Shown here piece by piece: positions 1-64,000 of a DNA stretch of 64,000 nt. How positions within the stretch are numbered: the stretch's first letter is position 1; every line of letters starts with the position of its first letter. The stretch lies in the NCBI GenBank assembly GCA_001661245.1, contig KV454018.1, forward strand, positions 631,569 to 695,568, read 5' to 3'. Source of the stretch: Pachysolen tannophilus NRRL Y-2460 (lineage: Eukaryota). A program made the position numbers and the translations under genes. The notes beneath the pieces were generated by a model that did no database searches, was not told the DNA's origin, and saw only the letters and a program-made list of their open reading frames with translations.

Positions 1-768
1 AACTTTCTTTATTGAGTCATCATCATGTTCTTCTTCTCCGTCTTCTTCACTTTCTTCTTCATCGGTGTCTAGGTTTTTTCTATTTACATTTCCTAACATC
101 CATAAATCTTGTCCCTGTGCCATTTCTTTCCTTTCCAGTCTTTCTTTTTCAACTTCTTCAATATATCTACTTTGAGCTTTTTCAATTGATTCAGAGTCAG
201 TACACGATTGATAAATTTCTAATAACTCCTTATTTACATCCAAGAAAGTCAACCCCCAGCTAAATTTTTCCAAGATCATTTCTGCCCATTCGGTTTTCCC
301 TACAATTGCAAAACAAGCTGCTAATGCTTCAACGCAATTTAATCTCCAAGGCCTACCATAGTTCACAGGGTTTGCAGCAAATAAATAAGGTAACAACCTC
401 TCATATCTACCACCAATTTTTTTAAAAGGAATTTCGTCCAATCTTGCCCAAGAACATTCCACTACTGCCGCACCATTTTGTTCAACAATAGATAAATCGT
501 TTGGACACACAAACCCTTTCCCATTGGGAGAAACAACAACACCTTGAAATTTTTGACCAATCCTCAAGTTTTTAATTAATCCTAACCTCTCCAACTTTTT
601 ACCACTACATCTCTTTGGATCGCAATGATCAAAATCCCACATGCCCAATTTAAATGGAAGATCACTTATAACATGTTGTCTCGTCTCTTGATGACGATGT
701 TTCGAATGCGATTTTGGCTTATGAGAGCTCCTCTCTTCGGTAGATACCTTATTCTTTCCCTTACCCAT
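1..768 (-). CDS. TSR3: 18S rRNA aminocarboxypropyltransferase Tsr3 (runs off window start; absent from ORF track)
   Basis: ATG at 768 (-) reads MGKGKNK...MWDFDHCDPKRCSGKKL...VECSWARL...RLLPYLFAANPVNYGRPWRLNCVEALAA; open to position 1. Confidence 0.93.
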   Translation of the reverse strand, partial: MGKGKNKVSTEERSSHKPKSHSKHRHQETRQHVISDLPFKLGMWDFDHCDPKRCSGKKLERLGLIKNLRIGQKFQGVVVSPNGKGFVCPNDLSIVEQNGAAVVECSWARLDEIPFKKIGGRYERLLPYLFAANPVNYGRPWRLNCVEALAACFAIVGKTEWAEMILEKFSWGLTFLDVNKELLEIYQSCTDSESIEKAQSRYIEEVEKERLERKEMAQGQDLWMLGNVNRKNLDTDEEESEEDGEEEHDDDSIKKV

Positions 769-1001
769 TATTTCAGCTTTACCTCTATAACCTCTATAAC
801 CTCTGTAATCTTCCTCTAATATTGGAAAATCAACTCTTTTTCTTTATTAAATTGATTAAAAGAATTTTTGAAAAATTTATCAAAATTTTTTTTTTTCTTT
901 TTCTTTTATAAATAATATTTCTATTTTATAAATAAAACCTTTTTTATTTTTTAATATTAAGAAAATGGTTCATATAGAATTGCACCAATTTGCAATAGAT
1001 T

Positions 1002-4000
1002 ATGAGGAATAAAAGCAATAATAATAGTATCAACTCTCATCTTCCGTTGTTGTTGAATCCTTTTTTGAATGCTTTGTTCAATCATCCAAATCCTGCCAAG
1101 TCAAATCTTAGTAAGACAATCAATTTATTAAAGGAATATCCAAATGATTATATATTGCTAGTGCCCAGTACTCTTTCGTTATTGCTGTTGAAGAACCAAT
1201 GTCATCAGGAAGAGTTTGTGAATAATCATGTGATAACAGTGAAAGAGTATCAATCGTTGAATAATAAGGTATATAAGGTTAGGAAAAATTATTTGTATCA
1301 TGATGGAGTCAAGATAGCAAAGTTATTAGAGAATAATTTTTTTGTTAGTTTTAACAATTATCTTCCAAATGATCTGTTTTATAAGGTGATACATATACTG
1401 GAGCCAATTGTTTTCAGTAAGGATAACAAAGGTAATGGAGTTAATGCGAAGTATCAACAACAACAACAACAACAGCAACAGCAGCAACAGCAGCAACTTG
1501 AGATAGATGCTCTTGATGATTCGCTGGATTTCACTCAATTATCAAGAGAGTTCCCAGTAATTTTCAATCCAGTTGGAGAATTATTCAAAAATTTTTTCAA
1601 AAATTTAAATTTGAAATCAATTGATGATATAGGTCTGCTTACAAACAGTTTTAACAGCATTGTACAAAGAGGAAATTCGATTTTTTTAGATAGTTTGGAT
1701 AGGAAAACTTATCAGAATGAGATGCTAGCAAAATATCCGAATTTGGATTTGAATAAATGTTTATTCAATTATATCGAAATGAATGTATACGAGAAGTTTT
1801 GGAATCAACTAGCAAGTAAGTGTGAAGATGAAAATAAGATTCTTGATAGCCATTATGAAGAATTATCTAATTTATCCTTAAATCAACTTGGTTTGCCAAA
1901 TTATTTTAAATTATATTTTGCAGTTGACAAAAAAAATTTAATTATGTTGGAAAAATTGATAAATAGATCAATTGAAGAATTTTCCAAATTGAAGTTTTCA
2001 AATACTTCAGAAACAAAATGTAAAATATTAGTAAATGTATTCAAGATATTAACTAGTGTAACTAATGATAATATAATAGATGCAGATTCATTAATAGGAT
2101 TATTAATAATGGTGATAGTTCATTCAAAAGTTCCCAATTTGTACAGTCATTTGATATATATTAAGAATTTTTCTTATGATTTGGTAGCTTTAGAAAGTGG
2201 ATTTATGGGTTATGTAACTTCTTCATTTGAAGCTGTATTGAATTACTTTAAAAATGAATCGAATTTGAAAACTTTGATTCTGTATTCCCTTGAAAATGGG
2301 AAATGCTGGTCATTATTGAAGTCGAATGATGATGAAGTATCAATTAAAAAATTGTTGATTGCCAAATTAGATATTTATGATGGTAAAATTATTCCGGTTG
2401 AAAATTTTATATATTCTAGGACTTTAAAAGGTGAATCGATATTAGCCTTAGCAGTTCAATCTAATAATTATAATATATTCAAAACTGTTATTGATTATGA
2501 GTATATTTTCCCCATAGATGATATCTTAAATGACAGAACAATGGATGGATTAAATTTATTGAAGTTGGCGCTATTGCTGGACAATGACGAAATAACTAAT
2601 GAATTAATAAAAATTCTTATGAGTTCAACAACCAAGGCAGAGAAAACAATGTATTTCAACCAGTTAGATAAAAGAAATAGAAATGTTGGTCATTATTTGT
2701 TCAACGAGAATTATATTAAAGTTCTTGGTTCATACATTAATTGGGAACAAAAAGATGTGAATCATCAAACTCCGTTTCATACGATTTTAAGGTTTTATGA
2801 TCATTCTAATTATAGTGAGTTAGTTGAAATTACTATAAATGTTGTCAAGAAATGGTATCTCACTCACAATTTAAAATTTGACTACTCAAAACATAATGAT
2901 GGTAAAAATAATACATTATTGCACATAATTTTAAAAGATTTGTTTCGATTGTTGGAAAATTTTGAAAATTTAAACCTTAATGAATTTAATAATAAAAATT
3001 TGACACCTTTAATGTATTATATTAAATATAATAGGACTGAGAATATCAATGATATCTTGAAAGATAAGAGATTGATTTTAACAAAATATGATCCTAAATA
3101 TTATTTAAGCAGTTTGGATTATATTAAAATTGATTTGAAGAAATTAATTCAACAACATCAGCATCCGGATAAAAATTTGTTGTCGGAGAACGGCAATGAG
3201 AATAATATAAGTAGTAATGGCAAACATAATGGTAGCATCAACAATATCAATATTAATATAAATATCAATGGAGATGGAAAAAATAGTAATAATCATATTG
3301 AAAATATAGTAGATCAATTTTTCATAAAACAAAATTTTGAAATTGTTGATAATAAAACTTTTGGAATTACAAGAATAAAGATTGACAATATAAATAAAGA
3401 TTATTGTTTGTTTTTCAAATCACTAATAGTAGATAATCAAGAAACTGAAAACTGGTATACAAATATTCATAATCTCAAAGATTATGAACAATTGTTAAAA
3501 TTAATTAAATTTGAGAATCCAAACAGTTTTTTCAATTTAAAGATTTTTACAAATACAATAGATTTAAGTACTTATGATTCTTTAAAGATTAATAATTTCA
3601 ACAAATTTCAATTAAAATATTATTGGAATTTTTTTTTAAACAATTTGAATAGATCTTTATTATTATTATCTCCAAACATCAAGAATTCGGAGATTTTGTG
3701 GGAATTTTTAATAATTCCAGGAAATTTGAATGAATACGAAATTTTCCAAAAAATTGAAAATAAGTTAAGTAATGAAAGAGAGAATTTTGTTGTAAAACAG
3801 CAACAAATAAACAGCATTGGTTTAAATCTTACAATTGATAAAGTAGATGAAATCAATTTTTTCTTAAAGATCAATTTAAATGAATTTTTGAATTTTGAAA
3901 AATGTTTGAGTAGATTTATTAAAATATTAATATTCAACTATTATAAATTAAAAGATATGAATTTTATTCAAGAAAATTTTTTAAAAATTGATAATTGCAA

Positions 4001-4634
4001 ATTATTTCCTTCTACTCTTTTATTTCAAAAATTGGCCAAAATTCATAATGAATCTTCAATAAATGAGATTATGTTAAATTTTATTGTTGCTTTAAAAATC
4101 CTTTTAAGTTATTTAAGAGAATTGATAAATAATTTTAAAAATTTTGTTAATACTAAAATTAATAAGTGGTTTGAATTGAATGATAAGTCAAAGAAAATCA
4201 ATCAGGAATTGAAAAGATTACAGGCAATTGAAGAGAGAAATAGTCGCAATAATAACACAGATAATGGCAGCAGCCGAGCTACTGGAGAAGATAGGAGTGA
4301 TAACAATGACTCAATGAGATCTGCATCATCCTCAACTACAGCAGCAGCAGCAGCTGCAAATGCAACAACTTCTTTTTTGTTTTCATCTATAGTTCAAACC
4401 AAGAAAACAAGACAGCTGAAAATTGAAAATTTAATAACAGAACAAAATGTACTTGTTAAAAGATTTGAAAACCTTGATATAGATTTGAAACAAAATTATG
4501 AATCAATTATACTGGAAATCAACAATTTTTTAAAATTTAAAAAAACATTCTTAAAGAATGAGTTCAAAAAATTGTGCATAGAGAATTTAAAAGATTTAAA
4601 GATGAAATTATACGCATTAGAAAGTAAAAGATGA
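1002..4634 (+). CDS. VRL1: VPS9-domain/ankyrin-repeat/PX-BAR-like protein (Vrl1/VARP-like)
   Basis: N-terminal HLPLLLNP, VPS9-like DADSLIGLLIMVIVHS...GYVTSSFEA, ankyrin-like GESILALAV / QTPFH / NTLLH / LTPLMYY, helical C-terminus. Confidence 0.7.
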   Translation: MRNKSNNNSINSHLPLLLNPFLNALFNHPNPAKSNLSKTINLLKEYPNDYILLVPSTLSLLLLKNQCHQEEFVNNHVITVKEYQSLNNKVYKVRKNYLYHDGVKIAKLLENNFFVSFNNYLPNDLFYKVIHILEPIVFSKDNKGNGVNAKYQQQQQQQQQQQQQQLEIDALDDSLDFTQLSREFPVIFNPVGELFKNFFKNLNLKSIDDIGLLTNSFNSIVQRGNSIFLDSLDRKTYQNEMLAKYPNLDLNKCLFNYIEMNVYEKFWNQLASKCEDENKILDSHYEELSNLSLNQLGLPNYFKLYFAVDKKNLIMLEKLINRSIEEFSKLKFSNTSETKCKILVNVFKILTSVTNDNIIDADSLIGLLIMVIVHSKVPNLYSHLIYIKNFSYDLVALESGFMGYVTSSFEAVLNYFKNESNLKTLILYSLENGKCWSLLKSNDDEVSIKKLLIAKLDIYDGKIIPVENFIYSRTLKGESILALAVQSNNYNIFKTVIDYEYIFPIDDILNDRTMDGLNLLKLALLLDNDEITNELIKILMSSTTKAEKTMYFNQLDKRNRNVGHYLFNENYIKVLGSYINWEQKDVNHQTPFHTILRFYDHSNYSELVEITINVVKKWYLTHNLKFDYSKHNDGKNNTLLHIILKDLFRLLENFENLNLNEFNNKNLTPLMYYIKYNRTENINDILKDKRLILTKYDPKYYLSSLDYIKIDLKKLIQQHQHPDKNLLSENGNENNISSNGKHNGSINNININININGDGKNSNNHIENIVDQFFIKQNFEIVDNKTFGITRIKIDNINKDYCLFFKSLIVDNQETENWYTNIHNLKDYEQLLKLIKFENPNSFFNLKIFTNTIDLSTYDSLKINNFNKFQLKYYWNFFLNNLNRSLLLLSPNIKNSEILWEFLIIPGNLNEYEIFQKIENKLSNERENFVVKQQQINSIGLNLTIDKVDEINFFLKINLNEFLNFEKCLSRFIKILIFNYYKLKDMNFIQENFLKIDNCKLFPSTLLFQKLAKIHNESSINEIMLNFIVALKILLSYLRELINNFKNFVNTKINKWFELNDKSKKINQELKRLQAIEERNSRNNNTDNGSSRATGEDRSDNNDSMRSASSSTTAAAAAANATTSFLFSSIVQTKKTRQLKIENLITEQNVLVKRFENLDIDLKQNYESIILEINNFLKFKKTFLKNEFKKLCIENLKDLKMKLYALESKR

Positions 4635-4786
4635 AAAGATGTTTTATATTTAATGATTATTTTTCTTTTCAATATTCATATACCATTGCAAAATCAACAA
4701 TAACAACAACAAAAAAAAAGAAATATATATAGAATACAAATTATTTAATTCCATAAATAGTAAAACTAAAGATTTTAATTTGTTCT

Positions 4787-5593
4787 TTATAAGAAGAAAC
4801 TTAAGAAATAAAGTGCAACCAAGACTAACAAGACTAGAAAAATTAAAAGTTGAGCAATACCAAACTTGTAAATGTATAAATCTTTTAATTGTTGAAGATA
4901 TTGGATCATAACTTTACTAGATAATTTTGATTCACCTTCGACTCTAACACCGAATGTAAATGGAACATCTACAATCGAACCTTTACCACCATTTGGCAAT
5001 GGTATTTTGGTCAACAACTCCAAGGCAATCTTAAAACCTTTATCATTTATACCTTCAATAATATGACGCTGATCACCTTCACCATTGAAAAGATATTTGC
5101 TTTGTAACCCAAAAAATCCACTCATTGGATCAGAAGCCGGTGTTAAAGGTAATGCCAACAACCTAGCTCCAGAAGATATTACCCTCCTATATAATGGCCA
5201 ATCTTTATCAATTTCAATACCTGGAGCATAACGGGTACCCAATACAAATGGGTTTTTCTCTAATTGTTGAATCATTGTTGGAACAACTTCTGGTGGATGT
5301 TGTAAATCAGCATCCATACAAATTAAATATTGTCCCTTAGCCTCTTTAAATCCTCTCAATACAGCAGAACTCAAACCTCTCTCCGTAGTTCTAACTATAA
5401 TACGAACATTATAACCGGCTTTCTGTAATCTTTCAACTTCTTCCACAGAACCATCTTGAGAATTATCATCAACAAATATTAATTCCGTTTCTTTAGATTT
5501 CTTATTACCTAAAGCTTCGAACAATCTCCTGGTTAATGGCTCAACATTAAGCTTCTCATGGTAAGCTGGAACAATAACTGAGCAACTGATCAT
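4787..5593 (-). CDS. DPM1: Dolichol-phosphate mannosyltransferase, S. cerevisiae class with C-terminal TM tail
   Basis: SVIVPAYHEKLN, IFVDDNSQDGS, RGLSSAV, CMDADLQHPPE, SDPMSGFF; hydrophobic C-terminus. Confidence 0.95.
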   Translation of the reverse strand: MISCSVIVPAYHEKLNVEPLTRRLFEALGNKKSKETELIFVDDNSQDGSVEEVERLQKAGYNVRIIVRTTERGLSSAVLRGFKEAKGQYLICMDADLQHPPEVVPTMIQQLEKNPFVLGTRYAPGIEIDKDWPLYRRVISSGARLLALPLTPASDPMSGFFGLQSKYLFNGEGDQRHIIEGINDKGFKIALELLTKIPLPNGGKGSIVDVPFTFGVRVEGESKLSSKVMIQYLQQLKDLYIYKFGIAQLLIFLVLLVLVALYFLSFFL

Positions 5594-6014
5594 CTCCGCA
5601 AATAGATCTCTATAGATAGATAGATAGATAGATTTTAATTGGATACTAACTATTCAAGAGTTTTCCTTTCAATTAGCAAATTTAAAGAATATTTTTATTT
5701 TTTATTTTTTTTTCATCTTCAACGTTACGTGTTTTTCTAAGCAAAAATACTCAAAAACTCAGTTACAAGAGAGAGAGATTGAAATTAAACTTGAAACCCC
5801 CATTTCTAATTGAAAAATGACAATGATAAAGAGCAGTCTATATTCAGGATAGAAGTAGAACTTCAACTTGGAACTTGTTTATTATTAAATTAAAAAAAAA
5901 AAAGAAGAAAAAAGAAGTATAATAGAAATAGTTGAAATAAAAATTAGAATAGATAAAACCTTATAATTTGTAAAGTTGAAAAGTTGGAAATACCCTATTT
6001 TTTCTGTAATTGAA

Positions 6015-7181
6015 CTAACTACGTCTATTAGCACCACCTAAGAATTGATTAGCTAGATTCTGTAACATTGGATTGTTCAACAATTCTGAAATATCAGGTT
6101 GTTGTTGTTGTTGTTGTGTGTTATCAGAAGAAGATGTGGTTTCGTCTGTGGCCGAAGCATTAGCCGAAGTACCGGAACCAGCACCGGAACCAGCATTGGT
6201 ACCAGCACCACCAAGACCCATGCTTTGTGCCATTTGACGAATTGATGGGTTATTCATTAGTCCTTGTAAAGCTTCTGGATTTTGCATCATCTGCTGAGCG
6301 GCTTGCATGAGTTGTGGATTGTTGAACATTTCAGCCAATCCACCAGCACCACCAGCACCACCTGCGCCACCACCAAACATTGAACCTAAATCTGGGAACC
6401 CACTACCAGCACCTTGAGTACCTTGAGTACCTCTACTACCACTACTACCACTACCACTATTAGTACCATCATTACCGCTACTTTGGATCGATGATTCCAA
6501 TTCTTGTTGAACTCTAGCTTTTGCAGTTTCATAACCTTTCTTCATAGAAGCAGAAGGATTTTCACCTTCAGCTTCTAAACCTGCTTTATATGCATCCATA
6601 GAACCTTTAATATCACCAAGAGCAAATTTAGCCAAACCTAATCTTGAATAAGCTTTGGCATAAGTACCATCACTTTCAATTGCCTTTTCAGCATCTTTTA
6701 TAGCTAAATCATGTTTTTGAATAGATGAATAAGCCGCTGCTCTATTTGAAAGATAAACTGAATTTGTTGGAATTAATTCAATTGCTTCAGTATATTTTTT
6801 AATTGCTTCATCATAATCTTTTCTTGACATTGCCCTATTACCTTCTAATTTTAAAGCTTCTGCTTTACTTCTTAATTCAACATCTTCAACTGGAATATGA
6901 ACAGGAATACTAGAAGCTTCTGAATCTTCTAGTTTCTCATCATCACCAGTTTTTAAACCTGATTTCAAACCAGCCTCAACTAATTCAGGTAAACACTTAC
7001 CTTCAAATCTCGTTGCAATCGTCAATGCATCATCATCTTTATTCACACCATAAGCATCTGCTACACAATCAATAGCAACATCCATTGATTCAATAAAATC
7101 CGGAGAAATCTCATTATTTGATACCGATTTTTTTAAAAAACTAATTATTGCCAACGCAATATCACCATTAGAAATAGACAT
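6015..7181 (-). CDS. SGT2: TPR co-chaperone of the GET pathway
   Basis: N-terminal ESMDVAIDCV dimerisation domain, TPR (AEALKLEGN, YLSNRAAAY, KAYSRLG), Q/M-rich NNP C-terminus. Confidence 0.93.
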   Translation of the reverse strand: MSISNGDIALAIISFLKKSVSNNEISPDFIESMDVAIDCVADAYGVNKDDDALTIATRFEGKCLPELVEAGLKSGLKTGDDEKLEDSEASSIPVHIPVEDVELRSKAEALKLEGNRAMSRKDYDEAIKKYTEAIELIPTNSVYLSNRAAAYSSIQKHDLAIKDAEKAIESDGTYAKAYSRLGLAKFALGDIKGSMDAYKAGLEAEGENPSASMKKGYETAKARVQQELESSIQSSGNDGTNSGSGSSGSRGTQGTQGAGSGFPDLGSMFGGGAGGAGGAGGLAEMFNNPQLMQAAQQMMQNPEALQGLMNNPSIRQMAQSMGLGGAGTNAGSGAGSGTSANASATDETTSSSDNTQQQQQQPDISELLNNPMLQNLANQFLGGANRRS

Positions 7182-7515
7182 AATATAAAAAACCTTATAA
7201 TACTTTAGAACTTGATCCAGTAACCTTCTAATAAGATTATAAAATCAAAGTTCTTAAATTTACTATCTATCTTATCTATCTATATATCTATCAATATATC
7301 TATCAATCAATCTATCTAAACCGCTGTTCGTCCATCAAACACCATTAAAAAAAAAAAGAGATGAAGAATCAATCGAGAACATTCCAAAAAAACCAAAAAA
7401 GGAAAAAAGACAACCACCAAAAACAACATTCCCGATTGGGAAGTCATAAATTTTTTCTCCATTATAATGGGAAAAATGGTGGATTTGATCCATTTTGTGC
7501 GCCATTTGATTGATT

Positions 7516-9387
7516 TCAATTATCATTGGTATTAGAATTGGTGTCTGAGTGAGTGTGAATTGGAATTGGAATTGGGGTAGAGGAATTTGTGTTTGAACTT
7601 GTAGTGTTTTGTGAATTGATGTTTGATAAGTCCTCATAATTGATTTCATCTACAAAATTATTATCTCCTAATTTAAAACAATAATCATTTTCATTAGTTT
7701 TAATCAAGTATCTTACCCATGGGAATGATTGATAACTTTCTTTAAAAGTTGGTTCAACGATTTTTAAAAATTCTAATTTCAAACCGCTATAAGATGCAAA
7801 TGGTATTTCAAAATTACAATAAATTAAATTATTATTTGTATTTAAATTTTTTTCATTAATTTTAAATTGATTTTCTTTTATTTTTCCATCATTTTTAATA
7901 TTTAATTTAGATAATTCTTCTTGTAATCCAATATAATATAAAGAATTATTATCTGCTTTATCATAATATGCATTTTTTTGTAACATTTTTAATAATTCAT
8001 CTTGAGGAATTAATTCAAATTCACTAATCATTTCAAATTTATTATCATCATCATTATTGTTTAATTTACTATTTGTAAAAGTACTACCAGATGAATCTCC
8101 AACAATTGAAGGAATTTTCCAAATAATTAAATTTTCATTTAAATTTAAAATTACATTACCAATTTTTGTTTTAAATTTTGGCAGTTTATTAAAATTTATC
8201 TTTAATTTTAAAAAATCATCTTTATTTTGTTTTATTAATAATGGAATTGAAATTTCTAAATTTTTAATCATAAATTTTTTTCTAAATAATGTCTTTAAAT
8301 TAACAGTTAATTTTAATTTAAATTTTTCAACTCCATTTTTGTCACCATTTTTCCTTTTATTAAAAATTTTATATAATGGATTTATTAAAATTAAAGGTTT
8401 TAAATTAATTGTACTAATATTAATGATTTGATATGTAATTAATTTAACAAAACCATCCGGTGGTATAAATTGAATTAAATTATTTGAAGTTATATTTGAA
8501 AGTTCAATACATTGATGGAAATTAATATTATCAAATATAATTTTTTTTTTCTTATTATCATTTTTATTATTATTTAAATTTAAATTTTGTGAATTATCAT
8601 CATCAATTGATTTATAAAAATTTGAAATTAATGATTCATTTAATCCAATTTTACAAATTGGCATTCCTGAAAGATAATTTTTACAATTAATCTCTCCATT
8701 AATTATATTTTTTTTAATTTCATTTGTTTGTAAATTATAATTAAAAGATATTTTTTCAATTAAATTTATAAAAATTTCATTTTTTTTATAAAAAATTCCC
8801 TTTGGTCTCCATGATATTGAAGTTGTTGTAGTTCTTGATATTGATGAATTAATCATATTTGAAGTATCTAAATCTCCAACAATTCTATCCTTTTCATCTT
8901 CATCTTTTGTTGTAGATTTTATTTTATCATTATCATTTAAAATATATTCTCTTAACATACTAAAATCTGTTAATTGAGGTATTCCAAAATCTAAAATTTC
9001 ATCAAATAATTGATAAATTAAAATATAATTTTCTTTTATTAATTCTTTATCTAATTTACCAATTGAATCATTATTTATTGATGTTACAGTTGTTGTATTT
9101 TGAATTAATAAATAATTTTGTAATAATTCAACAAATTTATATAAATATGATAATAATAACATTACATTTGTATTTTTAAAACAAAGTGTTAATATTACTA
9201 TATCATTATGAGTAATATAAATATAATTTATTCCATCATGATGTATAACTGGAACATGATTATTAACATTATTATTTTTTATTTTCTTAAAATTAGATAT
9301 TATTAAATGTGAATTTAAATCTTGTTTATAAACTCTTGATATTATGATATCAAAATTATCATCTAAAATATAAACTGCACTTGACAT
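7516..9387 (-). CDS. Clathrin adaptor medium (mu) subunit, AP-1 type (Apm1/Apm2-like)
   Basis: IYQLFDEILDFGIPQLTD, ISWRPKGIFYKKNEIF, YLSGMP, FHQCI, FIPPDG, SGLKLEFLKI, PWVRY. Confidence 0.85.
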   Translation of the reverse strand: MSSAVYILDDNFDIIISRVYKQDLNSHLIISNFKKIKNNNVNNHVPVIHHDGINYIYITHNDIVILTLCFKNTNVMLLLSYLYKFVELLQNYLLIQNTTTVTSINNDSIGKLDKELIKENYILIYQLFDEILDFGIPQLTDFSMLREYILNDNDKIKSTTKDEDEKDRIVGDLDTSNMINSSISRTTTTSISWRPKGIFYKKNEIFINLIEKISFNYNLQTNEIKKNIINGEINCKNYLSGMPICKIGLNESLISNFYKSIDDDNSQNLNLNNNKNDNKKKKIIFDNINFHQCIELSNITSNNLIQFIPPDGFVKLITYQIINISTINLKPLILINPLYKIFNKRKNGDKNGVEKFKLKLTVNLKTLFRKKFMIKNLEISIPLLIKQNKDDFLKLKINFNKLPKFKTKIGNVILNLNENLIIWKIPSIVGDSSGSTFTNSKLNNNDDDNKFEMISEFELIPQDELLKMLQKNAYYDKADNNSLYYIGLQEELSKLNIKNDGKIKENQFKINEKNLNTNNNLIYCNFEIPFASYSGLKLEFLKIVEPTFKESYQSFPWVRYLIKTNENDYCFKLGDNNFVDEINYEDLSNINSQNTTSSNTNSSTPIPIPIHTHSDTNSNTNDN

Positions 9388-9566
9388 TGAATCATTGATT
9401 CATTAAATGATATATATAAATATATATTATAATTTTTTATAAACTTTTCAAGAAATTGCCTTTGTTCTTTGTTTTAAATATAATAAATATAATTAATATA
9501 TTTTTTGTTAGTTCTTTTCTTTTTTTATTTTATTATTTTTTTTTATTATGTCAAAATAACAATAAA

Positions 9567-9979
9567 ATGATCAATAAAATATCAAAGATTCCACCTATAA
9601 AGCTAACAAGCCAACAAATAACTGGGAACTTAATTGGATTAAGGAATTGGGTTTGTAAAGATAATAATACTAGTATTTCAAAAGATTTTAATTTTAAAAA
9701 TTTTGAAGATACTTGGGTAAGTTTTTATATATAAAAAAACAAAGAGTAAATAAAATACATAAACATAAATTGAATTTTTACAAATATTAATATTAATAAA
9801 TTTAGTCATTTTTAACAAAAATTTCAATGAGATCTCATCTTATTGGACATCATCCAACTATTGTCAACACTTATAATAAAGTAAATTTGAAATTAACTAC
9901 TCATGATTGTAATGGTTTAAGTGATATAGATTTTAAAATGGCAAAGAAATTTGATGATTATTACAAGAATTACGAGTAA
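9567..9979 (+). CDS. Pterin-4-alpha-carbinolamine dehydratase family (spliced: 9567-9716, 9806-9979)
   Basis: Intron 9717-9805 GTAAGT...TATTAAT...TAG joins FKNFEDTW|SFLTKISMRSHLIGHHPTIVNTYNKVNLKLTTHDCNGLSDIDFKMA; HHP and THD motifs. Confidence 0.9.
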
Positions 9980-10208
9980 TTGTTTTTTTTTACAAAATAA
10001 TTTATAAATATAAATATATATATATATTCGACACATGCCCTATGTAATTAAATACAAATAAATCCCTTGAACAACAATAAAAAAGAATAAAAAAAAAACA
10101 AACCAACTTATATAAGAATGAATATGATAATAAATAGTAAACTGAATAAAGGACGTTACGTTTAGTTTAAAAAAAATTTTTTTTTTTCTTTTTTACAAAT
10201 TTCAAATT

Positions 10209-10997
10209 TCAATTATTTTGATTGTCCTTATTTTTCAATTTCTTTTCGAATTTTTCAAATTCGTTAATTGCAATTTCTTCTTCTGGATCCAATATAGCTT
10301 TAACTTCATTAACTTCTTCAATATAATGTTTTAACATTTGTTCTATACCATTTTTTAAAGTTTCAGTACTTAAAGAACAAGATTTACAAGCACCTTGAAG
10401 TTTTATATAAACAACTCCAGATTCTGGATCAAATTTTCTAAATTTTATATCACCACCATCATCTTGTAATGCAGGTTGAATTCTTGTTCTTATTAATTCT
10501 TTAATTTCATAAGTAAGATCATCATCTGAATCTAAACCTTCATTATTTGTATTATTTAAATCACTTATAGAATAATTATCTGATAAAACTGGTAAATTTT
10601 CATCCATATGTTCTGAAATTGTTTTAACAATTTTTGGTTTAAGAATATCCCATTTTAATTCTTCAGAATGACTCAACTCATTTAAACCAACTTTATTAAC
10701 AGATATAAAATTTTCACCAATCATTAAAGATTTAACACCATTAATCTTAAAAAGTTTCTGAGCTAATGGAGAAACTTCAAATGCATCATTTAATGTTTCA
10801 ATCTGAATCGAATGATTTAACGCCGATGGTAAAAATCTTTTCTCCTTAGAAACAAACTTTAAAGCATTTTCATTTGGTGTTTGTTCAACTTTTAAATTTA
10901 AAAACCTTTTTCCAACAAAAGAAATAAAAGATAACCTTGGAACCGGCCTATAAACCGATCTCCTCAAGGCGCTTCCTACTAAACTTCCACTAATCAT
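10209..10997 (-). CDS. NFU1: Mitochondrial Fe-S carrier Nfu1
   Basis: Presequence-like N-terminus, TPNENALKF, RIQPALQDDGGDI, LQGACKSC, TLKNGIE. Confidence 0.95.
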   Translation of the reverse strand: MISGSLVGSALRRSVYRPVPRLSFISFVGKRFLNLKVEQTPNENALKFVSKEKRFLPSALNHSIQIETLNDAFEVSPLAQKLFKINGVKSLMIGENFISVNKVGLNELSHSEELKWDILKPKIVKTISEHMDENLPVLSDNYSISDLNNTNNEGLDSDDDLTYEIKELIRTRIQPALQDDGGDIKFRKFDPESGVVYIKLQGACKSCSLSTETLKNGIEQMLKHYIEEVNEVKAILDPEEEIAINEFEKFEKKLKNKDNQNN

Positions 10998-11357
10998 CTT
11001 ATCTATCTTCTTCTATACTTTATTACGCTCAAATAACATGCAAATTATTCAAGAACAGTAAATTATTAAATATAAAATATAATATAATATAATTTAATTA
11101 TTATAAAAACTTGTAGAAAGAGAAAAAATAGAAATGTTCTCCTTCTGTTTATATATATATATATATATTTATATTTTTATATGCAGTAAAGTAAGTAAGT
11201 CAGTAGTCAGTCAGTCAGTCAGTGAGATGAGCGAGAAAAAATTTAAAAAAATTTAATTTTTTTAGTGTTTCGGAACACGACCACACTTCGGCAATTCCGA
11301 AACTCGGCTTTGCACAAATGCCAGCGCATCATGCGGGCGCTTTGTATCTTTCAAAAA

Positions 11358-11457
11358 TGCGTACGCAAAAAAGTAATCACAAGGCGTGCGCATTAGTATA
11401 CGCATTATCGTAAGCTCTAGCGTACGCATTCATGTATGCACTCTAGCATACGCACTA
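11358..11457 (+). repeat. Six degenerate copies of a ~11-bp (R)YRTRYGCA(YT) motif
   Basis: tgcgtacgca, gcgtgcgcatt, gtatacgcatt, gcgtacgcatt, tgtatgcact, gcatacgcact. Confidence 0.7.
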
Positions 11458-11473
11458 ACTAAAAAAAATTAAG

Positions 11474-12684
11474 TTAATTTTTTAAATTTTTCAATTCAAG
11501 TAGTCCCTTTTCTAAATTTTCAACCAGATTAAATTTGGATTTAGTTTTATCAATTTGAAGATGAATATTTGTATTTAATCTTTCCCTTAATATATCATTA
11601 GCAGATTTGATTGTTATTCGAAGATTTTCTAAATACCATTTTTTAAATAAATCAATTTCATTAATCATTTTTTTCGAAATTTTATTTAAACTTATCATGG
11701 AACCTATCAATATTATTGATAAGATTGTATTTAATTCAAAATTATAAAAAATATGAGAAATTGTAGCAATTGAAATAATTGGAATTTGAACTTTCCAAAA
11801 TTCTGACATGATAAAATCGTATAATTCAATTTGTAAAAAATTTATTTTGGTAAATACATTTTTTTCTAAAATTTTTAATGGATTTTTTAAAAAAAATTTT
11901 TTTTCTTCATTTTCTATTCCTGATGATATACTATCAATTTTTCCAATTAAAATATTAAAATTTTCATTTGTAGAATTTAAAAACCCATTTTCATTATTAA
12001 ATAAAAGATTTTCTAAAATTAAATCTAAATCATCAATTTTAATTATAAATTTCATTAATTGAGGGAAATTCAATTTTAAATTATTATTTAAAAAAGGTTG
12101 TAAAAATTCTTGTAATTCAAAATGAGAATTTTGATTCCATTCAGAAATTAATAATTCATTCTTTGCTTTTAAATTTTCCAACATTTTTAAATTAATATTT
12201 AAATAATTTTCAACTGTTAATTTTTTATTATTTTGTAATTGATATGATATTCCATAACTTAATTCATTTCCAATTTGTAAATATAATTGTTCTATAACAG
12301 ATTTATATAATTCAATTATTGGTTCAATATCATTTGTTAATTTGAAAAAATTATTAAAAAATTTATTAATATTACAATTTTGAATTAATTTTAAATATTC
12401 AGTAGAATTTGATGGTGATTTAATCAATAATTCATTTGCTTTAACTGCACAATCAATATCTATCACCAATTCTTCTTCATTATTACGTTTAAGTAAAATC
12501 TCATCATTAGTATTAATTATGGATAATATTGGCCAATTTGCAAAACTTTCATCAGGTAATTTTTCATAAATAAAAGATTTTATAAACAAATATAAATGAC
12601 AATCAAAATTTTTTTTTCTTTCTAAAATTACATTTTCAGTTTCTTTAATTATAGGTATAATCTCTAATTTTTCAATTTCTTCTC

Positions 12685-12718
<34 letters not shown>

Positions 12719-13288
12719 ATGTTTTAATTTTAAATTATTAATTTCTAAAAATTCTAAAAAATTTGATTGATTTTTTAATAATCTTTCATTATATTGAATC
12801 TTGTAAATATCCAATTTTTCCTCATCATTATGAGAAATTTCTATAACATCTTTATTATTATATTGAATCAAATTATTCTTATTAGTTAAATCTCTATCAA
12901 TTAATGTCCCATACCAATTTTTTGGATCCCATGGATCAACAAGTAAACATGTTAATAATTTTTTATTTTCAACATCGTTTGTTATTAACCCAATTCTTAT
13001 TTTTTTCTCTTGAGAATTCAAATATCTTTCAATTAATGAAATTTTCTTATATAATTCAAGATTATCATCAAAATATTTTTTCACATTGTTAAAGTTCAGT
13101 ATAATTTTACTATGATCAGTTCCAACTTGTATATTCTGTATCTTTGAATTATTTGACCTTGTATGATTATCTGATCCCGCTAATGTCACAGTAGAATATT
13201 CAAACCATTGAGACTTGAACAAAAAACAACAACAACAATTTCTTTTATTTTTATTCAATAGAGGTAAACTCCTCCTTATCACTCTCAT
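11474..13288 (-). CDS. Probable mitochondrial membrane protein (possibly Mmc1-like)
   Basis: ~600-codon ORF; first ATG 13288 with Arg-rich N-terminus; two hydrophobic segments near the C-terminus; family call is weak. Confidence 0.5.
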
Positions 13289-13524
13289 TTTAAACAATTC
13301 ATCAATCTATTAATATCTTTTCAAATAAATATTTATCATCAAAATTATTCTTTTTATTTATTTATTTATTTATTTATTTACCTTACCGAGAAAGGTTAAA
13401 AGAATTGTTGATGGAAAAAATAAAAAGTTTTTAATTTGTCAAAACCCGATGAGAAAGAGAAAGAAGGAAAGAAATTTTTTTTTTAATCAATTTAATCAAT
13501 TCAATTGTTATAATTTCTTCTTCT

Positions 13525-14133
13525 TTATATGTTTCCCACATCTAATGATATGAATCTAGCATCGTATTTATATTTCAATGGTATTCCTAAAGGTTTTATT
13601 GATACGTTATTGCAACAATCTGGCCAATGATTTTCATAATCTTTTAAAAAATTGAAAAAATTTTTATAAATTATAGAATGATCACTATTATTACAATTTT
13701 TAATATGTCTTATTTTTAAAATATGGATTGTATTCAGTAATTCTAATTGATGAATTAATGGGATATTAAAAAAATTTTCATGTTTAATTTCTTTATCAAA
13801 TTTATTATTATTATTATAATAATAATAATAAAATTCTATATTTTCAATTACAACATCAAAAAATTTTTCTAAATCAATAACTAAAGTGAAAATTTTTGGA
13901 GTTTGAATCAATTGAACTTGTTCATTACTCAGTGTATAATTCTTATAAAATAAGAGTTCAAATTCAATATTTATATTTGAATAGAGAAAAGGTTTCAGTT
14001 TGAGATATAATGCTTTACTAGTAAGCATCAATTTTAATCGTTCACATTGGTTTAATCTATGATATATCTGTTGAAAGATATCGTTAAAACCACACAATTC
14101 TATAAAACTTAACGCTCTTTGTCGTCTTTCCAT
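13525..14133 (-). CDS. Hypothetical protein with F-box-like N-terminus
   Basis: ATG 14133; FNDIFQQIYHRLNQCERLKLMLTSKALY...PFLYSNI resembles fungal F-box motifs. Confidence 0.45.
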   Translation of the reverse strand: MERRQRALSFIELCGFNDIFQQIYHRLNQCERLKLMLTSKALYLKLKPFLYSNINIEFELLFYKNYTLSNEQVQLIQTPKIFTLVIDLEKFFDVVIENIEFYYYYYNNNNKFDKEIKHENFFNIPLIHQLELLNTIHILKIRHIKNCNNSDHSIIYKNFFNFLKDYENHWPDCCNNVSIKPLGIPLKYKYDARFISLDVGNI

Positions 14134-14373
14134 TTCACAAATCAAGTTTACAATTAAAAAGGTGAGCAAAACCAAAAAACCTCTTAAAAAATAAAAGGTT
14201 TATATAGTGTTTTAAGACTGTTTTTTTTTTTACATAGATGTTTTTAAAGTAATGTTGTAATATGCTGAATTATGTACAAATTGGCATAAAACTTGCCAAA
14301 TAGTTAAAAGCAAGTCAAACAAAAAAGAGAAAAGAAAATTTCAATTTTTCCAACAACGTAAACTGCAAACTAT

Positions 14374-14415
14374 AAGTTGATCAAATTGATCAAGTTGGTC
14401 AAGTTGGTCAAGTTG
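14374..14415 (+). repeat. 9-bp tandem repeat (AARTTGRTC) x ~4.5
   Basis: aagttgatc aaattgatc aagttggtc aagttggtc aagttg. Confidence 0.8.
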
Positions 14416-14796
14416 TGGATGAATAATTTTGAAAAATTAAAGATTAAATTATCAATATCTATCGCATATCTAAATTGTATTATTTTTTAAAAAAACTCTA
14501 ACTAATTAATTTATGCTTTGTTATTGCAATAGTTTTATTTAATCACCTTTTAATATAAACTCTTACTATCCGCAGTTCTGAAATTGTAAGGTTATCTCTC
14601 TCCTTTACTGGATTGGAAAACATTCAGTTCAAATCCTATAATTTTCCAGTATCTTATCTATCTCATCTAGAATGGTTTAACTTGTTGAAAAATAGTTTTA
14701 ATATAATTTTTCAGCCTCATGAGTTTCCTATTATTTTTTTAATTGCATTTTATTTCATTTTATCTTTACTTTACAAAAATTAATTTCAAGTCAAAA

Positions 14797-15621
14797 ATGA
14801 GCTGGTTTAATTTGAAAGAGAATACTTTAGGGACTTTGCCTTGCAATGAAGATAATAAGTTAATCACTGAATCGAATGAATTGATTAATTCAATAACCAA
14901 AGATTGGAATAAAAATAAAATTTTTAAATTTAACAATAATAATTTGAAAATTCAAACATATTCTAAAAAGATAAACTCAGAATACGTTGTTGCTCGTGTA
15001 AATGTTTTCCCCAATGATGAAAATCATAAATATGAAAATTTTATTCATTATCTTATTGGTGCTGAAAGAAATCCAAATCAATCTAGTGAATGGGGAGTTT
15101 CCGATAATTATAACCATACAAGGTTTGAACAAAATTATATCAAAGTATTGGAATCATGGGAACCTTTAGAATTTTCAAAATATAAAGAATATAGCAAATT
15201 AGTTGATCAAGATGGAAATTATTCTGAACAATATAAGCATTTAAAAGATTGGATAGGAGTTAAACTTGTTTATAACATTGGCCCAATTTTTAACAAGAGA
15301 GAATTTAATGAATTTATATTTATTCAACCGCCCATTTTAGAATCTTCTTTTAACAAAAAAATCCACCCAGAAAATAATAGCGAGGTTTCATTTGTAATCT
15401 CACTAGTAGCCAAACCTTTACAAGATAATAATAACTTTGTTAATGGCTTATATTGTTCAATTGAAAGAATCAAATTAAATTTACAAACAAATGAAATCGA
15501 ATGGGCAATGATGACTTCTAGTGACGCAAAAGGTTCATTACCTCTTTTCTTACAGAAATTGGGAATCGACAAGAGTATAAGTGAAGACGTCCCTAGCTTC
15601 TTAAACTTCATCACTCAATGA
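14797..15621 (+). CDS. START/DUF3074-like protein
   Basis: ATG 14797; HTRFEQNYI, KREF, GLYCSIERI, IEWAMMTSSDAKGSLP...SISEDVPSFL. Confidence 0.7.
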   Translation: MSWFNLKENTLGTLPCNEDNKLITESNELINSITKDWNKNKIFKFNNNNLKIQTYSKKINSEYVVARVNVFPNDENHKYENFIHYLIGAERNPNQSSEWGVSDNYNHTRFEQNYIKVLESWEPLEFSKYKEYSKLVDQDGNYSEQYKHLKDWIGVKLVYNIGPIFNKREFNEFIFIQPPILESSFNKKIHPENNSEVSFVISLVAKPLQDNNNFVNGLYCSIERIKLNLQTNEIEWAMMTSSDAKGSLPLFLQKLGIDKSISEDVPSFLNFITQ

Positions 15622-15866
15622 TTCCATCTTTTCTCTTCTCTTCTATTCTCTTCAACTAAACACTTGTAAAAGCTGAGTCGTGTAAAGAAGCAACTGAGTG
15701 TTTTGTTTTTTTTTTTAGTTTTTTATTTAAAATTTTTTTGTAATTTTTAAAAATTTTTTTTTAAAACATCAAAATAGTAACAAAAGTTTAGTATTAGAAA
15801 CCAATTGGAAACGAAGGGTGAAGGTTGACCGAATCGATCAAAGGGAAGGAGAAGAGGGTTCTAGTA

Positions 15867-17474
15867 ATGGCGGATAAGACGTTATCTTTTTCGGTGCTGG
15901 CGGAGGAAGATGAGGTGAAGAGGAAATTGTCGATAAATTCGTTATTAGCCGAAGAGGCAGAACAAGATAACAAGAAATTGAACAATGATCAAGTTTATTT
16001 AAAAAATAGTAGGAATGTTAGTTATAACAAGGATGAGGAAGAAGAAGAAGAAGAAGAAAAAGAAGCGAAAAAAGATGAGGATGAGGATGAGGATGTATTT
16101 ATGGCAGTTGAAGCTTTGGAACTGTTGAAAAATGGAAATAATAATGGTCGTCATATCAATGGTACTAATAATAGTGGGAATAGTAATGGGGAGACTTTTT
16201 TAAATAAAGTTGCTTCATATCCATTGATTTTAAATTCTATAAAGATTTTAGAGAAAAATTTAAATAATTTACCATTACCTGCAAATAGGAAAAGATGGTT
16301 TAATAATGTTGATGGTAATAATAATAATAGTGATTCTAGGAATATTGAGGATTCATACGATAATAACAAAAGGTTGAAGCTTTCATCTTCAAGATCATTT
16401 ACATCGGCATTTGGATCATCTATAAATAATAATGCTAATACTACTACTATCAATGAAAATGATAATGATCCTTCGATGAAAAAAAATTTTCAAGATATAA
16501 AAGATTTAAGTTTTGTTAATTTGAATATTGAAAGTAGGAGAAAATTACAAATGTTAATAAATTTTTTAAAAATTGGTAATGCACAGTTAAATCAAAGAAT
16601 TGAAAATTTAATGAAAAATTGTGAATTAGAAAGATTGAAAAAATTAGAGAAACAGAAAAATTATAAATTAGTGATGGAAGGAAAACAAGAAATTCAGCAT
16701 ACAGAAAATACGGCCAAAGATCTTAAACAAGAAGATGAAGAAGAAGAAGACGAGGAAGAAGAAGAAGAAGAAGAAGAAGAATACCATGATGCCAATGATA
16801 GTTTATTAACCCCAACAAATTCAAACAACAAGTACGATTTATCCAATTCATCATCAAATGATCCTATAAACCAAATCAAACATGATATAGTTGGGACAGT
16901 TAAAAAAATTGTAAAAGTTGTTTCGAAATTTACTGGGAATTCATTACCAGAACCTGCAAGATCAAATGTTCGTGAATTATTACTTAGACTTCCAAATAAT
17001 TGGGCAATTTCTTTAAAAGAAAAAAATGAACAAATTTTATTTTCTACAAATCATCAACTTTTTAAAAATAAAGAATTAATTACTGATCCAAATGGTAAAG
17101 TTTTAATATTGGCTCAAGAATCATTAGATATGATTAAAAAAATTATAACTTTTTGTAATGATTCTTTGGAGAAAGCAGAGGTTTGGAATTTAGAAAAGAC
17201 AAATGAACAAGAAAGTTTAAGAGAAAAATTATTAATGAATAATCATATCAATAGACATCAACAGAAAACAAATGACAAGAAGAATGGAGATAATATTAGT
17301 ATCAGGAAAAGATCTAAGATTGACATTAACGATCTTGTGCATGAAGAAAATGAAAATGAAAATAACAATAGCAATAACAATAAAAACGACTGTGGTCCCA
17401 TAGGTGATGACCCTACAAAGGATATTCAGACAAATTATACAAGGATTAGTGATAATACTGATATTAGGAATTAG
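15867..17474 (+). CDS. OPI1: Opi1-family transcriptional repressor of phospholipid synthesis
   Basis: ATG 15867; MAVEAL, LNIESRRKLQMLINFLK, acidic tract plus FFAT-like EYHDA, GNSLPEPARSNVRELLLRLP, GKVLILAQESLDM. Confidence 0.85.
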   Translation: MADKTLSFSVLAEEDEVKRKLSINSLLAEEAEQDNKKLNNDQVYLKNSRNVSYNKDEEEEEEEEKEAKKDEDEDEDVFMAVEALELLKNGNNNGRHINGTNNSGNSNGETFLNKVASYPLILNSIKILEKNLNNLPLPANRKRWFNNVDGNNNNSDSRNIEDSYDNNKRLKLSSSRSFTSAFGSSINNNANTTTINENDNDPSMKKNFQDIKDLSFVNLNIESRRKLQMLINFLKIGNAQLNQRIENLMKNCELERLKKLEKQKNYKLVMEGKQEIQHTENTAKDLKQEDEEEEDEEEEEEEEEEYHDANDSLLTPTNSNNKYDLSNSSSNDPINQIKHDIVGTVKKIVKVVSKFTGNSLPEPARSNVRELLLRLPNNWAISLKEKNEQILFSTNHQLFKNKELITDPNGKVLILAQESLDMIKKIITFCNDSLEKAEVWNLEKTNEQESLREKLLMNNHINRHQQKTNDKKNGDNISIRKRSKIDINDLVHEENENENNNSNNNKNDCGPIGDDPTKDIQTNYTRISDNTDIRN

Positions 17475-17616
17475 GTTTATTAGGGGTAAGAAAAACTAGA
17501 TCTTCACGATACTATTAGAATTTGAAAGTTAGAAAAAAATATAATTTAGTTTAAGAATAATAATAGTAATTATAATATCGAAAAAAAAAAAAAGAAAATA
17601 GAAAAAATGTATATGA

Positions 17617-18333
17617 TTAACTTTGTAGAGCTCTTAACCTTTCCCTCATTTCATCCATGACTCCATCTTGTTCACCTTCTACTTCTTCTTGGGCTTCTTT
17701 CTGTTGTTGTTCCTGTTGTTGTTGTTGTTGTGCTTGTCTTTGTTGATCTTCACTGATAAGATCCGAGATCTTGCCATCATCGAGCTTATCAATCTTATCA
17801 CTAACAAAACTATTCAAAATATCATTAATTTCATCTTCTTCAGTTTCACTTTGCATCAATTCATCATCTTCCATTGTATCAGTCATATCATCCATCATTT
17901 CATTCAATACACCCAGTTTCATAAGTTCTTTTTGTAATTCTTGAACAGTATGAGACAATTGTGGTAATTTTACCAATGAATTAATTTCTTTCATTATTGA
18001 AGTTGATTGTGAAATATTTTTATTTAATTTTAACCGCTGTTGTTGTTCATCTAATTGATAACTTATAGAATTTAAAGTTGCCCTTGAAGTTGTTAACCTT
18101 GTCTTTTGTTTATTCATAGAGATCAACTCTTTTGCATAAACTTTTGCACTTTTCTTATCATTTGATTTAATAGCTTTTTTAATCAATGATTCAGTTTTTT
18201 TTTGTAATGGACTTAAACTGTTAATTTCTCTATCCAATTGTCTAATATTCTTTCTTGTTATAGCTTTGCTCTTACGAAATGCCTCCTTCGGGTCCGGCCC
18301 ATATATATATTCCTTTATATAGTTCATGTCCAA
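17617..18333 (-). CDS. VPS24: ESCRT-III subunit Vps24
   Basis: YGPDPKE, AKVYAKEL, INSLVKLPQL, ELMKxG, C-terminal MRERLRALQS. Confidence 0.93.
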   Translation of the reverse strand: MDMNYIKEYIYGPDPKEAFRKSKAITRKNIRQLDREINSLSPLQKKTESLIKKAIKSNDKKSAKVYAKELISMNKQKTRLTTSRATLNSISYQLDEQQQRLKLNKNISQSTSIMKEINSLVKLPQLSHTVQELQKELMKLGVLNEMMDDMTDTMEDDELMQSETEEDEINDILNSFVSDKIDKLDDGKISDLISEDQQRQAQQQQQQEQQQKEAQEEVEGEQDGVMDEMRERLRALQS

Positions 18334-19201
18334 TACATAACATACAACAACACTAATCTTTTACCTCAACACCAATAAATAGAGATGATTGAGAGATATA
18401 CACAGAAACAAAATTACTACTATTTCTACTACTTATTTTTGTATTTTCTTATTCTTTTTTCCCTTCATTTTCCTATAAAGAGACTATTCGCTGCTCAAAA
18501 AAGAAAAGAAAAAAAAAATAAAAAATTAAAAATGAAACTTTTTGTTCTGTTTCTACACGACCAAATAAATAATAAAGAGTAGTGTCAGATGTACACAGTA
18601 AATCAGAATAGGGAAACTGTGGCTCTTTTTTTTTTTTGAAAAAAAAAAAAAAAACACAGAGGTAGTGTTTACAAGTACTAACTTTCCTCATTAGGTAATT
18701 GTTTGAAAAAAGAGCGCGATGTCGGCTTCAACCAGTACTAAACATTTCAAGAATAATCAATCAATAGAATCATGATTTTTATTACAGTGTGTAAGAATGA
18801 AAAATTTTTTCATTAACCTTACTTTTAAGTGAAATAACTTTTCTATCAAATAAGTGTAATTTTATATGAACAGCAAAGCAAAGAAAAAATAGAAAAAACA
18901 TACTTTTAATTCTCATGAGTATATATATCTCTAAAATAATAATATTATTGTAATTTTTTGTTTTTAAGTCGTGGTATTAAAGTTTATCTTTAGTACTGAT
19001 AAAAAAAATCTTTTGTACTGCATCGGAAAAAAATTTTTCAAATTTTTCATTTTTCGGTATCACAATCATTTAGTCATATACTAATAAATTTATAAATATT
19101 TATATATATATATATATATAAATTTGAATATATAGAAGTTAAATTGGAAAAGTTTATATATAAATATATATATATATATATTTATATTGAAATTTTGAAA
19201 A

Positions 19202-20491
19202 ATGTTGAAGGTAAATACTTTGAATTTATTAAAGAAAAGATTTGAGTTTTCTTTACAAGCTCGTTTTTTCCATAATTCTAAAATTAATTTATCTTCGAGT
19301 AAATCTTTGGATAGGGCTACATTAACAATTAGAGATGGTCCTATATTTAATGGGTTTTCATTTGGTGCTAATAAGAATATTAGTGGTGAAGCTGTTTTCA
19401 CCACTTCATTAGTTGGTTATCCAGAATCTATGACTGATCCTTCTTATAAAGGTCAAATTCTTTGTTTTACTCAACCTTTAATAGGTAATTATGGTGTTCC
19501 TTCTGGAAAAGCAAGAGATGAATATGGATTATTAAGATATTTTGAAAGTCCTCATATTCAATGTATTGGTATTGTTGTAAGTGATGTTGCCATGGAATAT
19601 TCTCATTGGACTGCAGTAGAAAGTTTATCACAATGGTGTAAAAGAGAAGGTGTTGCTGGTATTACGGGTGTTGATACAAGATCATTAGTTACTTATTTAA
19701 GAGAACAAGGTTCTTCATTGGCCCGTATCACTGTTGGTGAAGAATACGATGCAGATGAAGATGCTGCGTTTGAAGATCCTGGATCAATAAATTTGGTTCA
19801 TAAAGTTTCAACAAAACTGCCATTCCATATTCTGGCACCAAATGCAAAATATCATGTTGCTGTAATAGATTGTGGTGTTAAAGAAAATATTTTAAGATCT
19901 TTAGTTTCTAGAGGTGCTTCAATTACTGTATTACCATATGATTATCCTATTCAAAAAATTGCAAATAAATTCGATGGAGTTTTCATTTCAAATGGTCCAG
20001 GTGATCCAACTCATTGTTCAACAACAGTTTATAATTTAGAAAAAACTATGCAAGAAAATGAAAAATTACCTATATTTGGTATTTGTTTAGGTCATCAATT
20101 ATTAGCCTTAGCAAGTGGTGCAAAAACAATTAAATTAAAATATGGTAATAGAGCACATAATATTCCTGCATTGGATTTAATTACAAATAAATGTCATATA
20201 ACATCACAAAATCATGGATACGCAGTGGATGCAAAGACTTTAAACCCAAATTTTAAAGAATATTTTATTAATTTAAATGATCAATCTAATGAGGGAATGA
20301 TCCATAAGACAAGACCAATTTTCTCTACACAATTCCATCCAGAAGCAAAAGGTGGTCCATTAGATTCTTCTTACTTATTTGATAAATATTTTGATATGTT
20401 GAAAGCTTACAAGGACAAATCTGGAATTACAAAAAAAATCAATCTTGAAGGATTATTAGTTGATATCTTACCAAAAGAAAGAATAATTTAA
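19202..20491 (+). CDS. CPA1: Arginine-specific carbamoyl-phosphate synthase small subunit with presequence-like N-terminus
   Basis: [56 protein letters not shown]. Confidence 0.96.
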
Positions 20492-20656
20492 ATAATAATA
20501 ACAATCAAAAAGAAAAGAAAAAAAAAAATTCAAGTTTCCAAGTATATATTATCTTTTCTCTTAGACAGTGAGTTTGTTTGTTTAATTGCCTTTCTTTCTT
20601 ATTAGTTTACATAGTTTTAATATATATATATTATTAAAAAAGAAGTGAAACAAAAT

Positions 20657-20756
20657 TGACAATGGCTGGAGTCGAACGCAGCGTTTTTTTTGGTGTAATT
20701 AAAAAAAAAAAAAGGGAAAAAAAGTGATGCGCCTTAACCAACTTGGCCATGGAATC
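20657..20756 (-). pseudogene. tRNA-like relic / Pol III A-box + B-box element
   Basis: (-) GATTCCA-TGGCCAAGTTGGTTAAGGCG-CATCAC, then T-runs, then GCTGC-GTTCGACTCC-AGC; acceptor halves do not pair. Confidence 0.6.
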
Positions 20757-21058
20757 GGATAAAACGGCCGGCGCAAAATGTTTTTACAGAACCAGAACAA
20801 ACTTCACAGAAGAAAAAAAACCTTCACGGCGGAGGCGGCGGCTTCCCTCACCTAATATCTCCCAATTGCTTAGTGGGACGGCGGCAGAGAAACGTGTGTG
20901 TTTTCCCGCCCAAAGAAGAAGGTGAAATGCAGAGAAACAAAGAAAGAAAGAAAAACTTAGGAAAGAAAAAAAAATTTTGGTGCTATAATAATAATAATAA
21001 TATAATTAATATATATAAATAATAGATGAAATTATAATACACAATTCAACTAGTAAAG

Positions 21059-24000
21059 ATGCACGTATTGGTAAGTGAATTTTCTTATATGGATTAGAGT
21101 TATTTGTTATTTCTTTAGTAAGTTTTGTTTTTTTTACTAACTGGGTTAATTTTAAAGCTTACAAATGACGATGGACCTCCGAACGATTTGACTTCACCTT
21201 ATATCAAGTCATTTGTTGATGCTATATTGAAATATACGGATTGGCAATTATCGATAGTTGTTCCATCACAACAACGGTCATGGATTGGTAAAGCGCATTT
21301 TGCAGGGAAAGATTTGACTGCATCGTTTATTTATTCCAAGAAAAACCAACCTTTGGATAATTCATATTTAGGTCCATTTCCTTTAGAAAATAAACTTTTA
21401 CAGAAAGATGAAAATTTAACTGAATGGTGTCTTATTGATGGTACTCCTGCTTCATGTACAGATCTTGGAATTCATCATGTGTATAAGAATTCAAGACCTA
21501 AAGTTGATTTAGTTCTTAGTGGTCCTAATTTTGGAAGAAATTCAACGGCGGTTTATATAATGGCTAGCGGTACTATTGGTGCATCAATGGAAGCAGCGCT
21601 AGCGGGTACTAAGGCCATAGGTGTTTCATATGCATTTGAAAGTAAAGATATTGATCTTCCTGTATTAGAGAAGGCTTCTGAGCTTAGCATTGCCATAATC
21701 AAACATTTATATGCTAATTGGAATGAAGAAACTGATTTATATTCCATTAATGTTCCACTTATTCCTTCGATATTAGATTCAAATAAGACTAAAATCTTGT
21801 ATGCTCCAATTTTAGAAAATAGGTGGGGCTCAATCTTCACTTCTGTTGGTGATCTGTCAAAATCTGGATTTAAAGAAGATGCAGATTATGAGAAAATTAA
21901 AAATAATAATGAACAATCAAATGCAACTGATATTGTTGATGAATCTGTTTTGCAGAAAATCCAATTTAGATGGGATCCCGATTTTGATTCGGTTCATAAA
22001 GGAGTGGCTAGGAGCTCAGGTATAAATGATGGTAAAGTCATTCATGATGGTAACATAAGGTACGTTTTACTTAAATCTAATATTTTTTTGTTATATGTGG
22101 TATTGGAACATTTTACTAACATTTCTTTTTAAAAAAAAAATTTTTTTTTTTTTTTATTTATTTCTTTATTTCTCAGTGTGACTCCATTGAAAGCAATCTT
22201 TAAAGGTGTAGAGTCAGTTAGTGGCGAGCTCAAATTAGATGAGTAAGTAATTGTTTTTCCATTTTTTTTCTTCTTTTCCTTCTTTTTTTCTTTTTTTTTT
22301 TTTTTTTTTTTTGGTTTTNNNNNNNNNNNNNNNNNNNNNNNNNNNNNNNNNNNNNNNNNNNNNNNNNNNNNNNNNNNNNNNNNNNNNNNNNNNNNNNNNN
22401 NNNNNNNNNNNNNNNNNNNNNNNNNNNNNNNNNNNNNNNNNNNNNNNNNNNNNNNNNNNNNNNNNNNNNNNNNNNNNNNNNNNNNNNNNNNNNNNNNNNN
22501 NNNNNNNNNNNNNNNNNNNNNNNNNNNTTTCCTTCTTTTTTTTTTTTTTTTTTTTTTTTGGTTTTGGTTTTGGTTTTGACCTTTCCATATTTTTATCACC
22601 CCCAAACTTTTCCTCCCCTTTTTGATTTGACTATATTATCTATATTGTTGCTTTTTATATATCTGCGATATTACAAAATCTATTATTGGTTTTTTTTATT
22701 TTCTGAGAAAAAAAGAAGACAATTATTATAGGTTTTGGGATTAATGACGTTTTTATCTCTTTATAGATATCTTTGTTAGCAATTAAAAATGGATAATATA
22801 AGTTTGAATTATATCAATGAATTTAAAATTAGACAAAATTATTAACCAAAAATTTGAATTATATTTTTTTAAAGAATTTCTAGAAAGAAAGAAAATTCAG
22901 CAAATGCTATAGTTTTATCAATTCCAAAGACAAGTTATGTTTATCCAATTTTAATTGAGACAATTTCAAAAACAATCCCAGAGTTTGAAATTTATGAATC
23001 TTTGGATGAAATTAAAAACGAAAATTCTAAAATTTTTCATTATGGTGATTATGAAAATTTAGATTTTGACAAGATGATGATGAATGGTAAAAATTATCTT
23101 GCTTGTTCTTATATATATCGTAAAGCTTTAATTAGGAAACATTATTTGGCACATACTGTTCATTCATATTCTTTGAAAAATCCAACAAGTATATTACCAA
23201 AATCGTTCCCCAAAACATATCAGCTAGAATTAGATTATGCAGAATTCTTGGATGAGGCTTTGGATGATTGCTATGAGTTAAGAGATGATGTTTTAGAGAA
23301 CCCAGATAAGTTATGGATCTTAAAGCCTTCAATGAGTGACAAGGGACAGGGAATTAGAATTTTCAAAAATTTGGACCAATTACAAGAAATTTTCAATAGT
23401 TATGAAGATGAAGAAGATGATGATGAAGAGGAAGAAGAAGAAGAGGAAGAAATTAGAGATGACAACCATACTGCATTTGGGAACGGTGGTTCCTCAAATA
23501 ATGATGGAAATGGTATAATTACTTCGCAATTGCGTCATTTCGTTATTCAGGAATACATTGATAAACCTTTATTAATAACAAACTATGGGTATAGAAAATT
23601 TCATATAAGATCTTATGTTGTCTGCTCTGGATCTTTGAAAGTTTATTTATATAAAAAAATGTTAATGCTTTTTTCAAAAGATCAATACGAGTCGTCTAAC
23701 GAAGAGGACGAAATAATGTCATTAGTTGGTCATTTAACAAATACGTGTTTGCAAGATGAAATCAAGTCAGATAATGTTCCAGATTCTGAAAAAACAGTTG
23801 AAGAATTTTGGTCATCAAATTTACAACAAGTTGAAAAACAAAAAATATTTAAAAATATTTCTGAGATCTTGAGTGAAGTATTTCTTGCAGCTGTTTCTGT
23901 TGATAAGTTTAATTTCCAACCAATTCCAAATGCTTTTGAAATCTATGGTATTGATTTTTTAGTTGATGAGAACTTGAATTGTTATTTGTTAGAGGTAAAT

Positions 24001-24174
24001 TCATATCCAGATTTTAAACAGACTGGAGAGGATTTGAAGACAGTTATTTCTGGTTTGTTCGAAGGTGTTGTAGATAAATGTGTTGTTCCATTTTTGATGG
24101 GCAAACCTACTAAAGACGATAAAGATGGAAATATGATAAAAGTCTTGGATATAGATACTAGTGGTGCTTGGTAA
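21059..24174 (+). CDS. PBY1: SurE-like + tubulin-tyrosine-ligase fusion protein; exons 21059-21070, 21158-22059, 22177-22242, 22875(or 22884)-24174
   Basis: Splicing restores MHVL|LTNDDG and GNIS|VTPLKA SurE motifs; third intron (GTAAGT 22243, TATTAAC 22840, AAG 22874 or TAG 22883) joins in frame to the TTL domain (WILKPSMSDKGQGIRIF, RKFHIR, HLTNTCLQ, LLEVNSYPDF); intron 3 spans an N gap. Confidence 0.85.
22319..22527. other. Assembly gap
   Basis: Run of N flanked by homopolymer-rich sequence. Confidence 1.
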
Positions 24175-24250
24175 TAGTATTAAAAGAGAGGTATTATATA
24201 TATATATTTATATAAATAAATAAATTCAAACTAAACAAGTTTTTCCTATA

Positions 24251-25687
24251 TTATTTTTCATCATCGTAATTAGAATTGCTTCCTAGAACAGACATTACAC
24301 CAACGCTTGTATTACCTGCTGAGCCTGAAGACCCATTGTTATTCGCGCTGTTGTTATTGTTGTTGCTGTTGCTGTTTCCATTCAAAGTACCTTCATTGTC
24401 ATAATCTCCACTCATTTCTTTACACCATTTGTATAAATTTTGTTTAAATTTATCAACTTTAACACAACCGTTTCTAACTTTTGTTAAACATCTGATAAAT
24501 TCTTGATTTCTTTGAAGTGCTATCTGGGTCAACTGTCTTGTTTCTTCCAGGTCTTGAACATTTGTAATGCCGAAATTCACATCCTTGATAAATTCAGGTA
24601 GTTGGAAAAAAGGGTCTTTTATAGATTGATTTTCAATTGATGTTTGGGCTCTTGTTATTCTTCTTGGAAGTGAAGATGATTCTTCAGCATCTTCTTTTGT
24701 ATCATCATTATCTTCATCATCTTGTTCCTGTGCAGGATCTTGCAGCAGCTGTGACAGCAACGACAGTTGCTCACCGATAGATTCAGAACTATTTTTCCTG
24801 TTATTAGTATCATTATTAATTTCTGTATTCAAATCGTCAAAACTTAATTTATGATCATAATCTGGTAATTTCAAATTTTCAGGTAAGATATTATGATAAT
24901 CATCACCCAAGAAAACATCCATTAATTTAGATAGTTGAATAACGCTTTCTTGTTCTTTTTCAATAATTTCTACTGTATCATAAGCCAATTTTAAAAGATG
25001 GTTTCCCTGTTTCAGAGGATTAAAAATTTTAGAAATTGATTTCTTTGTTATCACGTCTGATGGCTGTTGAATCGGTGCCAAGATGCCTGTCAAGTCAATG
25101 GAGTGCAATGGGTTATCATCATCATCGTCTTCAATATCATCAAAATCAAAATCGTTGCGGTTTTTACTGCGGCTACCGCTACCGCTACCACTTCCACTGC
25201 CACTGCCGCCAACGTTTGCCCCGCCATCATCATGTTCATCGTTATTTTCAGCATTAACTTCAACACGCCTTGTCAGTCCATCATCTTCAGCCCTCTCATC
25301 CTTGTACTCTTCTTCATCTTCTAATTCAACTCTATTACCATCCAGATCATAGAAATTATACAATCTATATTTTTTATTTGACCTTTCTGTATCATCATTA
25401 TAATCTTTCAAAATTAACCTTCTCTTATTACGATAGTTCACTAAATCTATCTTTAAGCTGGAAGGATAATACTTCAAGTTCGATATACTTGAAATCCCAC
25501 TATCATCATTCTTAAATAATTTGTTACCTCTATTAGATAATGAATCTACTGAAGCATTATTTACTGAATTATTTATTTCAATATCGTTTACATATTCATC
25601 AAGAACTCTTTTCCTTGTTTTCTTGAGGTCATTTGTAATACGTTCTTTTACCTCAATTATATGATCTAAAGTCGTCTGATCCACCAT
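24251..25687 (-). CDS. RXT2: Rpd3L histone deacetylase complex subunit Rxt2
   Basis: ATG 25687; SNRGNKL, ILAPI..PSD, DPFFQLP, EETRQLTQIALQRNQEFIRCL. Confidence 0.8.
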   Translation of the reverse strand: MVDQTTLDHIIEVKERITNDLKKTRKRVLDEYVNDIEINNSVNNASVDSLSNRGNKLFKNDDSGISSISNLKYYPSSLKIDLVNYRNKRRLILKDYNDDTERSNKKYRLYNFYDLDGNRVELEDEEEYKDERAEDDGLTRRVEVNAENNDEHDDGGANVGGSGSGSGSGSGSRSKNRNDFDFDDIEDDDDDNPLHSIDLTGILAPIQQPSDVITKKSISKIFNPLKQGNHLLKLAYDTVEIIEKEQESVIQLSKLMDVFLGDDYHNILPENLKLPDYDHKLSFDDLNTEINNDTNNRKNSSESIGEQLSLLSQLLQDPAQEQDDEDNDDTKEDAEESSSLPRRITRAQTSIENQSIKDPFFQLPEFIKDVNFGITNVQDLEETRQLTQIALQRNQEFIRCLTKVRNGCVKVDKFKQNLYKWCKEMSGDYDNEGTLNGNSNSNNNNNSANNNGSSGSAGNTSVGVMSVLGSNSNYDDEK

Positions 25688-26180
25688 TTTGCAACCAACT
25701 ATTCTTCCAATAAACCCCAGATTCAAATATACCTGATATATATATTTGTTATATAAATATATATATATATATATATAGTATTAACTTGATGAATTTTTGA
25801 TATTAAGTAAAAGAAAGAGCTTGAGAAATGCTAAAGGAAAAAAAAAAAAAAAAGCCAAAAACGGAAATCTAATTTCCATTTTTGGATAATTATTAGTAAT
25901 TACCGTATTTGGAAGTTTACAGTTGACAGCCCCTGAAAAAAAGAAAAAAAAACACAAATTACCGTAAACGGAAAGTTGCTGAAAAAAATTACCCAAAACA
26001 GTAGTTAGACCAAGAATTTCCTATTTTTGCTAAGTTTTTCCTTTTTCATGCTAGACTTCCAAATAAGGTATTAAAAGAATTTGGTTATCCAAGAAAGGAA
26101 ATTACTTTAATAATTACCCAAAACGGTAATTTTAGACTTCCCGATTAGGGTTTACTATGTGTTTTCCCCCAAAAAATTTT

Positions 26181-26238
26181 CGCGTCTTTCGAATCACAAG
26201 TGTTTCTCTTTAGTTGAAGAATTCTTTTTAGTACGCGT
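26181..26238 (+). promoter_or_regulatory. MCB (MBF) elements upstream of PCNA
   Basis: ACGCGT at 26233-26238 and CGCGT at 26181-26185, ~120-180 bp before the ATG. Confidence 0.7.
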
Positions 26239-26359
26239 GTTTTCTTGTATTCTTTTGATATATTGATTATATCTTTGATCATATTTTAGAAAATATAAAA
26301 AAAGATTTGTTGGATAGATCGATTGGTTGATAAAAGTGGTAAAGAAAAGTAATAGGGAA

Positions 26360-27277
26360 ATGTTGGAAGGAAAATTTGAGGAATCATCTTTGATGAAAAA
26401 AGTGAGTTAGTTTTATTTAGGAAAAAAAAAAAAGGTTTTAGTTGATTGATGGATTAAGATTAATAATTAACTATACCTTTTTTTTTGAGTTGGTTAATTT
26501 TGTTTTAAATGATATAATACTGACAGTTTTATTTATTGTTAGGTTGTTGATGCTATAAAAGATTCAGTCAAGTTATGTAATTTCAATTGTACAGAGCATG
26601 GTGTAACTGTACAAGCTGTTGATGATTCAAGAGTTTTATTAATTTCATTGTTAATTGGAGAAGCTTCATTTGAAGAATATAGATGTGATAGAAATATCAC
26701 TTTAGGTATTGACTTGGAAAGTTTTAATAAGATTATCAAGAATGGTAATTCTTCTGATTTTTTAACTTTAATTGCAGAAGATTCACCTGATAATGTATTA
26801 ATTATTTTTGAAGATAAGAAAAAGGATAGAGTTTCTGAATATTCTTTAAAATTAATGGATTTAGATTCTGATTTTTTACAAATTGATGATATGGAATTTG
26901 ATGCTACAATAACTATGCCTTCTTCAGAATTTGCCAAAATTACAAGAGATTTGAAAACTTTAAGTGAATCTTTACAAATTATTGTAACTAAAGAGAATGT
27001 TAAATTTAGTTCGGATGGTGATTTTGGTACTGGTAACGTTGTATTAAAAGGTTTTGTAGATATGGATAAACCAGATGAAAGTATCAAGATTGATATGGCA
27101 AGACCGATTAATCTTACATTTGGAGCTAAATATATTGCTGATATCGTTAAAGGTACCTCTTTAAGTGAATCAGTTACTATAAAATTGGCAGATAAATCAC
27201 CAGCACTTTTTGAATATAAATTACCATCTGGTTTCTTGAGATTTTATTTAGCTCCAAAATTTGACGAAGAAGAGTAA
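26360..27277 (+). CDS. POL30: PCNA (spliced: 26360-26401, 26543-27277)
   Basis: MLEGKFEESSLMKK | intron GTGAGT...TACTGAC...TAG | VVDAIKD...QAVDDSRVLLISL...FYLAPKFDEEE. Confidence 0.97.
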
Positions 27278-27327
27278 ATTCTTTGTTTTTTTTTTACATT
27301 TTTTTTTCATTTTTTTTCTTCTTCTAC

Positions 27328-27364
<37 letters not shown>

Positions 27365-27387
27365 TATAAAATAACATTAATTTATTA

Positions 27388-28014
27388 TTAAATATAATCT
27401 TCTAATTGATTAGGATCTAATTGTTCTAAAAAAGTTGATCTAATACATGATTTTTCAGTAATTGGTAATATTAATCGATAAGCATCATGAGTATTTAAAT
27501 AATATCTAAATAATCTTTTAACTCTAATAAATCCAAAATTTTCATATAAACTTAAAGCAGTTTTATTAATAACTTCTGCTTCTAATATTATTTCATCTAC
27601 TTTATAAAATTTGATCATATTGTTGATATTCATTTCAATTAATCTTTTAGCAATACCATTTGATCTATAAGTTGGATTAATCGCCAACATACCAAGATAA
27701 CCTCTAATTCTTGTATTTCTATGAGGCTCCGATTTTGATATTATTACACCAATTATCTCGTTATTTGATTTCAATCTCGCAATATGACAAAGCTTAGGCC
27801 AATTATTCAAGAAAAACCTATAGACATATATTGAATATGGCTCTGATAAATGCTCATTAACTAACTTCATTATATGCAATAAATCATTGTTCACTTCTTC
27901 AATCCTCGATTTCGAACCTCCAGGTACAAATTCAAAAGTTGTATATATTATATCATTATCCTTATGAACCTTAATAACCCTGCCATTATGATCATCAACA
28001 TCATCACTACTCAT
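27388..28014 (-). CDS. MAK3: NatC N-terminal acetyltransferase catalytic subunit
   Basis: LSEPYSIYVYRFFLNNWP, RGYLGMLA, LYENFGFIR.KRLFRYYLN. Confidence 0.93.
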   Translation of the reverse strand: MSSDDVDDHNGRVIKVHKDNDIIYTTFEFVPGGSKSRIEEVNNDLLHIMKLVNEHLSEPYSIYVYRFFLNNWPKLCHIARLKSNNEIIGVIISKSEPHRNTRIRGYLGMLAINPTYRSNGIAKRLIEMNINNMIKFYKVDEIILEAEVINKTALSLYENFGFIRVKRLFRYYLNTHDAYRLILPITEKSCIRSTFLEQLDPNQLEDYI

Positions 28015-28242
28015 TTTAAATTATTAATTTATCCATATATATTGTTGTATTGATTATAAAAAGTATCAATTTTTTATATACAGTATTCATCAAACTATTA
28101 AAAAATTAAAATAAATAAAAGCCCTAATTTACTCTACAGTAACATAAATACGAATATGAATATGAATTTAAAATTTATTTAAAGAAAGAGGTATCACGTA
28201 TATAAGTAGTAGTAGTAGTAGCAGAATAATAATAATTGGAAC

Positions 28243-30312
28243 TCATTTGATACCAGCCAATCTATGATTGTTCAAATGAATATCAATATCAAGTTTGTCG
28301 GCATCATCTTCTACAGATCTTAATCTTCTCTTTTGAGAATCAACTTCATCACCAACTGTCAAAGCCAATCTTCTTAATCTTAAAGAAGCATCATTTATAG
28401 AGCTTAAGTTACGGCTAATTTCCAATTCCATTTCATCATCTTCTTTATCATTATCGTATTGATATCTTTTAGCTTCTTCTAATCTTTTCTTTGTATCATA
28501 TCTATCGAATAAAGTACTTTTTTCCTTTTCTTTACTTGATAATCCAGACATAACTCTTCTTTCTGTTTGATATTGTTGTGCTCTTAATCTTTCTTCAATT
28601 AATTTTTCTTCATCTTTTTGATTTTTAATTTTAACTTCTTTTTCATGTAAACGCCTTTTTGAATTAAATGGATTTGTAACATGAACTGCCATAAAATTTC
28701 TATTTAATTTTTTCAATTCTTTAACTTTATCATCAGCAATTTTATTTTGAGTCTTTGCTAATGTTAAATTTCTTTCAACGTTATATAAAGTTTCACCTTG
28801 CAGACCCAACATACCTAAAGTATTTTGTCCAGAAACTTCAGCTTCATTTGCCATTCTCATTGTATTTCTTGTAGATGCAACAGATTGTTGTTTTGTAAAT
28901 TTTATTTCTTGTTTTATTGCATCTACTTCTTGATCTTCTTGTTGAAGTTCCAATTCAGCTCTTCTTCTTTCTTCATCGAAAAAAGATTGAGTTTGACTAT
29001 AAGGAGTATCTATAGCAACTTGATGTTGATTTTCATCTTCATCTTGTTGCAGCTCGAATCCCAGTTGATTATATTGATGAAATTGGTCATTACCATTATA
29101 TTCTTCAGGTAATTCATTTAAATCTTCTTCTTCTTCAACTGGTAAATTATTTAAATCTTCCTGATTAACTTTTAATTTTCTAGGTTTTTGTAATTGTGAT
29201 GTTGAACTATACAATACACCTCCACCATTTATTGTTGTCAGATCTGAATTATCATGATCATGTTCACTTTCCACTATACTATAATTATCAGGAGATCTTA
29301 TTGTTAAATTATCTCTTGAATCATGATGTCCAAACAATTTATTCTTTGCATCATCTAATACTGACTCTGTATCATTCGATTCTATTTTACGTAATTGTGG
29401 AGGTGTTCCACCACTTATTGTATTTCTATTTGAATTCTTACTCATTAACGAAGAAGACCTATTTCTTGAAGCTGTACTAGACCATCTAGACAATTTCTTA
29501 TTATAAGGATTCAAAAAATTATTATTATTCATTGAATAATCATGAAGTGGACTACTCGTACTACGTCTAGATTGAATAGACGGAGCTATTGATGCTGAAG
29601 AAGACATAACGGGAGTATGTGGAGGAGTTGAATATGATGCCGTATTATTTGCATTGCTATGGTAAGACGGTAAATCTCTAACTGAGCCAGCATCATCAAA
29701 ATGATTACCATACCGGTTATTACTATTATTATTATTATTATAGCTTCCAGATGGCAGTGGACTCCCAATACGAGATGCATTTCTTGTACCACTAGTACTG
29801 TTATTACGGCCATAATCCATCAGCTCATGTTGCTGATGAAGCCCAAAGTCATCATTATCATCATTCATTAAACCACCATAAGGATTATTACCACTGTTGC
29901 CACCAAGGGCAGCATAAGGATTCTCCGCGGGCCGGCCACCGGCAAGAGCACCAGCACCAGCACCAGCACCAGCGGCAGAGGTACCGCTGCCGCCGAGGTT
30001 TTTGGTGCCGCCGCTTCCGTTACTCTCTGGACTTCCAACCCTATCGAATCTATTCCCACCATCTTCCTCATAATACTCTCCTTGAGAAACACCCCCGCCA
30101 TTCCCAACATCAAAATCGTTAACCGTTCTTGGCTTCAAATAATCTTTAGAATTACCCGACATATTCCTAGCATATTTATTAAAAGCATCGAATTTCAGTG
30201 CTCTCTTCCTATCGGACTTTACAGGAATTCCCAAAGTGTTCAAAGTCTCCTTATTAAATTCCTCCGAATCCTCTTCTGGAGGCTTAATCTTAAGCATCTT
30301 TCTAAAACCCAT
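28243..30312 (-). CDS. SEC9: Plasma-membrane Qbc SNARE
   Basis: IKQEIKFTKQQSVASTRNT, NTLGMLG, LKKLNRNFMAVHVTNPFNS, second SNARE motif ending NHRLAGIK. Confidence 0.92.
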   Translation of the reverse strand: MGFRKMLKIKPPEEDSEEFNKETLNTLGIPVKSDRKRALKFDAFNKYARNMSGNSKDYLKPRTVNDFDVGNGGGVSQGEYYEEDGGNRFDRVGSPESNGSGGTKNLGGSGTSAAGAGAGAGALAGGRPAENPYAALGGNSGNNPYGGLMNDDNDDFGLHQQHELMDYGRNNSTSGTRNASRIGSPLPSGSYNNNNNSNNRYGNHFDDAGSVRDLPSYHSNANNTASYSTPPHTPVMSSSASIAPSIQSRRSTSSPLHDYSMNNNNFLNPYNKKLSRWSSTASRNRSSSLMSKNSNRNTISGGTPPQLRKIESNDTESVLDDAKNKLFGHHDSRDNLTIRSPDNYSIVESEHDHDNSDLTTINGGGVLYSSTSQLQKPRKLKVNQEDLNNLPVEEEEDLNELPEEYNGNDQFHQYNQLGFELQQDEDENQHQVAIDTPYSQTQSFFDEERRRAELELQQEDQEVDAIKQEIKFTKQQSVASTRNTMRMANEAEVSGQNTLGMLGLQGETLYNVERNLTLAKTQNKIADDKVKELKKLNRNFMAVHVTNPFNSKRRLHEKEVKIKNQKDEEKLIEERLRAQQYQTERRVMSGLSSKEKEKSTLFDRYDTKKRLEEAKRYQYDNDKEDDEMELEISRNLSSINDASLRLRRLALTVGDEVDSQKRRLRSVEDDADKLDIDIHLNNHRLAGIK

Positions 30313-30468
30313 TTTCTAATTAAAATCTTGATAATTAAAAATAAATATATATTTATTTATATATATAAATTTATTATAGTATTATATATTTTAATTATTA
30401 AGTAAAGTAATATTCTATGTGGCTCTTTTAAGCTAAATGCAAAATAATTTATTAATTAAAGGTAGTGG

Positions 30469-30502
<34 letters not shown>

Positions 30503-30572
30503 TGCTTTTAATTATCCGCAAACGGCGAAATTGATACGACGCACACTAACAACAACCGAAACAAGAAAAAAT

Positions 30573-30609
<37 letters not shown>

Positions 30610-30642
30610 CCCCCCATTTTTTTTTTTTTAAAGGGGCAAAAA

Positions 30643-31027
30643 NNNNNNNNNNNNNNNNNNNNNNNNNNNNNNNNNNNNNNNNNNNNNNNNNNNNNNNNNN
30701 NNNNNNNNNNNNNNNNNNNNNNNNNNNNNNNNNNNNNNNNNNNNNNNNNNNNNNNNNNNNNNNNNNNNNNNNNNNNNNNNNNNNNNNNNNNNNNNNNNNN
30801 NNNNNNNNNNNNNNNNNNNNNNNNNNNNNNNNNNNNNNNNNNNNNNNNNNNNNNNNNNNNNNNNNNNNNNNNNNNNNNNNNNNNNNNNNNNNNNNNNNNN
30901 NNNNNNNNNNNNNNNNNNNNNNNNNNNNNNNNNNNNNNNNNNNNNNNNNNNNNNNNNNNNNNNNNNNNNNNNNNNNNNNNNNNNNNNNNNNNNNNNNNNN
31001 NNNNNNNNNNNNNNNNNNNNNNNNNNN
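30643..31027. other. Assembly gap
   Basis: Run of N. Confidence 1.
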
Positions 31028-31477
31028 TAGAAAAAAATCCGCCTCATATTTCTTTTTTTAAAGGGGCTAAAAGTTTTCTTATTATAAAAGGTAGTGTAAC
31101 TAACCAACCACTAACAAAATCGAGTAAAAACCCCATACCCAAAGTAGTTCACTAAAACACTAATTTCAAGCCAAAAGGGAAATTTTTTTTTTTTTTTCTC
31201 TTTTGTTTTGTTTTAGTTTTAGTTTTGTTTTAGTTTTTATTGAAGTCGTGTGCGCGCGTGCCAAAAAAAGGTTTTATTTCGCTTTAATTAATAGTGCGCT
31301 TTAACAATTTGTTTTACAATTGATATTTAAAGTGCAGCATCTTGAAAGGAAAATAAGCAGTGATTTCTCTATAGCGCTTAAATTATTATTATTATTAATA
31401 ATAATAATAATAATAACAAAGAAACAAAGAAACAAAGTAACAAAGTAACAAAGTAATAATACAATATATATTTTATA

Positions 31478-31519
<42 letters not shown>

Positions 31520-31629
31520 TTATTATTCTTACTATTGAAACGGTAAAGATCTTGTGTTTAAAGGATTTGTTTGTGTTGATGGATTGATAAGTTATTAGAT
31601 TGGCATATTATTATTATACATGAGATCAG

Positions 31630-34600
31630 ATGAGTATAGCACAATCATCGTTACCTTCGCTAACCATATACAACTCCTTGACGGGGGCTAAGGTGGTGGT
31701 TAGTTCTTATAAGTTTAATACTTTGGACTCGTTGAAAGAATATATATCGGGGGTTTTCGGTATACCGCGTGGAATGCTTTTCATCCTTACGCCTTTTGGA
31801 ATTAAATTAAAATTTTCAATGCTTTTACATGATCAAGTTAGTGAATTATATGTTTTTGATAGAAAGATTTTTAATTTGAATAATAACAATGATGGTAAGA
31901 TAAATGGTAATGAACTGGTGATGAGTGAATTGAAAAAATTGGATCCCATAAGTTTATTAAAACCAATGGAGTCACCATTATCAAGTATGGAATTTGATTC
32001 TTCAGAAAATTTAAGATCAGTTTTAAATGTTCTAAAGAGAAATTCTGGTTGGGCGGCTCTGTTATTATCGGATTTTAAAAAAACAAGAGATGGAGGTAGA
32101 GATGAATTTTTGCAAGATAGTATAAATATAATCTTAATTTCATTAAATGTTTTAATCCAATATTTATCTTTAAGTTTTAAAACACTTGAAAAAAATTTTA
32201 ATAATTCAATTGATCAATTGATAATATTACAAGAAAATTCTTTAAATCAATCATGGGAATTACATTATAATAAATTAAATAATATTTCATTTATATCATC
32301 AAATGGATTGAAAATAAGTTTATCAGATTTAATTGATAAAAGAGAATTATCACATTGTTCAAAATCATCCATGAAATTGATGAATGAGATTAATGAATTG
32401 TTATTATCATTAAGAAAACAAATTGATACTGGTATTATTAAAGAAAGGAATGAATTAAGTGGTGATTATAAACTTCTTCAAAAAAATTATCTGTATAACG
32501 TTGATAAAAAAAAAATTAACACTAATGATAATGATATCAACATTGACATTGACATTGACATTAAAGATGATGGGAAACCTTCAAAGTTGGAAACATTGGT
32601 CACGACAATAATAAATGAAACTAATAATTTACTCACTTGTGAACAATTTGAAAAATTATCATCTTCAAACAAAAATTCTTATAATCAAGAATTAAATAAA
32701 TTGCATCAAATTTTTATAAAGCATAAAGAATTAATAATTGAAATTTATTCAATTTCAAATGAATTATATTTAGAAAAATTAAATAAATCTTCTAAAAAAT
32801 TAATTTTACAAGAAAAATTAATAACAGAATTTTTCACAAAAATTACAAAAATACAAATAAATTTAATTACTGTTGGTAAACAAATTACAAACGAATTATC
32901 ATTAAAATTAGATGAATTAAGACATTATGAAATAAATTTATCCATAGTATTAGATTTACCTTTAATCTTTGGATTATTGATTGTTCAATTTTATAGAAAA
33001 AAAAAATGGGATAAAAATTTTGAAAAAATTTTCTTTAAAACAAATGAAATTTTTGAAATGTTAAAATTTATGGAAATAAGTAATAGAGAAAAATGGATAG
33101 ATAAATTTTATAAAAATAATTTGAATGATAGTTTATTATTAGTCAATTTAAACATGGAATCTTTTGTCAATGAAGAAATTAGTAATGTTAAAATAATGTT
33201 ATTGGATAAGAAGAATGAAAATAATAAACAATTGAAAATAGATACTACATTACAAAGAATTAACAATAATAATAATAGTAGTAACAAATTGAATAAATTG
33301 ATATCAACCATTAGTGATGCTTATCTTCAACAAAAAAGTAATACTATTACAAATTTACAATCATTTTGGTCTACTTTAGATGTTTCTAGCATTGATCAAT
33401 TGAAAAATTATATTTCAAAATTAGTTGAAAATGATATTGATCCAAAAATCATTAAAAAATTGGAAAAAAATATAATCGATTTAAATAATGAAGGAAGATT
33501 TGATATTGATGATTTAAATTTTATTAAATTTTATAAAAAATTTATTAAATGTTATGAAATTGAAGGTTTAAATATTGAAATACATCTGAAAGGAGACCAA
33601 AAAATACTTGAAAACAATATAAGTGAATCAAATTCATATTTAAAAGATACTAATAATGAATTGATTAATGGATATGAACTGAGAATTAAAAAATTGGAAA
33701 ATCTTTTACATCAACAACAATATTTAAAATTTAATCAACATTGGTCTAACAATGGACAACAAAGATTACATGAAGATAAATTCAATGAGTTCAACTCCAA
33801 AATAGAAAGCTTATCATATGAAAATTCTCAATTAATGAAACAAATCGAACTGTTAAGGCAAGAATTAAACGAACTGAAATTGAATAACGACTTGAAAGAT
33901 CAAGAGATTACAAGATTAAAAGATATTTCTCCTTCTAAAGATGATGAAAAGCTTCTGGAAATTGAAAATAATAATACTGATAAGTTGATGATAGATCAAT
34001 TAAATAAAGAAAAATTATCCCTTATCGTAGATTTAGAAAATTCAAGAACAAAAATTTCAAGTTTGGAAAAAGATAATGCTGAATTGATTGCTTCTAATAG
34101 CTCCAAAAACGATGAATTAAGAGTTAGGATTAAAGAACTTGAACTGGAAAATCAAAAATTGGTTGATCAGAATCTGGAACTCACTGAAAACAATCTGGAA
34201 TTGAATACAATGAAGACAGATTTATTAGAAAACATGTCATCCTTAACTAAAAACTATAATTTTGAAAATTCTAATAACTTGAATAAGATCAATGAGTTAA
34301 ATTTGAATATAGATTCATTATTAGCAGAACAAGATTGCTTGAATAAAGAATTAATCAAGAAACAAGAGAGTTTAAATGATAAGGAAACAGTTATCGTAAA
34401 ACTATGTTTGATCATTGATTCTATGTATTCTAAATTAAAAGCATTAAGCCAATTTTTATTTATAGATTTATCCATTTTTTGCTTGATACTAGAAAATATT
34501 GGCCTTTTGCTAGTTAAGGAAAATCAACCATTGAATGGAAATGGGGATGTCAACAATGGTGCAGATGTTGAAAAAGATGCAGTTGTCAAAATTATTAGAG

Positions 34601-35670
34601 TTAAAGGTTTAAGAAACAAGAAGCGCTTAAATCAACAGCTGCAAATACTAGACAATACTATGGATGAAATTCAGAGCGACAATGAGCAGCAAAGTAAAGA
34701 AGTTTCTTCATCAGTTGTTCATGATGCTGAAAAATATTTGTATTGGACGGACTTGTCTATTGAAAATGAAACTTGTTCCGTTAAAGAGATGGTTAGAGAT
34801 TCTATTGATTCTTTAGATGGCAATTATCATATGGGGTCCAATAACATTGACGCTGATCATGTTGATGATGCAGATCAAGAGAATAATACTGACCACAACA
34901 ATGATATTAATGAGGAAGTTCACCAAGCTGATGAGCAAGATGAAGATAGTATTACAGAATTGGATATTCATTCTAAATCATTAATTCATAAATTTTATAA
35001 CAAGTCATCGAATCTCGAAATTAACTATGAGAATTTTTTGAAAACTTGTTGTCTTTTCACTTCTACTGCTAATACTGGATTGTTGGTTAATAGTATTTCC
35101 AAGAGATTTAAAGATGTAGAGAATTTGGCTCGGAAATTATTCAAAGAAAATGCAAAACTTCTGAGTTCAAAGCAAGCTTTAGTTAATTTGAGCAAATACA
35201 AGATTTCAATTAAAAACTTTAGCGTTGATGATTTGGTTTTATTTTTACCTACAAGAGATGATTTCATCCATAATAATACTAATAATGAAAATGATAATAT
35301 TAATGGTGATGGTAAAACAGGGAAAGTTACCAATAAGGAACAACAACCTTGGGCAGCTTTTAATATAGGTGCACCTCATTTTTTCTTGAAAAACGATAAA
35401 TATATTTCGTCAAAGAAAAAACTGTTGCTGCCACAACAGGATCCTTCATCTTCTTCAACTTCTTTATCCTCATCAATCTTAGAGGAAAGTTTGGTCAAAA
35501 ATGAAAACTACGTAGATTTAACCAATAGAGATTGGTTATTGGCTCGTATCATTAAAATCAAAGAATATAAGGTTGATAATAATAGTGAAAACAATCCTTT
35601 CAAATTGAGTAATGGCATTAACTGGTATTTTGTTGAAGCAAAAGAAGAAACTTTAGAGAATATTGTTTAA
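31630..35670 (+). CDS. ATG11: Selective autophagy scaffold
   Basis: FILTPFGIKL...YVFDR N-terminus, coiled coil, NFSVDDLVLFLPTR, PWAAFNIGAPHFFL, NPFKL..G..WYFVEA. Confidence 0.92.
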   Translation: MSIAQSSLPSLTIYNSLTGAKVVVSSYKFNTLDSLKEYISGVFGIPRGMLFILTPFGIKLKFSMLLHDQVSELYVFDRKIFNLNNNNDGKINGNELVMSELKKLDPISLLKPMESPLSSMEFDSSENLRSVLNVLKRNSGWAALLLSDFKKTRDGGRDEFLQDSINIILISLNVLIQYLSLSFKTLEKNFNNSIDQLIILQENSLNQSWELHYNKLNNISFISSNGLKISLSDLIDKRELSHCSKSSMKLMNEINELLLSLRKQIDTGIIKERNELSGDYKLLQKNYLYNVDKKKINTNDNDINIDIDIDIKDDGKPSKLETLVTTIINETNNLLTCEQFEKLSSSNKNSYNQELNKLHQIFIKHKELIIEIYSISNELYLEKLNKSSKKLILQEKLITEFFTKITKIQINLITVGKQITNELSLKLDELRHYEINLSIVLDLPLIFGLLIVQFYRKKKWDKNFEKIFFKTNEIFEMLKFMEISNREKWIDKFYKNNLNDSLLLVNLNMESFVNEEISNVKIMLLDKKNENNKQLKIDTTLQRINNNNNSSNKLNKLISTISDAYLQQKSNTITNLQSFWSTLDVSSIDQLKNYISKLVENDIDPKIIKKLEKNIIDLNNEGRFDIDDLNFIKFYKKFIKCYEIEGLNIEIHLKGDQKILENNISESNSYLKDTNNELINGYELRIKKLENLLHQQQYLKFNQHWSNNGQQRLHEDKFNEFNSKIESLSYENSQLMKQIELLRQELNELKLNNDLKDQEITRLKDISPSKDDEKLLEIENNNTDKLMIDQLNKEKLSLIVDLENSRTKISSLEKDNAELIASNSSKNDELRVRIKELELENQKLVDQNLELTENNLELNTMKTDLLENMSSLTKNYNFENSNNLNKINELNLNIDSLLAEQDCLNKELIKKQESLNDKETVIVKLCLIIDSMYSKLKALSQFLFIDLSIFCLILENIGLLLVKENQPLNGNGDVNNGADVEKDAVVKIIRVKGLRNKKRLNQQLQILDNTMDEIQSDNEQQSKEVSSSVVHDAEKYLYWTDLSIENETCSVKEMVRDSIDSLDGNYHMGSNNIDADHVDDADQENNTDHNNDINEEVHQADEQDEDSITELDIHSKSLIHKFYNKSSNLEINYENFLKTCCLFTSTANTGLLVNSISKRFKDVENLARKLFKENAKLLSSKQALVNLSKYKISIKNFSVDDLVLFLPTRDDFIHNNTNNENDNINGDGKTGKVTNKEQQPWAAFNIGAPHFFLKNDKYISSKKKLLLPQQDPSSSSTSLSSSILEESLVKNENYVDLTNRDWLLARIIKIKEYKVDNNSENNPFKLSNGINWYFVEAKEETLENIV

Positions 35671-36207
35671 GTGGTGATAGGGACACAGGGAAAAGGGTTG
35701 ATTTTTTAGGAATTCATATATATATATATATATATAAATATATATATATAATCATTTAGGAAAAGAGTGGGTTTGTTTTTATTTTTGTTTTTTTTTTTTT
35801 GGCATTTTAATATATATAGGTAATAAGCATAAACATAAATAATAAGAACTATGTTAAATTAAAATGGTTGGTAAACTACTAAATAGTCTCTTTATTGAGG
35901 TCACTTGTCATGAATTATAGTAGAGATAGAAGCAGAACTATAAATTTAAAATTTATCAACCAATTGCTTTATCTGGTTTAACCCCCGGATTATGATATAC
36001 GTATCGAACCACACTTTGTCTGTTTTAGGAAATATTGTGGTTATTAAAAATAATAATATTAAAAGACTAAAAAAAATTGCTGACTTTAATCTATTCCCTC
36101 TTCTTATTACTTTAAATTTTTATATATATAATATTATAATTGAGTTATAGATAAAAATAAATATATTTTTCAAGAATCAAACAATCAGATTTATTAATTC
36201 AATTACA

Positions 36208-36518
36208 ATGGCGGAAGAAAAAAAATCATTCATCGTAAGTATACTTAATTGCGGACTTTGGTCATTCAGTAAAAGCAACAAACAATTGTACTGATCATGA
36301 AATAATTAATATAGATTACTCTCAAAGAGACTGTTAGTGACCCTGTCATTTCCAAAATCAAAGAAGGTATCAAAGCTGCTGGTGGTGAAATCAACCATGA
36401 GTACTCTTTGATTAAAGGTTTCTCTGCTAAATTGCCATCATTCCATGCTGAAACCTTGAAGAAAGATGAAAATATTGTTTCTGTCGAAGAAGACAAGGAG
36501 GTTCACATCAACAAATAA
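36208..36518 (+). CDS. PBI2: Proteinase B inhibitor (peptidase inhibitor I9), spliced: 36208-36234, 36315-36518; absent from ORF track
   Basis: MAEEKKSFI|ITLKE...AGGEINHEYSLIKGFSAKLP...VEEDKEVHINK; intron GTAAGT...TACTGAT...TAG. Confidence 0.9.
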
Positions 36519-37060
36519 TTACAATATTAAGTTGAGTATTCTTCTTTCTTTTAAACCATTTTCTATTTTTGTGTTTTTAATCTTTTTCTTCATTGTATGT
36601 GTTTTCTATGCTATGTATATTTGTACTGATAAGAAAGTATGCTGCTAGTTAATTATCTTTTATTTTTTTTTTATTCTTTAAACAATATTTTCTTTTATCA
36701 ATTGACAATAATATTTATCACCATATATCTATCTATCTCTATTATCTTTGAGAACTCTTTCCCAATTACTGCCCCTGTATTTTGTACTTTCCGTAACATC
36801 TTTGGTACCTGGTTTCTCTTGGTATTAAAGGTGAATGACGGTATTAATCATTTCTCCGATAACCAGGAATTTCCTAATTGGGAAGCGGCTGTTCTTACAT
36901 AAAATACCTGTCTTTACCACATGGACCTAAATGGATGCTTAAAGTTTTCATTCTATTCCAAGGTTCTATAAATATATAAAAAAAAAGGAATTGATTCAAA
37001 TTTTTCAAATCAGATAAATTGGCCTTTGGTTGTAGTTTATGTGTAGAAAGGTTGAAGGAA

Positions 37061-40000
37061 ATGAGTGTTGGTTACCAGCGTTTTGAGAGTGTTGATTTAA
37101 CTGGTACTAGTGATAGTTATGCCAAGTTGAATAATAATCCTCAGTTTCATGAGGTTGATCGTCTTTTTGAAGATAGATTGAGGCAGTTCATTGACAAGAA
37201 TGGTGGTTATAAAGATTTGAATTTACCAAAGTTTTATGATAGAGGGAGAATTGATAAGAAGAAGCAACATGATGATGATCAAATTTACATTGGTTTGCAG
37301 GTTTATAGTGTTCCGAATTTACAAAGACCATTGTTTAAAGAAGTTATTCCTGAAAAATTATCAGAATTTAAAAGCAGTTCAAAAGGTGATTCTTTTGGAC
37401 CAGGATGGGCAACTTTTTGGTTTCGTATTACTTTTAAGATTTCTCAAAGCTGGATTGATGCTAAACAACAGATTTTATTTGAATGGGATTGTGGGAATGA
37501 AGGTTTAATATATTCTAAAGAGGGAGTCCCTCAACAAGCTTTAACTGGTGGGGGTGAAAGAACAGAGTTTATTCTTCCTGAAAGTTGGTATATTGATGGT
37601 GAAGAACATGTTTTCTATCTTGAGATGGCTTGTAATGGTATGTCAGGAGGTGTAAACGGTGGTAGTAGATTCTCTTTAAGTAAAGCAGATTTGGTTTTAC
37701 CAAATGTAGAAGCTAGAGCTTTACATTATGATTTCTGGATATTGAGTGATGCTGCAAGAGAACTATCACTGACATCATGGCAAAAACATAAGGCTAGAAA
37801 CCTTTGTAATGAAATTATGAATCTGTTTGATCCAAATGATGAACTGACAATTAATAAATGTCGTTTTTTGGCAAAATCATTTTTAGGAAAAGATATTGAT
37901 AGTGCTAAAGTTTATGATAAGAAAGTTAAAAAAATTGATGTTTATGCAGTTGGTAATTGTCATATTGATACTGCTTGGCTTTGGCCATTTGCTGAAACAA
38001 AGCGGAAAGTTGTTAGATCTTGGACTTCTCAAATTAACTTGATGGAAAGATATCCAGAATATAAATTTGTTGCATCTCAAGCACAACAATTCCAATGGTT
38101 GAAAAAATATCATCCAGAAATTTTTTCAAAAGTTAAACTGAAAATCTCAGAAACACAATTTTTCCCAATTGGTGGAAGTTGGGTTGAAAATGATACTAAT
38201 TTACCAAGTGGAGAATCTTTAAGCAGACAATTCTTATTGGGTCAAAGATTTTTCTTGGATAATTTTGGATTTAAATCTGATACTTATTGGCTTCCAGATA
38301 CTTTTGGTTATTCTTCTCAAATCCCACAATTATGTAGATTGGCAGATATGCCTACTTTCTTAACCCAGAAACTTTCTTGGAATAATATCAATAGGTTTCC
38401 AAATACTACTTTTAACTGGGTTGCAATTGATGGATCCCAAGTTTTATGTCACATGCCTCCTGATAACACTTATACTGCATCTGCAGATTTTGGTGATGTT
38501 AAAAGATCTTTACTGCAACATACAAACTTAGGAACTGACCAAAGTGGTTTGCTTTTGTATGGTAAAGGTGATGGTGGTGGTGGTCCAACCCCAGAAATGT
38601 TGGAAAAATTACGCCGTTGTAGAGGTTTAACAAATACTGTTGACTCAGATTTGCCAGTTGTTCAAGTTGGTCCTTCAATTGAAGAATTCTATGAAAACAT
38701 CTTGAAAACTACCAATAATGGTAAGACATTACCATCTTGGAAAGGTGAGTTATATTTGGAGTATCATAGAGGTACTTATACTACTCAAGCAGAAGTTAAG
38801 AAATTTATGAGATCTACAGAATTTTTATTACATGATTTAGAATATCTTGCAACATTGGCATCTGTTCAGTATCCTGATGATTACTCTTATCCTTTGGATA
38901 CACTTCATGAAATTTGGGAAAATACTTGTCTTTGTCAATTTCACGATGTCTTACCTGGTTCTTCAATTGAAATGGTTTATAAAGATGAAGTTAAACCAAT
39001 GCTTCGTAAAAATCTTCAAAAATTGGGTAATTTGATTGAAGAAATCTTTGATATTTTTAAAGAAAAACAACAAGTGAAACAGGGTTCTACTTCAAACGGT
39101 AATGTTGTTTGTATTAATTCTTTACCATTTCCAAGATCAGGTTTATTTGAAATTTCAAATGAAAGATATGCATCGTTATCACTTGATATCAAAAACATTC
39201 AAACAGGTTACAAGAATGATAAAAATTTGGTTTATCTCGAATCAGCTAGTGATTCATATCATATAATGAAACCTATCGCTAATAGAATTAAGAATGGAGC
39301 TCAAATTAGCTATAACGAAAAGGACAAGACTTATATCTTATCTAATAGTAAATTGAAGGCCACGATCAACAGCAATGGTGTCATCACTAGCCTTGTGGAT
39401 TTAGCTAACGGTGAGAGAGAGGTTATTTCACTCTCTGACTCAGGTAGAAACACGAGAGGGGGTAATCAATTTGTAGTATTTGATGATCAGCCATTGAATT
39501 TCCCTGCTTGGGATACAGAGTTGTATTCTTTAGATAAATACAAATATTTGGAAAATCCTACAAAGATTGAAATTGTATCCGAGGGTCCATTGAGAGCTTC
39601 ATTAAAAGTTAAACACTCCATTGGTGCTGAATCATGGATTTCAACAACTATTTCTTTAGATGCTGTTAATGATGAACTGGAAAATGATAGTGGGGTTTCA
39701 TTTTTAGTTTTTGAAAATGAGGTTGAATGGCATGAAACTTACAAATTTTTAAAAGTAGAATTTCCTGTTGACATTAATTCAGACTTTGCAAGTTATGAGA
39801 CTCAATTTGGTTTGACAAAGAGAGCAACACATTTCAACACGTCATGGGAAGCAGCCAAATTTGAAGTATGTTCTCATAAATTTGCTGATTATTCTGATTT
39901 CAACTATGGTGTTTCGATCTTGAATGATTCCAAATATGGGTTCAGTATTCATGGTAATTTGATGAGATTATCTCTTTTAAGATCTCCAAAGAGTCCAGAT

Positions 40001-40501
40001 GCTACAGCAGATATGGGTCATCATGAGTTTAAATATGCGTTATATCCTCATAAAGGTTCATTGGGTGTTGACACAGTTAGAGCTGGTTATATTTTCAACG
40101 ATAGATTATCTAGCTTAAAGAAAGATGAATCAATTTTCACTCAAGGTTTAGATTCTGACATCTTCCCTCAATTAGTTGAAATCACAGGTGATTCTAATTT
40201 AATCTTATCAAACGTTAAGAGAGGAGAAGACGATGAAGGAATTTCTTCTGTTGAAACAAATTTACAAAAAAAATTTGTTGGTTCAAAAACTATTATATTA
40301 AGAGTTTACGAATCTTTAGGTGGTAAATCAAAAGGTTTCATCAATGTTGATTTACCAATTGAAAAAGTTTTCAAAGTTAATTTATTAGAAGAAGAATTAG
40401 AAGAAATTGATGTAGTAGAAGGTAAAGACGGTAAGAACGGATTTGACATCACCTTAAGAGGTTTTGAAATTGCATCTTACCGTGTTGTCTTTTCAAATTA
40501 A
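37061..40501 (+). CDS. AMS1: Vacuolar alpha-mannosidase (GH38)
   Basis: ATG 37061; GNCHIDTAWLWP, WLPDTFGYS, GDGGGGP, GELYLEYHRG, QFHDVLPGS. Confidence 0.96.
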   Translation: MSVGYQRFESVDLTGTSDSYAKLNNNPQFHEVDRLFEDRLRQFIDKNGGYKDLNLPKFYDRGRIDKKKQHDDDQIYIGLQVYSVPNLQRPLFKEVIPEKLSEFKSSSKGDSFGPGWATFWFRITFKISQSWIDAKQQILFEWDCGNEGLIYSKEGVPQQALTGGGERTEFILPESWYIDGEEHVFYLEMACNGMSGGVNGGSRFSLSKADLVLPNVEARALHYDFWILSDAARELSLTSWQKHKARNLCNEIMNLFDPNDELTINKCRFLAKSFLGKDIDSAKVYDKKVKKIDVYAVGNCHIDTAWLWPFAETKRKVVRSWTSQINLMERYPEYKFVASQAQQFQWLKKYHPEIFSKVKLKISETQFFPIGGSWVENDTNLPSGESLSRQFLLGQRFFLDNFGFKSDTYWLPDTFGYSSQIPQLCRLADMPTFLTQKLSWNNINRFPNTTFNWVAIDGSQVLCHMPPDNTYTASADFGDVKRSLLQHTNLGTDQSGLLLYGKGDGGGGPTPEMLEKLRRCRGLTNTVDSDLPVVQVGPSIEEFYENILKTTNNGKTLPSWKGELYLEYHRGTYTTQAEVKKFMRSTEFLLHDLEYLATLASVQYPDDYSYPLDTLHEIWENTCLCQFHDVLPGSSIEMVYKDEVKPMLRKNLQKLGNLIEEIFDIFKEKQQVKQGSTSNGNVVCINSLPFPRSGLFEISNERYASLSLDIKNIQTGYKNDKNLVYLESASDSYHIMKPIANRIKNGAQISYNEKDKTYILSNSKLKATINSNGVITSLVDLANGEREVISLSDSGRNTRGGNQFVVFDDQPLNFPAWDTELYSLDKYKYLENPTKIEIVSEGPLRASLKVKHSIGAESWISTTISLDAVNDELENDSGVSFLVFENEVEWHETYKFLKVEFPVDINSDFASYETQFGLTKRATHFNTSWEAAKFEVCSHKFADYSDFNYGVSILNDSKYGFSIHGNLMRLSLLRSPKSPDATADMGHHEFKYALYPHKGSLGVDTVRAGYIFNDRLSSLKKDESIFTQGLDSDIFPQLVEITGDSNLILSNVKRGEDDEGISSVETNLQKKFVGSKTIILRVYESLGGKSKGFINVDLPIEKVFKVNLLEEELEEIDVVEGKDGKNGFDITLRGFEIASYRVVFSN

Positions 40502-40599
40502 ACAACTTGAATTCAAAATTCACTTTCTTTTTTTTTACTATTATTATGAACCAACTGATGATGAACCTTATTGAATTATATATACTTGCTTTTCCTTTC

Positions 40600-40634
<35 letters not shown>

Positions 40635-40772
40635 ACTATTATTAAAATAACCCAGTACCTCTCGGGTATCTCAGGTATCAACCAATGAAATTACATCTTA
40701 CAAACTATATATGAGAACCCTCTTTTCTTACCCCTTCTTGTAAGTTTGAGACGAGTGTGAGCCCACGCCGAG

Positions 40773-40791
40773 TTACGTAATTATTGACTCA
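40773..40791 (+). promoter_or_regulatory. Adjacent bZIP sites (TTACGTAA and Gcn4-type TGACTCA) in the THI4 promoter
   Basis: TTACGTAA 40773-40780; TGACTCA 40785-40791; TATATAA near 40905. Confidence 0.55.
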
Positions 40792-41038
40792 TAGATCAGT
40801 GGTTGTTGACTTTAGCAAACCCAATTGGCCAATTCAATTGTAGTTTTGTATATTGTAAAGTACCGGATTTCTCTTTCCCATTGAAACTTGAAACACTTCA
40901 AGGTATATAAGTACCGGTTGATCTACGTTTAAACAAAAAAAATAATTTTAATTTTAGCTGATCTTAATTACTATTATTATTATCTTATATAATTAATTTT
41001 ATCTTTGCTATTTTTCATCAATTGAATCAATTGAAAAG

Positions 41039-41125
41039 GTGGGTTATGATTAAGCTTTGAAAAGAAAAGAAAAAAATAGTACAAAGCGGTATTATTATTA
41101 TTGAATATTACTAACATTATTATAG
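41039..41125 (+). other. Putative 5' UTR intron of THI4
   Basis: GTGGGT at 41039, TACTAAC 41109-41115, TAG 41123-41125. Confidence 0.55.
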
Positions 41126-41157
41126 AATAATTAATTTTTAAAATCTTTTCCAACACA

Positions 41158-42453
<1,296 letters not shown>

Positions 42454-42906
42454 GAAGATTAAAACTTGAGAAACCGAGGAAAAAGCTTTTCTTTTGGTCG
42501 GTTCATTTCTCTCTATAAAACTGAACCAGTTGAGTATATGGATTTAACTTTTTTTTTTTACTTTTACTTCTTTATACAAATAACTTCAAATATATATTGA
42601 GAGAACTTTCTCTCTTATTATCTCTATATACACATACTCTTATAAATCGTGAACTATAACTATAATCATGACAAACTTCCTTGTAGAAAGACAGAATATT
42701 TATGTCCCATTTTTTTAACACGCATAAAAGCGAGCTTATGCATCTTTTTGCGGACATTTTCCTCTTTTGGATTTATGTGGTTTACAGCGACGACCTTTTA
42801 TTTTCTTTATTTTAAAAATGTTTATGGGCGGCAATCTATGTTTCCTATAAAGTGATTTGATTGATTGATTTCCTAAAAATTGGAATTTATATATGGATTT
42901 TGGCAA

Positions 42907-43248
42907 ATGAGTTTACAGAAGATATCAGGAGAATTCCCAATAATTTTGGTGAAAAACTTGCCGTACGATATAACTTCGGAAGAGCTTTATGAATTATTTG
43001 GAAAATTTGGAAATATTTTACAGATACGAAAGGGAAACCAACCAGATACTAGAGGTTCATGTTTTATAACATATCAAAATTTAAAATCAGCTAGGTTGGC
43101 CAATGAAAAATTGAGTGGTTATAATTTTGGTGGACGATACTTAGTGGTATTGATGTATAACGTTGATAAATCAAAATTAAGAGATGAAAGTTTTACTTCT
43201 AGGAAACAAGAATTAGAAAATTTGAAAAAAATACATGGAATTGAATAA
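42907..43248 (+). CDS. SF3B6: Pre-mRNA branch-site protein p14 (SF3b14a/SF3B6)
   Basis: ATG 42907; single RRM KNLPYDITSEELYELFGKFG..QIRKGNQPDTRG...LSGYNFGGRYLVVL. Confidence 0.88.
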   Translation: MSLQKISGEFPIILVKNLPYDITSEELYELFGKFGNILQIRKGNQPDTRGSCFITYQNLKSARLANEKLSGYNFGGRYLVVLMYNVDKSKLRDESFTSRKQELENLKKIHGIE

Positions 43249-43545
43249 ATACCAATTTATTTTATATATATATATATATATTTTTAATAGGACTCAATAG
43301 GGTATATATATATAGCATGAAATCATCTGTAGATTGTAGTTGACTCTGCCTATGTGTAGTATATGATTTTCTTATCTATTTTCTCTTCTATTTCGTACAA
43401 CTGTTTGTTTTCATGTAATAACAAGAAGCAAAAAAAGGCAAAAAAAAAAAGAGGTGAAAATTTTGTAAGGGGAATTTTTCTAATACAAAACAATTTTAAG
43501 ATTATTTGAAATGAATCATATATTGAATAAACGTGTAAGGTGAAG

Positions 43546-45970
43546 ATGACGGTGGATGGCAACAACGATTTGTCCTTTATTGAGGCGCAAAAAGTGAGTA
43601 AAAGGTTTTTTGTTTGTTTGTTTGTTTGAGATTAATCGATTTGTTCAAATTACTAAGAAGGAAAATAATAATGATGATGTATAAATGTAGACGGTTTACG
43701 TGTTGGAATGCAAACAAAACACTTTGTATGAACCACGATCAGTCTTACAAGATGGAGTTCCAATAGTGGCAAAGAAGTACAGGCATTTGCCAATGCTTCA
43801 ATTATTGGAAGGAAAAGAGGATTTGGATAATTGTTCAGTGAGGCTTGATTTATTTAAACAACTTTGGATTAATAAACAATTAATCATTGATAATATATTA
43901 AAGGATAGGAATAAACAAATTTTTAAAGAATTAAATGATTTTTTAGTTAATAAGAAGCAAGAGAACGAGATGAATAAATTTGGGAAAAAAATTTCTAGTC
44001 TGTTGTTAACAATGGGGACAAATTTATCAAATCATTCTTTAATATATGATAATTTAATATCTTATCTTGAAAGAGAAAATCAAAATACAAATAATATTTT
44101 CAAAATTGTTCGAATATCACCAAGAGAATGTTCTAATATGAAAAATACATTAAGATCAATAATTTCACAAATTCTTGTTGAAAACGAGGTGAATGATAAT
44201 AACGAAATCCTGGAAGACGATGAACAAGAAGAAGAAGAAGAAGATGAAGATGATGATGACGATGATGAAGATGAAGATGAAGATATGGGTGAAGTTGAAG
44301 TAAACAATTTTTTAAATTATGATTTTGATGCCGTTATAGATTGGTACCATAACATCAGTACAAAGAATGTTCGAATTGTGATTTTGATTGAAGAATCAGA
44401 ACTTTTCCCATCGAGTATATTGAATTTGTTATTAAATTTATTCAAAAAGGCAGGTATGATAAATGTTTTCAAATTAATATTTTGTTTATCATCATCTATA
44501 GAACTATTTGAAGAAAATTTACCTTTGGAACTAATCAGCATGATTGAAGGCACAATATTTAATATTGATAACTCTAAAAAAATTATAAATAATATTGCTG
44601 ATGAAATTTTATTTCCAACAAATTTTGAAAATAATGAATTAAACTTATTATTTGGTGTGACTATTATAGATCAATTGCTAAACCATGAACAAGATGAAAT
44701 TGGATTTGTAAACGTGTTGAAATACAGTTATTCCATATATTTTTTCAACAATCCATTAAGTATTTTAAACATAATTGAAGCAGAAGATCAATTAGAGAAA
44801 GAACATATAGAATGTTTAAGAATGTTACCATCATTTATGAGATATCTGGAAAGTTTAGATAAACAAATGGCAATTGAATACGTTAAAGATGATTTGAAAT
44901 TAACTCAATTATTTAAAACAAATTTTGAAAATTATCAAAAATGGGTTTCAAAATTTTATCAAATATTAAATTTATTCATAGAATTACAAAATAAATTTAA
45001 TAATGATTTAGTGATTATAGATAAACTTGAAATTTATCATAATATCTTAAAATATGGTGATTTTTTCTATAATATGCAATTTTATAAAGAATTGAAAAAT
45101 TGTATTTTAAAAAATGCATCATTTGATAATATCCTGTCATTGCTTTTATTTTTGAAAAAAAATGATCATTTAAATCATATTTATCAAGATGTTGATGCTA
45201 AATTTTCATCAAGAATAAATAGTTTATTCAACAATAATAATGATATTGATAATAAAAGGCAAAATAACACCAATAACGTTTTATCAAAAGAATTGGAATC
45301 AATTTCAACAGAAATTCTTAAAATGTTAGAAATTGAAATTAGGAAAACTTTATCTTTATTTACAAAAGATAAAGAAGATGGTGATGAGCAAATTGTATTT
45401 ATTGAAGTTTTCATAATTGATATTGGGAAAAATCATACTCAAAATATTTTAACATCTGCATTTAAACCTCCAATTAGATCAGTTATTGATACCGCACTAA
45501 GTCACCCTAGGAAATACCTAAATATCACCAATGATAACAACAACAGCAACGACGACGACAACACTGATAAAGTTTATTCGAAATTATCATTTGCAGTGGA
45601 ACCTATTTTAAATGAACTTTTTAGGCTATACTGTGAAGCCAACACATTCATAAACATATACGATTTCTACGTAGCTTTCAAAGAATCATTACCGCGGTCA
45701 AAAATCATAAAGAGCCTACTAGAAATGTTAAAAAATGGGGAATTCACTCATGATATAATTTCAGAACCAAGTGAGCTAGAAGAAATGATCCAATTCCTCA
45801 GTGATTTGAATAAAGAACAAGATGATGAATCTACCAATTTGAAATGGGACAAGTTGTGTTTGGCATGGTTCTCACAGGGAATAATGGAACTAGAATACCT
45901 AGGACTAGTTAGAGACGCCTATAAGAAGAAAAGTGAAAGCTTGGAGAAGTTGATATGGAAAGGTTTATGA
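43546..45970 (+). CDS. ORC3: Origin recognition complex subunit 3 (spliced: 43546-43593, 43691-45970)
   Basis: Exon1 ...FIEAQK, intron GTGAGT...TACTAAG...TAG; YSYSIYFFNNPLS, LRMLPSF, LFRLYCEANTFINIYDFY, AWFSQGIMELEYLG. Confidence 0.88.
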
Positions 45971-46136
45971 AAAGGTATTTGGAAAGTCGTGTTCACTATT
46001 TGTATAGTAAAAAAGTGTGTATAAAATAAAAGTTGAATCTAAATTGTATATTATATTTAATTAGTAGAAGATTAATATCATCAACTAGGTGGAGACAGTG
46101 ACGGAGAGTGCTGTGTTAACTGTAAGATCGATAACA

Positions 46137-49100
46137 ATGACAATGGCAATGACAATGCCGGAGATAACGTTGGAAAATCTCTTGAAAATTTGTCTTCTGA
46201 AGAATACAAACGCGGTGGTGTTTCGGTCACTTTTCAAGCAGCTTGTTCATAAACAACAGCAACAGCAGCAACAGCAGCAACAACAACAACAACAACAGCT
46301 TAGCGTTGACGACTTGAAATCATCTTTATTTAACTTAGATACTGATAATTATTTACAACTTTCATATATTGTTGATTTGGCAACAAATGACTTAGATTCA
46401 AATTTTGGATTGAGTTCACTTTTGTCCAAAGTATTAGTTGAATTGGATAAAGATACTCAACTTTTCATTCTTGATGGTCTAATTCAGTCTGATTTAAATT
46501 TCAAGAGAAAAAGAATAGATCATAGCAAAGTTCAATTTGAAGAAATTTTGAATGCGTTAGGTAAATATGTAAACTACGTTATTGGTTTAAGAGAGAATGA
46601 AAAATTAATTGAAACAGTATGTTATTTGATAGTTGAAATCATTAAAAATCATGAGTCTGTTAAGGCATTTACAAACATTTCCAATTTTCAGAATTCGATG
46701 GCTTCATTGCTTCAATTGTTAAAACAAAGGAATCTATTGGTTTTATATGATTATATGGATTTAAATTTGAAAAATCTGCTGTTACTAACAGGAACTGCTA
46801 ACAATAATGGAACACTAATAGGTATCAATAAAAAGTTACATCAAAAGAACTCTATAAATTCTCATAATTTGACTGCCAAGATTATTAAAATTAAAAAATT
46901 CATTTGGCTAAATGATGTGGTGAACCATTACAGACCTTTAATGATGGATGATAGTGATTGCGAGTTGTTTATACAATCTTTTAAAAGATTAATGAGTATA
47001 TCCACTAGTGAAATTACAAATCAAACTGCCACATCGTTAGTCTTAACCGATTTATTGGTAACCACTTTTGAATGTTACTCAATTGCTATATTAAACAAAG
47101 ATTCTATGATCAATTTGCAAAATTGGAAATTTTTCATTATTCATAAATTAGTTTTCATTATACACAAGATCTTCCAAATAACTCAAGACCAGCTTGGTCA
47201 AATTTTAGAGAATTTATTCATAAATAATAATGAAAAGAAGAATGATGATAGCATGAAATTAATTAGCAATAACACTTTGAAAATTTTAAAATTGTATGCT
47301 AGTGAACCTCATACTTTTTATAGTAATTCAGTGAGAGATAACTTTAAAATGATATATGGTGATAGAGCTTTTGAAACTGGTTTTGGAATTGAAAGTAGCG
47401 GTAGCCGTAATGGCAACAACAATAGTAATAATAATAACGATGATATATTTAGCTCCTTCCCTTCAACAACCCAGGATATACGTCATTGGTTTTTGAAATC
47501 GTTGATTTCAATGAATTTGATTAAATTAGAAGTTTTCCATAAGATCTTGCAAAAAGATGCTATTATAGATAACAGTGACTTATTAGAACTTCAGATGGAA
47601 ACAAAGAAAGAATTGCTGGATTTTGAAAAGGATAATTTTCTTTCCAATGTTATCAATAAAAACTTGATCGAAATCAACCCTGAATTTGTCAGCATTGATG
47701 ATGATAACAAGTTAATTGAATTTTTATTCAAAATTAACGATAATTATAAATCAATTATTATCAAGCAAAATTTTGCTAAAATTATTTACGATACCCTATT
47801 GAAACTAGTGGATGATAAGGACTCTTCTAGATTACATAGGCTATTATTAAGTTTATCATCAAATTTAAATACATTGGATTTAATTGTTTTCCAGCTTTCT
47901 CCTTTGAGTTTGTTGAAACCATTGGTAAAGTATTTGGATAATTCATTTTTCCTAAACAATAGTAATGGAAACAGAGGGGAAAATAACAAAAATGAAAATG
48001 CAGAGAATAAAATTAAGACTGATAATGATGATGATATAGATATGGTTGATGAAGAAGAGGAAGATTTGGGTTTAAACTATCAGGATATTTATATTGATTC
48101 TAGTTCAATCTTATTGACAATAACATTAATTTTTAGGAGATACAAAGTCCCATTCTCGGAATTGGCAAATATCTCACCGAACTCATCCTCATTTGTCTTG
48201 AACTTTATTAAAAATGTCAACAATTTCCCATGTGTTTATCCCAAGAGTGATGAATTGGAATATCAGAAGTTAATGCAAGAATGGATACACTCTTTGTTTG
48301 ATGATAGTAACGAGAATAGTGGCTGTATATCAGACGAGTTAATTAAAAAGACTTCAATACAGGCTTGTTTTAGCATAATACCGAATGTATTTCAACAATC
48401 TTTAATAGCATATAGTAAAGGTATTTTAAAATATGATAATTTGATTAATGCCTTTGAATACTTCATTCAACCATTTTTAATGTTCAATCTATTGAGTATT
48501 TACAAGTGTTTAGAAAAAATATTGTGGTTGAAGTATGAAAATAGAAATGTCGACCAGCTAAACAACGACAAAAGTTTGCAATTAATTTTCAAGATTTCCA
48601 GGAATTTAATTATATTAAATAGTAGCATGAACGGTAACAACACTGTTTCTGGTGAATCAAAGTATTTGCATCAATTGATTTTGGAAATTTCAGGATGTTC
48701 TTTATATCGCAGTTTCGCAAAATACAAAGATTCGAAATATTACATTATCAATGAAGATTTCAAAGAATTGATTCATTTTTTGAAGAAATTTTCCAAAAAT
48801 GATAAAGATTACATTTCTATAGAGCATAATAATTATAGAGACAACGTGTTACCGTTAAATTTATATCAACAGCATTTCAATAACTTATATAATTGGTGCT
48901 TCAATCCAAATGTATTACCTGTTTATTTGATTTCAAGAGAGTACAAAAAACAGATTGGAAATGGCAGGATTTTACTATTTTTATTGAACCAGCTATGCTC
49001 ATCTGCACTCGGTAACATGAATGATAGTAACAACAGTAATAATAACAATACCAGCGGTAGCAATCCAGTAACATCATCGGGGATGATAGTACCAACAAGT

Positions 49101-49682
49101 GAAGGATCTACAACATGGATTTCGACACAATTTTCATCATTCCAGCAACTGCTTAATAACTTCAATAATAACGATCAGTTTTTGTTAACGCTAGAGATTG
49201 CAAGTTTATTGGTAGTAACATATTATTGCAGTAACAGTTCAAAGCAATTATGGTTTAGTGAATTGTCAAAATTACTATCTTTAGATTACCAAGGAGAAAG
49301 CAACAACGGAATTAAGATTAAGGAAGAACCGAAAGCTAAATTCTTATCAGAGGCAACTATTATCAGTATTGATCACTTAAGCATTATTGGTGAGACTGAT
49401 GATGATGGGTGTAGTATCTTTGGTGAATCGAGTAAAAATTTAAAAGACATTTTCAAAGATGGTACTTTCCAATCAACAGCTGATACCGATATGTTACAGT
49501 ACATCATTTATTTGAAATACAAGACAGATCAAAAATATAATCAAAAATTTGAAAATAATAATGGTAATAGTGATTCTTATATCAATGACGTTAACAATAC
49601 CAAAGATGCTGTGTTTTTGGAGAAAACCATTTTAGATAAGTTTATTGAAAAGTTGATAGAGCATTTATCAATTTTGAAATAA
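46137..49682 (+). CDS. NUT1: Mediator tail subunit Med5
   Basis: First ATG 46137; WKFFIIHKL, EINPEFVS, WIHSLFD...ISDELIK, AFEYFIQPFL. Confidence 0.8.
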   Translation: MTMAMTMPEITLENLLKICLLKNTNAVVFRSLFKQLVHKQQQQQQQQQQQQQQQLSVDDLKSSLFNLDTDNYLQLSYIVDLATNDLDSNFGLSSLLSKVLVELDKDTQLFILDGLIQSDLNFKRKRIDHSKVQFEEILNALGKYVNYVIGLRENEKLIETVCYLIVEIIKNHESVKAFTNISNFQNSMASLLQLLKQRNLLVLYDYMDLNLKNLLLLTGTANNNGTLIGINKKLHQKNSINSHNLTAKIIKIKKFIWLNDVVNHYRPLMMDDSDCELFIQSFKRLMSISTSEITNQTATSLVLTDLLVTTFECYSIAILNKDSMINLQNWKFFIIHKLVFIIHKIFQITQDQLGQILENLFINNNEKKNDDSMKLISNNTLKILKLYASEPHTFYSNSVRDNFKMIYGDRAFETGFGIESSGSRNGNNNSNNNNDDIFSSFPSTTQDIRHWFLKSLISMNLIKLEVFHKILQKDAIIDNSDLLELQMETKKELLDFEKDNFLSNVINKNLIEINPEFVSIDDDNKLIEFLFKINDNYKSIIIKQNFAKIIYDTLLKLVDDKDSSRLHRLLLSLSSNLNTLDLIVFQLSPLSLLKPLVKYLDNSFFLNNSNGNRGENNKNENAENKIKTDNDDDIDMVDEEEEDLGLNYQDIYIDSSSILLTITLIFRRYKVPFSELANISPNSSSFVLNFIKNVNNFPCVYPKSDELEYQKLMQEWIHSLFDDSNENSGCISDELIKKTSIQACFSIIPNVFQQSLIAYSKGILKYDNLINAFEYFIQPFLMFNLLSIYKCLEKILWLKYENRNVDQLNNDKSLQLIFKISRNLIILNSSMNGNNTVSGESKYLHQLILEISGCSLYRSFAKYKDSKYYIINEDFKELIHFLKKFSKNDKDYISIEHNNYRDNVLPLNLYQQHFNNLYNWCFNPNVLPVYLISREYKKQIGNGRILLFLLNQLCSSALGNMNDSNNSNNNNTSGSNPVTSSGMIVPTSEGSTTWISTQFSSFQQLLNNFNNNDQFLLTLEIASLLVVTYYCSNSSKQLWFSELSKLLSLDYQGESNNGIKIKEEPKAKFLSEATIISIDHLSIIGETDDDGCSIFGESSKNLKDIFKDGTFQSTADTDMLQYIIYLKYKTDQKYNQKFENNNGNSDSYINDVNNTKDAVFLEKTILDKFIEKLIEHLSILK

Positions 49683-49710
49683 AGCTGTATATTTTAATAA
49701 AAAAAATTTA

Positions 49711-50865
49711 TTATTTCCAATTCAACGAATTTATGAATTCTACTGTATCTAAACTAACCATCATTTCTGCATTGATTTTTTTAAGCGGGTACCTACTTTT
49801 TTCATCATTAATGATAGATAAAGTGATAATACCCATAAAACTATGGAAAGGATCAGGAATTTCATCTTCATCAGATGTCTTATTAAAGCCACCCATTATC
49901 TTATTCTGAGTTTTGTTTAATAAATATTTTTCCAATTCTGTGAAATCCACAAATTTCACAAACTCATCACTGAGAATCTTCAAAGAACCAAGGCACCAAA
50001 ATGCGTAACATGTGTCTCCATATTTATTCAATCTACCATTAAAACCTCCAATATCGTCTATATCATTAAATTCATATTCTAGCTCTTTTTTATTATATTC
50101 AGTGAAACTTATTTGTCGATGAATTAAAAAATCAATGGTTTTATCCCAAGATTTTCCTTCTATACGGTTTATCAATTTTAAAGTTGATATTCCACAATAA
50201 GTCAAACCTCCATGACTTTCTGTAAAGACTTCTGAGCCAAAGCCTCCATCATATGATTTTCTACTAATAATCGAAGCTTCTAATAACTTCAAATCGATAT
50301 CGTTATTATCCCCTTTATCATATTTTAAAAATTTCCGAATTGTAGCTGCAATCATTGAATATCTCAAATCGCTATCTCCAAAAGGTTTCCCATCTAAATT
50401 TAGAATTGGTTTAAACGAACCATCTTGTATTTGACATCTTTGAACATATTTCATTATCTTATCTCTATCTAATCTTTGAACAATGCTGGAATCTTTCAAG
50501 ATGAACAATATACTCAACGCTATAAAAGTAGCTGCCAAGTTTGGTGGATCATAATTATAACTTGATGAAGACTTATTTTCACCTAAATTATAAGTTTCAG
50601 AACCTCTAAATCCTTCCCCTCCAGGTAATACCAAATAGTTTTCATAAATTCTTTTTATCAAAAGTTCTCTTTCTGGTATTTTCACCGTATCCAATTTATT
50701 CAATATATCTAAACCATTTAATGCAAAATATATGATAACTAATTTATTTGAATCCAGACTTTGGAATTGAGAAGGTAAAATACCCAATAACCTATGAAAA
50801 TATCTCACATGTTTCTCTAACAACAACTCAGGCATCAGCGACATAGTCATTCTCTTTGCTTCCAT
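49711..50865 (-). CDS. CDC43: Geranylgeranyltransferase type I beta subunit
   Basis: KHVRYF, DSDLRY, SYDGGFG..ESHGGLTYC, GFNGRLNKYGDTCYAFW, PDPFHS. Confidence 0.88.
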   Translation of the reverse strand: MEAKRMTMSLMPELLLEKHVRYFHRLLGILPSQFQSLDSNKLVIIYFALNGLDILNKLDTVKIPERELLIKRIYENYLVLPGGEGFRGSETYNLGENKSSSSYNYDPPNLAATFIALSILFILKDSSIVQRLDRDKIMKYVQRCQIQDGSFKPILNLDGKPFGDSDLRYSMIAATIRKFLKYDKGDNNDIDLKLLEASIISRKSYDGGFGSEVFTESHGGLTYCGISTLKLINRIEGKSWDKTIDFLIHRQISFTEYNKKELEYEFNDIDDIGGFNGRLNKYGDTCYAFWCLGSLKILSDEFVKFVDFTELEKYLLNKTQNKIMGGFNKTSDEDEIPDPFHSFMGIITLSIINDEKSRYPLKKINAEMMVSLDTVEFINSLNWK

Positions 50866-51208
50866 CTGAAATTGATTGTATAATAATAATTGTTATTTTA
50901 AACAAAAAGGAATTGATAAAATGTGGAATTTTTCACTTTACATTTTATTTTTCAGGACATAAAGTTCAATAATTGATTAATGAAGAAATATGATATTACT
51001 AAAACACAATTAAATTAAAAATTACTAATTATTACTATATATATCTGTTTTATCAAGACCATTAATGTTCCTTCCTAACTGTTGTTTTTTTATCACCTGA
51101 AACTCTATAAAACCTTTGAAGTCCTCTTCTATATATATATATATAAGAGAAAGAAAAGAAAAAAAAAAAAAAATTACAAATAAAAAATACAAAATCAGTG
51201 ATTATTTT

Positions 51209-52147
51209 TTAAACATTCCAAACCTTTGACCAAGACGATCCCAAACTTTTATCATTATCACCTGTTGAAACCATTGATATAGCTGGGTTATTAATGTCTT
51301 CATTATTATTCCAATATTTTTGTTGTAATTGTGTTTGTGTTTGTGTTTGTGTTTGTAATTGCTGTGGTTGTTGTATTTGATTAAAAGATGAATTTGAGTA
51401 ATAATTGGTTAGATTTGAATCGTTATTTCCAGTACTTGCCAATAAAGTTGAACTGTTATTTTTATCAACATTTGCAAATAAGTCAAGAGGGATTTTGAAA
51501 CCCAGGTTGAAATTGTTCAAATTCAATTCATTTGTTAAAGAAACAGTTGATAACTGTGATTGTTGTTGTGGTTGTTGTAAAATGCCACTGTTATTTAACA
51601 ATGATGACGATGATGATGCATTGGTTGGAGTTGATGCTGGATAGTGTTGCTGTTGTTGTAATTGTTGAAATTGTTGTTGCTGTTGCTGTTGCTGCTGTTG
51701 TAATGGGGTTTGATGTTGTGTGTATTGAGATGGTAAATTTCCCAGTAATGATAAAGTAGAAGTATTAATTCTGCTGCTATTGTTGTTCTGTAAAATTGGT
51801 GAATTATTTGAAATAGTCCTATCGATTAACAATTCTGGGTGTAAAGAGTATGGAGGAATATGATCTTGTAAACTCAGCAGTGCAGAACCAGTAAAGATGT
51901 GTTTGTTGTTATTACCACGGTTCTGATATTGTTGTTGTTGTTGTTGTTGCTGTTGATGCTGACGTGCATAACCACTAAACGATGGCTGATAATTACCAGT
52001 ATCAAAATTTTGATCTTTATACAAAGCCTTATGATTGTTGTTATTACTATTATTATTAGCATTGATAAATGTGGAATTTAACCGTCTAACATCGTTATAC
52101 CTATGGTTATTATGATGTCTGTTATTGTTCAGCATAGCTTGACCATT

Positions 52148-52182
<35 letters not shown>

Positions 52183-52489
52183 GATGATGATGATGATTAT
52201 TGTGATTATTATGATTAGGCAGCAGTCTTGATTTTGCCAAACTTTGAAAGACTTTGTCAATCTCGTATAATTGGAAAACAAAAGGTTCTGGAGTTTGTTC
52301 TTCCTCAATCTCACTATTCCCATTTGACAATGAAGCAGTTTGATTTTCCTTAACGGTTAAAATTGGATTTGTATTTGTAGTTGTTGTCACCAATGGGGAT
52401 ACCGATGTCGACCTGTCCTCCAAATTCTTGAGATCGGTACTCAACGCTGGAAATTCGTTGACATAAGTTTCATAATTAACGACTGACAT
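51209..52489 (-). CDS. N/Q/H-rich low-complexity protein, function unknown
   Basis: 426-codon ORF with ATG; poly-N/Q/H tracts; no recognisable domain. Confidence 0.65.
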
Positions 52490-53170
52490 TATTCAAACAA
52501 CCAAAGAAAAAAAAAAAAAGAAACACACACAAAAAAGAACGATTTAATAGATGACCTTTCCTCCAAACTAGAATAATAAATAATTTAAATAAAAACTAAC
52601 CAAGACTTTCAATGAAAAGAGCAAAAAAAAAAAAAAAAATTTCGAAAAAAATTTATGAGATAAGTCGTTTGATTTATAGATACGAATGATTCAAAATGAG
52701 TGAATGAAAAAGAATACAATTATTCAGTATTAATATTGGGAAAAATATTCTCCTATATGTTATTAATGAATTCTTGAATTCTTCTTTTTAAGAAAAACAA
52801 CTATAAGCTATGAAAAAAATATAAATATATAACAAATCTAAGAAAAAAATCTTATTAAAAAATTATTGTATAATTTTCTTTCTTTGATTCCTATTTCTCA
52901 GTATTATTTACTTACTATTATTATTATTATTATTATTTATGTCTGGTATTAAACATGATGCGCTGTCTACCTGCAAAGTTTTCGTTGAAAAATTTTTGGC
53001 GAAAAATTTTAAATTTTTTTTTTGAAAAAAACAAAACAAACAGCGGTCCCCTCGGTTTGGGCTACCGGAATCCATTCGAAACTCAAGACTCGAGACTTGA
53101 GAGTCGGAACTTTTTGTAATGTCTAAGAGGGTCACTAAATGAACCAAAAAAAAAACAATAGTGATTAAAT

Positions 53171-54208
53171 TTATGAATCATTCTGTTGAGCAGCCAATTG
53201 CCATGCTGGGATACCTTGCTTGTTATTATTTTGGTTGTTTCTCGGTTCTATTGAAGATAAGCTTTCTGTACCGCTTATGTTCCCGCTTGTGTTCCCGTTT
53301 GTAGTTGGTGACGGAGATTTTAAGATGTCACTTGCCTTTGGAACAGAACTTATTGGAGGTATCTTATATTTAGATAAACTTTCTTCTGGTTTTAACTTGA
53401 CATTTGCCCTTTGCAAGACTTCATCTGTAACTTTGATTCCACCAGTGCTAGTACCAGTGTTATTAGTACCGTTATTGGTTGCTGCACTTATAATTTTTTT
53501 CAACTCATTTACTTCAATTTCAATATCGGAAAGTTCTTTTACAATTGTAGATTTTTGAGAATCCAAATTATTCATCATTGCAGATTTAATATTTTCCACT
53601 TCTAATTTCAAATATTTTAATGAATCTTCATTTGATAAATTTTTTTCATTCATCAGTTTAACAATTTTTTCAATACTTAATAAAGTATCATCTACTTTTG
53701 TATATACTTCATCTTGACGAGATATAAATTCAGTTTGTTGTTTTTCTAAAAAATCCAATAATTTTTCAATTCTTTGGAATTCTAAATCAATAGCTTCTTT
53801 ATCTTTCTCTAATTGTGTCTTTGAAGGTGGTAAAATATTAGGAATAACATATTTTTTAACTACTTGATATAATCCATAACTAACACCAACCGTTGTAGTT
53901 GCCATAATAAAATAATCCTTCCAATTCCTCTCAGGTAACGGAGGTGGATTTGAATAATAATAATAATCGTTAAGCATCTGTGGATTATTCAAAGATCCAG
54001 TATCATTTGTTGCCACTGGCGTTCTATTTAGCCGCTGTCCCTTATCATTTTTCGTTTCTTGTGATCTACGTATAGCCTCTTGTATTTCTTCTTGATTCAA
54101 GCCTTTACTTTCAATAAATTCAATTCTCTTGTTCAATGGTGAATCAATCACAGATGGATCATTCAAAAACTGGACCGCTGACTCTATAAGGTCTTCTCTT
54201 AATGCCAT
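53171..54208 (-). CDS. PEX14: Peroxisomal docking protein
   Basis: REDLIESAVQFLNDP..KRIEFIESKGL, PPPLPERNWKDYFIMAT, C-terminal IPAWQLA. Confidence 0.95.
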   Translation of the reverse strand: MALREDLIESAVQFLNDPSVIDSPLNKRIEFIESKGLNQEEIQEAIRRSQETKNDKGQRLNRTPVATNDTGSLNNPQMLNDYYYYSNPPPLPERNWKDYFIMATTTVGVSYGLYQVVKKYVIPNILPPSKTQLEKDKEAIDLEFQRIEKLLDFLEKQQTEFISRQDEVYTKVDDTLLSIEKIVKLMNEKNLSNEDSLKYLKLEVENIKSAMMNNLDSQKSTIVKELSDIEIEVNELKKIISAATNNGTNNTGTSTGGIKVTDEVLQRANVKLKPEESLSKYKIPPISSVPKASDILKSPSPTTNGNTSGNISGTESLSSIEPRNNQNNNKQGIPAWQLAAQQNDS

Positions 54209-54390
54209 TTTAATTTGTTATTTTCAACTAACTATTTTTTTAATTAAATAATTATTTAATAATAAAATAAAGGAAGAAAAAAATAAAAAAATAGAAGAAA
54301 AAAAAAAAAAAAAAAACAAGAGTAAAAACAAGAGCAAAAACCATAAACATTATGAATGATATTTATATTAAATTTCAAAGGTAAATAATT

Positions 54391-55272
54391 ATGGCAACGA
54401 ACCGAGAATGGTTTGATAAACTATTTGATATTTTCCATGAATCCATATTTCTGAAGAAAGAGCCGATATTATTTTATATAGAATCGGTTAATGATGATAT
54501 AAACAATGATGATTATAATTTTGAAGTTTGTATGAGACAATTCTCATTAATTGATCAGGCCAAGATCTTGAACAAAAAACTTCGAAAAGATCAAGTCATC
54601 AAATTATTGAACCAATTGATATTAAAACTTGTTTATCGTATTTATAAGAGAGATGAAAATGCTATTATAGAGACTGTATATAATCAATACGGTAAACCTT
54701 CTATTGCAGGTGATATTAAATTTAACCAATCTGATGAAGATGGAATAACAGCTTTGGTGATTGATTTTGATCACAATTTTGAACTGATAGGCTTAGATCT
54801 TTCAAATACACAGAACATAAACAATCCTGAGAGTTTTATAACTGATTTTAAAAGTATTTTTCACCCTGATGAAATCGACCAAATTGAAAAAAATACTACT
54901 AAAATGTTATTGGCAGAATATTGGGCTCTAAAGGAAAGCTATAGCAAATTGATTGGAATGGGAATCAGCGCTCCTTTGGAAAAATTTAACTTTACAAACG
55001 TCAAGGTGTTAGACCAAAATTTTAAAAACCCACAAGACAATTATGAATACCAAGATTATGGAATCACCTTTAAAAAAATTGATTGGTATAAAAATACAGT
55101 ATTCAAAATCGATGGAGAACATAAAAATCACAAAATATACTTGGGAAAACTACAAGATAACGTAGTCTGCTCTATAATAGCAGATGGCACCAAATCAGAT
55201 ATTCTGGAGCCAATAGTGGTTGGTTTAAAAGTCGGTCTCATCGTAGAGATTGCAAAGAGAATGGCCTCGTAA
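54391..55272 (+). CDS. LYS5: Sfp-type 4'-phosphopantetheinyl transferase
   Basis: YGKP, FNQS, IGLDL, YWALKESYSKLIGMG. Confidence 0.8.
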   Translation: MATNREWFDKLFDIFHESIFLKKEPILFYIESVNDDINNDDYNFEVCMRQFSLIDQAKILNKKLRKDQVIKLLNQLILKLVYRIYKRDENAIIETVYNQYGKPSIAGDIKFNQSDEDGITALVIDFDHNFELIGLDLSNTQNINNPESFITDFKSIFHPDEIDQIEKNTTKMLLAEYWALKESYSKLIGMGISAPLEKFNFTNVKVLDQNFKNPQDNYEYQDYGITFKKIDWYKNTVFKIDGEHKNHKIYLGKLQDNVVCSIIADGTKSDILEPIVVGLKVGLIVEIAKRMAS

Positions 55273-55300
55273 TAGAGAAAGCGGAGAAGTTTTTGCTTTT

Positions 55301-55333
<33 letters not shown>

Positions 55334-55706
55334 CTTATCTTTAGATTTTCTCCTTTTTGGAGATTTTTGGAGAAGTTAGTTTCCGATTTTGGAATTATCT
55401 TCTCCGTAACGGAGAATATGCTTTTTTTTTTCACTTTTTCTTTGCTATCTCTCGTTCAACAAGAAACAGACAGATGGAGATTATGGTTTCATATTGCATT
55501 AATAAGTTTTACCAAAAGGTTATTGCTGTTTTATAAAACAGTTCTCATTCAAATTTTTGAGATATTATATGGTAGAGGGATTATAGTTTCCCCTTTTTCT
55601 TTCTCTTTTTCTTTTTTATTGTTTTTTTTGGTTTTCTTCTTTTTTTTCCCGTTTTGTTTTTTTCACAAAAGAATAGACCCCCGATGTTTCCCAATCTCAA
55701 GAAATA

Positions 55707-56663
55707 ATGCCATCATCAACACCGTCAACACTGTCAACACTGTCAACGCAGTCACCACTGTCACCACCGCATAAGACCAGGACTCATTTGATATCGGGAT
55801 TTACAGGGGGATTGACATCGGCCGTGGCGTTACAGCCATTTGACTTACTAAAGACTAGGATCCAGCAGACGAGACATGCAACTTTGAAATCGGCCCTTGG
55901 GGAATTACATTCGGTTCGTGAATTATGGAGAGGAACATTGCCTTCTGCGTTGAGAACTTCTATTGGAAGTGCTTTATATTTAACTTTTTTAAATTCAAGC
56001 AGATCTTACTTATTTAACAAGAGACATTTAGAGAATGGCCATGAATATATCCATGGTAAGGAAGCACCGAGCTCATCAAGGTTACCAAAACTATCTGCTG
56101 CTGAAAATTTACTTACAGGAATGTTTGCAAGAACTGCAATTGGGTTTGTCACTATGCCTATAACGATAATAAAAGTTAGGTATGAGTCTAGGTCATATAA
56201 CTATTCATCAATTTATGAAGCTGCTTCTTCTATCTTAAAAAATGAAGGTATTAAAGGATGTTTCAGTGGATTTTGGGCCACAGCAGCTAGAGATGCTCCT
56301 TATGCTGGTCTATATGTTTTATTTTATGAAAAATTAAAAGTAATATTTGCCAAACTGCTGTATACCCCTTATGAAGTTGGGAAAGATTATAATACATCAG
56401 AATCTGCTTTGATAAATTCATCATCGGCTATAATAGCAGCCAGTTGTTCTACTTTGATTACTGGCCCATTTGATACAATAAAGACAGTAATGCAATTAGA
56501 TCCTAAGCTAAATCATAGCCTTAAATCTACTGTGGTAAATTTGTACAAAAGTGGTGGTTTCATTCGATTTTTTGATGGAATGAGTTTAAGATTAATTAGA
56601 AAAGGTTGTAGTGCTGGGATTTCTTGGTGCATTTATGAAGAGTTGATAAAATATTTCAGTTAA
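55707..56663 (+). CDS. HEM25: Mitochondrial glycine carrier (SLC25A38 family)
   Basis: LQPFDLLKTRIQQ, LWRGTLPSALRTSIGSALY, MPITIIKVRYES, RDAPYAGLYVLFYE. Confidence 0.92.
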   Translation: MPSSTPSTLSTLSTQSPLSPPHKTRTHLISGFTGGLTSAVALQPFDLLKTRIQQTRHATLKSALGELHSVRELWRGTLPSALRTSIGSALYLTFLNSSRSYLFNKRHLENGHEYIHGKEAPSSSRLPKLSAAENLLTGMFARTAIGFVTMPITIIKVRYESRSYNYSSIYEAASSILKNEGIKGCFSGFWATAARDAPYAGLYVLFYEKLKVIFAKLLYTPYEVGKDYNTSESALINSSSAIIAASCSTLITGPFDTIKTVMQLDPKLNHSLKSTVVNLYKSGGFIRFFDGMSLRLIRKGCSAGISWCIYEELIKYFS

Positions 56664-56903
56664 ATGCATAAAAGATGCATCCTTGTATATATGTAAACTT
56701 TATATTTTATTTGATTCAAATTTCTTGTAACATAGAATAATATAAAAAATTATGTATTAAAACTCCCATGTTCTAATGGTTTATAATATAAAAATCGTTA
56801 GTCTAAAAAATAAATTATAGCTTCATTTAATCATTAAAAAGAGAGATCGAGAGAGAGACCAAAAAAAAAAAGAAAAAGAAAAGGTTGTTATAATGTATAT
56901 ATT

Positions 56904-57279
56904 TCAGAAAGGACTATAGTTTTGAGTTTGCTGCAGCCATAATTGCTGCTGTAACAAAAGCAGATATTGATCTGTCAGCAATGGATCCACCGAAGACGAT
57001 CCCCTTTTCCTATCACTGCTAGATCCCGAAAATATTGAAGAGCTGTTATTAGAACCGTCCAGACTTAGAACTGATCCACTATTATTGCCAGTACTTGTGG
57101 CAACGGTATCACCATTATAATTATTGTTGCTTTGTTGTCCCGTCAACTGTTCAAGATTTTGTCGTTGCATGTTTTCCAACATTAGCAAATTCTGCTGATA
57201 GTCAATTAAAAAATTGGAACCGTTTGGATTATGCATATGCTGCATACTTTTATTAATATCGCTATTAATGTTATTATTG

Positions 57280-57341
<62 letters not shown>

Positions 57342-58868
57342 GGTAGTAGTAGTAGTAGCATTATAAGTATTATTGATGTTGTTGTTATTGCTCATTAACA
57401 TGTTCAATAAACCAGGTTGGTTAAGCTGTTGAAGCATCTGTGGATCTAAAAAATTCATGGATACACCATCTGTTCCATTAGCAGACGGAGTCGAAGAACC
57501 CAGTCTTTTATTAGCTGTCAAATTCATCTGATTTAATAGTAATTGTGATTGCAGCTGTTGCAGCTGCTGCAGCAAGAGTTGGTCTTGGCTTGGGAATTGA
57601 GTGTTAAGCTGATGGGAAATTTGTGGGGTATTTGGATGGCTTTGATTCACGAGTTGAGGGGTTAATGACGACGGTGTAAAACCAATATGAGGTGAATTCA
57701 GTTGTTGTCGCTGTTGCTGTTGTTGCTGCTGCCTTTGAGTTTGTGCATAAGGTTGTTGTTGTTGCTGAATTGGAAACTGAGTTACTAGTTGCGGTGATGT
57801 GTGTTGATACTGTAGCTGTTGTTGCTTTTGTTGTTGCTGCTGCTGTTGCTGTTGCTGAAGTGAAAGTCGTTGATAGAGAGCCGCCGCAGTAGCTGCTTGT
57901 TTTTGCTGCGATTCAAACTGCTGCATTCTCAATTGTTGTAATTGTTGCACAGAAAGATTTTGCTGCTGTTGAGTATTGGTGTTTTCACTTTTTGCCGATG
58001 AAGGTCTTCTTTTACCAGCCATTGTATTAATATTTGATTTATTAGCAGTTGTCGTTGCAGCAGCTCTCTGTTGCAATTGAGGTCCCCGAGCATTGGGGAG
58101 TGTGTTATTTTGCTGCAGAAGCATCAGCAGCAGCAGAAGATTATTTTTAGCAAAAGCCAGTGCAGGTGGCGGTGGCATCGAACTAAACTGTTGATTTTGC
58201 AGTTGTTGATTTTGCAATTGCGGATTTTGCAATTGCGGATTTTGCAATTGCTGATTACGCAGTTGCTGATTTTGCAATTGTTGATTATGCAGTTGCTGGT
58301 TTTTCTTGTTATTCTGTTTCACCGATGAATGTAGTTCCCATAATAATTCCCACCATTCAAATAAAAAAGATCCTTCAGAGTTCATCAACATATTTATATC
58401 TATACTTTCCTTAATATTAAACTCACCACTTAAATCGTTTAATTTCCGTAATAAATTTGAAATTTCATCAGGATCATTCAAATCACCTATCCCTGAACCA
58501 CCCAGTCCATTGTGATCTCCTTTATTCTCATTATTGATCTTGGAAATACCAAGTGGAAGATAATTCAACCCTTTCTCAAGATTCTCAATAACTAATTTTT
58601 GTGCAGTTTGATAATTACCATTTTGAATAAGATAATTAAACAAATGGGCAAACAAAAGCTGCTTGGAATTCTTGGCCAATGAATCAGAAACCGTTACTTT
58701 CCTTAAACCATCCTCCTTATTATCTTGTTGTTCCACTTGCTCTTCCATTTGTTGTATTTGTTCTGGTTGCCGAGACTCTTGAGGCTGCTCTTCATCCGCT
58801 GCCTCTCCACACGCTGCTTCATTGTCTTCATTATCCGTAACGTCAGAATTGATGTCACTATGATCCAT
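56904..58868 (-). CDS. LisH/LUFS-domain Q-rich transcription factor (Flo8/Mss11 family)
   Basis: ATG 58868; SKQLLFAHLFNYL...TAQKL, SFLFEWWELLWEL, C-terminal DYQQNLLMLEN. Confidence 0.75.
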
Positions 58869-59095
58869 TACCACCCTATTGAGATATAAGATATCCCCTT
58901 AACCTCTATCTCTATCTCTATCTCTATCTCATTCAAGAGCTACTAATTATTAATAAAATATATTTGAAGATTAAAAAATTTTACATAGTAAAAAAAATAA
59001 AAAACACAAATTAAAAAAATAAAATAAAACAAACCGTGTTAAAGCAATCAATTAATTATTAAAATTGAATAAAAATTGAAATGAATAGGTTTGAT

Positions 59096-59701
59096 CTATA
59101 TAATCTTGACTCCAACGATTTGATTTTGTTCATCTTTCATGATTGTGGCTCTCTTTTTTTCCACCAATTTGTTTAAAACTTTGATCAATACACCATGATC
59201 CATATTATGAAATTCTTGATTACTTGATAATGGAGAGTTTCGTAATTCGAATAATGTGAGAACAGTTCCTTGTTGTCCAGTATTTTCTATCCATTGTAAA
59301 ATCAAGCTTGACCATTCTTCGACAGTATACCAAAAGATGTAGAACTGTTGTTGATTTGTTGTATTATCAATAAATTCTAGATGTTGTTGTCTTTGTAATT
59401 CTGATATAATATCTTTTATAAAATCAGGTTTTAATCTTCTATTAATTGATTTATTTTCAAAAATTGAATTTTCCTTAATTTTTGTTGGTAAAGATAGTCC
59501 AATTGTTTCATCTGATTCATCATTAATCGATATCACTTTCCCTTCAATGTTTAATTGCCATATTTTATAAAATTTACAATATTCCAAGATCAATTTGCAC
59601 CATATACTTAATTGAGAGTTATACGTACTTAAATTTGGTTGTTTAGTAAAGAAAGGTGGGAACTCATATATTGATGGAAACTTGAACTCTTTCTCATTCA
59701 T
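59096..59701 (-). CDS. VPS25: ESCRT-II subunit Vps25
   Basis: FPSIYEFPPFFTKQPN, FENKSINRRL, EEWSSLILQWIENTGQ..TVLTLFEL. Confidence 0.93.
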   Translation of the reverse strand: MNEKEFKFPSIYEFPPFFTKQPNLSTYNSQLSIWCKLILEYCKFYKIWQLNIEGKVISINDESDETIGLSLPTKIKENSIFENKSINRRLKPDFIKDIISELQRQQHLEFIDNTTNQQQFYIFWYTVEEWSSLILQWIENTGQQGTVLTLFELRNSPLSSNQEFHNMDHGVLIKVLNKLVEKKRATIMKDEQNQIVGVKII

Positions 59702-59870
59702 GATTTTATAGATTTACTGATAATATATTTGAAATCTTCAATTGATAATATATTTTATATATATAATTATATAATTATATAACTATAGATAATAAATATC
59801 AAAAATTACCTTGATAAATTGTACAGGTTTTATATATATTATTATATTTATATATATATATAAATACAAA

Positions 59871-60815
59871 ATGATTGAATACGAGAAAGATACGGTGGTG
59901 ATGGAACGAAAAGAAGAAGAAGAATCGTTGGAACTGAGATATGCTAGTCTTCATCAAGATTTGATAGCGTTAGTGGATAAAATCACTATATTAAAGACTG
60001 AACAAGAGATACTGTCAAATTGGGATAAAAATCGTCTTAATGATGAGTTTAATGAATTGATAAATCAAAAATTAGATCCAATAATCTTCCTTCATTTGAA
60101 TAAGAAGAATAGAAATGATTCTGGTTCTGATAAAGAAGATATAGTTAAGTTGAACGCGTTTTTGAAAAATTTAATTGAGATTAAGAATTTAATCTTTGAG
60201 CAATCTTTAATTACATTACCTATTTTAAATTCAATAAATAATAATAAAAATAACAATGATAATAATAATAACAGCATTTTAAAAGAGAAAGCATTATTAG
60301 AGAAAGTAAATGTTCGAGATGAGTTATCATTGGAATATATGAAAGAAAATGTTGAAATTCAGGAAAATGTGAAATTGTTATATGAATCCAAATTAAAATT
60401 ATCAAAGACAATTATAAATTACAAGCAAAAATTGAATAAATTAAATGAAATACTTGTTAAAAATCAAGAAATGGATCAGCATCAACTGCTTCAAGATGAT
60501 AAGATGATGAAAAAAAATTTGAAAAAAACTTTAAAAATTTACCGAAAGTACAAGTTAAGATCAACAATATTATCTGAGCTAATTATATCAATAATATCAT
60601 CAACGGGTTTAAATTGGAGTCAAGATGAATACTTGAAAGAAGTTGTACTATATTGTGGAGACTATGGTGAAGATGAAGATGAAGATGAAGATGAAATGGA
60701 ACTTTATTATGACCAATCAAAACTAGATGAGATAAGCGATGATAGTGATATCGAGTCAGGAGATATATCTGGAGATATATCTGGAGAAGCACCGAGTGAT
60801 GACAAGGAAATTTAG
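59871..60815 (+). CDS. Kinetochore CENP-H/Mcm16/Fta3-like protein
   Basis: ATG 59871; coiled coil plus IISSTGLNWSQDEYLKEVVL resembling the CENP-H C-terminal motif. Confidence 0.6.
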   Translation: MIEYEKDTVVMERKEEEESLELRYASLHQDLIALVDKITILKTEQEILSNWDKNRLNDEFNELINQKLDPIIFLHLNKKNRNDSGSDKEDIVKLNAFLKNLIEIKNLIFEQSLITLPILNSINNNKNNNDNNNNSILKEKALLEKVNVRDELSLEYMKENVEIQENVKLLYESKLKLSKTIINYKQKLNKLNEILVKNQEMDQHQLLQDDKMMKKNLKKTLKIYRKYKLRSTILSELIISIISSTGLNWSQDEYLKEVVLYCGDYGEDEDEDEDEMELYYDQSKLDEISDDSDIESGDISGDISGEAPSDDKEI

Positions 60816-60896
60816 TTTTATTTTTATTTATAAAAAAATTATATACAGTGAATTGTTTTCTTTTTCTTTTTCTTTTTTTAACAAAAGAAAACCTCT

Positions 60897-61682
60897 TTAA
60901 ACTCTACTTGGATTGAATAATCTAGAATTGATTATATCCCAATTAATGCATTCCCATAACTTTTCTAAATAATCGGCTTTACCATTAATACCATAATCTT
61001 CTAAATAAGCATAATCCCAAACGTTTATAGCCAAGATTGGAATATTATAATCTTTATCTTTGTTTGCCAATTTTTCTTTGATTAAAGTTAAAGTCTCATA
61101 ATCACCAGTATCTATGGGCCCATTCAAATCTAAAGATTGATTTCTAGCATAGAAATAAGGTGTACCTTCATTATTACAAGTTAAAATTTTTAAAGATTTA
61201 TCAAAATCTTCAACCAAGAAAACCCATCCTTGACCTTGTAATTGTTCAGCTTCAAATAAAATTTCATTTTTAAAATCTTCAAAACTACCAAAAATTTTTT
61301 CTATTCTTTCATTTAATAACCTTGAAGGTAATGATTTATTTAAAGATTTATCAATCAATTGTTCAAAAAATAAATGATTATTATGTGCTTGTGATGCATA
61401 ATGATATACACAAGACTGGTACGGCTTCTTAGCAGAACTAACCATTATATTGAAAGGTGACCTAGTCTCATTCTCAGTTCCAACAGTAAGCATCGTCAAC
61501 TTCATAGTTAAATATTTTTGATAATCTTCCCAAGATGTTTTAAAACCAGCAGGAGAATATAAACCATCAACACCTTCTTTGGTCCATTTTGAAAATTGTG
61601 GTAAAACAGGAACCGTATGTATGGATCTCACCAAAGTTCTACTTTTAGCAATAGGTACTACCACCCTACAAAGTTTAAACAT
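60897..61682 (-). CDS. RSM26: Mitochondrial small-subunit ribosomal protein with Fe/Mn-SOD-like fold
   Basis: IHTVPVLP...GFKTSWEDYQKYL...ASQAHNNHLF, GQGWVFLVE, NVWDYAYLEDYG. Confidence 0.85.
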   Translation of the reverse strand: MFKLCRVVVPIAKSRTLVRSIHTVPVLPQFSKWTKEGVDGLYSPAGFKTSWEDYQKYLTMKLTMLTVGTENETRSPFNIMVSSAKKPYQSCVYHYASQAHNNHLFFEQLIDKSLNKSLPSRLLNERIEKIFGSFEDFKNEILFEAEQLQGQGWVFLVEDFDKSLKILTCNNEGTPYFYARNQSLDLNGPIDTGDYETLTLIKEKLANKDKDYNIPILAINVWDYAYLEDYGINGKADYLEKLWECINWDIINSRLFNPSRV

Positions 61683-61935
61683 ATTCTCTTTTGCTAACCA
61701 CTTTAAAAATTCTAATCTATCCTAATCTTTAATACCTTTTCTTCTTCTTCGTTGATTTTGAAAAATTTTTGACTACAATTTTCAATTGACGGAAAATTGG
61801 TGAAAACAAAAAATTGGGTCATCGCACGACCCAATTATTATAATTTATAACTAAAAAATGGGTCAGCAAATGGCCCATTTTATAGTTGAATAACCACCGA
61901 CAACGTTGAGTTTCAAGTAAAAGATTTTGGTAGGG

Positions 61936-63030
61936 ATGATGAACTTGGGTTTTGTAGCAGGTACTAGACCGATAGCGTTTGTATCTGTGCGGAATGATTC
62001 AAAAATTTATTTGAAATGTTTTTCAAAAATTTTCACGAGAAAGTATTCTCCGTTGCCACGGTATGATCCTACTGTACCACAACCTTCAAATAGAAGACAA
62101 CGAACAAGAAATAGAGTTTTACGAGATGATAATTTATCTGGGAGTATTGATAGCTATACGCACTCGCCACGTTATGATTACCCCTCTGAGTTTTATCCGC
62201 CGAATCCACGGGGTACGATTTCTCATTCGGATCCAATTGCTGAACTTTTATCACAACCTACATTAGTTATTGAAAGACAATTGGAATTGATGAATGTTTT
62301 CTTGGGGTTTGAACAGGCAAACAAATACCTGATTATGGATACAAGCGGTGCACAGTTGGGGTATCTGATGGAGAGAGATATTTCGTTTGTGAAGATGTTT
62401 ATGAGACAAGTTTATCGATTACATAGACCTTTCACTGTTGATGTCTTTGATATAAAGGGAAACTTGTTATTAACTATAAGAAGGCCTTTTAGTTTTATAA
62501 ATTCACACATCAAGTCGATTTTACCTGGAATTAGAAATGAGGAAACCGGTAATGAATTGATTGTTGGAGAATCGATTCAAAGTTGGCATTTATGGAGAAG
62601 AAGGTATAATTTATTCAAGACAGAATTGAGTGCTAGCTCCATTGACTCCACAAATGAGGTAACTGGTAATATCTCTAATACCAGTGATCCAGCAGTGAAA
62701 GAGGATATCGCATTTGAACAATTTGGGTATATAGACGCACCTTTCTTATCGTTTGAATTCCCAGTGAAAAATGAAAATGGAGAGATTATAGGTTCCGTTG
62801 ATAGAAATTGGGTAGGAATAGGAAGAGAATTATTTACAGACACAGGTGTCTACATCATGAGAATGGACCCTTCAAGTTTTCAAGGCATGGAAGGAGTATA
62901 CTCAAACATTGCAGGGCCAATGACTTTGGATCAAAGAGCTATAATGTTGGGTACAGCTATAAGTATCGATTTTGACTACTTCTCAAGGCACAGTAGCGGC
63001 AATGGTGGACTCATAGACTACGCAGACTAA
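61936..63030 (+). CDS. AIM25: Mitochondrial scramblase-family protein
   Basis: PTLVIERQLELMNVFLGFEQANKY, RLHRPF, WHLWRRRYNLF, RNWVGIGRELFTDTGVY, DFDYFSRHS. Confidence 0.92.
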   Translation: MMNLGFVAGTRPIAFVSVRNDSKIYLKCFSKIFTRKYSPLPRYDPTVPQPSNRRQRTRNRVLRDDNLSGSIDSYTHSPRYDYPSEFYPPNPRGTISHSDPIAELLSQPTLVIERQLELMNVFLGFEQANKYLIMDTSGAQLGYLMERDISFVKMFMRQVYRLHRPFTVDVFDIKGNLLLTIRRPFSFINSHIKSILPGIRNEETGNELIVGESIQSWHLWRRRYNLFKTELSASSIDSTNEVTGNISNTSDPAVKEDIAFEQFGYIDAPFLSFEFPVKNENGEIIGSVDRNWVGIGRELFTDTGVYIMRMDPSSFQGMEGVYSNIAGPMTLDQRAIMLGTAISIDFDYFSRHSSGNGGLIDYAD

Positions 63031-63110
63031 ACCCTAAATACACCTTATATATATTCAAATAAAATTAACCTATTTATTTCCTTTTTTTTGCATGATTCTC
63101 ATTATAGTTT

Positions 63111-63210
63111 GTAAACATAGTAAACATAGTAAACATAGTAAAAGATCCACCTCACACCATTCCACACCATTCCACACCACTTGCACCATCTACACCTCTC
63201 ACACCACCAC
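63111..63210 (+). repeat. (GTAAACATA)x3 followed by degenerate CACACCAYTY repeats
   Basis: 63111-63137 three 9-mers; 63147-63210 C/A-rich ~10-bp units. Confidence 0.75.
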
Positions 63211-63280
63211 AATAAGTCGTGTAATTTTATACTAATCGGTTTTCCTGTGTTTTTTTTTTTTTTTGGTGATAGCTTTCAAA

Positions 63281-63289
63281 ATCGCCACT
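63281..63289 (-). promoter_or_regulatory. PACE-like (Rpn4) element upstream of proteasome gene
   Basis: (-) AGTGGCGAT ~100 bp before the PRE7 ATG. Confidence 0.5.
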
Positions 63290-63385
63290 AAATTGAATAA
63301 TAAGAAGGTTCTGAATAGACAAAAGCCTTGGTAACAAGAGTACAATTGGATACGTTAGAGAGTTGGAATTAATTGAGTACGGATC

Positions 63386-64000
63386 ATGAGTGCTTCATCT
63401 TTTGCTGAGGGTAAACTGACGATTGCTTCTGAGTATTCGTCTGAGGTTCGTCGTGAACCTATTGAACATCAATTTAATCCTTATTCAGATAATGGAGGAA
63501 CTATATTAGGTATTGCAGGAAAAGATTTTGCTGTATTAGCTGGGGACACAAGACATACAACTGGGTATTCTATAAACTCTAGATATGAGCCAAAGGTGTT
63601 TGATGCTGGAGATGGGTTTCTTATAAGTGCCAATGGGTTTTCAGCTGATGGTAATGCTTTAGTAAAAAGATTTCAAAATCAATTAAAATGGTATCATTTT
63701 AATCATGGTAAAAAAATGGGTATAAGATCTGGAGCAAGATTTATTCAGCATTTGCTTTATGGTAAGAGGTTTTTCCCTTATTATGTTCATACAATTATTG
63801 CTGGTTTAGATGAAGAAGGTAAAGGTGCAGTATTTTCGTTTGATCCTATTGGTTCATATGAAAGAGAACAGTGTAGGGCAGGTGGTTCTGCAGCATCATT
63901 GATCATGCCTTTCTTGGATAACCAAGTAAATTTCAAAAATCAATTGGACCCGGAGTCCAATGGTACGAAAAAGAAAGAATTGAGATATCTTTCTTTAGAA
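63386..64000 (+). CDS. PRE7: 20S proteasome beta-6 subunit (runs off window end; absent from ORF track)
   Basis: ATG 63386; TIASEYSSE...PIEHQFNPYSDNGGTILGIAG...LAGDTR...LYGKRFFPYY...CRAGGSAASLIMPFLDNQV. Confidence 0.95.
   Translation, partial: MSASSFAEGKLTIASEYSSEVRREPIEHQFNPYSDNGGTILGIAGKDFAVLAGDTRHTTGYSINSRYEPKVFDAGDGFLISANGFSADGNALVKRFQNQLKWYHFNHGKKMGIRSGARFIQHLLYGKRFFPYYVHTIIAGLDEEGKGAVFSFDPIGSYEREQCRAGGSAASLIMPFLDNQVNFKNQLDPESNGTKKKELRYLSLE

Follow-up and report, generated by a model that had tools for sequence, protein, structure and literature searches.

Alanine as the reading of CUG in a 64,000-nucleotide stretch of Pachysolen tannophilus DNA

The window (the whole stretch of 64,000 nucleotides analysed here) is almost certainly nuclear DNA of Pachysolen tannophilus, or DNA indistinguishable from it at Mdn1, and comes from a genome in which CUG is read as alanine by means of a single-copy tRNA(CAG) with a tRNA-Ala body. 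This corresponds to NCBI table 26, which we take to be the Pachysolen tannophilus nuclear code. The assignment rests on that tRNA together with a P. tannophilus protein record and published peptides, and not on alignment columns. CUG-Ala has been in print since 2016 and is counted among the three nuclear reassignments of CUG known in yeasts, so that the sequence-only reading, which proposed a Pachysolen-type CUG-Ala code for this DNA, reached a conclusion that is right but not new. Its own argument is weaker than stated, as its tally leaves Ala and Ser unseparated, three of its six sites are columns of neither residue, and its two repeats fail to discriminate.

The tRNA(CAG), the deposited proteins and the published peptides

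A tRNA(CAG) with a G3:U70 pair had been predicted from the window, and such a gene is indeed present elsewhere in the genome (Table 1; local coordinates L031:232-303, minus). The intron-free tRNA is 72 nt long, begins with GGGC, carries G37 and A73, pairs G1-C72, G2-C71 and G3-U70, and has a variable loop of 4 nt in place of a long variable arm. Judged by percent identity, its two best matches among 21 tRNAs are tRNA-Ala(AGC) and tRNA-Ala(UGC) (52/73 and 49/73 identical), and in a 22-row tree with anticodons masked it clusters with both tRNA-Ala with a support of 82/94, which falls under the tool's 95/80 mark. In GGGC, G3:U70, A73, G37 and the short arm it matches the published P. tannophilus tRNA(CAG), compared by description only, and we find no difference in code from that reported for this yeast (Muhlhausen et al. 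2016, PMC4937558).

One copy of the tRNA(CAG) gene was found in the genome, and no tRNA genes were found inside the window. A generic tRNA pattern gave 83 matches, of which 33 were assigned via ARAGORN (one of them CAG) and 50 were judged by eye, and none of eight candidates with CAG in Leu or Ser patterns is a tRNA. The inventory is incomplete, since an Rfam tRNA search, in which 63 of 1,003 candidates were scored, did not pick up the tRNA(CAG) found by pattern. For the other CUN codons the genome has tL(AAG) and tL(UAG), the latter with an intron and a G3-C70 pair.

Over the 4,957 positions compared, Mdn1 differs from a P. tannophilus record (P0121) only where the codon is CTG, and there the record has alanine at 28 of 28; this is one gene, and its next match is at 58%. 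The AMS1 record (P0001) has alanine at 6/6 CTG positions, and public records show alanine at 39 of the 39 CTG positions compared. The table-26 form of VPS24 is present in the public collection, and its table-1 and table-12 forms are absent; five of the seven table-26 proteins looked up exactly are without a letter-for-letter match, that of Aim25 failing because the record begins one codon downstream. These records are not independent evidence, because they apply the published code. By LC-MS/MS, alanine was found at 97.2% of 907 fully supported CUG positions in P. tannophilus, with peptides spanning 8.5% of CUG positions, 26 positions showing another or a mixed residue, and CUG ambiguity no greater than that of AUG (PMC4937558). 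The same study finds CUG in 80% of P. tannophilus genes, and we find CTG in 274 of 340 sampled ORFs (81%).

The best surviving alternative is that CUG is mostly alanine with some leucine, inserted through wobble of tL(UAG) or through mischarging aided by G37, and mattering at a few hydrophobic positions or under unsampled conditions; we consider this improbable. It gains from the G37 of the tRNA(CAG), a residue tied to 3% leucine mischarging in C. albicans (PMC5951914), from the existence of tL(UAG), from the limited span of the peptides with their 26 other or mixed positions, and from two CTG codons. One occupies a Met/Leu column of AIM25 (codon 144; M111 L7 I1 in 119 homologues), which counts against alanine and was read from the assembly letters; the deposited record has alanine there. 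The other falls, in a Chk2-like kinase, on a conserved Leu close to the C-terminal His-x-Trp, with Leu in 18 aligned paralogues and in Chk2. Against it stand the AUG-like level of CUG ambiguity and the absence of a long variable arm. Moreover, the conserved columns under CTG also include P, P, V, Q, E, G and K, so that single substitutions explain the Met/Leu cases equally well; at AIM25, a single base separates ATG from CTG, and an ATG codon follows directly.

CTG codons in alignment columns

The column tally proposed in the sequence-only reading was run: leucine was rejected, and alanine and serine were left unseparated in the sample. Over 38 CTG orthologue columns the means are 0.107 for Ala and 0.099 for Ser; among columns with a residue at 50% or more, two are Ala, none is Ser and five are others (V, Q, P, P, M). 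Published CUG positions are described as reassigned "mainly at conserved alanine positions" (PMC4937558), in contrast to these two columns of 38, whereas the rarity of CUG and its placement at poorly conserved sites in the CUG-Ala clade (PMC5951914) is the same here.

Serine at CUG, the reading used by the Candida clade (Ser1) and the Ascoidea/Saccharomycopsis clade (Ser2), is very improbable here, yet a few dozen columns alone would call this code Ser, and the tRNA must therefore be checked. Serine has the top likelihood over the 38 columns, alanine trailing by 14.9 nats (raw) or 1.8 (log-odds); in 2,000 bootstraps of 34 columns, Ser led in 1,831 and Ala in 148 with raw scores, and Ser in 908, Ala in 736 and Gln in 307 with log-odds. 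It probably tops the likelihood only because CTG columns are variable, with an entropy of 2.78 bits against 1.54 for GCN. When columns are matched for entropy, Ser is depleted under CTG relative to Ser codons (0.105 vs 0.285, with none of 2,000 resamples that low), and Ala is at 0.113 vs 0.252 in GCN columns. None of the 232 columns in which Ser reaches 50% holds a CTG, a weak test in that the conserved genes of Ser2 species are poor in CUG, and two of the 199 in which Ala reaches 50% hold one.

Protein families give a similar result. Tables 1, 12 and 26 were applied to 21 CTG-bearing window proteins, 19 of which had Pfam families, and we counted the 14 families with a shift above 0.1 bit and CTG inside or flanking, leaving out the CTG-free ORC_WH_C and families with negligible shift. 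The best reading was Ser in eight, Ala in four and Leu in two, with summed gains over Leu of +18.5 bits for Ser and +16.3 for Ala; ORC3_N scores 128.8 bits with Ala, 127.2 with Leu and 126.2 with Ser. The residues neighbouring CTG resemble those of Gln, with Ala ranking 18th of 20, but since a control recovered 50/58 codons at offsets 2-4 and 14/58 at offset 1, such profiles report context and not codon meaning. Dipeptide repeats were matched 42 times by (CAR-CTG)3, 49 by (CAR-GCN)3, 42 by (CAR-TCN)3 and 27 by (CAR-CTH)3; ten of 12 CTG loci checked were in frame (8/9 distinct sites). They give no verdict between Ala and Ser, because overlaps were counted, few frames were checked and the reverse strand can read Gln-Leu. 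What decides against serine is the sole tRNA(CAG) found, which has neither the long variable arm nor the G73 of the genome's tRNA-Ser and is identical to them at 39-41 of 82 positions, together with published peptides that carry alanine (PMC4937558).

That CTG is not leucine, as the sequence-only reading held, is borne out far beyond chance. The column method recovered 60/60 other codons, with Tra1, Dyn1, Tor and a second PIKK locus left out of the set. Mean Leu is 0.050 in the 38 CTG columns, compared with 0.628 in 720 columns of other Leu codons and 0.543 for CTT/CTC/CTA; when 34 Leu-codon columns were resampled 5,000 times, the Leu content never fell to that of the 34 CTG columns, and with entropy matching the values are 0.054 for CTG and 0.297 for Leu codons, with none of 2,000 resamples that low. 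Of the 519 columns in which Leu makes up at least half, none has CTG, while CTA occurs in 26 and CTC in 12. The standard code, with CTG as a rare Leu codon falling by chance in variable regions, is refuted by these column statistics and has next to no probability left. Nor was a Leu-type tRNA(CAG) found among the pattern candidates; the AIM25 and kinase columns and the two Pfam families that score best as Leu are what speaks for the standard code. Columns of paralogues, for which 30 kinases and 30 DEAD-family helicases were taken from the genome, were dropped as a codon test, being too variable with Leu slightly ahead (30 of 33 CTG scorable; mean A 0.057, S 0.085, L 0.090; at least 50% Leu in 2/30). 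Sequencing error as a general source of CTGs was rejected, there being 970 CTG in 190,624 codons.

CTG codons and repeats of the window

Table 1. Coordinates of the CTG codons and repeats discussed, with the tRNA(CAG) gene (window positions except for the tRNA).
Feature	Position	Strand	Remarks
tRNA(CAG)	G000:C6:217831-217902	-	pattern search; outside window
VPS24 CTG codon 138	17914..17916	-	in frame; ORF 17617-18327
CPA1 CTG codon 206	19817..19819	+	ORF 19202-20491; window's best Ala site
RXT2 CTG	24548..24550	-	in frame; ORF 24251-25687 with 8 CTG
SEC9 CTG, first SNARE motif	28801..28803	-	in frame; ORF 28243-30312 with 7 CTG
AMS1 alpha-mannosidase	37061..40501	+	6 CTG: 37769, 37823, 37844, 38138, 38513, 39677
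ORC3 CTG codon 70	44000..44002	+	aligned to A (two ORC3 chains) or T (5v8f_C)
ORC3 CTG codon 352	44846..44848	+	V column in all 3 alignments shown
Hem25-like mitochondrial carrier, six 9-bp repeat units at start	55716..55769	+	ORF 55707-56663
(CTG)4 run	58125..58136	-	in frame; Gln-rich ORF 56904-58868, 19 CTG
AIM25 CTG codon 132	62329..62331	+	in frame; ORF 61936-63030
AIM25 CTG codon 144	62365..62367	+	conserved Met column; absent from the list of the sequence-only reading
PRE7 CTG codon 11	63416..63418	+	ORF from 63386, continues past window edge

The window contains 109 in-frame CTG codons, spread over 23 of the 33 ORFs that are 200 codons or longer. Six of them, in VPS24, CPA1, RXT2, SEC9, AIM25 (codon 132) and PRE7, had been put forward as falling in columns that are alanine in homologues, occasionally serine and not leucine. 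All six are in frame and none lies in a Leu column; the proposed alanine held for two of them (PRE7 and CPA1), VPS24 is mixed, and the remaining three are neither Ala nor Ser columns. The PRE7 codon pairs with residue A2 of the proteasome beta-6 chain (10mt_M). At CPA1 the eight closest aligned representatives have A 6, S 1 and V 1, and all 147 aligned rows have E43 K24 A17 S13, no L and 9 gaps. VPS24, which lends something to the serine reading, has S in the Vps24 chain 6zh3_B and A in CHMP3 chains. The AIM25 column reads K67 V16 A11 T9 R9 I3 S3 Q1 with no L in 119 homologues, and that of SEC9 is H in Sec9 chains and E in SNAP-25. The RXT2 codon is uninformative, as the alignment to chain 8ga8_M is poor around it and it pairs there with an I adjoining a gap.

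Elsewhere, the six CTG columns of AMS1 are variable in 119 homologues, the most frequent residues being G, T, K, E, H and S, and at ORC3 codon 352 the Val codon GTG is one base from CTG. Five sequencing runs from two studies, one of these runs flagged as a possible source, contain all sampled words of positions 59000-64000, with no RNA run listed among those containing such words, and a metagenome scan with a Vps24 query gave no relative.

Two repeats had also been thought to read more naturally as alanine; both exist, the (CTG)4 run in frame, and neither discriminates. The third codons of the Hem25 units are, in order, CCG, CTG, CTG, CAG, CTG and CCG, a DNA-level repeat with a varying middle base that is silent on alanine. 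The (CTG)4 run is flanked by CTT on one side and by ATG-CTT-CTG on the other. Seven of the CTG codons of its ORF are in Gln-rich positions; no Pfam family was found in this ORF, whose Flo8-like label comes from the sequence-only reading.

CTG in glutamine-rich tracts and a possible route to alanine

CTG is found in Gln-rich contexts and at Val, Pro, Gln and Met columns. Gln-rich positions hold 51 CTG and 27 GCN, and repeats of the form (Gln-CTG)n are frequent in frame. The ratio of CTG to CAG in these positions is 0.25 and that of CTA to CAA is 0.026, a difference of about 9.5-fold (gene bootstrap 4.3-18.5; CCG/CCA control 1.4) for the same A-to-T change, which also counts against leucine. We tentatively suggest that CAG, CCG, GTG and ATG are now one step from alanine via CTG, that CUG-Ala codons are mostly arrivals from these and not recoded Ala codons, and that the proteome shows it; CTG as the main source of alanine in polyglutamine tracts is part of the same suggestion, on a comparison within this genome alone. 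A full-text literature search did not turn up this pattern, nor does PMC4937558 mention it in its main text.

Alanine at CUG most probably arises as follows. The tRNA(CAG) gene identified here carries Ala identity elements, and alanyl-tRNA synthetase would charge its product via G3:U70 and A73 while ignoring the anticodon, the missing long variable arm presumably barring leucyl-tRNA synthetase (PMC4937558, PMC5951914). Within the limits of the searches made, a Leu- or Ser-type tRNA(CAG) competitor appears absent; tL(AAG) and tL(UAG) would read the remaining CUN codons, the latter presumably without wobble onto CUG (PMC4937558). The published peptides, which carry alanine at CUG (PMC4937558), would be the outcome. 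CTG codons lie mostly at variable or low-complexity positions, and many probably derive, through one substitution, from CAG, CCG, GTG or ATG and not from GCN, which would be why small tallies say that CTG is not leucine without giving a clean alanine signal.

The CUG-Ala clade, or order Alaninales, comprises Pachysolen, Nakazawaea and Peterozyma (PMC5951914; PMC11182611), and CUG as alanine belongs to the diagnosis of the order in PMC11182611, which also names OG0016373 as a protein family specific to the order. In CUG-Ser1 (Candida albicans) and CUG-Ser2 (Ascoidea, Saccharomycopsis) the same codon is reassigned, with an anticodon-mutated tRNA and an anticodon-blind synthetase, and most Ser1 tRNAs share G37 with the P. 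tannophilus tRNA(CAG). Their tRNA(CAG) derives from tRNA-Ser, whereas the one described here is of Ala type, and most Ser2 species retain tL(CAG), whereas a second tRNA(CAG) was not found here.

With CUG as alanine, all 109 of the CTG-encoded residues counted above switch from Leu to Ala, so that standard-code translations of those ORFs are wrong at CTG, as the sequence-only reading had suspected, and genes swapped between P. tannophilus and standard-code hosts need CTG recoding. If the tentative reading of the glutamine-rich tracts is true, CUG-Ala yeasts would be a natural test of the effect of the code on low-complexity regions of regulatory proteins; and if the CTG excess in these tracts is specific to such yeasts, a change of code would be seen to steer the evolution of low-complexity regions.

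CTG codons of the window and the exclusion of leucine

The window lies on contig C8 of G000, the 12.6 Mb genome that holds it; it has 28% G+C and is yeast DNA carrying ordinary housekeeping genes, with 109 in-frame CTG codons spread over 23 of the 33 ORFs that reach 200 codons. A sequence-only reading had proposed that CUG encodes alanine, citing CTGs at supposed alanine columns in VPS24, CPA1, RXT2, SEC9, AIM25 and PRE7, a (CTG)4 run in a Flo8-like ORF and a 9-bp repeat in a Hem25-like carrier. All six codons and the run are in frame where it placed them, and the repeat is present; Flo8-like, Hem25, Sch9, Dun1/Mek1 and epsin are labels that we presume for ORFs without a Pfam or PDB match.

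CTG is not read as leucine. Among 38 CTG columns, each covered by 80 or more aligned homologues (Ams1 6, Mdn1 28, Aim25 2, Cpa1 2), leucine averages 0.050, compared with 0.628 for the 720 columns of other leucine codons (0.543 in 178 CTT/CTC/CTA columns), and CTG occupies none of the 519 columns with at least 50% leucine. In the Ams1 and Mdn1 set, none of 2,000 entropy-matched resamples of leucine columns is as leucine-poor as CTG, and as a control the likelihood method recovered the standard residue for 60/60 other sense codons.

Searches for homologues of the six cited sites placed X at CTG; that for CPA1 used table 26 (CTG as Ala), with X in its alignment. None of the six columns is leucine, and the claim that they are alanine columns holds in part: PRE7 and CPA1 are alanine and VPS24 alanine or serine, and AIM25, SEC9 and RXT2 are neither. 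The repeats are no help, the Hem25 units ending CCG, CTG, CTG, CAG, CTG, CCG and the (CTG)4 run having CTT codons on its flanks. Ten residues precede the PRE7 CTG, and a Lys aligns with the initial residue of the solved chain; PRE7 either has a short extension at its N terminus or starts elsewhere. The second AIM25 CTG, uncited before, is followed by ATG at a mostly Glu column and may be a tolerated change from Met to Ala, an error in the base call or a site read as Leu.

Positions of features, with aligned residues for CTG codons
Feature	Position	Observation
Window	G000:C8:631569-695568	
PRE7 CTG		A in proteasome beta-6 chain 10mt_M
PRE7, before CTG	63386-63415	10 residues
CPA1 CTG		A 6/8, S 1, V 1 among closest aligned representatives; E43 K24 A17 S13, no L, in all 147 aligned rows
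VPS24 CTG		S in Vps24 chain; A in CHMP3
AIM25 CTG	62329	K67 V16 A11 T9 R9 I3 S3 Q1 of 119
AIM25 second CTG	62365-62367	M111 L7 I1 of 119
SEC9 CTG		H in Sec9; E in SNAP-25
RXT2 CTG		I, gap adjoining
ORC3 CTG	44846	Val column
(CTG)4 run	58125-58136	in frame
Mdn1 CTG	L052 codons 1690, 2040, 2537	Val (70%), Gln (68%), Pro (96%) columns
Chk2-like kinase ORF	L098:1078-2490 (G000:C2)	CTG at the conserved Leu immediately preceding the C-terminal His-x-Trp; 18 of the aligned paralogues, and Chk2, have L
Gln-rich CTG clusters, in-frame (Gln-CTG)n	window 56904-58868; L178:2446-3492; L180-L191	
tRNA(CAG)	G000:C6:217831-217902, minus strand; L031:232-303	single copy
tL(UAG)	L034:98-234 (G000:C8:422116-422249)	intron ~52 nt
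Ams1	37061-40501	
Aim25	61936-63030	
Intron-like stretches	~21000-21170; 26400-26541	GT donor, branch-like motif, AG
Runs of N	22319-22527; 30643-31027	gaps in the assembly, or stretches withheld

One intron-like stretch lies upstream of a SurE-like ORF and another upstream of a PCNA-like ORF, and because of them both ATG-to-stop ORFs are truncated. Ams1 and Aim25 are 21 kb apart; their homologues in several other yeasts lie on contigs of matching length (42,847; 46,943; 30,710; 429,850), with adjacent locus tags in one, suggesting that the linkage is old.

Alanine or serine

Column data cannot tell alanine from serine. The 38 columns have mean A 0.107 and S 0.099, and by summed likelihood serine ranks first, with alanine behind by 14.9 nats using raw probabilities and 1.8 using log-odds. 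Bootstrapping 34 columns gives serine in 1,831 and alanine in 148 of 2,000 raw replicates, and serine 908, alanine 736 and glutamine 307 of 2,000 by log-odds. When proteins were scored against Pfam with tables 1, 12 and 26 (CTG as Leu, Ser and Ala), 14 families moved, serine being best in 8, alanine in 4 and leucine in 2, and paralogue columns at 30 sites average A 0.057, S 0.085 and L 0.090, two being Leu-dominated. Variability is unusually high in CTG columns (2.78 bits, versus 1.54 for GCN), which have less alanine than matched GCN columns (0.113 versus 0.252) and less serine than matched serine columns (0.105 versus 0.285). A majority residue occurs in 10/38, being alanine in two (one at 116/119) and neither serine nor leucine in any; on these small numbers such columns lean towards alanine. 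The column tally that had been suggested as a check on the code, with 38 columns, therefore rejects leucine and leaves alanine unseparated from serine.

The decoding tRNA settles this question for alanine. The G3:U70 tRNA(CAG) that the same reading had said to look for was reached by a pattern search of the genome, and it carries A73 too; it is 72 nt long and intronless, with 5′ GGGC, G37 and a variable loop of 4 nt. The published Pachysolen tRNA(CAG) is alike in G3:U70, A73, G37 and lack of a long arm (PMC4937558). By percent identity the top two matches of the tRNA(CAG) in G000, among 21 tRNAs compared, are that genome's tRNA-Ala(AGC) (52/73) and tRNA-Ala(UGC) (49/73); the four Leu tRNAs share 40-50 of 82-84 columns with it, the two Ser tRNAs 39-41 of 82. 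In an anticodon-masked tree it groups with both tRNA-Ala (82/94, under the tool's star), and the Leu and Ser tRNAs form a separate group of their own. A search of the genome for Leu/Ser-type tRNAs with NAG anticodons found no tRNA(CAG) of that type (34 matches, none of the 8 with CAG being a tRNA); tL(AAG) is present, and so is tL(UAG), which has an intron and one match in the pattern search. Wobble of tL(UAG) onto CUG is conceivable in principle.

The tRNA inventory is partial, the Rfam search having scored 63 of 1,003 candidates, and 50 of the 83 pattern-search matches were judged by eye alone. The tRNA(CAG), absent from the 63, has a C-C mismatch in its T stem and an anticodon stem of all U-A but one pair. 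Contig C10, with many closely spaced tRNA matches within 30 kb, is probably the mitochondrial genome.

CTG in glutamine-rich stretches

Across 340 ORFs (190,624 codons) from the window and fetched loci, CTG occurs at 5.1 per 1,000 codons with Gln-rich neighbours (log2 enrichment 1.0), and at 1,402 Gln-rich positions it is third in codon enrichment, behind CAG and CAA. These positions hold 51 CTG (20 ORFs, two supplying 22) versus 27 GCN; an ORF that we take to be epsin-like has 15 CTG among its glutamines. CTG/CAG is 0.25 versus 0.026 for CTA/CAA, the middle-base change being alike in both, and the ratio of the two in a gene-level bootstrap is 9.5 (4.3-18.5), with a CCG/CCA control of 1.4 (0.6-3.2). 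Of 42 (CAR-CTG)3 matches in the genome, 12 loci were checked, and in 10 the long frame reads Gln-x-Gln-x.

This pattern supports CTG not being leucine; it cannot part alanine from serine because Gln-Ser repeats are equally common in the repeat-pattern search. Five of the ten majority columns are V, Q, P, P and M, with codons one base from CTG, and the Val, Gln and Pro columns under CTG in L052 and L053 (Pro/Gln in the latter) likewise have such codons. From this genome we infer that most CTGs may be single-base arrivals at tolerant sites. We found no prior report of the pattern in a full-text literature search or the main text of PMC4937558, whose supplements could bear on the point.

Species match and the CUG-Ala code

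Searching with Mdn1 retrieved a record that bears the name Pachysolen tannophilus and is equal to the G000 translation across 4,957 compared positions save 28/28 CTGs, all A; the runner-up has 58% identity. Deposited records of the window's Ams1 and Aim25 have A at 6/6 and 2/2 CTGs. An exact look-up in the public protein collection found the table-26 Vps24 and Cpa1; it gave no match for their table-1 (2/2) or table-12 (1/1) forms or for five other table-26 proteins. Such records show the code already in use and are not independent evidence for it.

The CUG-Ala code is real and was rightly read, given the Ala-type tRNA(CAG), the absence of CTG from leucine columns and the Mdn1 match. Of the synthetases, AlaRS and SerRS are the pair that can dispense with the anticodon (PMC5951914). 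In the proposed mechanism, of which the present data supply the tRNA gene with its alanine elements, the CTG-free leucine columns and the species match, tL(UAG) may carry a modification that keeps it from reading CUG. The route is disputed between tRNA loss and an intermediate with ambiguous decoding, for which selection against tL(CAG) was the driver (PMC4937558, PMC5951914); our data have no bearing on it. Codetta agrees with known clades in 453/462 yeasts (PMC8629427). The code is already known and was described in 2016 from this species; LC-MS/MS of Pachysolen placed alanine at 97.2% of the 907 CUG positions that had full support, while 8 were mixed and 18 carried another residue (PMC4937558).
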